DNA of 64,000 bases from Candidatus Obscuribacterales bacterium (lineage in GTDB: Bacteria; Cyanobacteriota; Vampirovibrionia; Obscuribacterales; Obscuribacteraceae): contig CBDDIJ010000002.1 in assembly GCA_965228855.1 (NCBI GenBank), forward strand, positions 768,001 to 832,000, given 5' to 3'. The notes beneath the pieces were generated by a model. That model had not been told where the DNA came from, made no database searches, and saw only the letters and a list, made by a program, of their open reading frames with translations. A program made the position numbers and the translations under genes. Of the stretch, positions 1 to 64,000 are shown one piece after another (the stretch's first letter is position 1; every line of letters starts with the position of its first letter).

Positions 1-593
1 CCAAAACGCGCCTTGCCATGCATGAAACGAGAAACAGCAAATGCCGCTCCCCATATCGACGAGTACAGACAATGCAGCGGAACGCGCACTAGAGCTCCAA
101 GGAGGAAGAACTGAGAAGCCGTTCCGGCACTCTGCTGAAGCAGATAGATGTTGTGGAAGAAGTTTTCGTGCAGAGCAAAGCCCAATCCGGCTGCAGCACC
201 CAAAACCATTCCATCTCCAGGATGGCGGATACCATCCGGCTTGACAAACTCGATGAGTAAGAAGACAGCGAAAAATTTCGCCAGTTCCTCAATCACGCCC
301 GCGCGCAGGACGAACCATCCGAGCTGGTCACCGCTCACCAACCAGGCAATTGGTTTGCCCAGAAAGTCGCCGATTCCCACGAATAGTGGAGAAACAGCAT
401 AGGCGATCGCCATGCAGATGGCGCTGTCAGTGACTAAAGAGGATGAAGCATCTTTCTTCCTCGCACAGAAGAAATAAAACCATGCTACCACCGGCAGTAT
501 CGCAAGCAGCGCACTCAATGCACCTGTGCTATATGTGTCAAGCCCCAGGTTGAGCAGCGCGGAAGCCAGGACAAGAATGTAGAGTACTTTCAT
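1..593 (-). CDS. prsW: PrsW-family intramembrane metalloprotease (3' end runs off the window; absent from the ORF track)
   Basis: Manual translation from ATG at 593 (RBS GAGG): MKVLYILVLAS...GVIEELAKF...GMVLGAAAGLGFALHENF...LVRVPLHCLYS. This gives the EExxK, FxxxEN and His motifs in a hydrophobic protein. Confidence 0.85.
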   Translation of the reverse strand, partial: MKVLYILVLASALLNLGLDTYSTGALSALLAILPVVAWFYFFCARKKDASSSLVTDSAICMAIAYAVSPLFVGIGDFLGKPIAWLVSGDQLGWFVLRAGVIEELAKFFAVFLLIEFVKPDGIRHPGDGMVLGAAAGLGFALHENFFHNIYLLQQSAGTASQFFLLGALVRVPLHCLYSSIWGAAFAVSRFMHGKARF

Positions 594-780
594 TATTAGT
601 ACCTCACTTACGTTTTGAATGTTCAGAGGAGCAAGCCGCAGCCTTTACGTGCCGCGACTTGCTGTTTTGATGCGCACAGTCCGCGTAATATTCCACAGCA
701 ACCACATCACACCAGATATGGTGTCATGGCTTTGACTTTCACATCTCGTCAGTTTACGAAGAACTCCGCATCGCGCCAGT

Positions 781-2886
781 TCACACGGAAGTTGCAAGCA
801 AACGCTGAGGAATGCGGATTTCCAGCTGGGGAAGCGCCTTCAGCAGCTCATCCTCAGACAGGGGCTCCAGTGATACTTCAGGCAGCCCCTCGCCAAAATG
901 CCCATCCCAGAGTTGCGCGAACTTGACACGCAGCATGGTTTCGTCTTCGGTGAGCACCGGAGCCAACTCATGCATAAGCTCTGTCAGCGGCTTGAGAACA
1001 CGCTCCGCGCGCAACATACAATCGGCGAGAATCAAGAAGATCTCGTGATCGATCTGGTTGGAACTTTCCGGTCCGATACCGTAGCCTCCGCTCTGAGCCA
1101 TAGTCATGCCCAAATACGGATTGTCACTGGTTCGACCAACGGAGATGGTGCCGAGGTTGCTCATGCCGAAGCGAGTGACCATGTGCTTGGCGATGTCGTA
1201 CGCGCGATCGATGTCGTTTTGCGCGCCGGTCGAACGCGTGCCGAGGAACATCTGCTCCGCGCGGGTAGCCGCCAGCAGCGTGGTGATGCGACCGCGCAGC
1301 TGTTCCCTGGTCTGACAGAACGGCTCCTCGTCGCCCTGAAAGGCCGTGTAACCGCCGGCGCCACCAGCACCGATGATGGTGATCTTTTGAACCGGATCGT
1401 GCCAGAGCCCGCTCCAGTCGCGGCTCAAGCGATAGAGGTATTCACCGACGAGCGCATGACCGAGTTCGTGATAAGCGAGAAGCCGCTTCACATTCGCACT
1501 CAGACGCTTCGACTTGCCCTCAGTCGCCTGACCTCCCATGAAGATCTGAGAGATACCGACATCAAGGTCCTCGCGCGCGACAAACTCCGCTTTCCTGGTG
1601 CGACCGAAGAGCTTACGAGTCCTCTTAATAGCCGCAAGAGGAGCGTGTACCTTAATGACGTCAGCGATGTCCGACCCAACCATGCCGGCCATAGCACCAG
1701 CCAGCTCCCACAGATCGATGGCAGGGTCCAGCTTGACGTTGCGAGCATGAACTTTAATGATTCCGAGCCGACCCTGGCGATCAGGTTCTGACACTATAAT
1801 TTGCGTGCCGAAGCGACCGCCGCGTTTGATAGCCGGGTCGAGAACATCAGGTCGGTTGGTCATGCCGAAGGCAACGAGACCATCAGAGGTATCGAAGCCG
1901 TCGATTTCAGTCATCAACTGCATTAGCGTCTGTTGACGTTCGTCATTTCCGCCACCAACTCCGGTACCACGATGCTGACCGACGGCGTCGAGTTCGTCGA
2001 TAGCCAGGATGCAAGGCAGATTCTTGCGAATCTCAGAGAACAAGTCACGCACACGCGCAGCGCCGACTCCGACGAACATTTCGACGAATTCCGGGGCGTT
2101 GACGTAGAAAAACGGCACGTTTGCTTCGCCGGCAACGGCTTTGGCGAGCAGCGTCTTGCCGGTACCGGGCTTGCCGACCAGAAGAATACCTTTCGAGAGT
2201 TTGCCGCCCAGCTCACGCAATTCGGCAGGATCTTTCAGAAATTCCACGACCATTTGCAGCTGTTCTTTAGCCTCGTCCACGCCTTCGACATCAGCAAACG
2301 TCACCTTCGGACCGTTCTCCGGCTCGAACTTCCTGTGTTTTGACTTGGCGAATTCGCCCGCGCCACCGCCTTGCTGCATATTGCGCATCGAGCGGAACAT
2401 CCAGAAAAGACCTGCGATCGGCAGAGCAAACATAATGAAGGTCAGAAACGTGCCGAGGAGACGCTCGACGCCTGACGCATTGCCGCCTTCGGACGGTCCC
2501 TGAGTGTACTCCTGTTGCACGTCCTTGCCGGCCATCGGCAACGACTGTTTCTTCACACCGGCTTTCTCAGCTTCGCCTGTAATAATGTTGTAGTCGAACT
2601 CACCGGGTATGTCGGCAACAACATTGCTCGAATCGCCGACACCATCGACGATCACCTTGTCGGGAAACTGCCTCAGCCCTTTCACGAACACCAGCTTTTC
2701 GATAGATGCTGGCTCGTTCTTGACGCGCTCAAGCGCTACGCTGAAGTCGATGCGCTTGGCATATGCGTAGTCGGCGGCAGGAATATAAGGACGTTCCATT
2801 GATGAAGTACCGAGCCAAACTGCGACGAACAGCATGCCGAAGCCAGCCCAGAGCAACCATTTCGGGGGTTCTTTGAAAGAGTTCAT
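781..2886 (-). CDS. ftsH: ATP-dependent zinc metalloprotease FtsH
   Basis: Two TM segments, Walker A GKPGTGKT, pore loop FVG, Walker B IDELD, SRH TNRPDVLDPA, zinc motif HELGH, TGAQND. Confidence 0.95.
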   Translation of the reverse strand: MNSFKEPPKWLLWAGFGMLFVAVWLGTSSMERPYIPAADYAYAKRIDFSVALERVKNEPASIEKLVFVKGLRQFPDKVIVDGVGDSSNVVADIPGEFDYNIITGEAEKAGVKKQSLPMAGKDVQQEYTQGPSEGGNASGVERLLGTFLTFIMFALPIAGLFWMFRSMRNMQQGGGAGEFAKSKHRKFEPENGPKVTFADVEGVDEAKEQLQMVVEFLKDPAELRELGGKLSKGILLVGKPGTGKTLLAKAVAGEANVPFFYVNAPEFVEMFVGVGAARVRDLFSEIRKNLPCILAIDELDAVGQHRGTGVGGGNDERQQTLMQLMTEIDGFDTSDGLVAFGMTNRPDVLDPAIKRGGRFGTQIIVSEPDRQGRLGIIKVHARNVKLDPAIDLWELAGAMAGMVGSDIADVIKVHAPLAAIKRTRKLFGRTRKAEFVAREDLDVGISQIFMGGQATEGKSKRLSANVKRLLAYHELGHALVGEYLYRLSRDWSGLWHDPVQKITIIGAGGAGGYTAFQGDEEPFCQTREQLRGRITTLLAATRAEQMFLGTRSTGAQNDIDRAYDIAKHMVTRFGMSNLGTISVGRTSDNPYLGMTMAQSGGYGIGPESSNQIDHEIFLILADCMLRAERVLKPLTELMHELAPVLTEDETMLRVKFAQLWDGHFGEGLPEVSLEPLSEDELLKALPQLEIRIPQRLLATSV

Positions 2887-3548
2887 TGTTACCCTCTTGT
2901 GTTTGTGCGCAGGTCTTTCCCTGCGCGGTGAATGACGGTGAGCAGCAGAAATCGTCTATGGAGCGAGCCGCGGCACCACAAACGAATTCATCTTCCAAAC
3001 CGTTCAGAATGACCTCACGCAGAGGTCGATTTTTCGTCGAGCGATCCCATGGAGCGAAAGTTTGAGGGTCGTGCTTGATTTGCAGATCAAATCTTCTGCT
3101 GCGAACCTCTCGATTTGACACACTTATAAATGCTGGCGGCTCATTCACTTCCGGAGGGGTATCGACGACGAATGTCTGCACCCTATCAACCGGCCGATCT
3201 GACCGCAACAATGAATTCAGCTTTGCCGCCGTCTGGAATTTTTGGCGGATAGCTCAAAAACGCCATTATTCGTGGCGCCGTGGCATAGTTCGCCATGTTT
3301 CACATGAGTCAAAACTGGCTGAGATGGGCCGTCCGTTTGCGAAAGTCACGGGCCACTATGACACTCGGAGGCTTCATCAGTAATGTTTTTTGACGCATCA
3401 ACATTGCTGGCACAGCTACTAGACGCGCTCGACTAGCCAATTTTATCTATGCGAGCGAGAAGTGTCTCGTCGGTTTCCGCCAAACTGGCCTATTGCCGAC
3501 ACATAACACCGACATGCATTAAAATAAAGCGTCTGCCTGGTCGGCAAA

Positions 3549-5021
3549 ATGAGCCTTGCAATCAACCTCGAGTATCAACCTTACGTTCCGCTCTACAGGA
3601 GGCTTTCGGATGCCTTGAGGAAGGCGATTTTGGACGGGCGGTTGCGACACGGAGACGTTTTACCATCGACACGCGAACTGTCGGCGACGATGAAAGTTTC
3701 GAGAGCCACTGTGCTCAAAGCTTTTGACGATCTCGAAACGCAGGGATTCATCAAATCAGTACCGGGAAAAGGTCTATTCGTTCGCTACGCGCCCACTGTT
3801 GAAAAGGTTGTAGCAGATCAGTTCTCCCTGCAAAAACAACTGATCCTATCCGATTACGCTCACCGAGTATTAGCACTAAGAAAGCACGAGTCAATCGTGC
3901 ACATTCCGGCAACAAACTTCGGCGGTCCAACAGCTGACCTGAGTCCACTTCATGAATGGCGCCAGCTCTTATTTCGTTACTGTCGACGATCGTTTTTGTC
4001 TGAGTCCAGCGAGTTGACGTGTATTTCCGACGAGCTGGAGCCGTTTGGGTACGAACCGCTAAGACAGGCTCTGGCTGCCTATCTTCATCGCTCCAGAGCG
4101 ATCCGGTCCGCAGCAGATCAAATCGCTCTCTTTTCGACAAAACAGGCACGGCTCGAGTTGATAGCACGGATGCTTCTTGATGCAGGAGATCTGATCGCTT
4201 TCGAAGATCCCGGATACCCAGAAGCACGTCACCTTTTCTTGTCGCATGGAGTCCGCGTTTTAAGCGTGCCGATCGAAGCTGATGGTATCAACGTTGATTG
4301 GCTCGCACAAAAACATCTGCCCATCAAATTCGTTTACGTGACACCCTCTCATCAAGATCCAACCGGCGTGACAATGTCGATGGAAAAACGTTTCAAACTT
4401 CTCGAATGGGCTCGAACCACAGGCGCTTATATAATCGAAGACGACTACGATTGCGAGTATAGTCACGGCAAAAAATCGCTGCCCTCTCTAATGGGGATGG
4501 ACCGAAATGACAACGTGATCTATCTTGCTTCATTGTGGAAGGTTTTGTTTCAGGTAAATCGATTCGGTATTGTCGTCTTACCGCGAACATTGATACCAGC
4601 TGCGGTGCAAACCAAGTTACACATGGAGAGACACTTGCCTCTGTTAGATCAGCTGGTAATGACCGATTTCATCAACGAAGGTTTACTCGAGCGACATATT
4701 CGAAGAACTCAGCAACGCCTTGCCCGAAAACGGCAAATAATGATCTACGGGCTTACAAAGAACATGCAATCCTTTCTCACTGTTCCAAAGGAAACTGCTG
4801 GAATGCATCTTGTCGTAAGATTTTTCGAGGAGATATCAGAGACCGACATTGAGAATTCGGCGCGCGAATGCGGAATCACTCTTACTGGAACATCCGCCTA
4901 TTATGCCGAAGAAAAGCGCTGTCAGGGCGAATACATCATCCCGTTTTCAGGTGTTGATGAGACTTCTACCGAAGAGCTCGTCGCGAACTGGGCATTGCAG
5001 CTCAAGAGGCTGCAGCAATGA
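3549..5021 (+). CDS. MocR/GabR-type GntR regulator with aminotransferase-like domain
   Basis: N-terminal wHTH (LPSTRELS...VSRATV), FEDPGY, YVTPSHQDPTG, IIEDDYD. Confidence 0.93.
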   Translation: MSLAINLEYQPYVPLYRRLSDALRKAILDGRLRHGDVLPSTRELSATMKVSRATVLKAFDDLETQGFIKSVPGKGLFVRYAPTVEKVVADQFSLQKQLILSDYAHRVLALRKHESIVHIPATNFGGPTADLSPLHEWRQLLFRYCRRSFLSESSELTCISDELEPFGYEPLRQALAAYLHRSRAIRSAADQIALFSTKQARLELIARMLLDAGDLIAFEDPGYPEARHLFLSHGVRVLSVPIEADGINVDWLAQKHLPIKFVYVTPSHQDPTGVTMSMEKRFKLLEWARTTGAYIIEDDYDCEYSHGKKSLPSLMGMDRNDNVIYLASLWKVLFQVNRFGIVVLPRTLIPAAVQTKLHMERHLPLLDQLVMTDFINEGLLERHIRRTQQRLARKRQIMIYGLTKNMQSFLTVPKETAGMHLVVRFFEEISETDIENSARECGITLTGTSAYYAEEKRCQGEYIIPFSGVDETSTEELVANWALQLKRLQQ

Positions 5022-6520
5022 CGAAAAAATCCGATGCGCCCAGCATGATGAGGATTGGTCATTCTGTCGTCCTACTGGATAGAACCGGCGGAGCGACACG
5101 ACAGCGACAATTGACCGATCAGATACGACGGGCAATCATAGACGGGGCCATTGAGCCTGGCTCCAAATTACCGTCCGTGCGTGAATTTTCTGCCGGACTC
5201 GACGTTTCTCGCTCTACTGTAGTCCGCTGTTTCGAGGAGCTTGCCAGTCAGGGCTATATTGCCACTTCTATTGGTTTTGGAACTGTCGTGTGCAAAAGGC
5301 TTCCGGGCGAGCTATCAGCCCAAGAGATTGCACCACCTGTGGTGCCGAATCAAGAACCCGTCATAAACAAAGTCGGCCTTTCACGCTATGCCTCAAGAAT
5401 TCTCAACGTCAAAGAGGTCGGCTCGCCAAAAGCGGCCCGAGCCTTGAATCCCGGGGGACCGCCGTCCGATGCCGCACCGATTCGAAAATGGCGCGAACTT
5501 TTGGAAAGGCACTGCCGACATAACCTCAATCAGGCAGAATGCGGAACTGATCCTTTTGGGTTGCCACCATTGCGCGAAGCCTACGCGGCCTACTTGATGC
5601 GCAAGCGTGCGCTCCAATGCAGGGCTGAACAGATAATCGTATTCAGTGCTCGGGAGTTACGGCTCGATCTAATCGCACGCATTCTTCTTCAAGAGGGCGA
5701 TGCCGTTGCTGTCGAGAACCCGGGCTATCCAGCCGTCCGACAACGGCTGATTGCAAACGGAGCTCGCGTTGTGCCAATCCCCGTCGATCACCAGGGTCTT
5801 AAGGTCGACTGCCTGGAGATGATGCAAGAACGCGTAAAACTTGTCTATGTGACGCCATCGCACCACGAGCCGACCGGAGCTGTGATGCCCCTGTCACGCC
5901 GACGCAAACTGATTGAATGGGCGAAACAGAACTCCGCGTTTATTGTCGAAGACGATTACGACTCAGAGTTTCGATATGATGGACGTCCCATTCCCTCACT
6001 GCAGGGGCTGGACGACACTGATTCCGTGATTCATCTGTCATGCCTCTGGAAGATCCTCTCACCTGTTTCCAAAATAGGATTTCTGACGATTCCCAATTGT
6101 TTAATCGATGTGTTTCAAGCAGCTAAATCGCTGGTAGAGAGAGATATGCCATTAATCGACCAGTTCGTCCTCACAGATTTCATCAACGAGGGACATCTGG
6201 AACGTCAGATCGCCGCAAACCGAAAAGTCTATGCTACAAGACGCAAACTTCTGGTGGAGGCGCTAAGGAAGCATGTCGGCAGCCTCTCGATTGCCAGTGA
6301 AAGTGCCGGCATGGACTTATTTGTGAAATTTCAAGCCGGTGCGGATGATTCGTTGCTAGTCACGATGGCTGAACAAGCCGGTTTCAAGCTCATTCCCGCC
6401 GGTCCGTACTATTTCGCCGGCGGCGGACAGAACGAGTTTGTCATTCCGTTTTCTCATCTGGACGAGAAACACATCGAATCAATCATTCAAAAGTTCGGCG
6501 CCTCACTCAAAGCTATTTGA
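5018..6520 (+). CDS. Second MocR/GabR-type regulator, translationally coupled (ATGA overlap)
   Basis: LPSVREFS...VSRSTV, VENPGY, YVTPSHHEPTG, IVEDDYDSEFRY. Confidence 0.93.
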   Translation: MTKKSDAPSMMRIGHSVVLLDRTGGATRQRQLTDQIRRAIIDGAIEPGSKLPSVREFSAGLDVSRSTVVRCFEELASQGYIATSIGFGTVVCKRLPGELSAQEIAPPVVPNQEPVINKVGLSRYASRILNVKEVGSPKAARALNPGGPPSDAAPIRKWRELLERHCRHNLNQAECGTDPFGLPPLREAYAAYLMRKRALQCRAEQIIVFSARELRLDLIARILLQEGDAVAVENPGYPAVRQRLIANGARVVPIPVDHQGLKVDCLEMMQERVKLVYVTPSHHEPTGAVMPLSRRRKLIEWAKQNSAFIVEDDYDSEFRYDGRPIPSLQGLDDTDSVIHLSCLWKILSPVSKIGFLTIPNCLIDVFQAAKSLVERDMPLIDQFVLTDFINEGHLERQIAANRKVYATRRKLLVEALRKHVGSLSIASESAGMDLFVKFQAGADDSLLVTMAEQAGFKLIPAGPYYFAGGGQNEFVIPFSHLDEKHIESIIQKFGASLKAI

Positions 6521-6708
6521 GAGGAATTCTATTCTTTCTACTACATCCTTCGTATTTTTTCTACTATATTCTATCAAATACATTCCCAACGTAATAGTAG
6601 AACCTGTGGACGTTTCGACTACTTCCTCACTCAGTCAAATCTCGTTTGGCTACGGGAGAGCGACGGATTTTCGAAAATCCGGCATCGCACCGTAGATAGT
6701 GTGTTAGG

Positions 6709-6714
6709 TGTCAA
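6709..6714 (-). promoter_or_regulatory. -35 box TTGACA at the IS downstream end (half of the junction promoter)
   Basis: In the circular form it lies 17 nt from TACGTT (7942-7947). Confidence 0.8.
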
Positions 6715-7673
6715 GCCAGAGTGCTGTTAAACCTGGAATCGAATGGTTGTTTCGAGCGATATACAGCGACCATCATACGGAGAAGTTTGCGTGAGGCGGC
6801 ACAAACAATTACTTTTCTGTTTTTTCCCTTTGCTGCCAGTCGTTTAGCGAATTCAGCCACTGGCGGATTAAACCGAGTGGCGGTAAGGGCGGCCATGTAC
6901 AACATGCTGCGGATCACTGGATTTCCCATCTTCGAAATTCTGGAACGTCCTCGGACTGAAGAACCGGACTCACGGATCATGGGATTCAGACCACAGAATG
7001 CTTCGATCTGGCGCAAGCTCGTAAACGAGTCCATCATCGACAGTTCTGAGAGAAACGTGAATGCTGTTCTCCAGCCGACGCCCTTAATCGTCTGGAGTAA
7101 TTTAGCGTTGCTTTTCAAAGCAGGATTCTCGGAGACCAGCGTCTTCGCCAGCTTTTCCAGTGTTTGAATTTCGTTGGTAATGAACTTCAACATACGCATC
7201 TGAGAGTCTAAAGCGCGCTGGTCCAGGCGTCCCGATTTCATTCGATTTGTGACTTGGGTTTTGGTTTTCTTTAGCGCAGCGAGCTCTCTACAAATGTCTC
7301 TCAGGGAGCGAATGTCAGGATCCATCGGAGACCAAGGAAGGGGCTCCATTTTAAAACAAAAGTCGGCGATGATTTCCGCATCGATTGCGTCGGTTTTTGA
7401 ACGTCTAAATTGGCTCTTGCCGAAGGCGTGTATCAGCGCTGGATTTACCACGCTGACTCGATAGCCAAGTTTGTGTAGAAACTCCGCAAGGGGCTCCCAG
7501 AGCTTCCCCGTAGCTTCCATGCAAAAGTGAACATCCTTACCGGATGCTTGAATCCATTTGACTATTCTCTTGAACCCAGCTGGGTTATTGCTGACGTGCA
7601 GCTTCGAATTCTTCCTGTCCTGGCGATGGCAGTCTAACGTCTCCTTCGATACGTCGATTCCAACAAAGATCAT
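6711..7673 (-). CDS. IS110-family DEDD recombinase/transposase
   Basis: GIDVSK, MEATG, KTDAIDA (DEDD); C-terminal IKGVG, GLNP..RESGSS, ISKMGN..IRSMLY; RBS AGGAGG. Confidence 0.96.
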   Translation of the reverse strand: MIFVGIDVSKETLDCHRQDRKNSKLHVSNNPAGFKRIVKWIQASGKDVHFCMEATGKLWEPLAEFLHKLGYRVSVVNPALIHAFGKSQFRRSKTDAIDAEIIADFCFKMEPLPWSPMDPDIRSLRDICRELAALKKTKTQVTNRMKSGRLDQRALDSQMRMLKFITNEIQTLEKLAKTLVSENPALKSNAKLLQTIKGVGWRTAFTFLSELSMMDSFTSLRQIEAFCGLNPMIRESGSSVRGRSRISKMGNPVIRSMLYMAALTATRFNPPVAEFAKRLAAKGKNRKVIVCAASRKLLRMMVAVYRSKQPFDSRFNSTLA

Positions 7674-7714
7674 TGCTCCTACCTCCTGTTGCTGGTTCGC
7701 TTGGACGCGGATAG

Positions 7715-7895
7715 AATCTTGTCAGGGCGAGCCTTGTTTACACGTGCTAAATCGGTCAGGATTTGCTGTAGATAGTGTTCAGCCTTAGAGGACAAGACAG
7801 GAGCGGAAGTCCGAAATCTACGCCTCTGACTTTCTAGCCGGAGACAAAATACTGGTTTCTTCCGCTCCTCTATCCTCGCGTCCTCGGATAGCCTT
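7715..7895 (-). ncRNA. IS110 bridge RNA (5' hairpin, target-binding loop, donor-binding loop); ends approximate
   Basis: Stems at 7870-7875/7886-7891, 7799-7809/7859-7869 (11 bp perfect) and 7717-7723/7791-7797. Guides ATTTTGTCT, CGTAG, ACACTATCT and ACAAG match the target and donor. Confidence 0.88.
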
Positions 7896-7941
7896 GCCGA
7901 CTGCACGCTCCTGGTCAACAGCAACGTACCAGTCAACATCT

Positions 7942-7949
7942 AACGTACA
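7942..7949 (-). promoter_or_regulatory. -10 box (TG-TACGTT) at the IS upstream end (half of the junction promoter)
   Basis: TAnnnT directly after the CT core, upstream of the bridge RNA. Confidence 0.75.
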
Positions 7950-8052
7950 AGACAAAAACCAACCGTCAAAAAACGCAGATCCGCGAAACGCCCAACTATC
8001 GAATCTTTTCACCAAAGTGCATCTAGTACCCCATATAGTAGCAAGGGCTGAG

Positions 8053-8089
8053 AAAAGACGAGGGGGCGCATGGGTAGCGACTCCTCGTC
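8053..8089 (-). terminator. Rho-independent terminator
   Basis: GACGAGG...CCTCGTC stem with a U-run on the minus strand, after the gene ending at 8105. Confidence 0.65.
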
Positions 8090-8104
8090 CTAAAGTGAAG
8101 CGGT

Positions 8105-8719
8105 TTAGCGGACGACCTGCCAGCGGTTCGCTTGGTCACCTTCCCAGCGGAGGTGCTGCTTGCGCCCCTGCCAGATCTTCAAACCGTGGCTGCGAAGCAT
8201 CGCTTGTTCCAGTTCGGCCATCGCTTCCGCCTGCCTGCAGAGCGCATGGATCTGTTCCTGGCAGGCGCCGAAACGCCAGCTCATCGAATCCGAGAACTCG
8301 CGCAATTCCTTGTCGTCCGGGTTGGCTTTCGCCTTTTCCCGCAGCGCGACGTCGGCGCCGAGAACATGATTGATCTCCATGTCCCAGATCGCCTGCTCCG
8401 CCTTGCGGCGAGCGTCGAACCAGTTGGACAGCGCGACGCCGACGTTACCCTCGTGCATCACGTCGATAAACGCCTGGCTGCGATTGGCATCGTCCGCGGT
8501 GGCACTCTTCGGCAACGACTCGGCAAGCGCGAGCATCTCGAGGAAGGCCGCTCGCTGCTGTTTCGTCGCAGTGAAGAGCGTTTCGGCCTGGCGCAGGAAG
8601 TCGACCGCACAGAGCACGCTCTTGAACTCCGCGAGGATGTTCTCGAACGTGCGGTCGAACAGTGCAGCTTGCATGGTGTAGAGCGAACGCATGCGCTGCT
8701 GATGTTGTCTCGTGTTCAT
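8105..8719 (-). CDS. Hypothetical alpha-helical protein
   Basis: ATG at 8719 with RBS GGAGGAG; coherent C/G-ending codon bias; 5 nt from the upstream gene. Confidence 0.75.
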   Translation of the reverse strand: MNTRQHQQRMRSLYTMQAALFDRTFENILAEFKSVLCAVDFLRQAETLFTATKQQRAAFLEMLALAESLPKSATADDANRSQAFIDVMHEGNVGVALSNWFDARRKAEQAIWDMEINHVLGADVALREKAKANPDDKELREFSDSMSWRFGACQEQIHALCRQAEAMAELEQAMLRSHGLKIWQGRKQHLRWEGDQANRWQVVR

Positions 8720-8724
8720 GGCTG

Positions 8725-9519
8725 TTACTCCTCCTGCCCGGCAAAATGATAGCTGCCGTCGACATCGAACCAGCACTGGATCGAATTGGAGGCAAGGAGC
8801 GCGTCCAGCGTGTGGTCGAGCGCCTCAGCCTGACGCAACAGCGCCGTGAACTCGAACAGCATCGTCCGGTCGCGAATCGTGAGCACCGACGGCTGGTACG
8901 CCTCGACCTGGGCACGAACAACGGCGTGACCATCGTCCCACGACTCGATCGCTTGACCCAGTTTCTTGCGCATGTTTTCGCGCGTGCGCGCCAGGTCTTC
9001 ACCTTCCGGCGAGCCGAGGAACGCGATGAGTTGCGCGTCCTGAGCCTTGTCGGGATCGTTGCCGAGGCGGGCGCACATGGTTGTCACCGCCGATGATGCC
9101 GTTTCGACGGTCTCCAGTATCGTCGAAACCGCACCACTGGAGATGACCGGATGCACAGCTTTGTTCAGCTGCTTCTTGAGCGTTTCGGCGAGCGAGCGGA
9201 CGATCCGCATCGCGGCACGGTGTTCAGACTGAAGCTGTTTGATCCGCTTCTTGACCGAGATCACGGTCTCTTGCGGATAGAGCTTCTCCTTCGAGGAGAC
9301 GAGGACGCCGTCTTCCCAGGTGTAGGTCCCCTCACCGACTAGCGTCTCCACGCCGTCGACCTCGAGGAAAACCTTGGCGACGCCGGTTTTGTTCGGCGTG
9401 CCGAAACTGAAGCGAGGAGGGCTCCCCGCCAAAAATCCGTAACTGACCAGCTGCACGTCATTGTACGTGACGCGCACGTTGCCCGGTTTGTCACGGGGCT
9501 CGAATAGCTCAACGAGCAT
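8725..9519 (-). CDS. Hypothetical protein (beta-rich N-terminus plus coiled coil)
   Basis: ATG at 9519 with RBS AAGGA; strong codon bias. Confidence 0.75.
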   Translation of the reverse strand: MLVELFEPRDKPGNVRVTYNDVQLVSYGFLAGSPPRFSFGTPNKTGVAKVFLEVDGVETLVGEGTYTWEDGVLVSSKEKLYPQETVISVKKRIKQLQSEHRAAMRIVRSLAETLKKQLNKAVHPVISSGAVSTILETVETASSAVTTMCARLGNDPDKAQDAQLIAFLGSPEGEDLARTRENMRKKLGQAIESWDDGHAVVRAQVEAYQPSVLTIRDRTMLFEFTALLRQAEALDHTLDALLASNSIQCWFDVDGSYHFAGQEE

Positions 9520-9671
9520 TCTTAAATTCCTTCTGCTTGTTTCAGATTCCAGCACCCGCACACGCGGGTACCAGCACGCAGTGGCTCTTGAAGAAGAGGG
9601 GGATAGGCGACCTCAGCCGCCTATCCCCGGTGTGCCCGAGCCAGGACACATCCAGCCTCAAGAAGCTGGAG

Positions 9672-10088
9672 TTAGCGCTTCGGCATCCGCACAGGCAGCC
9701 AGGTGCGGCCCTTCCAGGGCACTTCACCGACCAGCGTGGCGCCGCCAAAGGCGAGCGAGAACGTCACCAGAGCAGCACCGAACCCGCTCGTGACAGAGAG
9801 CGAGCCAATCAGCAGCGACGCCAGTCCGACGCCCAGCCACGAGCCCAGGATGAAGCACAGATACTGAACGACGCGTCCGGTCTGCATGAGTCCGAGAACC
9901 GCGCGCAGAGCGATCGTGACGCCGAGACCGAAGAACATGCCCGTGACGCCGATGATGGCGGCAGCCATGATACCGGTCAGCAGACTGCCGGCTGACACGC
10001 CGACGCCGAGCAGCAGCGTGATTGCGGCAGCCGCGATGAAGTAGCCGTTCATCAGGAGGAAGTGTCGGCTCTTGAATGCGTGACCCAT
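9672..10088 (-). CDS. Small Gly-rich multi-pass membrane protein
   Basis: About 4-5 hydrophobic segments; RBS AAGGA. Confidence 0.75.
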   Translation of the reverse strand: MGHAFKSRHFLLMNGYFIAAAAITLLLGVGVSAGSLLTGIMAAAIIGVTGMFFGLGVTIALRAVLGLMQTGRVVQYLCFILGSWLGVGLASLLIGSLSVTSGFGAALVTFSLAFGGATLVGEVPWKGRTWLPVRMPKR

Positions 10089-10115
10089 TGGGTTTCCTTA
10101 GTTGTTGAAGGTTGC

Positions 10116-10652
10116 TCAGGCTTGCGGAACCGTCAGATTGACTCCGTTGAGAGACACAGCCTTGGCAACAAATTCACCGATTCGCTGACGAATGGTATCG
10201 TCCGCGATGGCACCGCTCTGAAAAGCGGTCCTGTCCGCATAAACGAAACGTGGAATGACGAGGCAACGAAAGTCCAACATCAGACTGTTTGCGAGCCCCA
10301 TCACAGACATGTAACTAGACCGACCGCCGGCAGCGCAGAGAAAACCAACCGTCTTTTCCGTCCAGCCTTCGCCGGTCAGTTCGACAAGGTTTTTCGCCGC
10401 AGCGCCGACGTCGTAGTTATAAATCGGCACGGCAAGAAGGATGCACGAAGCTTCCCTGACTTTATCCGTGACCTTTTTGACGCTAGACCGACTGTAAGCA
10501 GCCGCACCGTCGCACAGGGGAAGTTTGACCTTTCGCAGGTCGAGAAACTCCACTACCTGACCGGCAGCCACCAGTTGCGCTTCGGTCTCACGAGCAAGCA
10601 GATAGCTTTTGCTATCGGGGTTGAGGCTGGTGCTTATTACCAGGTAGGACAT
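10116..10652 (-). CDS. NADPH-dependent FMN reductase (SsuE/ChrR-like flavodoxin fold)
   Basis: STSLNPDSKS, AVPIYNYDVGAAAKNLVE, AAGG motifs. Confidence 0.88.
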   Translation of the reverse strand: MSYLVISTSLNPDSKSYLLARETEAQLVAAGQVVEFLDLRKVKLPLCDGAAAYSRSSVKKVTDKVREASCILLAVPIYNYDVGAAAKNLVELTGEGWTEKTVGFLCAAGGRSSYMSVMGLANSLMLDFRCLVIPRFVYADRTAFQSGAIADDTIRQRIGEFVAKAVSLNGVNLTVPQA

Positions 10653-11518
10653 TCGTTTGTTTCCTTTCCGCTCTTAATCTGTGTCTTGAACGCGTCGAGG
10701 ACGGTCATCTCTCAGATTACCCGAAGGCAATCAAAGATTTGCAAAAACGAGATAGGCGGGGTTTAGAAGTCTTGAGACACAAAGATATAAGAGCGTAAGA
10801 ACTGTGCGACTTTAGAGCAACAGAGACCTCCGATTCCCACTTGAAAAGCCATTTGGTTCAAAACCGTTCACGCCGGCCGTCATGCCCGGAAACAAGGTCT
10901 TTGTTTCTGTTTCAGGCGCTCTGCGCGAATTAGCGCTAGGAATATTACGCGCGATTAACTCGGAAGCAACTAGCCTCGCTAGCGGACGTCTCCTCAAGGC
11001 TATGACACTTGCTAGATTAACCTGCGCTAACCTCGCAAAGCATTTCCGCGCGGAATTAATCTGTCCTTTGCTTGTTCAGGAACTAAATATTCAAAGGCTT
11101 AACCTCGAAAGCTTTCCTAAACGCTCAATGAGTAGGTGTTTCGGGCGCGTGGTTATTTTATTAAACGCATTTGATTTTTGATACATAAGACCCCTAGGTT
11201 GAAAAGTATCATCGCGTTTCAATTTCACTCAGGAATTTCCAAACCAACCCACACCCGCAACTGTAAGCCTGGTTTCGAGCTACTCGAATTGCGCATCTGC
11301 GTAAACCAGCATGTACGTCCGTGAGTTGCCTGGCTGTTTCTGCGTGAACGATGTTCGTTCGGTGGGATGGGTCCTGTCGCACGTCGCCTCTCGAAGTCGT
11401 TTCGATTGGCGGTTCTTACCCATGCGCGTGAAACCGGTTGCTTCAGCTTCCGGGAGATTCGCGTGCGTTTTTTAACCCGTGGACGCAATCGCGCCACACA
11501 AACACAAAGGTGATTACC

Positions 11519-12559
11519 ATGGCTATGACTCGCACTCTCGACGGTTTCGTTCCGGCTTACCTGCTCCAGCAGGCCGCCATCCTGAACCCCAACAACACCT
11601 CGCTGATCGACTCGATCGGCATCACCCAGCGCCTCTCCATCGCTGGTCGCACTCCCCTGCATCCGGCTCTGCGCCTGGCTGTTCTGGCTCCCGGCCAGGG
11701 CGACCGCCGCATCTTCGACTGCAAGGGCCTGGAGCGTCTCCCGGGCGACAAGGCTCGTCACGAGGGCGACGGCGAATACGCCGCTTTCCCGCTCGTCAAC
11801 GACGCCTACCAGTTCCACGGTGACGTTCGCCGCTTCCTGCTCGAGGTCCTCAAGCGCAACTCGCTCGACGGCAAGGGTCTCGACCTGATCGGCAGCTGCA
11901 ACTACGGCAAGGGCTACAACAACGCGTTCTTCAACCAGCGCCAGATGGTCTACGGCAACGGTGACGGCGTCATCTTCGCCAAGTTCATCATCCGCTCGGT
12001 CATCGGTCACGAGATGGCGCACGGCGTGACGCACCACACCTCCGGCCTGGAATACCAGGACGAGAGCGGTGCGCTCAACGAGCACTTCTCGGACGTCATC
12101 GGCGTTCTGGTCGACCAGTTCTGCGACAACGTCACCTCGGCCGCGCACCACTGGCTGGTCGGCCCGGGCCTCTTCACCGACCAGGTGAAGGGCAAGGCGC
12201 TGCGCAGCATGATCGAGCCGGGCACCGCCTACGACGATCCGAAGCTCGGCAAGGACCGTCAGCCGGCGCACATGAAGGACAAGTTCGAGGGCTGGGCCGA
12301 CAACGGCGGCGTGCACATCAACTCGGGCATCCCGAACCGCGCCTTCGCACTGTTCGCCAAGGCCGTCGGCGGCTACGCTTTCGAGCGCCCGCTCGCGATC
12401 TGGTACGCCACCAACTGCGGCGAAGACCGTGTCGGCGCCAACGCTTCCTTCCAGGACTTCGCGGACAAGACCATGGTGCACTGCGCCACGATCGCTCCCC
12501 GCCAGAAGAACAACCTGAAGGAAGCCTGGGGTGAAGTCGGCATCACCGTCGCCGGCTAA
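11519..12559 (+). CDS. M4-family metallopeptidase, protealysin-like
   Basis: YNNAFFN, HEMAHGV, ESGALNEHFSD, DNGGVHINSGIPN; short propeptide with FVPAYLL and no signal peptide. Confidence 0.93.
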   Translation: MAMTRTLDGFVPAYLLQQAAILNPNNTSLIDSIGITQRLSIAGRTPLHPALRLAVLAPGQGDRRIFDCKGLERLPGDKARHEGDGEYAAFPLVNDAYQFHGDVRRFLLEVLKRNSLDGKGLDLIGSCNYGKGYNNAFFNQRQMVYGNGDGVIFAKFIIRSVIGHEMAHGVTHHTSGLEYQDESGALNEHFSDVIGVLVDQFCDNVTSAAHHWLVGPGLFTDQVKGKALRSMIEPGTAYDDPKLGKDRQPAHMKDKFEGWADNGGVHINSGIPNRAFALFAKAVGGYAFERPLAIWYATNCGEDRVGANASFQDFADKTMVHCATIAPRQKNNLKEAWGEVGITVAG

Positions 12560-12576
12560 CGCTCGCGACTGACTGC

Positions 12577-12617
12577 GAGAGGGGCAAAGTCCAAACGGAC
12601 CTAGCCCCTCTCCTTTT
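12577..12617 (+). terminator. Rho-independent terminator
   Basis: GAGAGGGGC...GCCCCTCTC followed by TTTT. Confidence 0.75.
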
Positions 12618-12628
12618 CCCGAATTAGT

Positions 12629-12781
12629 CTACTATAGAATACAGTCTAAGCATATCATCCAAAAGCCCCGCCCAGTGATGGTTTAAGCCCCTCCAGACCC
12701 AAGTACTCTGCGCCAAAAATCTGATTTGTCTATCCACCAATGACGCAATTGCGAAATTCCGTCGCTCTCCGATAGACAGAC
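12629..12781. repeat. Copy E of the dispersed element (right end not recognisable)
   Basis: CTACTA at 12629; core TGTCTATC...GACG-N14-CGTC...GATAGACA at 12727-12778. Confidence 0.7.
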
Positions 12782-12946
12782 TCAAAGGCATTGGATAAAG
12801 AGACTGAGGGGCAATAAGCGGTGCACCGGTTGTAAATTGGCGAATTATTTTTCCGCCCGACAACCAGCTAGCGAAACCAAGAAAACGGCACTAGGACACC
12901 AGTGAACTGCTTTCTTGAAGAGAGAATCTGGTTCGCCCACACCGAC

Positions 12947-13624
12947 TTACAAAAATTCCTTCGGCAGCGAATCAAACTGCCCCGACAGCGTGAAGCGATC
13001 ATCCTTCGGATGCTCACCAAGCGCATCGGACAACCTCTCATCCGGCAGCGGTTTGTACGTGACTCGAAAAGAATTTTTCTCAGCAGAGTCTTTCAGATAA
13101 GTGGCGTAGTCATCGCGAATTTGCTCGACTTCCGGATGCTCCAAACCCAATTTCGCGGATTTGATATACATCGCTTGCTGGTAGAAAACGCCCGCCTCAT
13201 CCACCTTCCGCCAGGCATGATAGAGCAACGCGGCGTTGTGCGTAATCGTTCCCGTATCCAAATGGTCCTGCCCAAGACGACGGCGATAGAGTTGCAAAAG
13301 CCTCATCATTACAGGCGCTCCATAATGATATCTGCGGCTACGATAGTAAATTTGCGAAAGAAGCTCCAGCGTAATGCCAACACGTTGGTCGTCTCGGTCA
13401 TACGATTCAGCAATCTCTAAAGCACGAAGACCCGCATGTTCAGCCTCGTCCAGCTTATCGTCCTTAATACACTGTTCAGTCTCAAGAACGTACTTCTGCC
13501 AACGAGCATTGCGCTGCTCCTCGGTTTCATCCACGAAAAAAGGGGCGGCGTCACCATCGCCTGGACGTGAGCCAGCAGGTGAAACACCTTTGTATTCGCC
13601 GGACTGACTTGTGACCTCACTCAT
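12947..13624 (-). CDS. Tetratricopeptide-repeat protein (kinesin-light-chain-like repeats)
   Basis: LGQDHLDTG...NAALLY and LGLEHPEV repeats. Confidence 0.8.
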   Translation of the reverse strand: MSEVTSQSGEYKGVSPAGSRPGDGDAAPFFVDETEEQRNARWQKYVLETEQCIKDDKLDEAEHAGLRALEIAESYDRDDQRVGITLELLSQIYYRSRRYHYGAPVMMRLLQLYRRRLGQDHLDTGTITHNAALLYHAWRKVDEAGVFYQQAMYIKSAKLGLEHPEVEQIRDDYATYLKDSAEKNSFRVTYKPLPDERLSDALGEHPKDDRFTLSGQFDSLPKEFL

Positions 13625-14206
13625 TTATAGCCGCATTTCTTTGTTTGCCAAAACCGCACACACCGGATGAACAATCCGATTCCGCCCGAAGGCTCGGATA
13701 TTTTACAGCAACAATCGTCGCCAGTTCGTATTCGAAACACCAACAAAGAAATCCAGGAGTAAGATTCCAAGAGATGCATCAATCCCATCCTAACATCCGC
13801 CACATAGCGCGACACCTTGGCAAGTAAACCGATCGTGGCGTCCCGCTTGCCTTTCCAGCCTCTTAGACTCAAGACTCATATTTTTACGCGGTCTTGATTA
13901 CGATGGTCCCAAAGGCGCATTATCGAGAAATCGTTTGTCCCATGCTTGCTTTCACAGGATTGTCTTAGACCACCTATTCCAGCCTGTTTCCAAACTCGTG
14001 CACCTCAACAAGATTGTGAGCCGAGTCAAACCGCATGTGCAACGAAAACGAACCTGCGAAACAGCCAAGAACGTCGCTCCGTCCCGTTACTTGCTGGTTT
14101 TCGCCTGCCCGCCTCAAAGCACCGGTTCGCATTCCAAAGTCGGCAGACCTATCCGTCCGCCGCCCCGTGGCCCAAAAACCACGAGACTGAATCAAGGAGC
14201 CAAATC

Positions 14207-14584
14207 ATGTTCTGGACACTTGCTATTGTCCTCGTGCTCGCCGCCCTCGCAATCGTCGAAAACCGACGACTGAACAAGAAGGACGAGGCCGTGCTTCGAC
14301 ACACCATCGAAGTCAACCTCGGCATTCTGAAAGGCGAGCTCGAAAGATTGGCGCCGCTTGCGAAGTCTCTGCCCGCCGACGATCAAGCCGAAGCCGACAA
14401 ACTCCTGTCGCGCTCCCGCACAATCGTCTCCGACGTCGAACCCCGCATTGCGACTGCCCCTCGCCGCGAGCTAGGAAGAATCCTGCGCGACGTCTTTTCG
14501 GCAATGAATACATCCACCGAGCTGCACAAGCTGCTCGCGAAGTATTCACTCGTGCCGACAATCGAAGACATGCCTCTCGAGTAA
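14207..14584 (+). CDS. Hypothetical protein with N-terminal TM anchor
   Basis: RBS AAGGAG, then MFWTLAIVLVLAALAIV; C/G-ending codon bias. Confidence 0.75.
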   Translation: MFWTLAIVLVLAALAIVENRRLNKKDEAVLRHTIEVNLGILKGELERLAPLAKSLPADDQAEADKLLSRSRTIVSDVEPRIATAPRRELGRILRDVFSAMNTSTELHKLLAKYSLVPTIEDMPLE

Positions 14585-14678
14585 CAGTCCGAGCCTGCCT
14601 TCGAGCCTGAGTCTTTGGTAGCTTGTCGTCAAACGATGACGCCTGGCAATCACTACTCTCAAACATCAACCAAAGACG

Positions 14679-14717
14679 GTAGCGGGGTGGGAAGCCATTC
14701 TCACCCTTGCTACTTTT
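14679..14717 (+). terminator. Rho-independent terminator
   Basis: GTAGCGGGGTGGGAA...TTCTCACCCTTGCTAC followed by TTTT. Confidence 0.75.
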
Positions 14718-14727
14718 CCTTCAACAT

Positions 14728-14965
14728 CTACTATACGCAGGCGTGATTCACCCTTCACCGAAAGGACGAAGTCAGCGGGGTTTCAACTGTTTTCGCTTCG
14801 TAGGTGGTCAGCAAAAACAAGGGTTTGGCTACGACAAAGCGACGGTTTCTTCGAATTTCGTCTACGTGTCGTAGACACGATGCGTCCTCTCCACTTCCAG
14901 AACAGACTAAAAGCTCGCTCCTGAAACCCTTTTGAGTAATTCAGTATCCCGATACTATCTAGTAG
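14728..14965. repeat. Copy B of the dispersed element (238 bp)
   Basis: Left end CTACTA-N8-CGTGAT; core 14823-14877; right end ATCCCGATACTATCTAGTAG (inverted terminal motif). Confidence 0.8.
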
Positions 14966-15058
14966 ACATGTTCAGGGATCGTGACATAGTGGCGAAGCAA
15001 GGCTGCCCGACAAGTCTATTGAGATACAATACCGATCCCCAGCCATAAAGATATAACC

Positions 15059-16993
15059 ATGATCAAAACGGACTTCCTCACTGAATTTGACGTGCATCTC
15101 TTCTCCGAGGGCTCGCATTACCGCCTCTACGACAAGATGGGCGCTCATGTCATCGAGCAGGACGGTCAGGTCGGCACGCACTTCGCCGTCTGGGCGCCAA
15201 GCGCAGAGCGAATCTCCGTTGTCGGAGACTTCAATGAGTGGCGCGCAGGCGCCAATCCGATGACCCAGGTCGGTCAATCCGGACTCTGGACGACATTCAT
15301 TCCAGGCGTCAAAAGCGGTTTCGCTTACAAATATCATGTAACCCCAAACAACGGACAACCGCCCTCAGAGCGGTCCGACCCGTTTGGCTTCTACGCTGAG
15401 GTTCGACCAAAAACCGCCTCACTCGTTTGGAATCTAGACCAATACAAGTGGCAAGATAAGGCTTGGATGGAGAAGCGGAAAAACCGAAACGCGCTCGATG
15501 CGCCGATTTCCGTATACGAAGTCCATCTGGGCTCCTGGATGCGAGTTCCCGAGGAAGAAAATCGCTGGCTCACTTACAGAGAGCTCGCTGACAAACTCAC
15601 TGCTTACGTCAAAGAAATGGGTTTCACACACGTCGAATTCCTGCCCATCGGCGAGCATCCACTCGATATTTCATGGGGCTATCAGCCGATCGGCTATTTC
15701 TCACCAACCAGCCGTTTCGGCACACCGGACGACTTGATGTACCTGATCGATCAATTACACCAGAACGACATTGGGGTTCTCGTTGACTGGGTGCCCGCTC
15801 ACTTTCCCAAAGACGGGCATGGATTGGGCATGTTCGACGGCACGCATTTGTACGAACACGCCGACCCGCGCCAGGGCGAACACAAAGAATGGGGCACCTA
15901 CATTTTCAACTACGGTCGCTACGAAGTTGATGAATACTTGACCTCCAACGCATTCTTCTGGCTGGACAAATACCACATCGATGGTCTGCGCGTCGACGCC
16001 GTCGCCTCGATGATCTACCTGGACTACGGCCGCAAGGACGGCGAGTGGATCGCGAACCCATACGGTGGTCGCGAAAATATCGAAGCGTTGAATTTCTTGC
16101 GCAAACTGAACGAGCGCATCTATTCCAATTACCCGGACGTGATGACGATCGCAGAAGAATCAACAGCCTGGCCATTAGTGTCGAAACCGACATACATTGG
16201 CGGTCTCGGTTTTCATCAAAAATGGGATATGGGATGGATGCACGACGTGCTCGAGTACATGGCGCATGAACCGATTCACCGCAAATATCACCACGACAAA
16301 CTGACTTTCCGCGGTTTATATGCATTCTCGGAGAACTTCATTCTGCCTCTTTCTCACGATGAAGTTGTGTACGGAAAACGCTCACTTCTAAACAAAATGC
16401 CGGGCGACGAATGGCAGCAGTTCGCGAATTTGCGCCTGCTGTTTGGTTTCATGTACACCACACCCGCTAAAAAATTGCTGTTCATGGGCGGCGAGTTCGG
16501 ACAATGGAATGAATGGAACAGCGCAGTCAGCCTCGATTGGCATCTTTTGAACAACCATTTGAACAAGGGCGTTCAAAACTGGATGCGCGATCTAAACCAC
16601 CTCTATTCCGACGAACCCGCTATGCACGAACAAGATTGCGTCGGACACGGCTTCGAGTGGATTGATTGCAGCGACGTCGAACAAAGCATAATCTGTTTCT
16701 TGCGAATAGCGAAAGATCCGGAAGACGTTCTCATGGTTGTCTGCAACTTCACACCCGTGGTGCGCCACGACTACCAAGTTGGCGTTCCCTTTGGCGGCTA
16801 TTGGAAGGAAGTTCTAAACAGCGATAGCACCGTCTATGGTGGCAGCGGCGTCGGCAACTACGGCGGCAAAGATGCATATGACGGAAACGTCCACGGCAAA
16901 CCGCACGGTCTGTCGTTGACGTTACCGCCTCTCGGAATGCTCGTTTTCAAACCAGAAAGCAAACCGGCCAAAACGATCGAAAAGAAGAAATAA
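15059..16993 (+). CDS. glgB: 1,4-alpha-glucan branching enzyme
   Basis: FAVWAP, YEVHLGSW, SWGYQ, DWVPAHFP, GLRVDAVASM, AEEST, LSHDEVV. Confidence 0.97.
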   Translation: MIKTDFLTEFDVHLFSEGSHYRLYDKMGAHVIEQDGQVGTHFAVWAPSAERISVVGDFNEWRAGANPMTQVGQSGLWTTFIPGVKSGFAYKYHVTPNNGQPPSERSDPFGFYAEVRPKTASLVWNLDQYKWQDKAWMEKRKNRNALDAPISVYEVHLGSWMRVPEEENRWLTYRELADKLTAYVKEMGFTHVEFLPIGEHPLDISWGYQPIGYFSPTSRFGTPDDLMYLIDQLHQNDIGVLVDWVPAHFPKDGHGLGMFDGTHLYEHADPRQGEHKEWGTYIFNYGRYEVDEYLTSNAFFWLDKYHIDGLRVDAVASMIYLDYGRKDGEWIANPYGGRENIEALNFLRKLNERIYSNYPDVMTIAEESTAWPLVSKPTYIGGLGFHQKWDMGWMHDVLEYMAHEPIHRKYHHDKLTFRGLYAFSENFILPLSHDEVVYGKRSLLNKMPGDEWQQFANLRLLFGFMYTTPAKKLLFMGGEFGQWNEWNSAVSLDWHLLNNHLNKGVQNWMRDLNHLYSDEPAMHEQDCVGHGFEWIDCSDVEQSIICFLRIAKDPEDVLMVVCNFTPVVRHDYQVGVPFGGYWKEVLNSDSTVYGGSGVGNYGGKDAYDGNVHGKPHGLSLTLPPLGMLVFKPESKPAKTIEKKK

Positions 16994-17052
16994 GCTCTTC
17001 ATTCGTTCATACACTTGCACTACAGCAGCGATGATGAAGTCGCGATGTCTTC

Positions 17053-17604
17053 CTATTTGACGAGTTGATATGCAGAGGAAAAAACCTTCGCCTTCCCGTC
17101 TCTAAGCACCGTCACGTCAGCTGTTAGCTTGTCGTCCGTTCTCTTGTAGTGAATGGTGACAGTGTCTTTGCTTCGATTTTGAAAAGTCGCCTCATTCTTC
17201 GCGACCTTGATCAAACTAAGATCACCTGGTTCAGCCTGCTCATCCCATGGAACAAAGCCGTTCTTAAAATGCTTGATCCGCATCACCAGCCCGTTTCCAC
17301 CCTTTAAAATCGCAATCAATTCATAGAGCGTAGATTTTGAACTTTGTACCGAATGGCAATGCCCGACAATACTGTCGCCCTCAACGCTGCCCCAGATTTC
17401 TTCGGTCGTTTCATCACCATCGGTAGCGCGCCACTTTCCAGTGAGAAAAGACATTTGTTCGATACTTGCCTTAGCGAACTCCGCCAAGTTCCCTTTAGCG
17501 CCGCCATGCGACCCGCTCGCCTTTTGAGCACTATCCGCTCGACACTCACCGCAATACAGAAGAAAAACGATTGCCGCCAAGAAAAAAGAAACTGATTTGT
17601 TCAT
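17053..17604 (-). CDS. Secreted beta-barrel hypothetical protein (DUF6265-like)
   Basis: Signal peptide; FLTGKW...EEIW...MRIKHF pattern. Confidence 0.65.
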   Translation of the reverse strand: MNKSVSFFLAAIVFLLYCGECRADSAQKASGSHGGAKGNLAEFAKASIEQMSFLTGKWRATDGDETTEEIWGSVEGDSIVGHCHSVQSSKSTLYELIAILKGGNGLVMRIKHFKNGFVPWDEQAEPGDLSLIKVAKNEATFQNRSKDTVTIHYKRTDDKLTADVTVLRDGKAKVFSSAYQLVK

Positions 17605-17744
17605 GTCAATCCCATCCAACAAGAGACTGTCGAGCATCGCAGTACAGCACACACGCTCCGGAAAAGAGTACCACTCCACTCAGAAAAATGAGCGGCTTAA
17701 TACATAAGATCGTGCCTGCTTGAACCAGAATAAACTTTTGCCCT

Positions 17745-18065
17745 TTATGGGTCAGGCAAACAACATCCATACGCCCTGCCGTTAAATGCGCCGACTATAC
17801 CACCGGCACCGTTTCCACATCCGCCGTGACAGCTCAGCGCCTTCTGAGTACACGGACAATGCCGTCCCGCATCGCAGCAAGTACTGCGATCGATTTCGTA
17901 TTCAGCCGACTTCTCTGCAGCACCATAGAAATAGCCAGCACAAGCACACAGGCTAATGCTCGCCATTCCGATTACCAGCCAGCTGGAATTGACGCGCTTA
18001 GGAAACGATAAGAGGCGATTTCGGTGCATGCAACAAACCTCCGCGAAACTAGTTCGCAGCAGCAA
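17745..18065 (-). CDS. Small Cys/Gly-rich hypothetical protein (start uncertain)
   Basis: TM-like segment followed by CC..C.C..C...C...CC. Confidence 0.4.
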   Translation of the reverse strand: MLLRTSFAEVCCMHRNRLLSFPKRVNSSWLVIGMASISLCACAGYFYGAAEKSAEYEIDRSTCCDAGRHCPCTQKALSCHGGCGNGAGGIVGAFNGRAYGCCLPDP

Positions 18066-18220
18066 AAGGTTGGTGGTGGTAGTCTAGTAAAAGAGCCGCG
18101 AAATGCTGCTCCGAACTAATTTAGTTCAACTTTTACGCTCGCAAAACAGGAAAAACCCTGACGCACTTCGGCACTCTCTCTTCGGTCTTAAGGTAGAAAG
18201 AAACTCATAACCATAACAGC

Positions 18221-18697
18221 ATGAACCTTCCCAAGATCATGACTCTATCAGCCCTCCCCGATTCGCTTCTCCAAAGGATGCTGGACCACTCGCGCTCCCA
18301 CGACCTCGTTCAAAACGGGAAGGATTCGACCCCACTGACACGACTGCCAGAGCGAAGTGTATTGGCGCGATTAACCGACTGGATCGAGATTTCAACTGAG
18401 GAACTCTGGTTTCTCCAGCATACACTGAACTTTCGTCAGGTGCTCCGAATGTCCGAGCTCAGTAAATTCATACTCTTACAGAGCAGAGACCACATCTTAG
18501 AGAAATTGGTATTCGCACAAAAACAAACCTGGAAACTTGAAGCGGAACTCCAAACGCTTCAACAGATAGAGGACGACTTCGATTTTACCCATCGCGAGCG
18601 GCTGAATGACGTCAAACTTGAGCTCGGCAAATTCCAGGCCCAAACAGTCGTTCTGCAAGAGGCCCTTGATGCAAAGAATTCTCCCCCTCATTTTTAG
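18221..18697 (+). CDS. Hypothetical protein with coiled-coil C-terminus
   Basis: 158-aa ORF with a heptad pattern. Confidence 0.6.
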   Translation: MNLPKIMTLSALPDSLLQRMLDHSRSHDLVQNGKDSTPLTRLPERSVLARLTDWIEISTEELWFLQHTLNFRQVLRMSELSKFILLQSRDHILEKLVFAQKQTWKLEAELQTLQQIEDDFDFTHRERLNDVKLELGKFQAQTVVLQEALDAKNSPPHF

Positions 18698-18709
18698 GAT
18701 GGTTGATGA

Positions 18710-19084
18710 ATGATAGCTGATTTTTCTACCGTCAGAAACGACTTTGAGGCTCGTCTGCGCTTTCGCTCTGCCACGGAAGGTGGTCGACAAACGTGTAGGT
18801 TAACTCAGGGGTATCGCTGCGATTTTTCTTACAAGGATAAGCTCGATGATATATTTATGATCTGGCCAGTCTTCCTGGATTCTTCTGGTGAACCCCTGTC
18901 AGAAGGAGCAGAGGTTTTTACAAACAAGGAAGTAAACGCTCGAATGGTTATCATCAACGATGATCTTCGAGTAACCTTGCATCGCGAGAGGATCAATGAG
19001 GGAGTCGAATTCGTGCTCCGCGAATGCAGTCGCATTGTCGCTGATGGCGTCGTAACCAAAATCGTCGAGCTTCCTAATGATTGA
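18710..19084 (+). CDS. Stand-alone EF-Tu domain III-like protein
   Basis: FEARLRF..ATEGGRQT...GYRCDF...EGVEFVLRECSRIVADGVVTKI resembles the EF-Tu C-terminal barrel. Confidence 0.75.
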   Translation: MIADFSTVRNDFEARLRFRSATEGGRQTCRLTQGYRCDFSYKDKLDDIFMIWPVFLDSSGEPLSEGAEVFTNKEVNARMVIINDDLRVTLHRERINEGVEFVLRECSRIVADGVVTKIVELPND

Positions 19085-19402
19085 GTCTTACAGGCAGGAG
19101 GTACTTAAACCGTCGACGCTAACGTACAGGCCGACAGTTTTCCGGCGACTCAACCTTATTTTGGCTGTGGCGCGTGGAAATTGATGGAAAACTCTTTTCG
19201 GAAACGGTATCGCCCTTTCAGGCTTCCGAGCCTCGCATTGAACGTTTCGGTTGCACAGATTGTGGTACCGCCGGAGATGGCACTGCTTCTAAACCGCAAA
19301 TTCCTGGCTAGATATCGGGATCCGCAATCGATCGGGCTTTCTCATCGATTTCCGAAACGTTACGACAACAAGGCGAAGGATCAACTGTCTCTCAGGAGCA
19401 AA

Positions 19403-21097
19403 TTAATTAAGCGGACAAGCGCGCTCCACGATTTCGGACATATTGACGCCCGGATGAAGCGTTCCATAGTTCATGCCATGGTCGTGATCGAGACGCGAAG
19501 AAACAAACGCATCCACAACGCTATCAGGAGAGAATCGCACGACAAGCGAACCTTGAAGCGCGAGCGCCATGCGTTCCACCAGACGGCGCGTAGTCCGTTC
19601 GACACCCAGGTCTTTATTCAAGATTGCGCGTTTCACCGCTTGAAGTTCATTGATGACTTCGTCTGCATATTTGTCGAAACGAATATCAGAGCCGCCTGCC
19701 TTGTTCAACTCCGCCTGAATCGACTCTACGACGCCCTCTTCTTTGGCTACGGCACGTAACACGTCTAAACCGATCACATTGCCGGAACCTTCCCAGATCG
19801 AGTTCAAAGGACTCTCGCGGAACAATCGTGGCATGACCGACTCTTCCACATAACCCGCACCACCCATGCATTCCATGGCTTCGTAAGCGTGTTGCGGAGC
19901 CCGTTTGCAAATCCAGAATTTCGATACAGCGCTTACAATTCTTCTAAACGCCTGCTCTTCATTTGAAGAAGCCGTATCGTAAGACTCGGCTAAACGAAGA
20001 ACCAGCAGCGCCGCCGCTTCCGACTCTACAGCCAGGTCGGCAAGCACGTTTTGCATCAATTCCTGTTCAATCAGTTTCTTTCCAAAAGCAGAACGCTGAC
20101 TGCAATGGTGCACCGCCTGTAGTGTCGCCTGCCTCATCACGCTCGCGCTTCCAACCGCACAATCCAGACGTGTGTGGTTTACCATCTCGATAATCGTCGG
20201 CACGCCACGCCCCTCGTTACCAACCAGATAACCGATGGTGTCGCGGAATTCCACTTCCGATGAAGCGTTCGACTTGTTACCTAGTTTGTCTTTCAAACGC
20301 TGAATGAAGAAATTGTTTTTCGTTCCATCTTCAAGAAAGCGCGGCACGAGGAAACAGGACAAGCCATCTTGCGCTTGCGCGAGAATTAAAAACGCGTCCG
20401 ACATCGGAGCCGAGCAGAACCACTTATGACCGGTGATTCGATAAGGTTGCGCAGGTCCACGCTGACTTATCGGCACTGCTCTAGTCGTATTCGCTCTAAC
20501 GTCAGAACCGCCTTGCTTCTCAGTCATGCCCATCCCGAAAATCACGCCGGATTTCTCACCAGCCGGTTTCAACTTACCATCGTATCCGTTTAAAACCAGC
20601 CTGGGCTCCCAGATCTTTGCGAGTTCGGGTTGCAAACGCAGCGCCGGGACCACCGAGTAAGTCATTGACATAGGGCAGCAATGCCCGGCTTCCGTTTGAT
20701 ATGCCAGGTACATGAGAGCAGCGCGAGCGACATGGCTACCTTCTTGCTGCTGCGCCCAAGGCAGATTGTGCAAGCCATATTCAGCGGACAATCCCATCAT
20801 CTTATGAAACGCCGGATGGAAATCGACCTCGTCGATGCGATTACCAAACCGATCGAAGGTTTTCAACACAGGCGTGTAGCGATTTGCCTGATCGGCCCAC
20901 TCGAGAACCTCCGCGCTTCCCATGCGTTGTCCATAATCGGAGATCCGCTCATAAGCCCAGGATCCGCGGTGCCGTTTCAATCCATCAACAAGAACGATGT
21001 CTGACAGAAACAAATTGAAGTCAATCAGCGGTGTCGGTTGATTGAAAACTTCGTGAGTGAAGACAGTTGTCTTAGGCTCATCCTGGCAGATAGTCAT
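19403..21097 (-). CDS. aidB: AidB-like acyl-CoA dehydrogenase
   Basis: THEVFNQP, CPMSMTY, GMTEKQGGSDVRANTT, KLGNKSNASSEVEF, NSIWEGSGNV. Confidence 0.92.
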   Translation of the reverse strand: MTICQDEPKTTVFTHEVFNQPTPLIDFNLFLSDIVLVDGLKRHRGSWAYERISDYGQRMGSAEVLEWADQANRYTPVLKTFDRFGNRIDEVDFHPAFHKMMGLSAEYGLHNLPWAQQQEGSHVARAALMYLAYQTEAGHCCPMSMTYSVVPALRLQPELAKIWEPRLVLNGYDGKLKPAGEKSGVIFGMGMTEKQGGSDVRANTTRAVPISQRGPAQPYRITGHKWFCSAPMSDAFLILAQAQDGLSCFLVPRFLEDGTKNNFFIQRLKDKLGNKSNASSEVEFRDTIGYLVGNEGRGVPTIIEMVNHTRLDCAVGSASVMRQATLQAVHHCSQRSAFGKKLIEQELMQNVLADLAVESEAAALLVLRLAESYDTASSNEEQAFRRIVSAVSKFWICKRAPQHAYEAMECMGGAGYVEESVMPRLFRESPLNSIWEGSGNVIGLDVLRAVAKEEGVVESIQAELNKAGGSDIRFDKYADEVINELQAVKRAILNKDLGVERTTRRLVERMALALQGSLVVRFSPDSVVDAFVSSRLDHDHGMNYGTLHPGVNMSEIVERACPLN

Positions 21098-21304
21098 GTG
21101 GAATTCTCAGCTCCGTAGCCGATTGAGTGGGAGAATGAAAGATCGTACAACAACGAAGCGCCTATAAGCAATTTTCAGCTCAATTTGGTAATTGAGACCA
21201 AGAAGCTGACCTAGCCTGACAACAGCGCACTGGAAGAAATTAGCACACCAGAAACCTAAATTGGGATATGCTTTCATGCGGCAATTTCACCCAGGGAACT
21301 CACC

Positions 21305-23128
21305 ATGTCGGATGACTTATACGGCTCTGAGCGCAGAGAGTTCATGATCTCAGTCATGAACTTCTTTAAGACAGAACTTGGTATTGCACAGGTTGATTAC
21401 AACGCTGAGAAATTCCAAATAAACATCAACGACGGCTGCATCTATCTCGGCAACGCATTTGACGAATTCAAAGCTTGTAAATCCGATGAAGCAAAACAAG
21501 AAGTGCTTCAGCGATTTTTGAGCGGCATGCTCTCTGCTACTAGAGTGTTTGCTTTTGAAGAAGTTCGAGAACTTCTGCTTCCAGTTGTTCGCGACAGAAT
21601 GTTGGCGGAGAACCAAGAAATCGCCGCTTCTGCAGCAACAACCGTTGAAGAGCTCAAGCAAATACACGCAAATCTAGCTGGCGAAATCGTAGGTGAACAC
21701 TACGTATCGATGCTTGCTGTAGATTCTGAAGATAGCATCTCATTCGTCCACCCTTCCGTAGCAAACGAGTGGAACACGCCGATTGAAGATCTCATGAAGA
21801 TAGCGGTAGAAAACTTGAGCAAGATCAGCTCCAAAGCTTTCGTCGAAGTATCAGATGGTGTCTTCGTCTCCGGATGGCAAGACACATACGACACATCCAG
21901 AATTCTCTTGACCGACAAAATTCGAGAAGAGTGCAAAGTCAAGGGCCATCATCTGGCATTTCTTCCAAATCGTGACTACGTGTTCATAACCGGCTCCGAT
22001 GATGCGCTCGGAATCGAAGTTGTACTGGACATGTGCAAAGACCTGGAAAACTCAGCGCGGCCACTATATATGGTGCCATTAGTTCTACAGGAAAACAGAT
22101 GGGAGGTCTTTTATCCTAACGAATATCATCCCTGCTACCACGAACTTCGCCTGGCTCGAATCAGAGGACTGAGCGGAATTTACGATCATAGTCAAATGAC
22201 TCTAGAAGAAAAGCTAGCGGAAGACGTTTTCCTCGCAAAGTTCACGGCGCTTGGTTCGGAGGAGTCACCGGAAGTCTTTACTATGTGCGTTTGGAGCTGT
22301 AAGTCTCTTCTACCGAAAACCGAATGGATAAACTTCATTGAAGTAGATAAAAACACAGAACGAGGTGAATCCCTCGGATTGGCTCGCTGGGAAGACGTAG
22401 AAACCCACCTAGGAAATAAATTCACGATCACCTTGCCGTACCCACCGCGAGTGCTTGTGAGCGACTTGAATAAGGGGCAGCTTCAAGGTATGAAGCTGCA
22501 AAAAGACTTCCCTCGCGTTGAGGCGCAACCCAAAATGGCACTACCTGTAGTTCCTTACATGGAAGCTCTAAATTCGGCGAGAGAACGATTTATGTTCACC
22601 TACGACAGCCTTCTGGAGGCGATGAAAGGTCAAGAAAAATCCGCTCCGGAAGTCATGTTTGAGGCACCTGGTGACGCCCCACTTCCTTTCAGAGTGAAAC
22701 GTGTTGACTATTTAGTCAACGAAAACGGTAGCCTGCAAACTACTTTAATTGAGGGCGCAAGCATTCCGATTGCGCCAAGAGAGTACAAAACGGCTGAAGG
22801 TCTGCGGTTAACTCTCAAGTCTATTTCCTGGCAGTTCGTGGAGTTTGCCTGCAATAAATTCGATAGCAGCAATTCGAAATTTATGGAGTGGTGCACGTAT
22901 TGGATGGATCTGGATGACAAATTTGCAAGCAACGAAGATGGACTATCGGGCGTTCTGCATTTCGTGTCCAATCCGGAGTGCGCAGATGAGGAGACCATTT
23001 TTTACGTAGACTTTGGTTCTGCACCACTAAAGTGCTTTTCGTCACTAATGGAAGTTTTGTCCGAAATTGGAGTCCGGCAAGTCACTGCGCGGACCCCCTG
23101 GAACACATTGCTCAGGTCAGGCGATTGA
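21305..23128 (+). CDS. Hypothetical acidic protein (N-terminal part DUF1444-like)
   Basis: 607-aa ORF; LLPVVR, AVDSEDSI, IAVENL, YDTSRILL, PNRD pattern. Confidence 0.7.
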   Translation: MSDDLYGSERREFMISVMNFFKTELGIAQVDYNAEKFQININDGCIYLGNAFDEFKACKSDEAKQEVLQRFLSGMLSATRVFAFEEVRELLLPVVRDRMLAENQEIAASAATTVEELKQIHANLAGEIVGEHYVSMLAVDSEDSISFVHPSVANEWNTPIEDLMKIAVENLSKISSKAFVEVSDGVFVSGWQDTYDTSRILLTDKIREECKVKGHHLAFLPNRDYVFITGSDDALGIEVVLDMCKDLENSARPLYMVPLVLQENRWEVFYPNEYHPCYHELRLARIRGLSGIYDHSQMTLEEKLAEDVFLAKFTALGSEESPEVFTMCVWSCKSLLPKTEWINFIEVDKNTERGESLGLARWEDVETHLGNKFTITLPYPPRVLVSDLNKGQLQGMKLQKDFPRVEAQPKMALPVVPYMEALNSARERFMFTYDSLLEAMKGQEKSAPEVMFEAPGDAPLPFRVKRVDYLVNENGSLQTTLIEGASIPIAPREYKTAEGLRLTLKSISWQFVEFACNKFDSSNSKFMEWCTYWMDLDDKFASNEDGLSGVLHFVSNPECADEETIFYVDFGSAPLKCFSSLMEVLSEIGVRQVTARTPWNTLLRSGD

Positions 23129-23207
23129 GAAACAGCCATTGAAGTCAGTCTTAGCCTGCACTTGCTGCATCGCTCGTGGCGATCGAGTCAAGTTCGTTTC
23201 TTCCAAC

Positions 23208-24449
23208 CTACTTCGCTTGAACCGGCATCAGCAGATATTTGTATTGCTCGTCACCAACGCCCTTAAGAATGAGCGGCTTCAATGAACCGGTCATCTCCAG
23301 GCGAATCTCATTGACGCTCAATCTCTGAAGCACATCGAGAATGTAGCGCACGTTGACAGCGACATCAAGAGGCTGACCTTCGAACTTCACGGAAACCTCT
23401 TCCTGAGCGCGTCCTACGTCAGGAGTGTTGGCGGTGATTTGAAGGTTCTCGTCCTCGAAATGCATTTTCACAAGGTGAGTGCGATCGTCGGACATGACCG
23501 ATACACGCTCGATTGCGCGGACCAGCTCTTCACGATTGAAGTGTGCACAATGTTTGAATTCTGTAGGAAACAGTTCCTGATACCGCGGATATTCCCCTGA
23601 AATCAGGCGTGTCGAGAGGAAATGACTTTCGGTTTCGAACACGATTTGACCATCTGCCAAACCAATTCTCACTTCACCAGGAGTAAATTTGTCTGCGCTC
23701 TTCGGCTCATCGGAAGCCGATTTATCGTTCTTCGCGCTGGCGTCGGAACCATCCATCAACTTGACGATTTCGTTGCAAGCTTTAGCCGGAATGATGGCGC
23801 GGAGCATTCCACCTTTTTCAAGAGTCGCTGTTGCAGCCTTGCCTTCCGTTTCCTTATCGCCCTCGGTCTTCCCTGCTTGCGCAACGAGAGCGGTGAGTTC
23901 TTCTCTTCTGTGAGCCAAACGGCTGCCATCGGTCGCGGTGCACTCGAAATTGCCATCAGCGAGGAGAATGTACACACCACCGAGAATGCTGCTCGCATCA
24001 TATCCGGCAGCGGCGAAAGCGGTTTGAGCGATTGATTTTTTGAGAACCATCGCGGGCATGAGAACGGAGCTTTCCGGGCGGGCATCCGTCACTTTGGGAA
24101 ACTCGGCTGCCGGCAAACCGGTGATGTTGAATTTGGAGCGTTTGCAGGTGACCGCGACATCACTGTTTTCAACGTTCACTTGAAACGAAACCAATTCATT
24201 CGGAAGCTTGGAAACGATCTCAAGCAGTTTCTTACCGGGCAACGTGATTGCACCGGCTGTGTGAACGATGGCAGAAACCTTGGTCTCGATACATAGATCC
24301 AAATCAGTGGCTTGAAACTTGATTTGAGTTTCACCGTTCGATTCGATAAGCACATTGCTCAAGATTGGCTGAACAACTCTTGTTGCCAGAGCGCTTGTCA
24401 CGTCTCTCAATGCACGAACTAGAGTGTCCTTCTGGACTGAAAAGTGCAT
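23208..24449 (-). CDS. dnaN: DNA polymerase III beta clamp
   Basis: QPILSNVLI, ATDLD, ATDGSRL, RLISGEYPRY, YLLMPV; downstream of dnaA. Confidence 0.97.
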   Translation of the reverse strand: MHFSVQKDTLVRALRDVTSALATRVVQPILSNVLIESNGETQIKFQATDLDLCIETKVSAIVHTAGAITLPGKKLLEIVSKLPNELVSFQVNVENSDVAVTCKRSKFNITGLPAAEFPKVTDARPESSVLMPAMVLKKSIAQTAFAAAGYDASSILGGVYILLADGNFECTATDGSRLAHRREELTALVAQAGKTEGDKETEGKAATATLEKGGMLRAIIPAKACNEIVKLMDGSDASAKNDKSASDEPKSADKFTPGEVRIGLADGQIVFETESHFLSTRLISGEYPRYQELFPTEFKHCAHFNREELVRAIERVSVMSDDRTHLVKMHFEDENLQITANTPDVGRAQEEVSVKFEGQPLDVAVNVRYILDVLQRLSVNEIRLEMTGSLKPLILKGVGDEQYKYLLMPVQAK

Positions 24450-24752
24450 ATTGCCTACCTCGCCACTTCAACTTTTTGGAACAGCCTATATGGTACAGCC
24501 CTGAAGGCTCTCGATCTTTAGTGCGGACCAATAAAACTATGTACTCTGAATTAACAAAATTGATTGAATAAGGAGTAATAGGGGAGCCGATTTTCTGTAA
24601 GTAACGCTTGAAACGCCTGCTGGTACCGGATCTGCCATGTAGGAAACTTGTAGGCGGAAAATACAGGGGATGACAAAACTAACTCGAAATTGAAATTACT
24701 GACTTTCGGCCTACAAACCTGCAACAGGTTTTCTACAAGTTGCGCACAGGGG
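24450..24752. other. Putative replication origin oriC (dnaA-dnaN intergenic region)
   Basis: DnaA-box-like 9-mers with 11-bp spacing, a GC-rich spacer, DnaA-trio-like repeats at 24567-24581 and an AT-rich flank. Confidence 0.75.
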
Positions 24753-26474
24753 CTAATTGCCCAACTGGCGCTTGATTTGAGAAACAACTGCCGCCACTGC
24801 CGGATCTCCGACGAGTAGCTCCTTTACCTTATTGTCTGCATATATAGCGGATGTGTGTTTGCGATTTCCGAATGCCTGTCCGATTCTTGGAAAGCTCAAA
24901 CTCATCAAGTCATGCGCCAGGTGCATGGCGATGTGGCGAGGAGTCGTCAGGTCTCCGGCTCTACTCTTGCCTTTTAGATCAACCGGGTCGAGTTTGTAAT
25001 GCTCGGCAACCGCCTTGATAATCGTCTCGACCGTTAAGGATGGCTTGGAAACAGGCGTTCCGTGTGGAGTCAGCAAGGTGTGGAGAGAATGTTGATCGAC
25101 TTTTTGTCCGGTCAGGTTTGCATATGCGTTGACCCGTATAAGCGCACCTTCAAGTTCTCTAATATTGGTAGTGAATAAACTAGCGATGTGGTTTAGCGCC
25201 GAATCATCAATGACGATTCCGTCGAGGTCGCACTTCTTGCGAAGGATCGCCAGACGAGTTTCGTAATCCGGCGCTTGAATGTCGGATATCAGCCCCCATT
25301 CGAATCGGCTGCGTAAGCGCTCCTCCAGGCGTGAGAACGCCCTGGGAGGACGGTCTGAGGTCAGGATTATCTGCTTGCCCGCATCTCGCAGAGCATTGAA
25401 GGTGTGGAAGAACTCTTCCTGGGTCGATTCCTTGCCTTCGATAAACTGAATGTCGTCGATTAGCAGGACATCGTTGTATCTGTATCGCTTGCGGAACTCG
25501 CCCGTCGACTTGTCCTTAATAGAGTTGATCAGATCGTTGGTGAATCGCTCACAAGTCAAATATCGAATTTGAGCGTTTGGATTGTTCTCCAGAATCGCGT
25601 GACCGATCGCTTGCATCAAGTGTGTTTTGCCGAGTCCGACGCCGCCGTAAATGAACAGGGGGTTGTAGTTGTTGCCTGGATTTTGCGCTACCGCGAGAGC
25701 GGCTGAGTGGCAGAAACTGTTGTTTGAACCGACTACAAAGGTTGAAAACGTGTACTTGGGATTTAAACCTGAGCGCGTGAGATCGATCGGTCGTGATGGT
25801 CGTGGAACAGGATTCGCGGGCAATCTACCCATCTGCGGAGACGCGCCGGTTCTTGCCGCCTGCAAATCCTGTTGCTGAAACCCAGGCATAGAGCCGAAAC
25901 CGTTTTGACCGTGGTTGTTTTGCGGTATTGAAACGTTTCCACTTGCTTGTGCCTGCGGCACTGTATATGGTGTCGCTGGCACAGCAGTCGGTTTAAACAA
26001 CTCCTGCTGAGAATAGGCTTGAGAAGGGGTGTTTAAAGTGGGAGAGAACGCCGTCGGTGATTGCGCGAAAGTAGAATTATGCGATGTTGAAATCTTCGGT
26101 CCGGTCGAATAGGGTGATGCACCAGCCTGCGGGAGAGCGCTTGGCGCCGATGTTTCATTGGACAGATCCGCAAACGTTCCTGTGTAAACGGCCGGCGCGA
26201 CGGAAGAGTCCACTACGAAGTCGACCTTGACCGGAACTCCGGTAACTTTCTCAAGAGCTTCCTGGATCTGCTGTTTATGACGAAGAAGCAAAGTCTGATA
26301 GAACGAGTTCACGACTGCTACGACAGCCAAGCCGTTAGTGAACTTAGTCAAGTCCACCGCTGTCTGTAGAACCGCGAACACTCCCGGAGAAGCAGTTGAC
26401 GATAATTGTTTGAGGGCGTCAGCCCATATTTGCGGAACTGGTTTTAAATATCGGACATCGTCACTTGTGTGCAT
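24753..26474 (-). CDS. dnaA: Chromosomal replication initiator DnaA (start uncertain; ORF open to 26609)
   Basis: LNPKYTF, YNPLFIYGGVGLGKTHL, LLIDDIQF, QEEFFHTFN, NIRELEGAL. Confidence 0.97.
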   Translation of the reverse strand: MHTSDDVRYLKPVPQIWADALKQLSSTASPGVFAVLQTAVDLTKFTNGLAVVAVVNSFYQTLLLRHKQQIQEALEKVTGVPVKVDFVVDSSVAPAVYTGTFADLSNETSAPSALPQAGASPYSTGPKISTSHNSTFAQSPTAFSPTLNTPSQAYSQQELFKPTAVPATPYTVPQAQASGNVSIPQNNHGQNGFGSMPGFQQQDLQAARTGASPQMGRLPANPVPRPSRPIDLTRSGLNPKYTFSTFVVGSNNSFCHSAALAVAQNPGNNYNPLFIYGGVGLGKTHLMQAIGHAILENNPNAQIRYLTCERFTNDLINSIKDKSTGEFRKRYRYNDVLLIDDIQFIEGKESTQEEFFHTFNALRDAGKQIILTSDRPPRAFSRLEERLRSRFEWGLISDIQAPDYETRLAILRKKCDLDGIVIDDSALNHIASLFTTNIRELEGALIRVNAYANLTGQKVDQHSLHTLLTPHGTPVSKPSLTVETIIKAVAEHYKLDPVDLKGKSRAGDLTTPRHIAMHLAHDLMSLSFPRIGQAFGNRKHTSAIYADNKVKELLVGDPAVAAVVSQIKRQLGN

Positions 26475-26914
26475 CTTCTTGAAAGACCTGGTTTCTGTGC
26501 TGCTTTTAACGCGATCCGTTTCAAAACGAATCAATAAAAACTGCTGGCGCTTCGGTGACCCGTCGATACTTCGAGAAAAATTACAGGACGGCTGATTGCC
26601 GATGATCACTTGATTGCCGATGATACGGAAATCAAATGTACCCTGAAAAATTTCTCAAAGAGTCGATCAACCGGAAGCGTGCCCGCAAGAAAATTCGCAA
26701 GCTTCAAGAGACGACGATCCTCATGCCGAGCTAGAAAACAATACCGACACAAAAGAATTCGTGCCGGCTCTAATTCAGCCTAAGGACTGTAAATTTTTCA
26801 TCGGTCGGGCTTGTGACCGACGCCAACTTTATTGCGAAAAATGATAGCATGACGTTTCATCAGAAGACATGCCAACATTTTTAACATTGGCGCTGTGCCA
26901 GGAGACTTTGGCTC

Positions 26915-27049
26915 ATGAAACGTACATTGCGTGGATCAAAACTGAAAGCGAAGAAAGACAGCGGTTTTCTCAGCCGCATGTCTTCCAAGTCCGGAAGAAA
27001 AGTACTCAAAAAACGTCGCCAGAAAGGGCGTTATCGTTTAGCCGTTTAG
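26915..27049 (+). CDS. rpmH: 50S ribosomal protein bL34 (below the ORF-track cutoff)
   Basis: MKRTLRGSKLKAKKDSGFLSRMSSKSGRKVLKKRRQKGRYRLAV; RBS AGGAG; conserved position between dnaA and rnpA. Confidence 0.95.
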   Translation: MKRTLRGSKLKAKKDSGFLSRMSSKSGRKVLKKRRQKGRYRLAV

Positions 27050-27060
27050 GCTGACTGACG

Positions 27061-27483
27061 GTGTTACCGTCGGTTGAGAGACTTCGTCGGGCAGGCGTAT
27101 TCCAACGTGCATATAACCGGAGAATGGTTGTAAGCACGTCGGTTTTGTCTTTGTATGTATTACCGAAAGAAAAGAAGACCAGCGAAAGGGGTAAGAGTAC
27201 TTGGCGCCCGCTCGCTGGTTTTGTCGTAGCCAAGAAAGTATCGAAGAGTGCTTGCAAGCGAAACCGCGCCAAGCGTCAGATTCGCGAAGTCTACAGGCTT
27301 CTACGATCGGCTGTTTTTGACGGCGAGCGTGAGGATATCGCTCTTCAAGACTGGTACGCGATCGTCTTCGTGGCTCACGAGCGAGCCATCGAAGCTGATT
27401 TCAACGAGATCAAAGCATCAGTTACTGACGTTCTTGTTCGCGCCTCCGGCAAAACCCGCAAGGACAGGCGACCCGCCAAATGA
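27061..27483 (+). CDS. rnpA: Ribonuclease P protein component
   Basis: RL...FQ..Y, GFVVAKKV, ACKRNRAKRQIRE. Confidence 0.95.
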   Translation: MLPSVERLRRAGVFQRAYNRRMVVSTSVLSLYVLPKEKKTSERGKSTWRPLAGFVVAKKVSKSACKRNRAKRQIREVYRLLRSAVFDGEREDIALQDWYAIVFVAHERAIEADFNEIKASVTDVLVRASGKTRKDRRPAK

Positions 27484-27622
27484 TGATCAACTCGTTAATA
27501 AGTGAGCACTGTTGCCAATAGACGGCGATAATGTTTTAAACCGGTCGAACCAAACTTTTTCAACTTACAACCGGAATCACCGAACCGTCCATATTTAGCT
27601 CAATTGGAATTATACGTAACAA

Positions 27623-27901
27623 ATGAGATCTTCAAGTTTTAAGCGACTGCCTGGTTTTCTGGCGATCGGCTTGATTCGCCTGTATCAGAAAACCAGGATT
27701 TTGAGAGCGCCATCATGCAGGTTTTATCCATCCTGTTCAGAATATATGGCAAGAAGCATAGATGCCAACGGGCTGATGCAGGGTGTGATTGCTGGGGCAA
27801 TCAGAATTTGCAAATGCAATCCGTTCCATCCTGGTGGTGTTGACGAAGTCGCTGTACGAGCCGGTTCCGATGAGAGAGCCGCAAGCAAAACAAGAGGGTA
27901 A
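27623..27901 (+). CDS. yidD: Membrane protein insertion efficiency factor
   Basis: CRFYPSCSEY...RICKCNPFHPGGVD. Confidence 0.93.
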   Translation: MRSSSFKRLPGFLAIGLIRLYQKTRILRAPSCRFYPSCSEYMARSIDANGLMQGVIAGAIRICKCNPFHPGGVDEVAVRAGSDERAASKTRG

Positions 27902-27904
27902 CCG

Positions 27905-29143
27905 GTGGATCTGACATATTCTTTCATGCTTCCTTTGCTGCAAGCGTTCCAAAAATGGAGCGGCAGCTACGGTTGGTCGCTTGTTCTGCTCACCCTGTTC
28001 GTGCGTTTGATTCTGTGGCCGCTGGTCGCTAAACAGACCGAGTCGATGCAACGCATGTCGATGCTGTCTCCGACCCTGAAGAAGTTGCAGAACAAGTACA
28101 AGGGCGAACCTGAGCTTATGCAGAAGAAGCTCATGGAGTTCTACGCCAAGAACAAGGTCAACCCCATGGGCGGCTGCTTGCCAATGCTTTTGCAACTGCC
28201 GATTTTCTTCGCTCTTTTCGCGACGTTCAGCGGTCCGCCTTTCGGCGACAAGCCGGTTCAAGTTCACGTCAAGGTTGTATCGGCAAAAGACGTCAATTCC
28301 ACGAAGAAGGAAACCTCCGGAGACAACATTCCCTACGTTTCCAAAGACGGCGCTCTCAGTAAAGTTACCGTTTTTCCCGGTGAAACCGAAATCAGCCCCG
28401 GCGGTAAGATTGATTTTGCCACTCGCGCGGTCGATGGCTCGCTGCCTGCCGACTTCAAAGTCGAGTGGCGCGTAGTCAAGGATAACCAGCCCGCCAAGGA
28501 GGACGCTGCCACTATCGACCAGGAAGGTCACGCTAGTTTCCTGAAAGAGGGCGATTATCAGGTCCAGGCGATGGTTCCAGGTATCGCGAAAAATGATTCG
28601 TTCGGTTTCGTCACCGGATTGGGTAAAGTCGCATCCGGTATGGCATTGCTGCAACCGCAAAACTTCGACGCACTCGGATTGATCATCGCATTCGGCATCA
28701 GCATGTGGATTTCGCAGAAATACACAATGTCTACAAGTCGTCCGAAAGATGAAGAGATGGATGAGCAGACAAGAGTGCAGCAAGACACAATGAAGATCTT
28801 GCCCCTTGTCACGACGGCGACGTTTTTCTTTATCCCGTTGCCGGTTGGTGTGCTAATCTACATAGTCTTATCTAACATGGTGCAATCATTCCAGACCTGG
28901 TTGCTCATGAAGAAGCCCGCTCAGCCATTGGTTGGAATCGACGAACTTGGTCTTGATGACCCACTACCACCTTCTGGTGGCGGCTCGGGCGGCAGCAAAA
29001 AGAAGAAGGGCCCGAAGACTGATGGCCCGGACGGCGATTCGGCGGCGGACGTGAATGTAGCCGATAAGCCCAAGGATGTGGAAGGCAGTGTCTCTCCGGA
29101 CGCGTTCGGCAGAGGCAAATCAAAGAAAAAGAAGAAGAAGTGA
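27905..29143 (+). CDS. yidC: Membrane protein insertase YidC
   Basis: YGWSLVLLTLFVRLILWPL, VNPMGGCLPMLLQLPIF, LPVGVLIY; GTG start. Confidence 0.95.
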   Translation: MDLTYSFMLPLLQAFQKWSGSYGWSLVLLTLFVRLILWPLVAKQTESMQRMSMLSPTLKKLQNKYKGEPELMQKKLMEFYAKNKVNPMGGCLPMLLQLPIFFALFATFSGPPFGDKPVQVHVKVVSAKDVNSTKKETSGDNIPYVSKDGALSKVTVFPGETEISPGGKIDFATRAVDGSLPADFKVEWRVVKDNQPAKEDAATIDQEGHASFLKEGDYQVQAMVPGIAKNDSFGFVTGLGKVASGMALLQPQNFDALGLIIAFGISMWISQKYTMSTSRPKDEEMDEQTRVQQDTMKILPLVTTATFFFIPLPVGVLIYIVLSNMVQSFQTWLLMKKPAQPLVGIDELGLDDPLPPSGGGSGGSKKKKGPKTDGPDGDSAADVNVADKPKDVEGSVSPDAFGRGKSKKKKKK

Positions 29144-29146
29144 GTC

Positions 29147-29770
29147 ATGAATCAATTCGCAGACACATTTGATGAAAACGCCCAGAGCTACTTGGAAAAG
29201 ATCCTGGCAATTCTAGACATCGAAGCCACGGTTATTCCTGAGGATCTCGACGACACGACAACCAGCTACCGGATCGAATGCAAGGCGGATGATGCCAGAA
29301 TGCTGATCGGTAGAAACGGCAAGACTCTTGAATCACTCCAGTTCGTCGTTCGACAAATGTGCCGCAGCAACATGATTACTCACAATCCGTTTGTGATCGA
29401 CGTTCTCGACTATCGTGCCCGTCGCCGGCGAACAATGGAAGAACAAGCGAAGAAGGGCGCCGTAGCTGTTTTGAACGGTGATGAGGAGCGCTTTGCGCTT
29501 GAGCCGATGAATCCCTACGATCGCCGTCTGGTTCACAATTACTTGCAAGACAACTTCCCCGAATTATCCTCTGACAGTGAAGGTGAGGGCGAAGAGCGTC
29601 ACATTGTTATCAGCTATCGCGGTTTGGACGAAGATGGTCAAGATAACAAGAAAGCCAAGCGCGTCGCCGCCGATGACAGTGAAGATGATTTCGACGGTGA
29701 TTTCGATAGCGACGAAGAAGACGAATTCGACGACAGCGAAGAAGAAAAGGCCGAAGCTGTAAAAGAGTAG
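29147..29770 (+). CDS. jag: Jag/KhpB RNA-binding protein (KH + R3H)
   Basis: LIGRNGKTLESLQ, LEPMNPYDRRLVH, SEGEGEERH; acidic tail. Confidence 0.92.
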   Translation: MNQFADTFDENAQSYLEKILAILDIEATVIPEDLDDTTTSYRIECKADDARMLIGRNGKTLESLQFVVRQMCRSNMITHNPFVIDVLDYRARRRRTMEEQAKKGAVAVLNGDEERFALEPMNPYDRRLVHNYLQDNFPELSSDSEGEGEERHIVISYRGLDEDGQDNKKAKRVAADDSEDDFDGDFDSDEEDEFDDSEEEKAEAVKE

Positions 29771-29903
29771 TTTCTCGATCGGAACCTTCAATTTTAAAAC
29801 CGTTCCAGTTCAGCTCATGGGAAACTCCCCATTGTGTGTAATGGATGTCAGGGGTTATGGTTGCCTTAACGATACCCCGTTTCTATTTCACTCAAGCAAA
29901 AAT

Positions 29904-32240
29904 ATGGCTGGACCGTTTTCTTCCGAGGCAAATAGCGTCACCGACAAGTCAGGCGCGGACAACAAAGCCGGTGGCTTTGATGGCAGCAAGCTCAGCCTCG
30001 AGACACAAAACCAATTGTTAAACCAAGCAGCGCTCAAGCACCAGATCTCACAGGCTGAGCGAGCTAATCCAAACGTTACGGACCTGGTCGGAGAAGGTCT
30101 GTATTCCGCTGCTTATTCTGGCGTTCAGGAACCGGCTATCGGGCTTGCTCAGCTCTCGGACAAGGTCCACCTCACATCGGGGCTCGCCGAGAAAGTTGAA
30201 TTCATGAGTGCCCCCGCTCACGAGGAGTTTGGTACAGCACGATGGCATGCTCAGCAGATCGGCGGTGCCCTGGGTATGACCGCGCCGTTTCTGGCTACCA
30301 AAGGCGCTCTAGCCAAGTCTGGTTTGTCGCTGGTGGCTCGAACCGAAGCCACTGCAGCCACTTCCGGCAAGCTGTTGAGCCTGGTAAATGGCGCAGCCGT
30401 CGCGGATGGAGCGATAACCGGCTTTGCTTATGATTTCATTGCCCGACCGGTCGCGCCATCAGAAAGCAATTTCTGGGAAGCTCGTCTCAAGCACGGAGCC
30501 ACCGGAGCAGTAACGTTTGGCGCGCTCACCGCCGGCAGTGTCGGTCTGCGTCACGTCAGTGGCTCGCTGGCAAAAGAGCTGGTAGGAGTTAGAAAGCTCG
30601 CTTATGAAACTGGAATTGGTGCTGCTTCCGGTTTGCCGGCCGGGTCATTGAACGCGGACATGACGTCCCTGTTAAAGACCGGACATCTGGCATCAAATGA
30701 AGATCGACTGAAGGGCATGTACACAATGTCTATGGTGGGCGGCACCCTGAGCGCTTTACACAGACTGCCCGGACAAGAGAGAACCAGCTCCGAGAGAGCG
30801 CTTGAAACTCAAAAGCAAAGAGCCGGCGTGGATAACCTGCAGGCGATGCTGGGTGAACGGGCTCGCTCTGCCAAGCTTGGCGAGTTGAAGCTTGATGGGG
30901 CTAAAACAGAATCTTCTCGTGCCGCCTCGATAGGAGATGGTTTATTCAGCCGTTCTCGAAGTGGGTCAGCAACGGATGCCATGGTAAACGAAGGCCTCAT
31001 GCGTGGCCGAGCGCTCGCGAGCGGGGACCGTCAGGTCAAGACGAGCGTAACTCCGGAGCTTCAACCATTCCTTCAAAAAGGAGCGGAGATGGCTATGGGT
31101 GCGTCTGAAGCGACTGCATCGGCCAGAGAGGTTGCGGATTTCTTCAATTTTGCGCGCTCTCCGGAAGGGCAGCAGTTGCGCGATTCGATGCTGGATGTCG
31201 CCGAGCAGACTCGCGATCAGCGGATGATGACCATTGTCAGAGAAGCATATCTTCCTGTCGAAGGAATGCACCACCGCATCACGCCTGGCGAGATGAATAT
31301 CCTGCCGGACCGAGGTACCAAGCCGACCGAGGAGCAGATAAACCGCTGGTACGATTTTCTGGACATCGTGCAGAAGTCGAACCCTACGGACGTAGAAAGC
31401 TATGCTCTTTACCGAAATAACGTGTTCGACTGGCTCAACAAGAATCCCGATTTGCATAACTGGGCGAGGCAATTTGCGGAGCAGACCAGCATGAGTAATC
31501 AGGCTGCACCGATCGATTTTTACTTTGAAACCAACATTTTGAATCGGTTTATCAAAGTGCAAGATGGAACGTTCGATTCGAAGCCGGTGACAATGGGTGA
31601 GTTGGCGAGTTTGCGTCAGTTGTCCACTAAATTTGCTGACCAGGTAGGTGAATATCCGTACGACGCAAAGATCGTCGAGAATTTCACAAACCTGATGAAG
31701 GAGTCTGGCGACGTCCGTCTTCCGCTCCTGGTCGAGCATGTAAATTCGGTTCTGAGAGAGCAGGGTCTGAACACCACTACGTTCGCTCAGATGAAAGGCG
31801 AAAATCAGATTGTTCTCTACCGTCCGAAGACCATCGTGAAGACCGATTCGCGATTGGCGGTGGATTACAACGAGGGTGGTGCTGTAGAAGCAGGCGTTGC
31901 TAAACCTGATGCTGTCAGGGTTAACGAAATCGCCAACACATTTGCGCAAAATCTAGCCGGTGCAAAAACGATCCAGAATGCGCAGTACATGCTGACTGAG
32001 GCCGCACTCAACATGAAGCAGCTTGGTGTGGAAGGCAAAGATGTAGTGACCGAGTTGAACTGGGTGATGAGCAGAAACAAAATGGGCTTCGAGGCGGCAA
32101 TCAGTCCTGAAGGCATATTGGAAGTAGTTCATAAGACCAAGACTGAGACCGTCGTTCCGCTGGTTTCTGTGATGAGAAGTAGAGAAGGTCATGTCCTGAC
32201 GGAAGTCTATGATGCCGAGGGCAAACCAGTTTCCGAGTGA
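29904..32240 (+). CDS. Large hypothetical protein with Gly/Ala-rich hydrophobic N-terminal helices
   Basis: Long ORF (open from 29817); no recognisable catalytic motif. Confidence 0.75.
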   Translation: MAGPFSSEANSVTDKSGADNKAGGFDGSKLSLETQNQLLNQAALKHQISQAERANPNVTDLVGEGLYSAAYSGVQEPAIGLAQLSDKVHLTSGLAEKVEFMSAPAHEEFGTARWHAQQIGGALGMTAPFLATKGALAKSGLSLVARTEATAATSGKLLSLVNGAAVADGAITGFAYDFIARPVAPSESNFWEARLKHGATGAVTFGALTAGSVGLRHVSGSLAKELVGVRKLAYETGIGAASGLPAGSLNADMTSLLKTGHLASNEDRLKGMYTMSMVGGTLSALHRLPGQERTSSERALETQKQRAGVDNLQAMLGERARSAKLGELKLDGAKTESSRAASIGDGLFSRSRSGSATDAMVNEGLMRGRALASGDRQVKTSVTPELQPFLQKGAEMAMGASEATASAREVADFFNFARSPEGQQLRDSMLDVAEQTRDQRMMTIVREAYLPVEGMHHRITPGEMNILPDRGTKPTEEQINRWYDFLDIVQKSNPTDVESYALYRNNVFDWLNKNPDLHNWARQFAEQTSMSNQAAPIDFYFETNILNRFIKVQDGTFDSKPVTMGELASLRQLSTKFADQVGEYPYDAKIVENFTNLMKESGDVRLPLLVEHVNSVLREQGLNTTTFAQMKGENQIVLYRPKTIVKTDSRLAVDYNEGGAVEAGVAKPDAVRVNEIANTFAQNLAGAKTIQNAQYMLTEAALNMKQLGVEGKDVVTELNWVMSRNKMGFEAAISPEGILEVVHKTKTETVVPLVSVMRSREGHVLTEVYDAEGKPVSE

Positions 32241-32487
32241 GCATTGCTCGGACGCTTGTCTTCATGACGAAGATTGTTTTGAGAAGTTGAGTTCAATCAT
32301 GTCCCGGTGTGTCGTGAAACCATCTCGGTCAGATTATCTGCCGGTTTCATTTCGAAAACATTGGTCGGATAAAGTGTGACAGGCGGGAGATTTACCCGCA
32401 TTATGGGTACGATTTCAGTGCGCCCTATTTTTTACCGGTTCTAACCGTGGTCTTGGTAATATAAGTAGGTCAGTCGGAGGTTAGATT

Positions 32488-32925
32488 GTGGCTGAGCCAG
32501 CTGAAGTTCCAAAGGGAGACCATTCGCCCGCTGCCAGTAAAGACAGCGTCCAGACCCCGCGTCGTCAGGGGCTTAAAAACTTTGTTCTGGCGTTGAAACA
32601 CATCAACGAGGCTTCAGTAGCGGAGAACGTCAAGCAACGTTTTTCCGACTATGTCACAATCGCGCTCGTCGTCCTCTGTATTTTGAGTCTTGTTGTAGCG
32701 GTCTCGCTTGATGTTCCGCCTGGAGTCAAGTTCTTGCCGCTTGCGTTCACCGTTGGTGCGGTTTTGTTTTACATCATCAACCGCATGGGTATTATCATAA
32801 GCCTGACAGCTCGTCAGGCTTTGATCGTTTGGCAGATTCTCGTCGCCGGCTTCTGGCTTGGTGTGACGAGCGCAATGCTGGTTATGCTGGTTAGCATGTA
32901 CTGCTTGTCGCAGATGGGTCCTTAG
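32488..32925 (+). CDS. Hypothetical 3-TM membrane protein
   Basis: RBS GGAGG, GTG start, three hydrophobic segments. Confidence 0.75.
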   Translation: MAEPAEVPKGDHSPAASKDSVQTPRRQGLKNFVLALKHINEASVAENVKQRFSDYVTIALVVLCILSLVVAVSLDVPPGVKFLPLAFTVGAVLFYIINRMGIIISLTARQALIVWQILVAGFWLGVTSAMLVMLVSMYCLSQMGP

Positions 32926-32941
32926 GCTGTTACTGGTCGAA

Positions 32942-34618
32942 TTGAAGGATGCGCTGGTTATGCAACTGCCGCTCGGTCGATTGAAAAGACCGCCCGGTCG
33001 GATTCTCAGTTTCTTGACCGCAGCCTTAGCCTCGGCGGTGTTGGCCACGTCGTGCGCTTCGCCTCTAAGCGAAAGTGCGAAAGCAGATTTGTCCGGACGC
33101 ATTGTCGTTGGAATGCCCTGGGAGCCGCGTACGCTGAATCCTTTTCGCGGCGTCGATTCCGCCTCTTATTTCGCTCAAACCATGATTCACGGCGGCCTCG
33201 TTCGTTACAACGAAAAGGGCGAAATCAAGCCTGGGCTGGCGGAACGTTTCACCATCTCAGAAGATGGAAAAACCTATACTTTTTTTCTCCGCAAGAATTT
33301 GAAGTTCAGCGATGGTTCGCCTCTAACCTCCGAAGACGTGCTTGCTTCCATCAAAGCGACAGTCGGGCCGGGCTCCCCTTTTAGAAACAACTACGAATGC
33401 ATTCAATCTTTCGATTCTCCTAAGCCACTACAGGTGGTGCTACATTTATCAGCGAAGAACTTGTCGCTAATGTTACGGATGGCGGACTTGCGAGTTGTTC
33501 CTGCAAACAGTTTTTCCGAATCCATGAAGACTTCCAATGTCTTGTCGCGTCAACCGGTTGGCTGTGGTCAGTTTAAACTCGAACGTTGGGACCCAGGTCT
33601 CGAGCTGGTTTTCAAAGCCAATCCGAACTACTGGGGAGAGAAACCCAAGAGTAATTATCTGGTCTGGCGAGTGATACCAGATGGCAACTTGCTATCTGCA
33701 GCGCTATTTCGTGGGGATGTAGATGTAGCCAGGGTGGATGGTCGCATTGAACTTGGCGTCCTGAGCGAGCATAGTGATGTCGAATTTCAGAAATTTCCAG
33801 GCAATCGGACTTTGTTTCTCGCCTTCAACACAGAGAAAGAGCCATATTCGAAACCCAGTTTTCGTCAGGCGATCTCGATGCTCATCGACAAATACGCAAT
33901 CGTCAACAACCTCTACGCCGGTTTCGCAGTTGTACCGAGTTGTGATTTTCCGGAGTACGGACCCGTATACAATCGCTTGTCGCGCCGCTGGCCGCATGAT
34001 CCAAAACAAGCCGTGAGGTTTTTGGAGTCCAGTGGATTTGAATTGCGAAGCGACGGCTGGTATGAGAAGGCGAGCGGAGAGGCCCGGAATGAGCCGGTTT
34101 CACATTCATCAAAAAATTCGGAACGTCTCGCTTTCAAGATTGTCACCATAAAGGATTTTATGGATGTTGCCCAGGTAGTAGCCGGAGATCTACAGTCGGC
34201 CAAGATTGGCGTGCGAGTGGAATTAGTTGAGTATTCGACGATGAAGGATAAATACCTGACTACCGGCGAGTACGACGCCGTGTTGTTCAGCCGCACACAG
34301 GGACCGGATCCTGATTGCAGGCTGGTTTGGGGAAAGAAAGGCCCTCTGAATTATGCGCGTTATAAAAACGATCAACTCGACAACCTGGTTGAAGAGGCAT
34401 ACACTGCTCAGACGGAACCGCGACGAAAGGAATTGTACGACAGCGTTCAGCTGTTGCTGTCCGAACAATTGCCTTTCGTCTATCTTATCCAGCCGAGCCT
34501 GACGATCGCTCACAAAACCTACATAAAGGGAATTGGCGAAGGCGTTTCTAACGACAACGGCATGCCCTGGGACAATCCGCTGTTCGATGCCGGTAACTGG
34601 AAGCGGGTTTCAAAATAA
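32942..34618 (+). CDS. ABC transporter substrate-binding lipoprotein, family 5 (peptide/nickel)
   Basis: Lipobox-like LATSC; PGLAERF..SEDGKTYTFFLRKNLKFSDG; PVGCGQF; ANPNYWG. Confidence 0.92.
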   Translation: MKDALVMQLPLGRLKRPPGRILSFLTAALASAVLATSCASPLSESAKADLSGRIVVGMPWEPRTLNPFRGVDSASYFAQTMIHGGLVRYNEKGEIKPGLAERFTISEDGKTYTFFLRKNLKFSDGSPLTSEDVLASIKATVGPGSPFRNNYECIQSFDSPKPLQVVLHLSAKNLSLMLRMADLRVVPANSFSESMKTSNVLSRQPVGCGQFKLERWDPGLELVFKANPNYWGEKPKSNYLVWRVIPDGNLLSAALFRGDVDVARVDGRIELGVLSEHSDVEFQKFPGNRTLFLAFNTEKEPYSKPSFRQAISMLIDKYAIVNNLYAGFAVVPSCDFPEYGPVYNRLSRRWPHDPKQAVRFLESSGFELRSDGWYEKASGEARNEPVSHSSKNSERLAFKIVTIKDFMDVAQVVAGDLQSAKIGVRVELVEYSTMKDKYLTTGEYDAVLFSRTQGPDPDCRLVWGKKGPLNYARYKNDQLDNLVEEAYTAQTEPRRKELYDSVQLLLSEQLPFVYLIQPSLTIAHKTYIKGIGEGVSNDNGMPWDNPLFDAGNWKRVSK

Positions 34619-34857
34619 TCCAAAGCGAAAGCGCCTCGGTTAGGAGGCGCTCTGAAAGCTATACGGTGTAATTATCGGTTTAGCGCAGCGACCGTGTTCA
34701 GCGAGCAAATCCAGCACATACGGTTGGTTTGTTTTGCTGCGGTTTCACTGATGTGTCCGATAACGCACAAGAAATTCCTGCAACAAATCAAAGGCGACTT
34801 GCATCGCGCATCGAGATGTCGTTACCGGTCCAGATTACAACGCTAAGCGCTCAGCAA

Positions 34858-35103
34858 TTACTTGCTGGTCGTAACCGTGATTCCTTCGATGTAGGACTCA
34901 GGGCAAACGAGAACGTTGCCGTTGTGCTCTCTGTACCAACGCAGAGCTTTAGCTTTGCGGTGGATTACCCGTTTTCTATGGCTCGGATATGAGTATTCCG
35001 GTGGCTTAAGGTGGAAATAACGCCCTTCATCGCCGCAAGCTTGGGCAAGTGCTGCCGGTGCTGCGATCATAGACAGAAGTGCTGTCAATACGAGTGCTCT
35101 CAT
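34858..35103 (-). CDS. Small secreted hypothetical protein
   Basis: RBS AAGGAG; signal peptide MRALVLTALLSMIAAPAALA. Confidence 0.7.
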   Translation of the reverse strand: MRALVLTALLSMIAAPAALAQACGDEGRYFHLKPPEYSYPSHRKRVIHRKAKALRWYREHNGNVLVCPESYIEGITVTTSK

Positions 35104-35490
35104 GAAATATGCCTCTCCTTCAACTGAGGTTTTTGCTCGCTTTACTGGTAAAAGTGGTTCGGACTATCCGGACCAGTGACTCCCAACAAAGAGCCCAAAG
35201 TGATTGTACTATTCCCCGGTCGAACTGAAATATGTCAAGAATCGGAATCTTTCAAGCCAGGGTCGCGAAAGCGCCGAATAGATACTAATTAGCGCGGTTT
35301 ACAACTTTGTTGCCGATTGAAACTAGATTTGTCGAAAAACATCTTTGATTATTATCTGCATCTCGTTTGTGTATTACCCAAGATTGTTGGGCAGGTTGAA
35401 CTAGGCACATTTTGGGTTTTCAAGAGAATGTATTACACTCTCTTGTATATGTGATCCATATAACTAAGCCTCTAGAGAAAGATCTGTTCA

Positions 35491-38400
35491 GTGTCAAAGA
35501 CTCGTCGCCCAGACATTCGTTCGCGTAGGATGCCCCCACAACCGACAGATTGTCGAGATGCCATGCACTGGTTCGTCGACAACTTCGCTTTGTACACCGG
35601 ATCAGTTCGTGGACTTTTCGTAAGCGACTTCAGCGCAGAGTATGACGCTTACATCGAGTCTTCCGTCATAAATCTTCGAGCCCGCGGCATCGAGCCGTTT
35701 CTCACTGTTGGTGATCAAATCGTCGCTCAAGCAGAGGCACTATGGGCGATGGCAACGTCTGGCACGCCATTCAATCAACCCCATGTCACTAACTTCGAAC
35801 TGGACATGCTGCGCGCGGAAGTCGCAATCATCAAGGACCTCGAGGCGCCTGTGACGCCGTCGCAGCTCTGGTATCTCTACCACTACATAATTTATCCGCG
35901 AGCTCTGTTCAACAAGGCCACCGTCATTACAACCTCTCTGGGGCTGGATGAGTTCGTCGCATACGGCTCGGAATGCGAAGATTTCGAATACGCCGGACGC
36001 AAACTGTCATGGGAAAAACTGATGTGGCTGGTCGAGGCGACGATGATCGATCTCTACCAATTCCGTCAGGTAAAAACCGATGGGCATCCGCCTATGCTCA
36101 AGGCTGAATACAACCTTTTCAATGCCATGAATGAGCGGGGCTTACCAGTGACTGCTCAACAAGTCCTCGGCGATTACATGCTGGATATGTCCATTGCCGA
36201 TCGTGATAATCGGCTTGCCATTGAGATTGACGTTCTTGCGTCATTAGACCCTAGTGTGTCCGGCAGCGGCGATGCGAAGAAAAACCTCGTACTTTTGAGT
36301 GACGGCTGGAAAATTCTTCGGTTTACAACGGCCGAAATTCTTGGAGATTTGACGTCTTGCGTTGATGCGGTAGAGCAGGTGTGGACGGCTGGTCGAAAGA
36401 AGTCCGCTGTGGGCAGACTGATGTCCGGGCGCGAACAACCGAAAATTCACGAGTTGCCGGTTGACGACGACTCCCAAAAGCTTGCCATCACCCATGGTGC
36501 GGGACCGGTCGCTGTAACCGGCGGGGCTGGAACCGGAAAGACCAGTACCGTTGCTCACCGTGTTGCTTACCTGCTTGCACAAGGCGTATGCCCGGAGCGG
36601 ATTCTGGTGTTTTCGCATTCGGAGGAGACAGTTGCTCAGCTCAAGAGGAAAGTGGAGGTTCTTTCGGACGGTCAAACGGTCCAGCGCATTGGTTTTTCCG
36701 ACTGGAAAGACCTCGGACTGAGAATCCTCAAGGAGAACGCCGCGGCTGTGAAACGCAAACCGCCGTTAAAACTTGAAGCTACTCCGCACCGAGTTCTTCA
36801 GCGCGTTTTGAAGAAAGAGCTTAAGGATATCGACCCACTGCAGTTGGAGATGATGGATGCTGAGGTCGATGAAGCCACCATTGGACAGCTCATCTCGCTC
36901 TACAAGGCTAATTTAATTACCCCTGAGCGCATTAAGGAAAGAGCCACTACCGACGCGGAAGACCTTGTCGCAAAGCTATTTTCTGCATACGAGGAGGCTC
37001 TCAAGAAAAGCAACAAAGTCGATCCGGATGACACAATTTCTCTATGTGCCCAGCTGCTTGCCGACGATCCTGAGGTGCGTGCGAAGTATCAACACAAGTA
37101 TGAGTTTGTGATCGTCGACGAATACCAAGAGTGCACCGCAGCTGCCGATTTAATGGCAAGACTGCTTGCCTTTCCCCAGGAAAACTTGTTCCTGGTCGGC
37201 GATGAGGACGAGTGTGTGACCGAGAACAAGGGCGCCATGCCGCGCTATCTCGCGGACACTTCGATTAGAATGCCGAATGCGCGTTGTTATATTCTCGATA
37301 AGAACTGGCGCAGTCACCCGGCGATTGTCGATCACTCGCGAAGTTTGGCAGCGGCATTGGGTTTTCACGGAATCGTCAAAGATATGTTTCCGGGCTACGG
37401 TACGGCTGCGACCAGTGCGGTGATCGGACCGCAGCAATGCAAAAGCGAGGAGGCCGAAGCCGACTGGGTTGCTAACGAAGTGGCAATTCTCATCGAAAGC
37501 GGAAAGTCTCTCAACGATATAGTCGTACTCTGGCGAAATCAGCGCTATGCCTCGCTTCTGGAAGCGGCGCTGTTTAAAAAGAACATCAAATGTGTTTCTG
37601 CAACCGCCGGCAGTGAGTCCGTACCTGACGAAGTCGGTGACGTGATGGCGTTTTTACGGCTTGTTATGGATCCGGATGGACCGAAAGCCAGAGCCTCTTT
37701 TGAACGCTTTTGCCAGCTCAAGTCGCGCGAAATGGATCAAAAACTTTCCCGGCTGTCCAATACGATCGCTTCATTTGCCGAAGCAAACAATCTGTCGTTT
37801 CTCAAAGCCATAGAGATCTACCATGACGCCACTGCAGATAGTTCATGCGAAGACCTTGCGCAGCTAGTTCGTATTGTGCGAACGATGAATCAAGAAGGGC
37901 TTCCGCCGGCGCAGACGATAGGTCTGCTTAAACGTACCCAGAAGCTGAACGAAATTTATGCTGCGGTGACAGTGCCACCAGGAGTGGTGTATGAGCCGAT
38001 GCGCAAAGTTGAGCAACTTGAAGAAGAAGCTAAGGCTTATGGCACCGTCAGAGAGTTTGTGAAAGCGAAACAGGAGTTCCTGGAGAACAAGGACCCTTCC
38101 ATTGATGAGTCGTGTATCCAGGTCAAGAGTTTCGAAGATTCAAAAGGATGTGAGTATCCGATTGCGTTTCTAACAGGTATGGCGGAGGGATTGTGTCCTT
38201 CGGATCAGGCGGTGAATGTCGAAGAGGAGCGGCGGCTCTGTTATGTAGCGATGACTCGCGCGAAGGAGTTGCTTTATATCTCTTATCCCGCGACGTACGA
38301 GGAGAAGCCGGTACCGCCCTCACCCTTCCTGGTGGAGGCGCGTCTGTTGCCTATAAACGTTTATCGTAAGGCTGTTAGTCTAATTCAACATGAACTTCCC

Positions 38401-41175
38401 GCGAAGCCGAATGCTCAGGCTGAGCCGGCTGCGCCAGGGTCAGGTATGCTGACGCCGATTATGACTGGCAGACCGGAAAGAGTTCGACCGGGAGCAAACC
38501 GAGAAAGAAATCGTGAAGGTGCTCCCGCTGCAAGTCCAGGACAGCAACAGCCGGGTCAGCAACCCGGTGGTACTGCCGGTAGTGCTCCCCCGTCTGGTCA
38601 GGGCGGCGTGCGCCAACAGCGAGCCGGAAACCGGCCCGGTAGTGATGTCGCAGATCTTTTGGGCGGGCGGATCACTGCACCCGGAAGTGCTGCTCCACCC
38701 GGCGGCAGTGCTCAGCCGATTATACGACCCGCCGGACACAGCGCGAATCTGGCAAGGGGTGCTGCAGGAGACAGTACGATTCAGAACCCGTCGGCACCTG
38801 GACAAAATCAGATGCCTCAGAGTCCCGCCGGTCAGACTACTCCTGGTCAACAGGCCAACCCATTTGTCGGTTTCGATGCGGACCATTCCAGAGTTACTGA
38901 TGAAGCTCGACAGCGGGCGGAAAATGAAACCCGATTGAAAGCTCAGTACGAAGCCCACATCGTAGCTCAACAGCAAGCGGCCGCCCAGGCGGAACTCGAG
39001 GCTCAGAAAAGGGCAGAGCAGGACGCATACCTCAGGATGCGTCATGAGCAGCAAATGCGCGAACAGCAGGAAGCGCTGATACGCGCTCAGCAGGAGGAGT
39101 CGCTCAAACGAGCAATGGAGGAGGCTGCTCGAAAAGAGCAGCATGAGGCGCGGATGAAGGCCGACCATGAGGTCGAGATTCGCAAACAGCAGGAAGCGGA
39201 ACTCCAGGCTCAGCGCGAAGCGGCCATCCTCGCTCAGCAGGAGGCAGAGCAACGAGCTCGTCAGGAGGCGGCACAGCGAGCACAGGAGGAGGCCGCTGCC
39301 AGGGCTCAGCATGATGCCATGCTCCTTTTGATACAGCAGGAAGCGGAGCGGAAAGCGCAAGAGGAAGCTGCTCTGCTTGCCCAACAAGAAGCGGAGGCAC
39401 AGGCAGAGGCGCTTCGTGAAGCCGAGCTTCACGCTCAGCGCCTGGCGGAAGAGCAGGCGCAACGCGAAGCTGCATTGAGAGCGCAGCAGGAGGCAGAGCG
39501 GCTGGTGCGCGAAGAGGCTGCTCGTCAGGCTCAGGCGCAGGAAGCCGCATTGCAAGCCCAGAGGGAGGCTGCCCTGAATGCGCAGCAGCAAGCACAGTTT
39601 AATGCACAGCAGGATGCGGCCCTGCGCGCCCAGCAGCATGCCGCTTTGCAGGCGCAGCAGCAACAGCAGCAACAGCAGCAACAGCAGCAAGCCGAATTTG
39701 GAGCGGTTCAACAATCTGCAATGACGCCACAGCAGCAAGCAGAGTATTACGCTCAGCAAGAGGCTGCGCTGAAAGCTCAGCGCCAAGCCGAGTTCAACGC
39801 CAGGATTGAGGCATCGTTAGCGGCGCAGCAGGAAGCGGAATACAGAGCACAACAGCAGGAAGCTGCTCTGCGAGCCCAGAATCAGCCAGTTCCGCAAGCG
39901 TCTGATCTCGATGCACAAAGAGCTCAACAAGAAGCTGCGGCTCGGGCGCAACAAGAGGCGCTCGCTCGCGTTCAGGAGAAAGCCGCTCAGCGAGCTATGA
40001 TCGATCTGGAACTCAGAATGTCTCAAGAGGCAGCGATGAGAAGTGAGCAGCAGGCTTCGATTCAGAATCCGTCTAGCGCAACTCCGACAAATTCCACTTC
40101 TGACTTGACTAAACTCGTGGACGAACAGTTCAATTTTGCAGGTGTGCCGATCTCGCAAATTCAGCCGCCGGGAAGTGATTCTGAACTAAAGCAAGAGGTA
40201 GAACCAGATCGATCCAAGCAAGAAGAAGAGGTCCGTTCAATCAAAGAAAGTTTGGACGAACTGAGTCCTGCCGAGCGAAGTAAACAGCAAGACGCACTTC
40301 GCAAAAAGGCCCGAGAGAAGCTCTCTAAGGGACGGAAGAAGAAAGGCGGCGAAACTGATGCTGTGCCGTCGGCAGAGCCAATTTTAGAAGTCGCACCAGC
40401 AGCGGTGTCACAAGAACCGGTTGCGGCTCCTGGCGAAGTATTAGCTGAACCAGTTTTAGCCGCTCCATCTCACGAAGTGTCTCCGGAACCGACTCCAGCA
40501 CCTCCGCCGCGTGAGCCTTCTGTGGAGCCAGTGGCCTCAAGTCCTCCTCTCCAACCTTCTCCGGAACCAGTTTCAGAACCTCCGGAAACGCCAGTGCATT
40601 TAATGCCAACGTCTCCACAGCCTGCAATGCCGGCAGGATTGCCGCCGGCTGCCGCTTCGTCAACTGGCTTCGAGCAGTCGAATCCATACTCGAACGCACC
40701 CAATCCGTATGGTCAGACTCCGGATCCATACGGACGATCGTTACCGCAAACACCTGCTCAGCAGTCAGGTTCTCAGCATCCACTCGACTCATTCTCCAGT
40801 TCTCGCGCCCAGCAACCGGGTCCGTATGGGCATCAGGAAGGGCCACCGCCGGCGGTAGCGCCACCAGCGCCGGAGTTTAAATCACCACCTTATACGCCCG
40901 CGCCTGCTCAACCGCTCCTTGAGGCTGCGCCACAAATAACGCCGGTTGTGCCAAACCAGTCGAGCTTGCCTTTTTGTCCTCAATGCTCGAATCCACTGGA
41001 GCCGAATGCGCGATTCTGCGGCGAGTGCGGCCTGCACCTCAGTGTTCAGCCACAAGTGGCGGCTCCAGTTGCCATACCGGCTCCTGCGCCGGTCGGAATC
41101 TCCTGTCCCAGTTGCGCTGAGCCTTTAGAGCCAAATGCCAGATTCTGCGGAGAATGCGGTCACTCACTTGTTTGA
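35491..41175 (+). CDS. Giant UvrD/PcrA-like helicase fusion (DUF559-like nuclease, SF1 helicase, Q/A/E coiled coil, Pro-rich linker, two zinc ribbons)
   Basis: GGAGTGKT, VIVDEYQE, KNWRS, EEERRLCYVAMTRAK; LAIEID...GWKILRF; two CPxC...PNARFCGECG. Confidence 0.85.
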   Translation: MSKTRRPDIRSRRMPPQPTDCRDAMHWFVDNFALYTGSVRGLFVSDFSAEYDAYIESSVINLRARGIEPFLTVGDQIVAQAEALWAMATSGTPFNQPHVTNFELDMLRAEVAIIKDLEAPVTPSQLWYLYHYIIYPRALFNKATVITTSLGLDEFVAYGSECEDFEYAGRKLSWEKLMWLVEATMIDLYQFRQVKTDGHPPMLKAEYNLFNAMNERGLPVTAQQVLGDYMLDMSIADRDNRLAIEIDVLASLDPSVSGSGDAKKNLVLLSDGWKILRFTTAEILGDLTSCVDAVEQVWTAGRKKSAVGRLMSGREQPKIHELPVDDDSQKLAITHGAGPVAVTGGAGTGKTSTVAHRVAYLLAQGVCPERILVFSHSEETVAQLKRKVEVLSDGQTVQRIGFSDWKDLGLRILKENAAAVKRKPPLKLEATPHRVLQRVLKKELKDIDPLQLEMMDAEVDEATIGQLISLYKANLITPERIKERATTDAEDLVAKLFSAYEEALKKSNKVDPDDTISLCAQLLADDPEVRAKYQHKYEFVIVDEYQECTAAADLMARLLAFPQENLFLVGDEDECVTENKGAMPRYLADTSIRMPNARCYILDKNWRSHPAIVDHSRSLAAALGFHGIVKDMFPGYGTAATSAVIGPQQCKSEEAEADWVANEVAILIESGKSLNDIVVLWRNQRYASLLEAALFKKNIKCVSATAGSESVPDEVGDVMAFLRLVMDPDGPKARASFERFCQLKSREMDQKLSRLSNTIASFAEANNLSFLKAIEIYHDATADSSCEDLAQLVRIVRTMNQEGLPPAQTIGLLKRTQKLNEIYAAVTVPPGVVYEPMRKVEQLEEEAKAYGTVREFVKAKQEFLENKDPSIDESCIQVKSFEDSKGCEYPIAFLTGMAEGLCPSDQAVNVEEERRLCYVAMTRAKELLYISYPATYEEKPVPPSPFLVEARLLPINVYRKAVSLIQHELPAKPNAQAEPAAPGSGMLTPIMTGRPERVRPGANRERNREGAPAASPGQQQPGQQPGGTAGSAPPSGQGGVRQQRAGNRPGSDVADLLGGRITAPGSAAPPGGSAQPIIRPAGHSANLARGAAGDSTIQNPSAPGQNQMPQSPAGQTTPGQQANPFVGFDADHSRVTDEARQRAENETRLKAQYEAHIVAQQQAAAQAELEAQKRAEQDAYLRMRHEQQMREQQEALIRAQQEESLKRAMEEAARKEQHEARMKADHEVEIRKQQEAELQAQREAAILAQQEAEQRARQEAAQRAQEEAAARAQHDAMLLLIQQEAERKAQEEAALLAQQEAEAQAEALREAELHAQRLAEEQAQREAALRAQQEAERLVREEAARQAQAQEAALQAQREAALNAQQQAQFNAQQDAALRAQQHAALQAQQQQQQQQQQQQAEFGAVQQSAMTPQQQAEYYAQQEAALKAQRQAEFNARIEASLAAQQEAEYRAQQQEAALRAQNQPVPQASDLDAQRAQQEAAARAQQEALARVQEKAAQRAMIDLELRMSQEAAMRSEQQASIQNPSSATPTNSTSDLTKLVDEQFNFAGVPISQIQPPGSDSELKQEVEPDRSKQEEEVRSIKESLDELSPAERSKQQDALRKKAREKLSKGRKKKGGETDAVPSAEPILEVAPAAVSQEPVAAPGEVLAEPVLAAPSHEVSPEPTPAPPPREPSVEPVASSPPLQPSPEPVSEPPETPVHLMPTSPQPAMPAGLPPAAASSTGFEQSNPYSNAPNPYGQTPDPYGRSLPQTPAQQSGSQHPLDSFSSSRAQQPGPYGHQEGPPPAVAPPAPEFKSPPYTPAPAQPLLEAAPQITPVVPNQSSLPFCPQCSNPLEPNARFCGECGLHLSVQPQVAAPVAIPAPAPVGISCPSCAEPLEPNARFCGECGHSLV

Positions 41176-41801
41176 GCTTGCGAACTGAGCCGGACTCTCG
41201 GCTGTGCTAACAGTTCTTCGACCTGTCTTGCGGTTTCCTCAAGAGTTCCGGAATTATCGATACTGTAGTCTGCACGAGAGACTTTCTGTTCCTGGGGAAG
41301 CTGGGCTGCGAGTCGGCGGTCGACATCTTGCATTGATAATTGATCTCGTTGCTGAATTCTCTTCTTCAATATCTCTGCATCGGCGTAGATGGCCCAGATT
41401 TCGTCGTACTGTTTTTCGAGATTAGCTTCGAACAAAAGGGGTACCAGAACTGCTACGACATCGCTCTGTTCGCTCGCTTTTGCAATTTGTCGGCGGCACT
41501 CAGCGATTGTCGCAGGATGCACGATTGCTTCTAAAGCCTTGCGGGCGCCGGCATCTTTAAAAACAATCTGACCCAGTGCCGGTCTGTCCACCTTCTCTAT
41601 TCCATTGTGTGAAACTATCACAGAATCACCAAAACGGTTGCGAATAGCCGATCTCAGATCGACGCTGTCTTCGAACAGTTCATGAACTACTGCGTCAGAA
41701 TCAATCACTGGAATTCCCATACGTTCAAGAACGTGTCCGACGGCGGATTTGCCAGAACCTATCGTTCCTGTGATACCAATGACGTAAGGTGATTTGCTCA
41801 C
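41160..41801 (-). CDS. coaE: Dephospho-CoA kinase
   Basis: IGITGTIGSGKS, DRPALGQIVF, LEAIVHP, VPLLFE. Confidence 0.96.
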   Translation of the reverse strand: MSKSPYVIGITGTIGSGKSAVGHVLERMGIPVIDSDAVVHELFEDSVDLRSAIRNRFGDSVIVSHNGIEKVDRPALGQIVFKDAGARKALEAIVHPATIAECRRQIAKASEQSDVVAVLVPLLFEANLEKQYDEIWAIYADAEILKKRIQQRDQLSMQDVDRRLAAQLPQEQKVSRADYSIDNSGTLEETARQVEELLAQPRVRLSSQAQTSE

Positions 41802-42766
41802 AGAAGTCTGTTGCCTGTTGCCTTGAGTTGCAAACGTTGCACGAAGTCATTTACCGATGGAGCATAAACCGCGGGACGCTTGGCCTGAGTCTTTATGCGA
41901 ATCTCCGTGGACCCAGCATCCAGCGGGCTTGCCACCAAAATTAAGAATGCCGCCGCATCGTCCGGGTCCCCTTGCTTGGGAATTTTGAGGAGAATGTGTC
42001 CTGCCGGAACTGAGTCTGAGATGACGTTCCATCCTGAGACCTGTGCTTCCTGCAAAATGGAGTTATAAACTGTTCTGAAGTCTGCACTTAACGTAGCAAT
42101 GATTAAGCCACCTCCGGCTGGTTGGTTTCGAATGGCTTCAGCTGTAGCTCTCCAGGCAACCGGAGGTTTGTATTCAGAAGCCTGAGCCTGTTTTGTACTC
42201 GGAAGAAAAGTGCTGGGTGGTGGTGCCGATGGTGCCGGTGAGTAAATCTTAGGAAGTATGGAACCGGGCGTTGACAGCGGGAGTCGTACGGAATAGGTTT
42301 GTTGATCGGAGGCAGCAGGAGTAGAAGGCGAAGTCGATAAAGGAAGTATTGAATTCAAGGGTGCAGCAGTAGTATTCGAGCTGCTGTCTGTTTGAATTAT
42401 TCTTTCTAGCGTCGGTGTGTTCGCTGGGTTGTTGACCGGCTCTTGTATGTCTTGGTTCGAAGTGGTGGGCTGTTTGACCGGTTCGGTTGTCGTGATTGAC
42501 GGCGCTGTCATCAGTCGGTTAGCGGGTGGACGTTCTTCGGAAGATGTATTTGACGATGAGCGCAAAGGCGAGAACGGACTCTTCGGTATATAGGGAAAAA
42601 ATTTCCGGCGTGGTACCGCAGGCGGTGCGGTCGGTGGTGAGGTCGCGGTCTCATCTGCTGCCGCATAACGTGTCTCGTTCGAGGCAGTAGCGGGTGCTGC
42701 TGCCGCAAGTGCGATTATGATGGCCGCAAATGGGAGAACTAATTTCGTTGAGTTGGTCCAAAACAT
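41798..42766 (-). CDS. Secreted Pro/Ser/Thr-rich hypothetical protein with C-terminal alpha/beta domain
   Basis: Signal peptide; overlaps the coaE start by 4 nt. Confidence 0.7.
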   Translation of the reverse strand: MFWTNSTKLVLPFAAIIIALAAAAPATASNETRYAAADETATSPPTAPPAVPRRKFFPYIPKSPFSPLRSSSNTSSEERPPANRLMTAPSITTTEPVKQPTTSNQDIQEPVNNPANTPTLERIIQTDSSSNTTAAPLNSILPLSTSPSTPAASDQQTYSVRLPLSTPGSILPKIYSPAPSAPPPSTFLPSTKQAQASEYKPPVAWRATAEAIRNQPAGGGLIIATLSADFRTVYNSILQEAQVSGWNVISDSVPAGHILLKIPKQGDPDDAAAFLILVASPLDAGSTEIRIKTQAKRPAVYAPSVNDFVQRLQLKATGNRLL

Positions 42767-42999
42767 CAGTGGCGATCACACCCTTGTCACTTCCGAGTAT
42801 TAGTCTAGCTCTTATACGACCGCAGCGTTCAGTGTTGTCTAAATTAAATATAGGTCAAACGGGGAACAATACACTCGGGAGGTCGTCAGTTTCTGAACTT
42901 CAGTACGTGAGTATGACCAGCGTCTCCAACAATATCAACGGAAGGCGCTTGAAAAAACAGGGTACATCCGGGAACTTCCTTGCACGAACGGGTGTTCAC

Positions 43000-44181
43000 A
43001 TGAGACTACATAAGACCGCAGTTTTGATTGCAATTGCTGTATCTGTGCCACTATCGGCGCATGGTCAAGAATCTGTCGCGAAAGAAACAGCCCAGCGCTA
43101 TGTCGAGGAGGGTCGAACGGAGCTTCTTGCGGGTCATACTATGGCTGCTGAGGTGGCGTTTCGACGAGCGATCAGAAAGGACCCCGAAGATCCTTTCGCG
43201 CACTATCTTCTCGCTAATTTGTTAGTAAGAACCGGAAAACATGACGAGGCGCGCCGGTTATATTTGCGGACTCTCGAATTAGATCCGGGAACTTCGTTAA
43301 CCGCCTACAGTACGCAGGCGCTCAAGGCTTACGGAAGACCGAGGTTGAAGTCTCAACCTCGCGTTTCCATGCCTTCGATTTCATCTGTATCACCTGGCGA
43401 TCCGTTGTCTCCGCCACCGACTATACCGCCTATTCCGGACATTCCATATCCGGTCGCGTCACCGCCAATGGTTTCGAGACCGGCTTATACAGGGGCTCGC
43501 GCTGTCCGGTCGCAGGGAAATTCGATAAGAGAATATTCAGAGGGCAATCAGCCAGGTGGTGTTACGGTATCGGGTCGCGTGAGTGCATATGGCTCGCCTG
43601 GATCGTCAACGTCCTCGGTTCCGTTGCAACCGGCTCAACCTGCGGCTTTGCCGGCAGTGACTGCTCGACCTGGCAGCGAAGAAGTCAACGGTGCGCTTTC
43701 AAAAATCGACGAAGGTGCCACATTCGAGAAGAATCGCAAACAGAATTATGCCTCCAACCTAGGACGCATGACCTTGAAGGGTGGAGATTGGAAAGCCAAT
43801 GACATAAAGGCGGTAGCGGAACAGGAAATAGCTATTTTTCATTCAGGGAAGAACGAACAATCCGCGCGCGATTATTTACGCAGACAAGCCGAAGCGCGTG
43901 CTAAGGCTGAGCAGGAGATGGCGAAGGAACGGTACGTTGCCCATCAGGAGTGGGCGGACAATAAACAGAAAGAGATCGACGAGGCCGCCAACAATCTGAA
44001 GGATCAGCTGACAAAGAAATCATCGCCTTACGGGGTGGATCTCGTACCCAATGGAACTTCGCTCTACGTGCGGAATTACAAGGCATCTTCGAACAAGAAA
44101 AAACTGGTTGACCCGCACTTCAGCGTAGTGAGGTTTGTTGATCGTGGCATGGAAGACGATGTTTCTACACCGAAGCAGTAA
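43000..44181 (+). CDS. Secreted TPR protein
   Basis: Signal peptide from ATG 43000; TPR (AIRKDPEDPFAHYLLANLL). Confidence 0.8.
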   Translation: MRLHKTAVLIAIAVSVPLSAHGQESVAKETAQRYVEEGRTELLAGHTMAAEVAFRRAIRKDPEDPFAHYLLANLLVRTGKHDEARRLYLRTLELDPGTSLTAYSTQALKAYGRPRLKSQPRVSMPSISSVSPGDPLSPPPTIPPIPDIPYPVASPPMVSRPAYTGARAVRSQGNSIREYSEGNQPGGVTVSGRVSAYGSPGSSTSSVPLQPAQPAALPAVTARPGSEEVNGALSKIDEGATFEKNRKQNYASNLGRMTLKGGDWKANDIKAVAEQEIAIFHSGKNEQSARDYLRRQAEARAKAEQEMAKERYVAHQEWADNKQKEIDEAANNLKDQLTKKSSPYGVDLVPNGTSLYVRNYKASSNKKKLVDPHFSVVRFVDRGMEDDVSTPKQ

Positions 44182-44284
44182 TTCTTCCTGAACCGGTTTG
44201 TGGCGAACTGCCGGTTGTGTCCCGGGCTTGCCGAGCATAGAATATAAGTAGGAGCCGGAAGGCGGAGTTGGATGTCGAGGCGAG

Positions 44285-45499
44285 TTGCCCATGCGTTATG
44301 TGATACTTCCAGTTTGCATTTCGCTTGGAGCGAATTCAGCATTTGCTCTGTCGTCGCATCCGGATGTGCTACTCTACCCTGCGACCGCTCCGTCAGGGCA
44401 AATTCAAGAGCGTAAGACGTTTTCGCCTGGTGCGTCTGGCGCAAGCTATGCCGCAAGTGGATTGGCTTTTCAGAAATCGAAGCAGTACAAACTTTCCGAA
44501 CACCATTTGAAATTGGCAGTAAAGGCCGAACCTACTAATAGCCTTTATTACTACTATTTAGCGAACGTCTACGTTCATCTGAAGCTACATGAAAAGGCCA
44601 TCGAGTGCTACAGGCGTTCTTACGAGTTGAATCCTTTCAGCACGGTATCGGGATTTTGCCGGCAAGCTCTTTTGACCTACAACGTAGCCGTTCCTGTCGT
44701 TGAAAGGCCGCTGCAAAAGCCAAAGATGCTTCCGTCATACAAAGAAGGTTCGCCACAAAACAAACCGTGGAAAAGCAAAGTTGCGCCGAAGGCACCAATT
44801 GCCGATGAAGATACCAACTCGGTAGGCGAGGATGAATCGGGCTCTCGAGAAATTTCAGCTAAAGATCATCACGTCAATAACGCCAGCGCAATGATACGGC
44901 GCCAGGCTGCCGATGAAAAAGCGAGGAAGAAACAGTACGCGGATCATCTGGCCACTAATGTAATTTCGACTGGTGCTGCTAAGGCCAACAAAATTAGAGC
45001 CGACGCAGAAGAGCAAATCAAGGAGTTGTACGAAGGACCAGTTCTCTACGATACGCAGGGAAATCCTCGCGGCAGAGGAGCTCCCGCCTGGCAATTGAAC
45101 CCGGTTTTGCAAGATCATTTGAAAGAGCGAGCCGATCAAATCCGCAGAGAGGCAGAGGCAAGAGCACAACTGGAGCTGTCGGTTTCCAACGACAAGTCCA
45201 GTCAATATCAGAAATGGTATTCTGCGCGAGAAGAAGATATCGATTACGTCAGTGACAGTTTAGAGTCACAGATGAAGTCATCGACTTCGACCTCGCGGTC
45301 AGGGGTGCTGCTGAACCCGGTAGGCACTGGACTGTACGTTCGCAACTACTCAACTTTTAAACCGAAGCATCCAATTCCCGACGCGCATTCCAGTGTTGTG
45401 CGGATGATCGATCGTGGTTTCGTCGACCAAGAACCGAGTCCCGAACTCAAGGAGCCGCGTTTGCAAGATCGTGGCGCGGGTAAGTCTGAGAGTAAATAG
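44285..45499 (+). CDS. Secreted TPR protein, paralog of the upstream gene
   Basis: TPR (AVKAEPTNSLYYYYLANVY); shared C-terminal GVxLxPxGTxLYVRNY motif. Confidence 0.8.
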   Translation: MPMRYVILPVCISLGANSAFALSSHPDVLLYPATAPSGQIQERKTFSPGASGASYAASGLAFQKSKQYKLSEHHLKLAVKAEPTNSLYYYYLANVYVHLKLHEKAIECYRRSYELNPFSTVSGFCRQALLTYNVAVPVVERPLQKPKMLPSYKEGSPQNKPWKSKVAPKAPIADEDTNSVGEDESGSREISAKDHHVNNASAMIRRQAADEKARKKQYADHLATNVISTGAAKANKIRADAEEQIKELYEGPVLYDTQGNPRGRGAPAWQLNPVLQDHLKERADQIRREAEARAQLELSVSNDKSSQYQKWYSAREEDIDYVSDSLESQMKSSTSTSRSGVLLNPVGTGLYVRNYSTFKPKHPIPDAHSSVVRMIDRGFVDQEPSPELKEPRLQDRGAGKSESK

Positions 45500-45910
45500 C
45501 CATTTCTCGCTCTTGACAGAGACCGGTTTTCGTGTTTAGCACATGCACCGCAGATGGTGCCAAAAAAATTGCGTTTAGCGAAAAAATTTACACTGCTGCA
45601 AAAGGCAGAAAATCATTTGACAGTCGCATCGCGGTTTTTTATGATCGAACTAGTCTCGGTTGAGGACAGAGCATTAAAGTTTTGTCCGATTGTATCGAGT
45701 ATATGGGGTTCCGGCTCGAAACACAGACGTATACTTATGACCCTCTTCGCGGCACTTTTGTGCGACTGCTGATAGAGCGAAAGCTAATGAGTAGGCGATG
45801 AGGAGTAGGAAACGGGAATGTGTCAGGAGGTTCCCCACCTGGGATTTTCCGGGTCAAAACTCGCTTAACCGGTCCTTGGCTGAGACCTTACTATTAATAG
45901 AGAATAGGGC

Positions 45911-46489
45911 ATGTCCCTCGAGAAGCAAACTGGCGACAACAGCGTGGTGGAGTTCACACTCGCCGACGTAGGCGCTACGCGGGAGCTCGGGCGGATTCTG
46001 GCGGAATCGTTGGAGAGTGGCGCCGTGATCGCGCTGACAGGAAATCTTGGTGCTGGAAAGACGACCCTGGTGCAAGCTCTCGGAAAGGCGCTTGGTATCA
46101 GTGAAGTCATAAGCAGTCCTACGTTCACAATGATGAACGAATATCATTCCGGTCGTCTTCCCCTTTTTCACTTCGACTTCTATAGAGTGATGGAAATGGC
46201 TGAGCGACAGGAGCAAGACCTTTCGCTCGATCTGGTGGCCAGTGAGTTCGATGAGATCAGCGAGTCTGGTCGAGCACTAATGATGATTGAGTGGCCGGAA
46301 TACTTCCGCGTTGAGGGGGCAAACTATCTCGAATCCGTGGACAGGTTGAACGTAACCCTGACTGCGAGCGCTTCTCCGGATGGATTAGAAGACTGCCGAA
46401 ATGTCGTGATGTCTGCCACTGGTGCGGTTTCAGCCGCTTTGATCGATCGACTGAAGAGTCGGGTTGGTGATTTCAGGCAACCACAATAA
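45911..46489 (+). CDS. tsaE: tRNA threonylcarbamoyladenosine biosynthesis ATPase
   Basis: GNLGAGKTT, SSPTF, HFDFYR, IEW. Confidence 0.96.
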   Translation: MSLEKQTGDNSVVEFTLADVGATRELGRILAESLESGAVIALTGNLGAGKTTLVQALGKALGISEVISSPTFTMMNEYHSGRLPLFHFDFYRVMEMAERQEQDLSLDLVASEFDEISESGRALMMIEWPEYFRVEGANYLESVDRLNVTLTASASPDGLEDCRNVVMSATGAVSAALIDRLKSRVGDFRQPQ

Positions 46490-46677
46490 ATGAAATAGAT
46501 CATTCTATATATGTAACGAAGTCCCGCAAAAAGATTTCTTCTCTGGTAAAACCATAGCTGTACGTTGGGTTTACTCCGATCGGTTCGGAACATTAACCGG
46601 AGGAGTTCATCTTTTCAATCTGGTGTGCCGTGATATACTCAACCCCCACTGACACACCTTGACAAAATATCAGGTAG

Positions 46678-49038
46678 ATGCACGTGGAAGACAGCAACAA
46701 ATCCCTAGTAATAGTAGAGTCTCCGGCGAAAGCCAAGACCATAAGTAAGATCCTCGGACGCGATTTTCAGGTTAAGGCGAGCATCGGACATGTTCGCGAC
46801 CTCCCGAAGAATCGGTTAGGCGTGAATGTCCGAAAGAACTTCGAGCCGCAGTATGAAATTCTGCGCGAGAAGGAACCTATAGTTAAAGAATTGAGAGAAG
46901 CGGCGCAGGATGCGGTGAAAGTCTACCTCGCGCCTGACCCTGACCGTGAAGGTGAGGCGATTGCGTGGCATCTTTCTGAGCTGCTCGACTTGCCGAAGTC
47001 GAAGCTGCACAGAATTGAGTTCAACGAAATCACAAAAGAAGCCGTCCTTGCGGCAATCAAATCGCCAAGACAGATCGACAAACGTCTTGTAGATGCTCAG
47101 CAAGCTCGACGTGTGCTCGACAGACTTGTAGGCTACAAGATCAGTCCTTTGCTCTGGAGAAAGGTCAACGGTCGTTCTGCCGGACGGGTGCAGTCAGTTG
47201 CCGTCAGGCTTATTTGCGAGCGCGAGCAGGATGTGACAAGTTTCGAGCCCAAAGAATACTGGTCGATCAAGGCCAGTCTCTCGAAGGCGAAAGCTAAGCA
47301 GGCGTTCACTGCGCCCCTATACAAGTGGAAAGAGAAGCGCATAATTGCTGCGTCCGACAAAGCGACGGCGCAGACTATGACGATCGACAGTGAGAAAGAA
47401 GCGAAGGCAATCGTCAAAGCAGTCGAAAACCAGGACTTCAAGGTTAGCTCGGTGACCGAAAAGTCGAGCCAGCGAAAGCCGCAGCCGCCGTTCATCACCT
47501 CGACTTTGCAAAGAGAGGCGTCGAATGCGCTCGGTTATCCGGTGAAGAAGACCATGCAATTGGCGCAGGCGCTTTATGAAGGTATAGAACTGGGTCCGGA
47601 CGGACCGACCGGTTTGATTACCTACATGCGTACTGACTCGACTCGTGTGTCGCAGCAAGCGCAAGATGATGCGCGCGCGTTCATCGAAGAGAAGTACGGC
47701 AAAGACTACATTCCTGCTAAACCCTGGGTCTATACGCGTAAAGCGAAAAACGTTCAGGATGCTCACGAAGCCATCCGCCCATCGTATCCTGATAAGATGC
47801 CGGACGAAGTGAAGAAGTATCTGACCTCGGATCAGTACAAACTCTATAAGTTGATCTGGCAACGTTTCATGGCTAGCCAGATGTCGCCGGTTAAACTGCA
47901 GACGACTACCGTCGAAATTGATGCAGGCGAAGCGATTTTCCGTGCTTCGGCGACTGAGAAGAAGTTCGATGGTTTCACCGTAGTTTATGATCGCTTGCCG
48001 AAAGGCGCAGCGGAAACCGGAGACGAAGAACCAGGTGAGGGTGAAGATGCTCAGGAAGAGCATACCGACAACTTGCCTGCGCTTAAGAAAAACGAAGAGC
48101 TGAAGCTGAAAGACGTTAATCCGAACCAGCATTTCACCCAGCCACCTCCGCGCTACAGCGAAGCAACGCTGGTTAAGACACTGGAAGAACTCGGCATCGG
48201 CCGTCCTTCTACGTATGCAGCCACGGTTACGACGATCATCGATCGTAAGTATGTGGAGCGTATCAACAAAGCTCTTGTCCCGACGAAACTCGGTCAGGCT
48301 GTCAATCTCTTGTTGGTTGAGCACTTCGGCAACATTGTCGATGTTCGTTTCACCGCCAACATGGAAGCGAAGCTCGACCAGATCGAAGAAGACAAAGTCG
48401 ACTGGCACGGCATGCTCAAAGACTTCTACCAACCATTTGGTGAGACTTTGAAAAAGGCCGAAGAGAATATGAACAAAGTGATTATTCTCTCTGAGCATAA
48501 CTGTCCGGCCTGTGGGCAGCAGATGGCGATTCGTTCTTCGCGATTCGGTCAATTCCTTGGTTGCATTGGTTACCCCGAATGCAAAACCAAAATCGCTTTG
48601 ACCAAAGAAGGAACACCGGTTCCGGAAGACAGACCGTCGGAAGAAAAGTGCAAAGCATGCGGCTCTGACATGATCATTAGATATGGTCGTTATGGCGACT
48701 ACCTTGCTTGTAGCAAGGAAGAATGCGGCGAGAAGCAACCAATCCTGAAAACAACGGGCGTTGATTGCCCTCGAGAAGGTTGTGGTGGAGCGATTGTCGA
48801 AAAGAAATCGCGCCGCGGCAAAATCTTCTACGGTTGCAGTAACTACTCGCAAAATCAGTGCACGTCGGCATACTGGTACTCACCGGTTATCTCCGGTGGT
48901 CCCTACGGCAAAAATACTTGTCCGCAGTGCAACAGCATCTTGCTCTACAAGACGTTGAAGCGCGGCGACCAGGTTCAATGCTCCAGCAAAGAATGCACAT
49001 TCGCCGAATTGGCAACTGGTAAGGAAGTGCACGCGTAA
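46678..49038 (+). CDS. topA: DNA topoisomerase I
   Basis: IVESPAKAKTI, DPDREGE, SAGRVQS, ITYMRTDS, GIGRPSTY; C-terminal C4 zinc ribbons. Confidence 0.98.
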   Translation: MHVEDSNKSLVIVESPAKAKTISKILGRDFQVKASIGHVRDLPKNRLGVNVRKNFEPQYEILREKEPIVKELREAAQDAVKVYLAPDPDREGEAIAWHLSELLDLPKSKLHRIEFNEITKEAVLAAIKSPRQIDKRLVDAQQARRVLDRLVGYKISPLLWRKVNGRSAGRVQSVAVRLICEREQDVTSFEPKEYWSIKASLSKAKAKQAFTAPLYKWKEKRIIAASDKATAQTMTIDSEKEAKAIVKAVENQDFKVSSVTEKSSQRKPQPPFITSTLQREASNALGYPVKKTMQLAQALYEGIELGPDGPTGLITYMRTDSTRVSQQAQDDARAFIEEKYGKDYIPAKPWVYTRKAKNVQDAHEAIRPSYPDKMPDEVKKYLTSDQYKLYKLIWQRFMASQMSPVKLQTTTVEIDAGEAIFRASATEKKFDGFTVVYDRLPKGAAETGDEEPGEGEDAQEEHTDNLPALKKNEELKLKDVNPNQHFTQPPPRYSEATLVKTLEELGIGRPSTYAATVTTIIDRKYVERINKALVPTKLGQAVNLLLVEHFGNIVDVRFTANMEAKLDQIEEDKVDWHGMLKDFYQPFGETLKKAEENMNKVIILSEHNCPACGQQMAIRSSRFGQFLGCIGYPECKTKIALTKEGTPVPEDRPSEEKCKACGSDMIIRYGRYGDYLACSKEECGEKQPILKTTGVDCPREGCGGAIVEKKSRRGKIFYGCSNYSQNQCTSAYWYSPVISGGPYGKNTCPQCNSILLYKTLKRGDQVQCSSKECTFAELATGKEVHA

Positions 49039-49061
49039 GCGAGACTTCGATTTGAAACTTG

Positions 49062-49088
49062 AGCGGGCAGGCGTAAGTCTGCCCGTTC
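49062..49088. terminator. Terminator hairpin between convergent genes
   Basis: AGCGGGCAGGC-GTAA-GTCTGCCCGTT. Confidence 0.65.
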
Positions 49089-49096
49089 GTTGCTGG

Positions 49097-49300
49097 CTAA
49101 GCGATCAACTTGTCGTAGAATTGCTGCGCCAGAGGTTGACGTGAAGCTGCCTCTTTTCTAAGGGCTTCATCGTTGTTGGCAAGATGACTGGACCAGATTG
49201 CTCTGAGATTCGAGTCGAAGTCTTGCATGGCCTGGTCGGCGACATCCTGGGTTAATGCCTGGCTCATGTCGAGCTCTTCAGTGTGTCTTCTGAGGTTCAT
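49097..49300 (-). CDS. Small hypothetical protein
   Basis: RBS GAGG; ends at the shared terminator. Confidence 0.55.
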   Translation of the reverse strand: MNLRRHTEELDMSQALTQDVADQAMQDFDSNLRAIWSSHLANNDEALRKEAASRQPLAQQFYDKLIA

Positions 49301-49666
49301 TGAAGTTTCCTCTTTTCACTTTCCTGGGGAGCTTCCAACTTTTTTTGAAAACTTCCATGGTTCGCATGTAGCATTTTTTTCGTCAACTGCTGTTGGCAAC
49401 TGGCAAATCTAATGTTTCTTCCCTGCTGATTAACTTTGTTGGAACTGTCACCTAAAGGAGTAGATCACGCTATGCTTTCGTCCTATTCTTGTTTCCCTTA
49501 TTAGTAATGAGCGACAAATAGCGACGATGTGAAGAGGAGTCAAAGTCGACTGATCTTCAGAAAGTCTTTACCTATGAGGCTTTCGAAATAGTCATCGGGT
49601 TGCGTTTAACCGCATACTCTGATGTTAGAATGTAATCACATTGGTTCTGGGAGAAGATAAACAGCC

Positions 49667-52252
49667 ATGTTTGAACGGTTCACCGAAAAAGCGATCAAAG
49701 TAATCATGCTTGCGCAGGAAGAGGCGCGACGACTTGGTCACAATTTTGTGGGCACTGAGCAGATTCTTCTCGGGTTGATTGGCGAAGGTACTGGTATTGC
49801 CGCCAAAACACTCAAGTCGATGGGAGTCAACTTGAAAGATGCCCGAGTAGAGGTCGAGAAAATCATCGGACGCGGATCCGGTTTCGTGGCTGTGGAGATT
49901 CCATTCACGCCTAGAGCGAAACGAGTCCTCGAGCTGTCCTGGGATGAAGCCAGGCAGTTAGGACACAACTACATCGGAACGGAGCACCTCCTGTTGGGGC
50001 TGATTCGCGAAGGTGAGGGTGTGGCAGCCAGAGTGCTCGAAAACCTCGGTGTCGACCTGACTAAGGTGCGCAGCCACGTCATTCGTCTGCTCGGTGAGAG
50101 CGGCGCTTCGACATCAGGCGCGTCTACCTCGACAAGCACGGGTCGTAGTAAAACACCCACGCTGGACGAGTTTGGTTTAAACCTCACACAAGCCGCTCAG
50201 GAAAACCGTCTGGATCCTGTAGTCGGTCGTGAAAAAGAAATCGAACGTGTGATTCAAATCTTGGGTCGCCGTACGAAAAATAACCCTGTATTGATTGGAG
50301 AACCCGGCGTTGGTAAAACAGCAATCGCCGAAGGTTTGTCGATTCGCATTGCGAATGGCGATGTTCCGGACATCTTGTCTGAACGCAAAATCGTCATGCT
50401 CGACATTGGTCTCCTCGTCGCCGGTACGAAGTATCGCGGCGAATTCGAAGAGCGCTTGAAGAAGATCATGGATGAGATTCGCGCAGCCGGCAACGTTATG
50501 CTGGTAATCGACGAATTGCATACGTTGATCGGCGCCGGCGCCGCAGAAGGTGCCATCGATGCCGCGAACATTTTGAAGCCAGCCCTGGCTCGTGGAGAGT
50601 TGCAGTGCATCGGCGCCACCACCATGGATGAATACCGCAAACATATTGAGCGTGATGCCGCCCTGGAACGTCGTTTTCAACCGGTAATCATCGATCCGCC
50701 CAGTGTGGACGAAACGATTGAAATCCTTCGCGGTTTGCGTCCCAAGTATGAAGAGCACCACAGATTGCAAATCGGTGATGACGCGATCGAATCCGCTGCA
50801 AAACTGTCGGATCGTTATATAACAGATCGCTTCCTTCCGGACAAAGCAATCGACTTGGTTGACGAAGCGTCTTCGCGTGTACGTTTGAGAGCCAGCTCCC
50901 TTCCGCCGGAAGGTAAGGAAGTTGAGAAGGAATTGCGCAAAGTTCGCCGCGATAAAGAGATGGCAATTCGCAACCAGGAATTCGAGAAAGCAGCTTCTCT
51001 TCGTGAACAAGAGACCAAACTCTCGGAAAAAATTCGCGAAATCCAAACGGCCTGGAAAGCTAAGCAAGAGACCGAGAAGCCTTACGTTAACGCTGAGGAA
51101 GTTGCTCACGTAGTTAACGCCTGGACCGGTATCCCGCTACTCAAGCTGACCGAAGCAGAATCCGAGAAATTGCTCCACATGTCCGATGTTCTGCACCAGC
51201 GTGTCATCGGTCAAAACGAAGCCGTCGATGCTGTTTGCAAAGCAATCAGAAGAGCTCGTGTCGGTTTGAAAAACCCGGCGCGTCCAATCGGAAGCTTCAT
51301 CTTCTCCGGTCCCACCGGGGTTGGTAAAACCGAACTTGCAAAGGCGCTTGCCGGCTACTTCTTCGGTTCAGAAGACAACTTGATTCGGATAGATATGTCT
51401 GAGTTTATGGAGCACCATACAACCTCCAAGTTGATTGGCTCTCCGCCCGGCTATGTCGGATATCAGGAAGGCGGTCAGTTGACGGAATCAGTTCGTCGCA
51501 AACCTTATTCCGTAATTCTTTTCGATGAAATTGAAAAAGCACACCCTGACGTATTCAACGTGCTTCTTCAGATTCTCGATGACGGACGTTTGTCGGACAG
51601 CAAAGGACGCACGGTCGACTTCAAGAACACAATCATTATCATGACCTCCAACGTCGGTGCTCAATTCATCGACAAGACCGCGATGACCCTGGGCTTCCAG
51701 GTTCAAAGCGCAGCTGAGGAGCATGAGAATCGCTACAAGATCATCAAAGATAAAGTCATGGACTCGATGAAGAAGACCTTCAGACCAGAGTTCTTGAACC
51801 GTATCGACGAGATCATTGTGTTCCAACAGCTCACCCGCGAAGAAATTCGCCGCATCGTCGACCTCATGTCGGCCGATCTGCAAAGCCGCATCAAGAGTCA
51901 GGGTATGGAGCTCGTTGTTACAGACGAGTGCAAAGACCTGATCGCCAAGGAAGGTTACAACCCGACTTATGGTGCCAGACCGTTGCGTCGAGCTATTCAA
52001 AGAATGCTAGAAGACAATATGGCTGAGCAAGTCTTGATGGGCAAATTCAAGGAAGGCGACATCATCATCACGAAACTAGAGGGTGATACCGTTGTCTTCG
52101 AAAAGACGGGTAAGACCATTGAGAAACCCGCTGAGAACAAAGAGAACGGCGGCGACAAAGCGGACAAGGTAAAGAGTGAGAAGACTGCGAAGTCGAGCAA
52201 AAAATCCTCTGACGGCGACGCCGAGAAGAGTGAAGAAAGTTCGAATAACTAG
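49667..52252 (+). CDS. clpC: ATP-dependent Clp protease ATP-binding subunit ClpC
   Basis: [32 protein letters not shown] (cyanobacterial/plastid type); two AAA+ modules; UVR; LGF loop. Confidence 0.98.
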
Positions 52253-52327
52253 AGGCTGTATGCCGCGAATGCGGCAAGGTTAATGACTCGAGGGTCAACA
52301 ACTAGTTCGCAGTAAAATCGAAAGAAT

Positions 52328-52358
52328 AAAAAGAGCGACTTCGGTCGCTCTTTTTTTT
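52328..52358 (+). terminator. Rho-independent terminator
   Basis: AAAAAGAGCGAC-TTCG-GTCGCTC followed by T8. Confidence 0.9.
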
Positions 52359-52588
52359 CTGTGAACGAAGTGCCAATCTCGAAGTTGGAACGCTATCGCA
52401 CCTTCGGAAACGCTGATGTGCTGCGGTTGTTCCAGCGGTAACGCTTTCTTGGTTTAAATCTGAAAATTCGTCGGTTATTTTTGTTGGAGGAACATCCCCC
52501 ATTCAGGGGACATCAAAATCATTTAGATGCGTGATGATTCTTGCCGGCGATTAGGGCAAACTATATGTAGAGGACGACCAAGGGGACT

Positions 52589-52882
52589 GTGATGAGCGAT
52601 TTGTTTAACAACTGTGTGAGTAAGATCAAAAACCTTTTCTCAAAAGAGAGCGCCGAAGATGTTTGCGATGACCGAATCGAGTCGGCTCGAATAACATCAA
52701 ACAGGCTCCAGGCGCTTCAGAGAATGCGCTCAAACTCCCCAACCACCCCGGACTACAAGCTTGAAGGCGCCAGTCAAACGACTTTTAGCAAGAACACGAA
52801 GCCTGAAAAACGCCTCACGAAGCTCGATGACGTAGAATTGGACTTCGGTATGAAGATCGGTCACTCGACCACTCTCCCATAA
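52589..52882 (+). CDS. Small hypothetical protein
   Basis: RBS AAGGGG; 97 aa. Confidence 0.55.
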   Translation: MMSDLFNNCVSKIKNLFSKESAEDVCDDRIESARITSNRLQALQRMRSNSPTTPDYKLEGASQTTFSKNTKPEKRLTKLDDVELDFGMKIGHSTTLP

Positions 52883-53080
52883 GTAATCAATCTGCAGTTT
52901 GTCCTCTTCATTCATTTAAACTACCTGTTTGAATTTGAGACGTTTATCGGCGTCGAGTTAATCCAGATGTATTTGCCTTGTGTTGATATCGTAATTGTTT
53001 CTCGTTGGTATCATTGTGGTGTCAACTATGGAATAGTACCAGAAAAGATAGTAGGTACCTGGGAAATTGAAAACGACAAA

Positions 53081-53228
53081 GTCACGCACCCCGAAAGGAG
53101 CGTAACCTCGTCGTTCCAACGCCTCGTGAGAGACTCGCTTGCGCTTCGCTTTTGGAGTCGTTAACGCTGACCTTTTACGCCAGGCATAGCTTGGCGCTGG
53201 GCAGTGGCTAACGGCTCCTAGACGACGT
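53081..53228 (+). ncRNA. Candidate structured RNA of unknown class
   Basis: Multi-stem fold with GAAA and GTGA tetraloops; G-U wobbles favour the + strand. Confidence 0.45.
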
Positions 53229-53269
53229 CATCCGTTCAGCTATTGGGATGACTAAAAACTTGAACCAGC

Positions 53270-55141
53270 TCAGTCCGGTTTGCGACGCGTGTACAGTTCC
53301 TCTTCCATCGCCTTGTAGCGCTTCAGAACCTCCTCGGTCCTGATCGACAGCTTGTTGGTGAGGAGACCGTTGTCGACGGATGCAGCCACCGGTACGATCG
53401 AGAACTGCTTGATCGTTTCCCAGCGCTCCAGGCTTTTGTTGGCCTTCTCCACGATCTCCGCGACGCGAGCGACGATCGCCGGGTGCGTTGCGAAGAACGC
53501 GGGCAGTCCGTCGCCGGGTAGAGCCACGGATTTGTCGGACATCAGTTTGCGAGCCTTGTCCTGGTTCACGAAGATGAGCGCGCCGATGAACGGCTTGCCA
53601 TCACCGACCGGGACGACGTACTGGACGAGCTCATCGATGCCGTCGAAGGCGTTCTCGAGCTTCTCCGGAGCGACGTACTTGCCGCCGTCCGTCTTCAACA
53701 GGCGCTTCTTGCGACCCGTGATGTACAGATACTTGTCGGCGTCGAAGCGGCCGAGGTCGCCGGTGTTGAACCAGCCGTCGCTGAACGATGCCGCATTGGC
53801 GTCCGGCAGCTGCCAGTAGCCAGGCGTCACGCAGTCGCCCTTCAGCCAGATCACGCCGGCGCCGGATGTGTCACCGGGCTCCGGTACGATCTTCACGTCG
53901 ATGCAGTCCACGACTCGTCCAACGGAACCCGGACGGTTGTTGTCGATGGTATTGACTGCGATACCACCGCAGGTTTCGGTCAGCCCGTAGCCCTGACGCA
54001 GGGTGAAGCCGGTCAGGTCGAAGAAGTTGACCACATCCGCAGCGATGGGCGCGCCGCCCGAGAGCATGACTCGAACCCGGCCGCCGAGTGCCGCGCGGAT
54101 TTTGCTGAACACGAGTGCGTCAGCGATCTTGCGCTTGATACCGGGCTGATTCTGTTTGAACGCCCAGTCGATCAGCATTTTCTTCAGACCGGTCGCCGAG
54201 TGGATCTGCGCCTCAGCCTTGTCCTTGATCTTGCGCCACACGGCAGGAACGCCGAGCAGGACCGTCGGACGAATCTGCTTCACGACATCGGCCATCTCCT
54301 CGACCTTGCAGAAGGCAGAGGTGACACCACACCAGAGGCACAGCGAAGTGCCGTTGACGCGCTCGTAGACGTGGGCGAGCGGCAGGTACGACAGGTAGAT
54401 GTCGTCCTTGTTGAAGGTGAAGCCGTGCCGGAGAAGCGCTTCGCAAGCGGAGGCGATGTTGTGGTGCGTGAGCACGACGCCCTTCGGCACGCCGGTCGAG
54501 CCGGACGTGTAGATGATGGTGGCGATGTCATCGCCGTCGATGCCGAGGAACGTGCTGGACGCCGGGGTGCCATGGAACTGTCGGCCGATGGCGGACAGCA
54601 TATCCTGCGCGCGAAGGCTGGCTTCACGCTGCGTCGCGCCGGTGTGGTCGAGAGCATTCGCCGTCGCATCCGAGAAGGCGTGTGCAACAAGACCTTTGAC
54701 GCCGCCGCACTTGGCGAGCTGATCGGGACCGTCGACGAAGATGGTCATGGCGCCGGAGTCGCGAACGATGTAGCTGACCTGATCGGTTGCCGAGTTCGGG
54801 TAAATCGGAACCGAAGTGCCGCCGAGAGATTGAATGGCGAGATCCATCCACACCCATTCCGGGCAGTTCCAGGCGAGAAGCGCGGCGCGAGAGCCCTTGG
54901 AGAACCCGCGGTCCTTCAGGTAGACCATGAGTTCAGCAACGATCAGACCACATTCCCGCCACGTCACCTTGCGGTGACTGGAAGCCTCGGGGATCCAGAT
55001 AGGACCGCCTCCCGGATAACCCGCCGACATGAGATACAAGTCGCTACCGATCTTCGACTCGTTCTTGGCCAGGATCGCGGCCTTGTCGGGCGTGTTGAAA
55101 ACATGCGACCAGAACTGTCGCACAAGAGTTTTATTACTCAT
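53270..55141 (-). CDS. fadD: Long-chain fatty acid--CoA ligase (AMP-dependent synthetase)
   Basis: YTSGSTGVPKG, YLPLAHVYER, QGYGLTET, WFNTGDLG, GGKYVAP. Confidence 0.92.
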   Translation of the reverse strand: MSNKTLVRQFWSHVFNTPDKAAILAKNESKIGSDLYLMSAGYPGGGPIWIPEASSHRKVTWRECGLIVAELMVYLKDRGFSKGSRAALLAWNCPEWVWMDLAIQSLGGTSVPIYPNSATDQVSYIVRDSGAMTIFVDGPDQLAKCGGVKGLVAHAFSDATANALDHTGATQREASLRAQDMLSAIGRQFHGTPASSTFLGIDGDDIATIIYTSGSTGVPKGVVLTHHNIASACEALLRHGFTFNKDDIYLSYLPLAHVYERVNGTSLCLWCGVTSAFCKVEEMADVVKQIRPTVLLGVPAVWRKIKDKAEAQIHSATGLKKMLIDWAFKQNQPGIKRKIADALVFSKIRAALGGRVRVMLSGGAPIAADVVNFFDLTGFTLRQGYGLTETCGGIAVNTIDNNRPGSVGRVVDCIDVKIVPEPGDTSGAGVIWLKGDCVTPGYWQLPDANAASFSDGWFNTGDLGRFDADKYLYITGRKKRLLKTDGGKYVAPEKLENAFDGIDELVQYVVPVGDGKPFIGALIFVNQDKARKLMSDKSVALPGDGLPAFFATHPAIVARVAEIVEKANKSLERWETIKQFSIVPVAASVDNGLLTNKLSIRTEEVLKRYKAMEEELYTRRKPD

Positions 55142-56188
55142 ATAAGCCTGTGCCTTTTCTGTAGCGGCTGCAGTCAGGCCGGCACGAACGGCTCTCAGTC
55201 GGGTCCGACAGAGGGCGATATGTGCCACCAGCAGCAGTGCTACTTGACTTTCTTGCGAAGCTGGAAGAAGGTGGACGACGAATTCAGTCGCTCCGCGCTC
55301 AAGCAATAGCCTCGATTAAAAGTGATCCGATAGATTTCGGCTGAAAGAAGTAGTGACGGTTTATAAAACAACAAAACGAAGCTAGCTTATTGAGCCTTCC
55401 AATCTCAAGAGCTAATAAGAGCTTGGTGAAGGGAGACTTTGAACAATGATAGATCTCAAGTAGATCACTTGATCGCTAGCTATCAACTCGTGGGAGAACT
55501 GGCGTAAGTAACTTGTGGTGGTTGTCATTGGCGCCGTGTGGTAAAAGTTGCGGCAGTCAAGGTTCTCAAGATGACGACCTTGCGCGAACCGTAATTACCG
55601 TTGTCATGAAGTGGTGTCACCTATGGTGTTACTCTTTTTACAGGTTCACCAAAAACGTTCTCTCGACTGTGTTTCAGAGATGGTGTCGCTGCCAGTATCA
55701 CGCGCGCTGTTGGCGTTTCACAAATAGACAGAATGATTATTCGAAGTTTGTTTGTCAAGAGGTGGTTGATTGGGATATTTCGACACTTTGTGATCGGTAG
55801 TGGAGGTAAAACTTCTCTTGGCAGCTTGTCAAACTACTCACAGGTGTTTGTCGGGTGGTAGCTGCCAAGGGGTGCGTTGAAAGCCACTCTCGCTTAGCAC
55901 AGCTTTACAAAATGCGTACAGACGATAGAGCTTTTTGACGATTTACTCGCTAAAGCTCAAGATTCTGTAAGTACTTGATATATGACTGCTCAGATTTTTA
56001 GCATCAGAGAGGCTTATTTCAATAACACCGTCTTCGGAAGTTCTGCGAAAACTTTTTTCTCCAACATTCCCCAATAGCTCAGCCATCCCGTATCTCCACT
56101 ACTGAACGTTCAGTGGCCGGAGTAGCACAAGAGCCGCTAATGGAGCCATTGCCGGCTTCCATATCGGGCTGCAAAAGGAGCGTGTATC

Positions 56189-57256
56189 ATGTCTAACAAG
56201 AATGTTTCTGCTGCTCCGACCACGCCTGAGCGCGAGTTCCATCTCGTATGCAGTAGCGGTGGTTCGCGAGCAATTCTCGGCAGTGCGGGAGTACTTCTCG
56301 CCTGCAATCAGGCCGGCATCAGCAAGTTCAAGTCCATCGGTGGTATCAGCGGCGGGTCCATTCCGACCGTTCTGTACTCCTCCGGCATGGATGCGAAGAC
56401 TTGCCTGAGCACGGCTCTGGATATGGATTTTTCCAGCCTGCTCACTCGCCGCGCCAGTTTCTTCCGCATCCTGGTCGCGTACTTCATGCAGCGCCGCAAC
56501 GAGAAGGTTCGGCCGGTCAATGGTGTCCTCACCTCTGAGAAACTCGGCGACTTCGTCGAAGGTTTCCTCAAGGATGGGGAGCTGTGGCCCAAGGGCTACT
56601 GGACGATGGCGATTGCTGAGGATGCGCAAATCGTGTTCTCGGAAAATGGCGTTTTCGAGATCCGCCCCGATGGTCACCTGCGGTTCATCTCGTGCGACCC
56701 GGGTCCTCTCGGTACTGCGGTCCGTGGCAGCTGCGCTGTTCCCGGCATCATCTCGGCTGTCGAATACAAGAACAAGGTTCTGTTCGACGGCGCGCTTGGT
56801 CCTGAGAGCCGCGTTCCCGCCGGCGTCCCCATGCGACTCTACGGCGCTCAGCCGCGCGATATCATCGCGTGCGACGTGGGCGACGAGAACAGCAAGCAGG
56901 CGCAGCGCGTCACCAAGCTCTGGAAGATGGTCTGCGGTGACGACTGCGTCCCCGCCGTCGAAGACCCGATCTACAACAAGTCCCATGGACTGACGTGGAT
57001 CGAGCCGAAGATCACCTCCGTGCGGTCTCTGCAGTTCAACCTGACCCGTGACCAGAAGTGGGAAGCGGTGATGGCCGGCTTCGTGGCGTCCGTTCCGGAA
57101 CTCGCTCTGTCGGGCATCCTGACCGGAGATCGCCTGGTCGGCGCTCAAGCGCTGGTCACGGAGTACGAGGCTGCTCTGCGGCAGACCGAGACCGGCAAGG
57201 TCGGTGATCTGACCAAGCTGGTCGAGAGCATGCTGTCGAAGAACGGCTTGCTGTGA
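56189..57256 (+). CDS. Patatin-like phospholipase
   Basis: SSGGSRA oxyanion motif, GISGG nucleophile elbow, SCAVPG, DGA; RBS AAGGAG. Confidence 0.9.
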   Translation: MSNKNVSAAPTTPEREFHLVCSSGGSRAILGSAGVLLACNQAGISKFKSIGGISGGSIPTVLYSSGMDAKTCLSTALDMDFSSLLTRRASFFRILVAYFMQRRNEKVRPVNGVLTSEKLGDFVEGFLKDGELWPKGYWTMAIAEDAQIVFSENGVFEIRPDGHLRFISCDPGPLGTAVRGSCAVPGIISAVEYKNKVLFDGALGPESRVPAGVPMRLYGAQPRDIIACDVGDENSKQAQRVTKLWKMVCGDDCVPAVEDPIYNKSHGLTWIEPKITSVRSLQFNLTRDQKWEAVMAGFVASVPELALSGILTGDRLVGAQALVTEYEAALRQTETGKVGDLTKLVESMLSKNGLL

Positions 57257-57491
57257 TGTTGAAGCTGGGCATCCGGTCGCGGCTAAGAGACTGATATCAG
57301 TCTCTCGGTCGTGACCGGTGCGTAGCTGTTAAGCTTTAAGTAAAGACTTAAGGAGCCCTCGTAGGGACTTCATAATCCCCTTCAGGAGTGCGTCATTTGA
57401 TTCCAATCAACGTTCAGACATCCAGTTTCCGACACGGTGTCGGTGGATGTCCGGACGCTGTTTTCTAGCACTTCAGCATAGGACGATCACA

Positions 57492-58712
57492 ATGAGTGAC
57501 AAGAAGAACAAAGTGTTTCTCGTGAGCGGCAGCCGGACCCCGATCGGGTCGTTCGGCAAGAGCTTGCGTTCCGTTCCTGTGGACAAGCTGGCAAGCCACA
57601 GCATGACCCACGCCATTCGGCGTGCTGGTATCGACGCCGGTCGACTCGGCGGCGTCATTCTCGGTCATGGTTACCAGACCTCGTACACGCCCAATACGGC
57701 GCGTGTCGCGTCGCTGGATGCCAATCTCCCCGCTACCGTTCCTGGCGTGACCGTACAGCGCCAGTGCGGCTCCGGCATGGAAGCCATCAACATGGCAAGC
57801 GAGAAGATCATGCTTGGCAAGGCCGACCTGATGCTCGCTGGCGGTGCCGAGTCCATGTCGACGATCCCGTATCTGATTCCCGGCGACCTGCGCTGGAACG
57901 GCTGGATCGCCAAGTACGTCAAGATCGCGCGCCTCGGGCCGCGTCCGACGCCGTTCGTTCTGGCTGACAACGGGCTTGCCCCGCTGAAGCTGATCAACGA
58001 CACCAAGACCGTCGCCATGGCCAAGACCGCTCAGCGTCTGGCCGAGACCTACGGCATCTCTCGCGAAGCCGCCGACGAGTACGCGCTGCGCTCGCAGCTG
58101 CTCGCCAACGAGGCAATCACGAGCGGACGTTTCGACCTCGAGATCGATCCGATTGCGGTCGGCTCCCGCGGTTTCTTCTCGCGTGATGAACACGCGCGCA
58201 AGACGAGCAAGGAAGCGCTCGCCAAGCTCGGTCCGGTGCTCGGCACTCGTCAGGTTACCGCGGGCAACAGCTCTGGTATCAATGACGGTGCGTGCATGGT
58301 CGTGCTGGCTTCCGAAAAGGCAGTCAACGAGCTCGGCTTGTCGCCGCTCGCCGTCCTGGTCGATCACGCCGTGGTTGGTGTGGACCCGGATCAGATGGGA
58401 CTAGGTCCCGTCGCTGCCATCACCAAGCTGCTCGACGACAACGGCCTGACGCTCGCCGACATTGACCTCATCGAGCTCAATGAGGCTTTCGCCGCCCAGT
58501 ATCTGGCGTGCGAGAAGCTGCTCGGACTGGACCGCAACAAGGTCAACGTCAACGGCGGCGCCATCGCGCTCGGTCACCCGATCGGCATGTCCGGCGCTCG
58601 CCTGCCCCTCACGCTCGCCTATGAGCTCAAGAAGCGCGGTCTGAAGCGTGGTATCGCTTCGCTGTGCATCGGCGGTGGCATGGGCATCGCTACCCTTATC
58701 GAGCTGCCCTAA
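57492..58712 (+). CDS. fadA: Acetyl-CoA C-acyltransferase (thiolase)
   Basis: [37 protein letters not shown]. Confidence 0.93.
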
Positions 58713-58758
58713 CGGAGTTTTCTAACGGTTTAACCAGAAACCAGAGGACACAATAACC

Positions 58759-60960
58759 ATGTCAAAGGCCATCACTCTCAGTAAGCTCGGTAGCGGCATC
58801 GCCGTCATCACCATCGACCTTCCCGACAGCAAAATGAACCTGCTGTCGGGTTCGGTCATGACCGAGCTCAACGAAGCTTTGGACACCATCGAGCGCGACG
58901 GCTCGAAGGGCGTCATCATCGTCTCCGGCAAAGAAGGCAACTTCGGCGCCGGCGCCAACGTCGAGGAGATTCAGGCGCTCCAGAGCCAGCCTGCCATCAA
59001 GATCTACGAGGCGGCGAAGGACGGCAAACGGCTGTTCGCGCGTCTCGAGAAGCTCAACTCCATTGCGGCGATCAACGGCACGTGCCTGGGCGGCTTCACT
59101 GAGCTCACCCTGGGCTGCAAGTACCGCATCGCCACCTCCGATCCGAAGACCGAGATCGGTGTCCCCGAGGTGCTGCTCGGTTTCATCCCGGGCTGGGGCG
59201 GTACCGTGCGGCTGCCGCGGCTCATCGGAGCGCAGGCTGCGTTCAAGATGATTTCGACGGGCAAGGCCGAGTCGGGCTACAAAGCCTGGCGCCTGGGACT
59301 CGTCGATGAGATCGTCGCCAAGCACGAGCTCGTCGAGCGCGCCGCCGAGATTCTCCTGGGTTCCAAGCCCAAGCGCTATCAGCCGCGCTTCAAGGAAGGC
59401 ATCGTCCGCAAGCTCACGGCTGTCGGTCTGGAAGGAAACAGCCTCGGCCGTTCGCTCTTCCGCAAGATGGCGTCGCAGGCTGTTTACGCCGCCACCAAGG
59501 GCAAGTACCCGGCTCCGGTCGAGGCGCTCAAGGTCGTCATGGTCGCGCTTTCCGGTGACCGTGAGAAGGCTTTCGAAGCCGAGTCGCAGGCGTTCGCCAA
59601 GCTCGCCACCAGCCAGGTGTCGAAGAACCTGGTCAGCATTTTCTTCGGGCAGTCCGTGTCGAAGAAGATGGAAGGCGTCGCTCCGAACATCGACGTGAAG
59701 TCGGTCGGCGTTCTCGGCGCAGGCGTCATGGGTGCCGGCATCGCGCAGGCGGCGGCTTACAAGGGCTACACGGTCGTCCTCAAGGACATCGACCAGGCTG
59801 CGCTCGACAAGGGCATGGAGACCATTCGCGGTCTCTTCAAGGCGCTCGTCGACCGCAAGAAGCTCAGCCAGACCGAGATGGACGTGATCATGTCCGCGGT
59901 CAAACCGACGCTCGACTACGCCGACCTCGCCGACTGCGACCTCGTCATCGAGGCGGTCGTCGAGAAGATGAACGTGAAGAAGATGGTGCGCGCCGAGTGC
60001 GAGAAGGCCATCAGCAAGCCGTTCATCTTCGCCACCAACACGTCGTCGCTGTCTGTCGGCGGCATGACCGAAGAGCTGCGCAAGGGCGAAGAGCTGGTCG
60101 CTCCCGCCTCGCGCCATCCGGAGATGACGGTGGGCATCCACTTCTTCAACCCGGTGCACAAGATGCAGCTCGTCGAGGTCGTGCGCGGCTCGACCACCAG
60201 CGAGGAAACGCTGGCTGCGGCCAAGGCTTTCGTCGCCAAGCTCGGCAAGTTCCCGGTCCTGACCAACGACGCCCCCGGCTTCGTGGTCAACCGCATCCTC
60301 ACCCCGTACATGCGCGAAGCTATGGTGCTGGCCGAAGCCGGTGTTCCGATTCCGGACATCGAGAAGGCGGCGCTCAATTTCGGCATGCTCATGGGTCCCT
60401 TCACCCTGCTCGACGAAGTCGGTCTGGACATCGCCGGCCACGTCATCGAGACGCTTCACGGCGCCTTCGGTGATCGGCTGTCGCCCCCGCCGATTCTGTC
60501 GGTCGTGAAGGAGAAGAAGCTGCTCGGCCGCAAGGGTGGCAAGGGCATCTACCTCTACGACGAGAAGAACGACCGTCGCTTCGTCATGGAAGGCGGCCGC
60601 TTCTCGAAGAAGAAGAAGCGCTACCTGCTCAACCCGGAGATCACCGATGCCATCAAGGCGCCGGTGAATCGCAAGACCGAGGGCGAGATCCAGGATCGGC
60701 TCTTCCTTGCCATGGTCGCTGAAGCGGCGCTGGCGGTGCAGGAGAACGTGATCGAGGATCCGGCGCAGCTCGACTTCGCCATGATCTACGGAACCGGCTT
60801 CCCTCCGTTCATCGGTGGTCCGCTCGCCTACGCCGACGCGATGGGCACCTCTCTGGCTTACCAGAAGCTGCTCTATCTGTCGAAGGTCCACGGCGACAAC
60901 TACAAGCCCTGCGACCTCCTCAAGGAGAAGGGCGCCACCGGCGAACCGTTCCGCAAGTAA
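58759..60960 (+). CDS. fadJ: Fatty acid oxidation complex alpha subunit (enoyl-CoA hydratase / 3-hydroxyacyl-CoA dehydrogenase)
   Basis: GTCLGGFTEL, PEVLLGFIPGWGGT, GAGVMGAGIA, ATNTSSL, HFFNPV. Confidence 0.93.
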   Translation: MSKAITLSKLGSGIAVITIDLPDSKMNLLSGSVMTELNEALDTIERDGSKGVIIVSGKEGNFGAGANVEEIQALQSQPAIKIYEAAKDGKRLFARLEKLNSIAAINGTCLGGFTELTLGCKYRIATSDPKTEIGVPEVLLGFIPGWGGTVRLPRLIGAQAAFKMISTGKAESGYKAWRLGLVDEIVAKHELVERAAEILLGSKPKRYQPRFKEGIVRKLTAVGLEGNSLGRSLFRKMASQAVYAATKGKYPAPVEALKVVMVALSGDREKAFEAESQAFAKLATSQVSKNLVSIFFGQSVSKKMEGVAPNIDVKSVGVLGAGVMGAGIAQAAAYKGYTVVLKDIDQAALDKGMETIRGLFKALVDRKKLSQTEMDVIMSAVKPTLDYADLADCDLVIEAVVEKMNVKKMVRAECEKAISKPFIFATNTSSLSVGGMTEELRKGEELVAPASRHPEMTVGIHFFNPVHKMQLVEVVRGSTTSEETLAAAKAFVAKLGKFPVLTNDAPGFVVNRILTPYMREAMVLAEAGVPIPDIEKAALNFGMLMGPFTLLDEVGLDIAGHVIETLHGAFGDRLSPPPILSVVKEKKLLGRKGGKGIYLYDEKNDRRFVMEGGRFSKKKKRYLLNPEITDAIKAPVNRKTEGEIQDRLFLAMVAEAALAVQENVIEDPAQLDFAMIYGTGFPPFIGGPLAYADAMGTSLAYQKLLYLSKVHGDNYKPCDLLKEKGATGEPFRK

Positions 60961-61007
60961 GCTTCACTGTTTGAGATTGACAGAGTAGTTGGATAAACAA
61001 TCTCCGG

Positions 61008-61046
61008 CTGGACGGAAGGTGACCACAAGTCACCTTCCTCCAGTTT
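61008..61046 (+). terminator. Rho-independent terminator
   Basis: CTGGA.GGAAGGTGAC-CACAA-GTCACCTTCC.TCCAG followed by TTT. Confidence 0.75.
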
Positions 61047-61059
61047 GTCTAAACCTTCC

Positions 61060-61246
61060 CTACTAGATCGTATCGTGATACAAAGCTTTCAAGATGTTGT
61101 GAGAATTGCTACTAGATCGTATCGTGATGCAAAGCTTTCAAGACAGCCTCTCCGTAGCAGTTTCCAGATTTGTGCGTTTGTGGTTTGGTGTTTTTGGCAA
61201 CGAGAGAGCGACGATTTATCCAAATTCCGTCAATGCCACGTAGACA
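61060..61246. repeat. Copy C of the dispersed element with duplicated left terminal motif
   Basis: 35-bp direct repeat at 61060-61094 and 61109-61143 (1 mismatch); core 61192-61246. Confidence 0.8.
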
Positions 61247-61703
61247 GTTTGGTTGACCCTGGAGTCTGAAACCCCCGAAGTCTCTCTGTGCAGGGTTTTA
61301 CTGAGACGGACTTTACGGAGAGCTGGATTAGACGGTGGGTGGCTGAGGGCGCCGTGCGTGAGCTTCGCATCATAAATTCTGCGTGACTGCACCGTTACGG
61401 CTTGCGCTAAGGAACTGGAAACGCCGTGCGGACGGCGATGTTACGGGGTTTTAAGTGTTTCATTTCGAAATGTATTGGTGATTACTAGCGAGGCCAACTG
61501 ATAAACAGAGATGTCAACATTCTCGTCTCTGCCTCAGGAGTTCATCGTCACGCGTTCCTGAAACTCCCTCTCATTCGAAGCTTTTCGTGTCTCTTCATGG
61601 AGTCGCGTCATGGTTCGTCTGGCTGGAGAACGAGAACGGCCGCCTTTCCGCGGTCGTCGTTGAATCCACTCACGCATTGAACACAACCAAATCAGGAGTT
61701 CAA

Positions 61704-62900
61704 ATGACCAAGAAGATCGTGGTTCTCGCTGCTGCGCTGGCGGCGGCTTTGTCGTTCGCCACCTCTCAGGCGGCGTTCGCTCAGGCTCAGGTTCAAACGC
61801 AAGCAGCGGCCCTGCCGGTCGTGACGCCGCAGACGGTCGATGCAGAGCTCGCCGGCGATAAGCCGGTTTTCATCATCCTGACCGGCGCGGACTGCAACGT
61901 CTGCACCGAGATTGCGAAGCTCGCAGCGAAGTACCCGCAGATGAAGTTCCTCCAGGGAAAGGCTAGCGACTTCGATTCTCCGGATGTCGTCCACGTCGGA
62001 ATCCTCCCGCTCGCCATCGTCAGCGTCCCCGGCGTCGGCCCGACGTTCCAGCTGGAGAAGTTCGCCCCCGCCGACCTCGACAAGTTCATCGCGGAACGTG
62101 TGACTGTCGCGATGCGTCAGACTGCTGCTTCCAACAAGGTCTCAGCGGTGCGCGAGAACATCAAGACGACTTCGCAGCCGTTCAACGAAGACCTCGCGAA
62201 GCTGAACGCCGAGTACAAAGAGCTGTGGAAGCCCTACGCTGATCGCATCGATGCGGAGCGCCTCAAGGCCGCGAAGGCGACGGCACCGTTCGAAGCACAA
62301 CTCACCGCTCTCTCGAAGAAGGCGAACGACGAACGCGATCCGCTCGTCGCCAAGCTTCGCGAAATCGAGGGTCGAGCCCGCGCTGCCGTGGAGGCGGATT
62401 CGGAGATCGTGGCGCACACGAAGACGATCGGCGACCTGCGCAAGTCCTTTGCCGATGCGGAAGCCGAACTTGAGCAGCTCAAGGAGAAGGGCGTCGACGG
62501 CAAAGATGCCGCCTTCAAGGCGGTGACCGACAGGATGAGTGCGCTCGACAAGTCATTCGGCGACACGATTGCGGCTGGTCGCGCTCGTACCGTCGAGGTC
62601 ATGAAGCCGTTCGCGGAAGAGGCCAAGCCGGTTGCCGCGCAGCTCGAAGCCGTCGAAAAGAAGTTTGGTCCTCAGATCGCCGACCTCTATGCCAAGATCG
62701 AGCAGGCATCGAAGCCGTTCGCGGACGAAGCCAGCAAGATCTCTGCCGAAGGGAAGCTCATGCTCAAGCCGCACTTCGACGAGGTGGACACCGTCAAGGC
62801 CAACAAGAAGCGCGCGCTCAAGCCGCTGTTCGACGAGCTGAAGACAGCAATGGGCGAACTGGAGAAGGTTCTCGACGAGACCGCCGCGCCGGCGAAGTAA
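61704..62900 (+). CDS. Secreted protein: thioredoxin-like CxxC domain plus long helical-repeat coiled coil
   Basis: RBS AGGAG; signal peptide; KPVFIILTGADCNVC; repeated [KAQ]P[FY] helices. Confidence 0.8.
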   Translation: MTKKIVVLAAALAAALSFATSQAAFAQAQVQTQAAALPVVTPQTVDAELAGDKPVFIILTGADCNVCTEIAKLAAKYPQMKFLQGKASDFDSPDVVHVGILPLAIVSVPGVGPTFQLEKFAPADLDKFIAERVTVAMRQTAASNKVSAVRENIKTTSQPFNEDLAKLNAEYKELWKPYADRIDAERLKAAKATAPFEAQLTALSKKANDERDPLVAKLREIEGRARAAVEADSEIVAHTKTIGDLRKSFADAEAELEQLKEKGVDGKDAAFKAVTDRMSALDKSFGDTIAAGRARTVEVMKPFAEEAKPVAAQLEAVEKKFGPQIADLYAKIEQASKPFADEASKISAEGKLMLKPHFDEVDTVKANKKRALKPLFDELKTAMGELEKVLDETAAPAK

Positions 62901-62927
62901 TCGAGCAGCCCAAACATCAGTAGTGGA

Positions 62928-62961
62928 GCGGATGGCGAGAGATAATCTCGCCGTCCGTTTT
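62928..62961 (+). terminator. Rho-independent terminator
   Basis: GCGGATGGCGAGA...TCTCGCCGTCCGT followed by TTT. Confidence 0.75.
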
Positions 62962-62974
62962 CTTGGATCTTTTG

Positions 62975-63276
62975 CTACTAGATCGTATCGTGATGGTTTC
63001 GTTTAAAAAACCTGATAGCGCCAGTTGTTTCGTGGGACGTGATGTTTAGAGCGATGTTTTTGGCAACGAGAGAGCGACGATTTCTCGTGATTCCGTCATA
63101 GCCAGATAGACAGCCCAGAGCTATCGGAAAGACGTGTGTCTCTAGATGGTCTGTAGGGCATGTTCTAGAGGATTCGTCCTCACTGTGCGAGATAGTAGCG
63201 AGGTTTGGGCTTAGCCTCACTGGATAGTAGTGGGGTTTGGACTTAGTCTCACTGTGCAAGATGGTAGCGGGGGTTT
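62975..63276. repeat. Copy D of the dispersed element (62975-63198) with right terminal motif tandemly reiterated to 63276
   Basis: CTACTAGATCGTATCGTGAT at 62975; core 63058-63112; about three tandem CTCACTG...GATRGTAG units at 63178-63276. Confidence 0.8.
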
Positions 63277-64000
63277 ACTGGGTAAGGGGAGACAGCAGGG
63301 ATACGCGTCGCTCAAGCTCTTCGGCAGCCAGTCCCGCGAATGGAATTAGAAACTGATTCAGTTGTGCTCCGGACACATAGTACGGCGCCGTGCTGGTAAG
63401 GGGTAAACCCGCATCAGCTGCGGCTGATACGAATCCACGGTCCATAAGTCGTTGAGAGATTCGGATACACAAATGCAGACCGGCGCTCTGGCGTGGGACC
63501 TCGATTTCTGTTTTGAACAAAGTGAACAGCGCTCCAGTAAGAGCTTTCCGGCGTTTCTCGTAATGCGGTTTGGTTTTCTTCACGTGCAGAGCAAGTGCGC
63601 CTGTGCGCAGGAACTCAGCTAGTGCGTAGTGTTCGAGGATGGGAAACTGCCGTTCTGACAGGAATTTTACGCGTTCGAATACGGGCACCAGGGACGGTGG
63701 CACGACGGCGCAACCCGCTGTCGTCAAAGGGTAAAGAAGTTTCCAAAAGCTATACACGTAGATGACGCGCTCGTTATCATCCATTCCCTGCAGCGCCGGT
63801 AGTGGTGGATTGAGGTACGAAAAGTCGCTATCCCAGGCGTCTTCAATGATGTAGCTGTCGTTGCGCTTCGCCCAATCCAGCAGTTTTTTCCTTCGCTCCG
63901 GCGATAGAATTGTCCCTGTGGGATCGTGATAGGACGGCGTGACATAGGCTAATTTAGCCGCTTGCGACTCAAACTGATCCACCTGTATTCCGTCGATGTC
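63275..64000 (-). CDS. Third MocR-type regulator (5' part outside the window)
   Basis: YVTPSYHDPTG, IIEDAWDSDF, SFWKLLYP, SAGLH. Confidence 0.9.
   Translation of the reverse strand, partial: DIDGIQVDQFESQAAKLAYVTPSYHDPTGTILSPERRKKLLDWAKRNDSYIIEDAWDSDFSYLNPPLPALQGMDDNERVIYVYSFWKLLYPLTTAGCAVVPPSLVPVFERVKFLSERQFPILEHYALAEFLRTGALALHVKKTKPHYEKRRKALTGALFTLFKTEIEVPRQSAGLHLCIRISQRLMDRGFVSAAADAGLPLTSTAPYYVSGAQLNQFLIPFAGLAAEELERRVSLLSPLTQ

Follow-up and report, generated by a model that had tools for sequence, protein, structure and literature searches.

The 64,000-nucleotide stretch of an Obscuribacterales genome analysed here (the window) contains an IS110 element, element A, which is very probably a complete and recently multiplied insertion sequence of the IS621 type, with four guides that match its own sites and a likely mode of transposition by RNA-guided recombination of a circle into one arm of a palindromic repeat. 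It belongs to a clade in which target and donor cores are often unlike and in which, more tentatively, the bridge RNAs may be wired to join them.

The host genome (G000) carries seven IS110 genes, three of which belong to element A and four to a sister element, element B. The three copies of element A do not differ at a single position across their 1,258 bp, and all are inserted in the sequence TTTGT-CT-ACG. In the window the left junction reads TTTTTGT-CT-TGTAC (7958-7945, minus) and the right junction ACACTAT-CT-ACGG (6702-6690, minus). The orthologous sites of all three copies are empty in a close congener (G007), where flanks 88-95% identical to those of the host enclose a single CT; removal of the element is thus scarless and its boundaries lie exactly core to core, as the initial annotation had drawn them. 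The two additional copies, whose inspection it had called for, share these boundaries. The ends are of the kind seen in the IS110 group: a long left end of 276 nt that holds the guides, a short right end of 15 nt, and short subterminal inverted repeats, which are a described feature of that group (PMC11208160). Membership in the IS1111 group (seekRNA) is ruled out by the 15-nt right end and by the location of the guides in the left end; in that group the guide RNA is found in a long right end and the subterminal inverted repeats measure 7-17 bp (PMC11208160). Judged by its sequence features, element A is an IS621-type member of the IS110 group of the IS110 family, and its matched CT cores are ordinary. 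We firmly infer from the copies and empty sites that it has moved recently; its recent spread suggests that it may also be active. The family is a large one, for which more than 200,000 domain sequences have been catalogued; a GTDB-wide scan with the single element A protein recovered only two loci, at 37-40% identity, and none of the matches listed in our literature search combined IS110 with Obscuribacterales in one paper.

The recombinase of element A scores 233 bits against the NCBIfam model NF033542 (cut-off 140). Its best match among solved structures is the IS621 chain (PDB 8WT6; E=7e-63), and the ISCro4 chain (PDB 9T56) aligns over 314 query residues with E=2e-59. Residues D7, E53, D95, D98 and S236 align respectively with D11, E60, D102, D105 and S241 of IS621, which bears out the earlier reading of an intact DEDD set and serine. 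The equivalents of the core-reading A54/G56/N77 and of the wedge Y259/M260/L263, residues whose roles in IS621 have been described (PMC11208158), are also kept. The open reading frame is intact in all three copies, with every catalytic residue present. Its length of 320 aa, which had been singled out as compact, is not distinctive, the IS621 chain having 328 aa and the family ranging over 300-460 aa (PMC11208160).

Table 1. Coordinates of element A, its predicted bridge RNA, its target and donor sequences and the copies of its sister element (window positions unless a contig is given)
Feature	Position	Strand	Basis or remark
Element A, whole IS110 element	6694..7951	minus	1,258 bp including both CT cores; three identical copies; single-CT empty site in G007
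Left core CT	7950..7951	minus	junction reading, copies, empty site
Right core CT	6694..6695	minus	junction reading, copies, empty site
Subterminal inverted repeat, 5 bp	7940..7944	minus	pairs with 6703-6707 across the donor; read from sequence
IS110 recombinase, 320 aa	6711..7673	minus	PF01548 + PF02371; NF033542; IS621 chain match
-35 box TTGACA	6709..6714	minus	overlaps the stop codon; predicted half of circle-junction promoter
Predicted -10 box TACGTT	7942..7947	minus	3/6 consensus matches; T1, A2 and T6 kept
Target-binding loop (predicted)	7799..7869	minus	stem 7869-7859/7809-7799, 11 bp
Left target guide	7850-7842	minus	in target loop; 8/9 match to left target
Right target guide, 7 nt	7824-7818	minus	in target loop; contains CGTAG (7822-7818)
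Handshake AT	7817-7816	minus	in predicted target loop
Donor-binding loop (predicted)	7717..7797	minus	stem 7797-7791/7723-7717, 7 bp
Left donor guide	7778-7770	minus	in donor loop; 9/9 to left donor with core
Right donor guide, 9 nt, bulged	7741-7733	minus	in donor loop; contains ACAAG (7737-7733)
Handshake GC	7732-7731	minus	in predicted donor loop
Left target, host DNA	7952..7958	minus	opens the left arm of the palindromic repeat; also in empty site
Right target	6693-6689	minus	host DNA within the interrupted REP-like palindrome
Left donor	6696..6702	minus	lies in the 15-nt right end
Right donor	7945..7949	minus	at the very beginning of the 276-nt left end; pairs with right donor guide
Remainder of interrupted ~56-bp REP-like palindrome	6644..6693	minus	nhmmer hit
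Sister element B, G000 copies (L029-L032)	C2:987926(+), C2:198188(-), C5:1462393(-), C5:861234(+)		

All the motifs, junctions, stems and guides named in the initial annotation lie on the minus strand where it had placed them. Its statement that four guides match the element's own sites stands as to their presence, but both right guides had been under-read, the target guide being 7 nt and the donor guide 9 nt long. The left target guide matches 6/7 non-core positions of the left target in the window copy; none of the copies matches it fully (7, 6 and 6 of 8 positions), and the other two are mismatched at guide positions 1-2. The right target guide pairs 7/7 with these other two copies and 5/7 with the window copy, in which two of the five right-target bases are mismatched, and pairing of the right donor guide is 7/7 around a 2-nt bulge.

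The left end of element A folds with z=-3.4. In the minimum-energy fold of the single sequence the guide bases are partly paired, and the consensus fold of 12 orthologs predicts two arms with the guides within two internal loops; 10 of its 41 pairs show changes on both sides, nearly all of them in the target arm. A search against Rfam gave no match at E<=1. The AT handshake is predicted to pair with donor positions 6-7 after exchange, and the GC handshake with target positions 6-7 through one Watson-Crick and one G-T pair. Among the relatives, the second handshake base is C where the target has G6 and T where it has A6, and in 4/20 elements pairing of the handshake is seen at neither position.

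Across the computed circle junction the -35 box and the predicted -10 box are separated by 17 nt, and the layout TTGAC[AT]-17 nt-TA[CT]G[CT]T recurs in 12/12 distinct elements with both ends. A promoter and terminator scan of the linear element returned no hits, including no sigma70-type site, as would follow from a promoter that exists only in the circular form. The end-to-end circle joint was not seen in the Logan contigs of X1, X3 and X4, a form of data that drops rare forms, and the raw-read run X18 has no reads on the stretch. Contig depth over element A is ~2.5-3.5x that of the flanks, a ratio that comes from runs which may be the source of the assembly and is not equivalent to a copy number. 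Whether such elements produce their circle by excising or by copying themselves is a point of disagreement between published abstracts.

A recombinase hit was present at 113 loci, from which the relatives of element A were drawn. Enough upstream DNA was available at 84 of them; the 26 loci with the closest scaffold were parsed, and after setting aside five extra host-genome copies and L052, which is without a left flank, 20 distinct elements were obtained. More distant loci with both ends were dropped, automatic junction calls being too unreliable for them. The left target guide agrees with its own flank at 128/160 positions in the 20 elements (permutation mean 66, maximum 107 in 100,000) and the right target guide at 49/60 positions in 12 elements (permutation mean 25), though these permutation tests overstate significance: there are only 5 guide classes among the 20 elements, four guide registers were fixed after the flanks had been seen, and two loci were parsed anew manually. 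Covariation is seen most cleanly in L045 (85% identical), in which the two outer bases of the right guide have changed and the flank has changed in step, preserving a 7/7 match. Complementarity to the element's own sites is found for the left and right target guides (LTG, RTG) and the left and right donor guides (LDG, RDG) alike, and covariation for the target guides only, since the donor guides barely vary in the clade. Together, the three identical copies, the 3/3 empty sites and the covariation support the boundaries, the IS621-type bridge-RNA architecture that had been read from the window and the proposal that element A has a target specificity of its own.

Some further variants were encountered in this comparison. 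The copy B2 of element B (L029) has one change in its left target guide and the copy of element B in G007 (L004) has two, and each thereby matches its own left flank better (7/8); such variants could mean either that mutated guides chose matching repeats or that guides are copied from their targets. A locus without a recombinase hit, L038 (G003:C17, about 930-1030), bears a donor-loop-like segment of the scaffold, which is possibly an orphan or remnant bridge RNA.

The insertion site of element A is an imperfect palindrome of ~56 bp, entered at one and the same spot by all three copies. A repeat profile built from seven rebuilt insertion sites detects it at 197 loci in the host genome, 167 of them on contig C2; only 9/197 lie within long ORFs and 188/197 outside them, at a long-ORF coverage of 82% of the genome. 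Of the 67 genomic occurrences of the target 10-mer TTTGTCTACG, 45 fall inside the repeat, which covers 0.13% of the genome, and 44 repeat loci still carry a free copy of this 10-mer. REP and REPIN repeats associated with RAYTs have a Y1 (RAYT) transposase beside the repeat or in the same genome. A search for the Y1 transposase (PF01797) found no match in the host genome, which is 95% complete, the control being positive in 6/14 genomes, and we therefore call the repeat REP-like only.

Most of the repeats (163/197 loci) lie within the initial 1.25 Mb of C2, where G+C is 53-59% as against about 50% further on. A second motif, CTACTATAT, has 127 of its 150 genomic copies <=250 bp from a palindrome, mostly 100-140 bp from the palindrome centre and in a fixed orientation, with flanking occurrences in the window near 6561-6569 and 8030-8038, and adjacent palindromes are often 140-180 bp apart. 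The palindrome and the CTACTATAT motif look like a larger, undescribed repeat unit. On the plus strand, two tandem regulators combining GntR with an aminotransferase fold (3549-5021 and 5018-6520) end 124 bp from the interrupted repeat. Upstream of element A are three minus-strand ORFs (8105-8776, 8725-9561 and 9672-10088, encoding 223, 278 and 138 aa), for which a Pfam search gave no match; the DNA of the nearest one is conserved in G007.

As the guides match the element's own insertion sites in the palindromic repeat, element A likely jumps by the published bridge-RNA mechanism. By analogy with IS621, formation of the circle would join TTGACA of the right end to TACGTT of the left end at the 17-nt spacing, and the resulting circle-junction promoter would drive a bridge RNA of roughly 200 nt. 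In a single complex, the target loop of this RNA would pair with the repeat arm and its donor loop with the circle junction, whereupon S236 would cut the top strands after the CT core. The handshake bases, AT against donor positions 6-7 and GC against target positions 6-7, would then favour strand exchange and hence insertion. An abundant non-coding repeat as target would offer the element many safe landing sites.

It is hardly credible that element A is a dead relic or that its guides match their sites by coincidence. When the 276-nt left end was subjected to 20,000 dinucleotide shuffles, the four guide words turned up singly 331, 6,822, 13 and 6,165 times, each of the 5-nt right-guide words (CGTAG, ACAAG) thus occurring by chance in about a third of the shuffles. 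Taken by themselves the two 5-mers are weak evidence; the complete four-guide set, which was recovered in 0/20,000 shuffles, is beyond chance, and the lack of any difference among the three copies, the absence of the element from all three sites in the congener and the guide-flank covariation in relatives also contradict decay or coincidence. We further consider it very improbable that element A merely supplies its own guide RNA and is moved by the recombinase of element B. The two elements do have an identical 14-bp donor and an RNA scaffold that is 81% identical (162/200 columns), and cross-talk of co-expressed IS621 bridge RNAs has been reported (10.64898/2026.04.29.721476); however, the ORF of element A is intact in 3/3 copies with its catalytic residues complete, and neither is element A found at the position of element B nor element B at that of element A (0/8, a small sample).

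A different kind of objection accepts guide pairing as necessary and regards it as insufficient, the hairpin of the repeat being a second determinant of target choice, as described for ISPpu10 (10.64898/2026.03.19.712850). All 8/8 insertions of elements A and B (three A and four B in the host genome and one B in G007), as well as that of L045, lie in the palindrome; a hairpin fold is obtained for the intact repeat at the orthologous site (z=-3.0, with 2/200 shuffles as good), and positions 1-2 of the left guide are often mismatched. Yet with 45/67 of the TTTGTCTACG sites lying in the repeat, finding 3/3 insertions of element A there has an expectation of ~30% from sequence alone, and within the hairpin the two elements occupy separate positions, each of them matching the respective guide. 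We regard a requirement for the hairpin as unlikely, and favor target choice by guide pairing, with element A moved by its own recombinase.

Element B provides a close comparison. Its protein is 51% identical to that of element A and the two are sisters in the protein tree (100/99), from which L014 was omitted as too short; this sister relationship makes it unnecessary to invoke scaffold swapping between them. Apart from its copies in the host genome, there is one in G007 (L004). The insertion point of element B lies about 30 bp beyond that of element A in the palindrome they share, and its left junctions end in GT, the target core, and its right junctions in CT, the donor core. The empty sites of B1 and B3 show a one-base overlap, and the core of the empty site is GT in B1, B3 and B4 and in the host-genome site orthologous to that of the G007 copy, the B4 site being less clean as it lies in a tandem duplication; for B2, the flanks were not found in G007. 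The right end of copy B4 (L031) has C, the base of the target, in place of T at donor position 7, which could be a point mutation or a product of patchy repair of the mismatched stretch after staggered cutting.

Unlike cores recur in the clade. The target core is AT in 14, CT in four and GT in two of the 20 elements. The left target guide follows its target at the core base in 20/20, and in 20/20 CT is read by the right target guide. Every element with a right junction (12/12) has CT as its donor core, and target and donor cores are unlike in 9/12 members with both junctions; empty sites prove the junctions of elements A and B, and for the other elements the left junctions were placed by the conserved beginning of the left end. 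In the unlike-core members of the 20-element comparison the core mismatch is encoded in the guides themselves. Elements with an AT-core target and a CT-core donor fall into two groups, one comprising L005, L011, L014, L047, L048, L063, L088, L089, L110 and L111, and the other L050, L068, L082 and L113; in the second group the donor loop is without handshake pairing to target positions 6-7.

The asymmetry of the guides fits the IS621 structure, in which the core of the incoming donor is paired by the right target guide once exchange has taken place and the T of the core is read by the protein (PMC11208158). We suggest tentatively that the RNAs of the clade may be wired to join unlike cores, the first core base acting as a third handshake position and a single T being shared between target and donor. 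Such wiring would leave a single mispaired position in the donor loop once the strands have been exchanged.

In published work, site pairs for genome editing were filtered for identical cores (10.1101/2025.05.14.653916), the reprogramming described altered both cores together, and CT versus GT cores are described as suppressing cross-talk between IS621 guides (10.64898/2026.04.29.721476). The first core base has been noted as less conserved (PMC11208158), and in the portion of the PMC11208160 supplement that was read by eye 8/207 index-matched target/donor pairs, out of 5,485 published pairs, differ at this base, on which account we rejected the notion that mismatched cores are unprecedented. 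Discussion of mismatched or single-base cores was not found in the open-access papers and preprint main texts consulted. Unlike cores are already in published data, and their fixed, guide-encoded form was not found described in this literature.

Comparison with the published accounts of IS621 of Escherichia coli (PMC11208160, PMC11208158) shows several shared features: a two-loop bridge RNA, predicted in element A, within a long left end; a CT core at both ends; an extragenic palindrome as insertion site; a core-proximal right target guide joined to the handshake (CGTAG then AT); a near-identical donor; and a bulged 9-nt right donor guide. They differ in the left target, in the repeat, the ~56-bp one of element A being unrelated to that of IS621, in the right target guide, which is 7 nt in element A (perfect for 2/3 copies) and 4 bp natively in IS621, and in the host, an Obscuribacterales bacterium as against E. 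coli. ISCro4, or IS622, has the same architecture as described and is active in human cells, where it was used with matched cores only (10.1101/2025.05.14.653916). Element A is at most a candidate for the programmable recombinase that the initial annotation proposed. In a screen of 72 orthologs reported in the ISCro4 preprint, 18 gave junctions in human cells and 1/18 rose above detection in the quantitative assay. Targeting of REP-type repeats is already known for IS621 (PMC11208160) and for ISPpu9 and ISPpu10 of Pseudomonas putida KT2440 (PMC12288879); the latter are, like elements A and B, two IS110 elements in one REP family, and with this precedent we rejected the idea that two IS110 elements in one repeat are novel. 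ISPpu9 and ISPpu10 are described as sharing one target site, whereas the positions of elements A and B are about 30 bp apart in one palindrome, and, unlike that pair as described, elements A and B combine an identical donor with different target cores, CT and GT respectively.

By itself element A is routine, one more well-annotated ortholog, whose boundaries are verified and whose guides can be read, and which is suited to immediate inclusion in an ortholog screen. The clade with guide-encoded unlike cores matters more, because it gives a testable design rule; elements A and B, being almost alike in scaffold and donor, allow matched cores to be compared directly with mismatched ones. Should the proposed wiring be true and the rule prove transferable, one constant CT donor could be directed to every target with an NT core. 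Present-day bridge editors could then do without identical cores and the targetable space could widen, and core-based orthogonality between guides could weaken. Elements A and B would in that case represent a natural retargeting pair, in which one donor is directed to two addresses in a single repeat.

Follow-up and report, generated by a model that had tools for sequence, protein, structure and literature searches.

The window, a 64-kb stretch of DNA from an Obscuribacterales bacterium, includes the dnaN and dnaA genes (23208..26609, minus strand), and together with the GC-skew minimum at about C2:788 kb, this indicates that it contains the replication origin. Five copies of a 52-bp palindrome (hereafter, the core), to which no strand is assigned, are scattered across the window. 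The initial annotation had described these as a dispersed repeat aligned without gaps, and both the positions and the alignment hold. The copies are located at 6647..6695 and 7952..7954 (the left 49 bp and the last 3 bp of a core split in its fourth box by an IS110 element, with an intact ortholog in the sister genome G007 at C3:189600), 12727..12778 (one-armed), 14826..14877 (two-armed), 61195..61246 (one-armed) and 63061..63112 (two-armed, between convergent genes). With a symmetric matrix, 210 copies, all ungapped, score above 20 bits in the assembly of 8.2 Mb, and neither of two block-shuffled genomes has a match above 12 bits, so that the proposed comparison with shuffled DNA places the repeat well above background. 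The core consists of two 17-bp dyads, 33 bp apart, which together comprise four boxes. Half-site matches outside the full copies number only 24, and most of these are truncated or IS-split cores.

The palindrome, initially taken to be the unit, is real but constitutes only a part of a larger, origin-clustered element with a phased end site. In the full unit, the core is followed by a spacer of 69, 80, 92 or 102 bp and then by an end site, TAC-N11-GTAG (TATAGTAG); the resulting three-site element spans about 140-155 bp, and the spacer changes in steps of about 11 bp. The end site is present in 236 of the 420 core flanks, at offsets of 68-70, 78-83, 88-95 and 101-105, and identical offsets recur in 58 distinct cores from metagenome contigs. 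There are 118 one-armed, 59 two-armed and 33 armless cores. The two-armed copies are 223-268 bp long, with inverted ends of only 8 bp, and the left and right arms of one copy are unrelated in sequence. In the window, end sites (read outward) are found at 6561..6568 (minus strand; offset 80 from the core at 6647, with a further CTACTA at 6538-6543), in the right arm of the split core at 8034..8041 (plus strand; offset 81 with the IS left out), at 12629..12636 (minus strand; offset 92), facing the M4 peptidase gene (11438-12559) at its 3' end, at 14728..14735 (minus strand; offset 92) and at 62975..62982 (minus strand; offset 80), whereas the TCTAGTAG variant is present at 14958..14965 (plus strand; offset 82) and the GATAGTAG variant at 63191..63198 (plus strand; offset 80). 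The remaining minus-strand locus, 61060..61116, combines an end site at 61109-61116 (offset 80) with a 49-bp local duplication that carries a second end site (61060-61067); this locus lies behind a hairpin after a fadB-like gene, and the duplication is absent from a related strain.

The fixed spacing with variable filler had been interpreted as either a protein-bound site or a hairpin; the former fits the data, whereas the latter fits poorly. The arms of one core pair at 17.1 of 26 positions compared with 16.1±0.16 for randomly matched halves, an excess that is real but small and concentrated in a few columns, so that the compensatory change reported for the copy at 12.7 kb is not a general feature. 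Individual copies pair at 10-22 of 24 positions, and the REP-like motifs correspond to the internal boxes. Among 60 arms, the mean fold z-scores were -0.3 and -0.1 and the covariation diagonal was absent, an Rfam search of the window yielded no match, and of four window copies that were folded, two were no better than shuffles. With about one pair above chance, an unfolded arm and an empty Rfam search, a hairpin or RNA function was rejected, and the repeat shows none of the fold, covariation or Rfam match of a structured RNA family. Because the filler pairs barely above chance and the arm lacks a fold, the element looks like a protein site on double-stranded DNA. In 64 alignments of orthologous copies, divergence is 0-5% in TAGTAG and 0-5% at the G/C positions of the boxes, compared with 15-19% in most 5-nt bins of the arm and 26-28% in the first 10 nt outside; fourfold sites differ by 12% between G000 and G007.

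The genomic distribution of the element is sharply bounded, with 174 of the 210 copies located in an origin-containing stretch of 1.05 Mb, or 13% of the chromosome. These sharp edges, the comparable off-centre position of the repeats relative to dnaN in G454, a genome from another genus of the same family, and the failure to find a perfect match to canonical parS are compatible with a centromere-like or macrodomain array that would condense or anchor the origin, a role comparable to that of the ram or matS sites, with the link to terminators reflecting only where copies are tolerated. Such an organiser nevertheless appears improbable: anchoring requires neither a fixed distance of 14-16 nt to hairpins nor an orientation toward the more biased gene, the core is absent from most congeners, and the region is also the location of the codon-biased genes (217 of 644 genes in the region vs 61 of 4302 elsewhere), which by itself explains the clustering. 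Symmetric jumping between chromosome arms gave no stable signal, and no canonical DnaA boxes were seen. The possibility that the element causes the high GC was rejected given that the G001 and G002 orthologs are equally biased (0.643 and 0.666 vs 0.66).

Nearly all cores (208 of 210) are intergenic, most of them located just behind gene ends, and convergent gaps are enriched: of the 157 gaps that hold a core, 67 are convergent, compared with 85 of the 495 long gaps in the region. In 90 of the 150 arms that face a gene end, a hairpin of -10 kcal/mol or lower ends within 30 nt, with a mode of 13-17 nt, compared with 10 of 67, 4 of 54 and 5 of 51 in three control classes under the same criterion. 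The end site often begins about 14 bp past such a terminator-like hairpin. Post-gene hairpins are followed by CTACTA in 80 of 225 cases in the region and in 0 of 100 and 2 of 137 in two samples from outside. At 3.79 vs 3.79 T per 8 nt, the hairpins that precede the end site are as rich in U as those beyond the region, which gives no hint that the element rescues weak terminators. At convergent one-armed loci, the arm faces the gene with the higher fourfold-site GC in 23 of 26 cases. Judging from their codon bias, the genes linked to the element are probably highly expressed; against this, the genes for ribosomal proteins show less bias and are located elsewhere in the genome.

The orientation toward the more codon-biased gene would also be expected of an activator-dependent promoter, in which the dyads would be an enhancer-like operator and TATAGT the -10 box of a sigma-70 family factor, firing head-on into the 3' ends of co-regulated genes and causing collision termination or antisense silencing. 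The spacer steps of about one helical turn, the preference for purines 5 nt (88%) and 6 nt (69%) after TATAGT, the 19 matches to sigma-70 region 2 in G000 and, among the matches listed for the family outside G000 and G007, the G that follows TAC in 44 of 74 (a hand count) are all compatible with such a promoter, and there is a precedent in converging polymerases that stop at hairpin terminators, more effectively for highly expressed pairs, as described in 10.1101/2022.10.23.513370. However, the promoter is quite unlikely, considering that there is no -35 element at the usual distance, that TATAGT shows hardly any strand bias upstream of ordinary genes (78 vs 64), that many end sites in G454 retain TAC..GTA but lack TATAGT, and that copying of the element is left unexplained. 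Furthermore, sigma-54 (PF04552) was not found in any of five genomes, G000 and G007 included, compared with 4 of 14 control genomes, and the end-site logo contains no -24/-12 box. A T7-type promoter, suggested by the likeness of the layout, was rejected because the respective polymerase domain (PF00940) is absent from G000 and G007; it is present in 9 of 104 family genomes, among which only G019 was examined for the motif.

The copying is apparent from several observations. The core and arm have been copied together to distant loci, and the most similar distant arm pairs also have a common core; the similarity stops at TAGTAG, after which identity drops to background (3.67 vs 3.83 of 12), and on the armless side it is lost about 4 nt past the core. 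One two-armed copy was found whole again at a distant locus. In addition, there are 83 local duplications with one end near the end site, most of which end 0-13 nt past TAGTAG. Array copy number varies between sister genomes, and the neighbouring genes come and go. Distant copying of the core with its arm and local duplication are the traces expected of a selfish element, so that the repeat could be a non-autonomous mobile element for which some enzyme, possibly a lost one, would bind the core, nick near TATAGTAG and copy the core and arm behind terminators, where the host tolerates them. The core sequences are lineage-specific, like those of REPINs with RAYTs as described in PMC3116915. Mobility of this kind is, on balance, unlikely. 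No target duplication is detectable at core or arm ends, one-armed copies included, although the invariant TA inside CTACTA..TAGTAG is readable as one. The duplication ends mostly scatter over 0-13 nt, and most of the filler is flank sequence that was copied and has diverged, so that the base-precise end of a rolling-circle element, such as IS91 or a Helitron, is lacking. Insertion a few bases outside the donor is ruled out at C2:732.6 kb by the unduplicated G007 allele, and the start of the duplications is not fixed to the hairpin (35 cases; rho 0.15, p 0.40). In the 400 kb that were compared, most copies occupy the same loci in G007 with the boxes held constant, and the end motif occurs without this core across the family.

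The search for a mobilising enzyme was negative as well. The initial annotation had suggested looking for a linked RAYT/HUH gene, but none was found with the Y1/RAYT profile (PF01797), which has no match in G000, G007, G006, G454 or G456 (completeness 79-95%) and is present in 27 of 104 family genomes. IS630-type DDE_3 (PF13358) was likewise found in 0 of 5 genomes. A Y2 transposase was also found in 0 of 5, but here the control genomes were silent too, which leaves this search uninformative. The serine resolvase (PF00239) was not found in G000 or G007, whereas 12 of 14 controls were positive. Tyrosine recombinases yielded 17 matches, two of them in the region, with no link to the element. A retron-type reverse transcriptase next to the array at C2:944459 was rejected as a candidate: its tail domain is present in 17 of 103 other family genomes, 11 loci of which were scanned and lack the core, and has no match in G007. 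A self-comparison of the genome shows that the only multicopy ISs are two IS110s, and no match to the core was found in viral contigs, phages or plasmids.

Comparison with related genomes shows a like layout, again around the origin, in another genus with a different core sequence. Among seven congeners, five lack the core and G006 has a single one; hence the element is dispensable within the genus. In G454, there are 14 two-dyad cores of a different sequence and a period of 33-34 (none in the control), three of which were used to write the search pattern; these exact matches are the low end of a copy-number range that reaches 210. All of them lie between 2.28 and 3.06 Mb on a contig of 5.04 Mb, which carries dnaN at 2.83 Mb, and by eye about 19-20 of the 28 flanks carry the end site. 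The hairpin link is weak in the relatives (10 of 39 vs 5 of 40 controls; 6 of 30 vs 2 of 30 in G002), and in 12 flanks from G456 and G010 the end site is not clearly visible. A pattern for the G026-type core was discarded as too loose (9 matches vs 4 in the control).

The best explanation, which we propose tentatively and at somewhat less than an even chance, is a host-bound, three-site, double-stranded element that would loop or wrap DNA at transcript ends near the origin. A host protein complex likely binds the two dyads together with the end dyad, and next to the ends of genes that are likely strongly transcribed, the bound complex would draw the DNA into a loop or wrap; the looped element might then act as a barrier to read-through and as a sink for supercoils, and breaks near the end site may drive the local duplications and the spread. 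Spread of the element by copying, in addition to the host role, is the best reading of the data. The A/T phasing in the arm peaks at 9-9.25 bp rather than at 10.5-11, which weakens a simple wrap model. As described in PMC6379681, gyrase accumulates on the downstream side of transcribed loci and at BIME-2 of E. coli, and the position of the element fits the role of a strong gyrase site of this kind. A broader scenario for the Obscuribacterales, which we regard as rather doubtful, is that a distinct set of strongly codon-biased hydrolase, salvage and stationary-phase genes occupies a megabase-size origin domain in which transcripts would be closed by a dedicated protein-DNA switch, built from tandem dyads, a loop in helical phase and, at the terminator, an end site. 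The geometry would be retained while the reader protein and the core sequence change from genus to genus, and on two occasions RNA-guided recombinases would have been retargeted to the switch.

Interspersed repeats of bacteria are generally assigned to the hairpin REPs, the MITEs or the short organiser motifs, and this previously undescribed element, of which a literature search yielded no earlier account, fits none of these classes. It resembles the E. coli REP/BIME and the Pseudomonas REPINs in being extragenic, species-restricted, present in more than 100 copies and located downstream of genes and in tandem clusters, as well as in the GTAG and CGTC motifs and in serving as an IS110 target (PMC3733652, PMC3116915, PMC6379681). 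However, a REP is a stem-loop of 20-40 bp that carries an unpaired GTAG or CGTC as a tag on one of its ends, whereas here there is a fixed-length dyad of four boxes with largely unpaired filler, a phased arm of 70-100 bp with a third site, confinement to the origin region and no Y1/RAYT in G000, G007, G454 or G456. Two-armed copies resemble IS630/Tc1 MITEs (RUP, Correia/NEMIS, ERIC) in their size and short inverted ends, which are readable as a TA duplicated inside CTAG in line with the target rule of IS630. Unlike MITEs, most armed copies are one-armed, the arms are unrelated, the ends are 8 bp rather than 15-30 bp, and a DDE_3 transposase was found in none of five genomes. Two adjoining dyads with a third one at a whole number of helical turns are also the layout of Tn3-family res sites and of enhancer-promoter pairs, but the element differs from both in the number of chromosomal copies (more than 200), in the lack of a serine resolvase and sigma-54, and in having one end tied to terminator-like hairpins. 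The recurrence of the geometry in another genus with a different sequence, the tie to transcript-end hairpins at near-base resolution and the marking of an origin region that has sharp boundaries and a codon usage of its own set the element apart. If bound by the host, it points to a so far unrecognised regulator of termination or topology in the little-studied non-photosynthetic relatives of cyanobacteria, and if selfish, to a so far unrecognised mobilising enzyme; under either reading, the motif could be used as a pull-down bait.

Judging from their sequences, the two related IS110s are passengers of the repeat, with predicted bridge RNAs directed at its conserved boxes, and all eight copies lie inside the core. 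IS110-A (6696..7951, minus strand; 1256 bp) has three identical copies in the genome, all within the repeat as expected from the initial annotation, and no flanking duplication beyond the 2-bp core; the proposed insertion point, CGTAG|ACA, is corroborated by the intact site in G007. It encodes a recombinase of 320 aa (6711..7673, minus strand) with the DEDD_Tnp_IS110 and Transposase_20 domains (PF01548 and PF02371) and a bridge RNA (7700..7890, minus strand) predicted from the fold and exact matches, with target guides at about 7850-7842 and 7824-7818 and a donor guide at about 7778-7770. The predicted target guides match the repeat arm, in agreement with the original proposal of programming against it, a logic that parallels IS621 and REP. 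Mismatches in the empty copies had been taken as a sign of guide specificity; however, the right arm of the empty copy at 14.8 kb has 3 mismatches of 14, no more than the arm that is occupied, and 43 core arms without an IS there contain the 10-nt target that the three IS110-A insertions have in common, so that the empty copies are no evidence of specificity. No IS joint was seen in the assembled contigs. Both IS110s resemble IS621 in the two protein domains, the two-loop non-coding left end with guides, the CT core, the 7-nt left guides, the junction promoter with a 17-bp spacer and the insertion into a host repeat (PMC11208160). Unlike IS621, these are two elements that target two boxes of one repeat: the proteins are 52% identical, and the predicted left-end RNAs, whose guides match target and donor around the 2-nt core, agree in the left donor guide but differ in the target guides. 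In IS110-B, a GT target core is joined to a CT donor core, and this natural pair, with one non-CT target core, bears on the programming of bridge recombinases.

The dispersed palindrome is a real element, larger than first described and undescribed within the literature covered. The initial annotation had placed five copies in the window, and both their positions and their ungapped alignment are confirmed. Training a matrix on both strands yields the consensus T-GKC-N11-GMC-N16-GKC-N11-GMC-A for the 52-bp core, which consists of two 17-bp dyads, 33 bp apart centre to centre, flanking an A/T-rich palindromic middle. The source genome (G000) contains 210 copies above 20 bits (including three split at the last box and excluding four split in mid-core), whereas two block-shuffled genomes yield none even above 12 bits. 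A stricter core pattern has 192 matches in G000 and 176 in its sister G007, whose aligned blocks are mostly 92-97% identical to those of G000; the congener G006 has one, and the remaining 58 of the 60 relatives scanned have none. Across 400 genomes of the phylum, a single one-mismatch match was found in one genome, and one control behaved likewise; metagenome contigs of a close relative carry 54 core loci. Cores of one subfamily, with the ending ATTGACA, are armless and lie in 73- or 83-bp arrays. In the open literature, with subscription journals mostly outside the scope, no such repeat was found described in this group; the repeat lists of PMC3733652 could bear on this point.

Beyond the core, most copies possess an arm, a spacer that leads to an end site. 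The sequence TATAGTAG occurs in 185 of the 420 core flanks, against 0.8 expected, and 292 times in G000 as a whole. The offset of TAGTAG from the core end is 68-70, 78-83, 88-95 or 101-105 in most of 236 flanks, and these classes step by about 11 bp. One arm is present in 118 cores, two in 59 and none in 33; arms without a core are almost never found. Given that the arm motifs C..AAA, TTT..G and TAC(G/T) are held at constant distances, the end site can be written as TAC-N11-GTAG, with a geometry equal to that of the core dyad. No fold was found for the arm, and its A/T period is 9-9.25 bp, not 10.5.

The initial annotation had allowed for either a protein-bound site or a hairpin. The element reads as double-stranded DNA, not as a hairpin: the core halves pair at 17.1 of 26 positions, slightly above the 16.1+-0.16 of shuffled partners (197 distinct cores), and pairing within single copies varies from 10 to 22 of 24 positions. 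Compared with shuffles, cores are the better folders (mean z -3.7; 40 of 60 below -2), but any palindrome is, and two of the four window copies folded are no better than chance. The compensatory change noted initially in one copy does not extend to the copies in general; the pairing excess is genuine, though it falls mainly in four columns and reflects subfamilies. The fixed dyad spacing, the turn-wise steps of the spacer, the conservation of the boxes amid fast-changing filler and the recurrence of the same geometry with other sequence suggest that a protein complex would assemble on the double-stranded element.

In 64 ortholog alignments (37 with G007 and 27 with the metagenome contigs, a few visibly misaligned), TAGTAG and the G/C boxes each diverge by 0-5% and the arm by 15-19% in most bins, a figure that would be inflated should the metagenome relative be more distant. 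Outside the element, divergence is 26-28% in the first 10 nt and 3-8% past 15 nt; fourfold sites differ by 12% between G000 and G007. Distant loci have core and arm in common, with identity ending at TAGTAG and, on the armless side, about 4 nt beyond the core. There are 83 local duplications (orthologs tallied once per genome), each a copy of 24-181 nt from an arm or core, and most of them end 0-13 nt beyond TAGTAG; since their filler is more like the outer flank (47% vs 22%), the duplication end is not base-precise. No target duplication was found at the copies, and genes have been gained and lost beside some of them. That the element is selfish and moved by some further enzyme appears rather unlikely, and this reading and that of a host loop or wrap (below) can both hold in part. 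The search for a linked RAYT/HUH gene proposed initially came back empty for Y1/RAYT in G000, a 95% complete and partly contaminated assembly, as did searches for IS630-type enzymes, sigma-54, T7-type polymerase and resolvase; Y2 gave no match either, with the control genomes silent too. The element differs in defining features from REP/REPIN, MITEs, structured RNAs, res sites and sigma-54 enhancers, and works partly like a BIME.

At one G007 locus, a PLD-like gene (L011:4196-5795) that is extended at its C terminus has 73-bp core arrays on both sides; the orthologous locus of G000 has a different element instead. A second tandem repeat, unrelated and based on TGCAAACCAATTTGCA, is found in between cores or next to them at several loci (G000 C2:218.8-219.0 kb and 318.1-318.4 kb; G007 C3 about 79.2-79.5 kb).

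Two related IS110 elements, which belong to a known kind, are the sole multicopy ISs in the G000 assembly. As anticipated from the window, where IS110-A splits a core (6647-6695+7952-7954), every copy of this IS is inside the repeat: its three identical copies all occupy the outer box. IS110-B (52% protein identity to A) has four copies in G000 (C2:197 kb, C2:988 kb, C5:861 kb and C5:1,462 kb) and one in G007 (L127), all in an inner box, so that 8 of 8 copies lie within cores. The nearest homolog of the IS carries the label Candidatus Obscuribacterales, a group to which the host probably belongs. The proposed aiming of the bridge RNA at the repeat fits both elements, whose predicted target guides each match their own box; the left ends have similar folds and matching left donor guides with different target guides. 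The pattern agrees with that of IS621 on REP in PMC11208160, according to which non-CT cores are less efficient and are aided by a longer right guide. In IS110-B, the core is GT on the target side and CT on the donor side. The end-to-end junction of IS110-A creates TTGACA-17-TACGTT. Cores contain the 10-nt common target of A 43 times and the 14-nt pattern of B 15 times; elsewhere the counts are 24 and 0. With targets recurring in this way, the emptiness of the other window copies, previously taken as consistent with guide specificity, says little about it. For another IS110, target structure is reported to provide an additional cue (10.64898/2026.03.19.712850). Directly to the left of the split copy are two tandem GntR/PLP (MocR-type) regulator genes (window 3549-6520).

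The copies are concentrated around the origin. Both dnaA and dnaN are inside the window, the skew minimum is at C2:788 kb, and 174 of the 210 copies lie within C2:70-1,125 kb, 13% of the chromosome, a stretch whose two ends are about 710 and 330 kb from the origin. A role as an origin organiser is considered very unlikely. No canonical DnaA box was seen in the gaps around dnaA (window 24450-24752 and 26610-27060); the dnaA-dnaN gap holds several repeats containing TGTAG/CTACA. GC3 is 0.62-0.74 within the repeat-rich stretch vs 0.51-0.57 elsewhere. This region has sharp edges and, by gene calls from our own codon model, very strong C-ending codon bias in 217 of 644 genes, compared with 61 of 4302 outside; the ribosomal operon (C3:2.59 Mb), far from it, is less biased. 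Orthologs in the congeners G001 and G002, which lack the core, show the same gene-specific bias, which thus is older than the element. Not ribosomal themselves, the biased genes belong for the most part to hydrolase, salvage and stationary-phase functions; in a family scan of 148 of the 157 genes with GC4 of at least 0.70 in C2:200-600 kb, about half had no family and the rest were largely peptidases, lipases, amylases, salvage enzymes, vWA/MoxR and PrkA/SpoVR.

Nearly all cores (208 of 210) lie between genes, with an excess of convergent gaps: 67 of the 157 occupied gaps vs 85 of the region's 495 long gaps. Where an arm faces a gene end, a strong hairpin ends within 30 nt in 90 of 150 cases, mostly at 13-17 nt, compared with 10/67, 4/54 and 5/51 in controls. 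Conversely, CTACTA follows the post-gene hairpin in 80 of 225 cases inside the region and in 0/100 and 2/137 of two subsamples outside. These hairpins were not found to be U-poorer than those outside the region. In 23 of 26 convergent one-armed loci, the gene towards which the arm is directed is the more biased one (p 9e-5). The element may thus, judging by its position, act at transcript ends of the biased genes. A host loop or wrap, serving as a barrier and supercoil sink by analogy with BIME-2/gyrase (PMC6379681), is a tentative reading at somewhat less than even chances; a head-on promoter (10.1101/2022.10.23.513370) seems unlikely.

The layout partly recurs elsewhere in the family. TAC-N7-TATAGTAG has 85 matches in G000, 41 in G007, 15 in G026 and 0-6 per genome in the other 101, often no higher than the backwards control. 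TAC is followed by G in 44 and by T in 19 of the 74 matches listed outside G000 and G007 (hand count; there are 63 further matches), and the TACG form is at background level in 61 genomes of the neighbouring order. Other two-dyad cores, again with a 33-bp period, are found at three loci of G454, from another genus, and four of G026 (flanks judged by eye). The G454 core pattern has 14 matches in G454, 14 in G456, 4 in G010, one each in nine others and none in the remaining 92, with a control at zero in G454, G456 and G010; the G026 core pattern is not above control. In G454, which is a single contig, all 14 cores map to 2.28-3.06 Mb, on either side of dnaN (2.83 Mb). Judged by eye, TAC-N8/N11-GTA followed by an A-tract is present in about 19-20 of their 28 flanks; no clear end site was found in 12 flanks of G456 and G010. 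The hairpin link is weak in the relatives. G002 carries REP-like hairpins of the ordinary, GTAG-tagged kind together with a RAYT-like Y1 gene (C77:65545, 86351, 89723; L049), one hairpin copy occupying a gap that carries the element in G000, and three diverged copies of a roughly 70-bp, promoter-like motif with ATAGTA/ATCGTA upstream of adjoining genes (C77:103.8-106.1 kb).

Several other features were noticed. C2:1-65 kb and C4 of G000 (GC 0.65-0.67, and 0.27-0.30 over the initial 50 kb of C4) contain no repeats, and their composition suggests contaminant or chimeric sequence. The window encodes a 1,894-aa UvrD-like helicase with a zinc-ribbon tail (35491-41175), a ClpB/ClpC-like gene is called as two adjoining frames (C2 about 345-347 kb; L113:4978-7466), and 21 predicted tRNA genes are arrayed on one strand at C3:724.5-728 kb. 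A retron-type reverse transcriptase (C2:944459-945628; L136:4459-5628) ends in a C-terminal tail of about 90 aa that lacks annotation (no Pfam match, though by eye it is WYL-like) and is present in 17 of 103 other family genomes; a second one adjoins an ATPase-like gene (C3:2800508-2801395; L137), with a similar-scoring enzyme in 8 of 8 genomes of the genus. T7-type single-subunit RNA polymerase genes are found in 9 of 104 family genomes (L225-L234), most frames being open and about 780-820 aa long.
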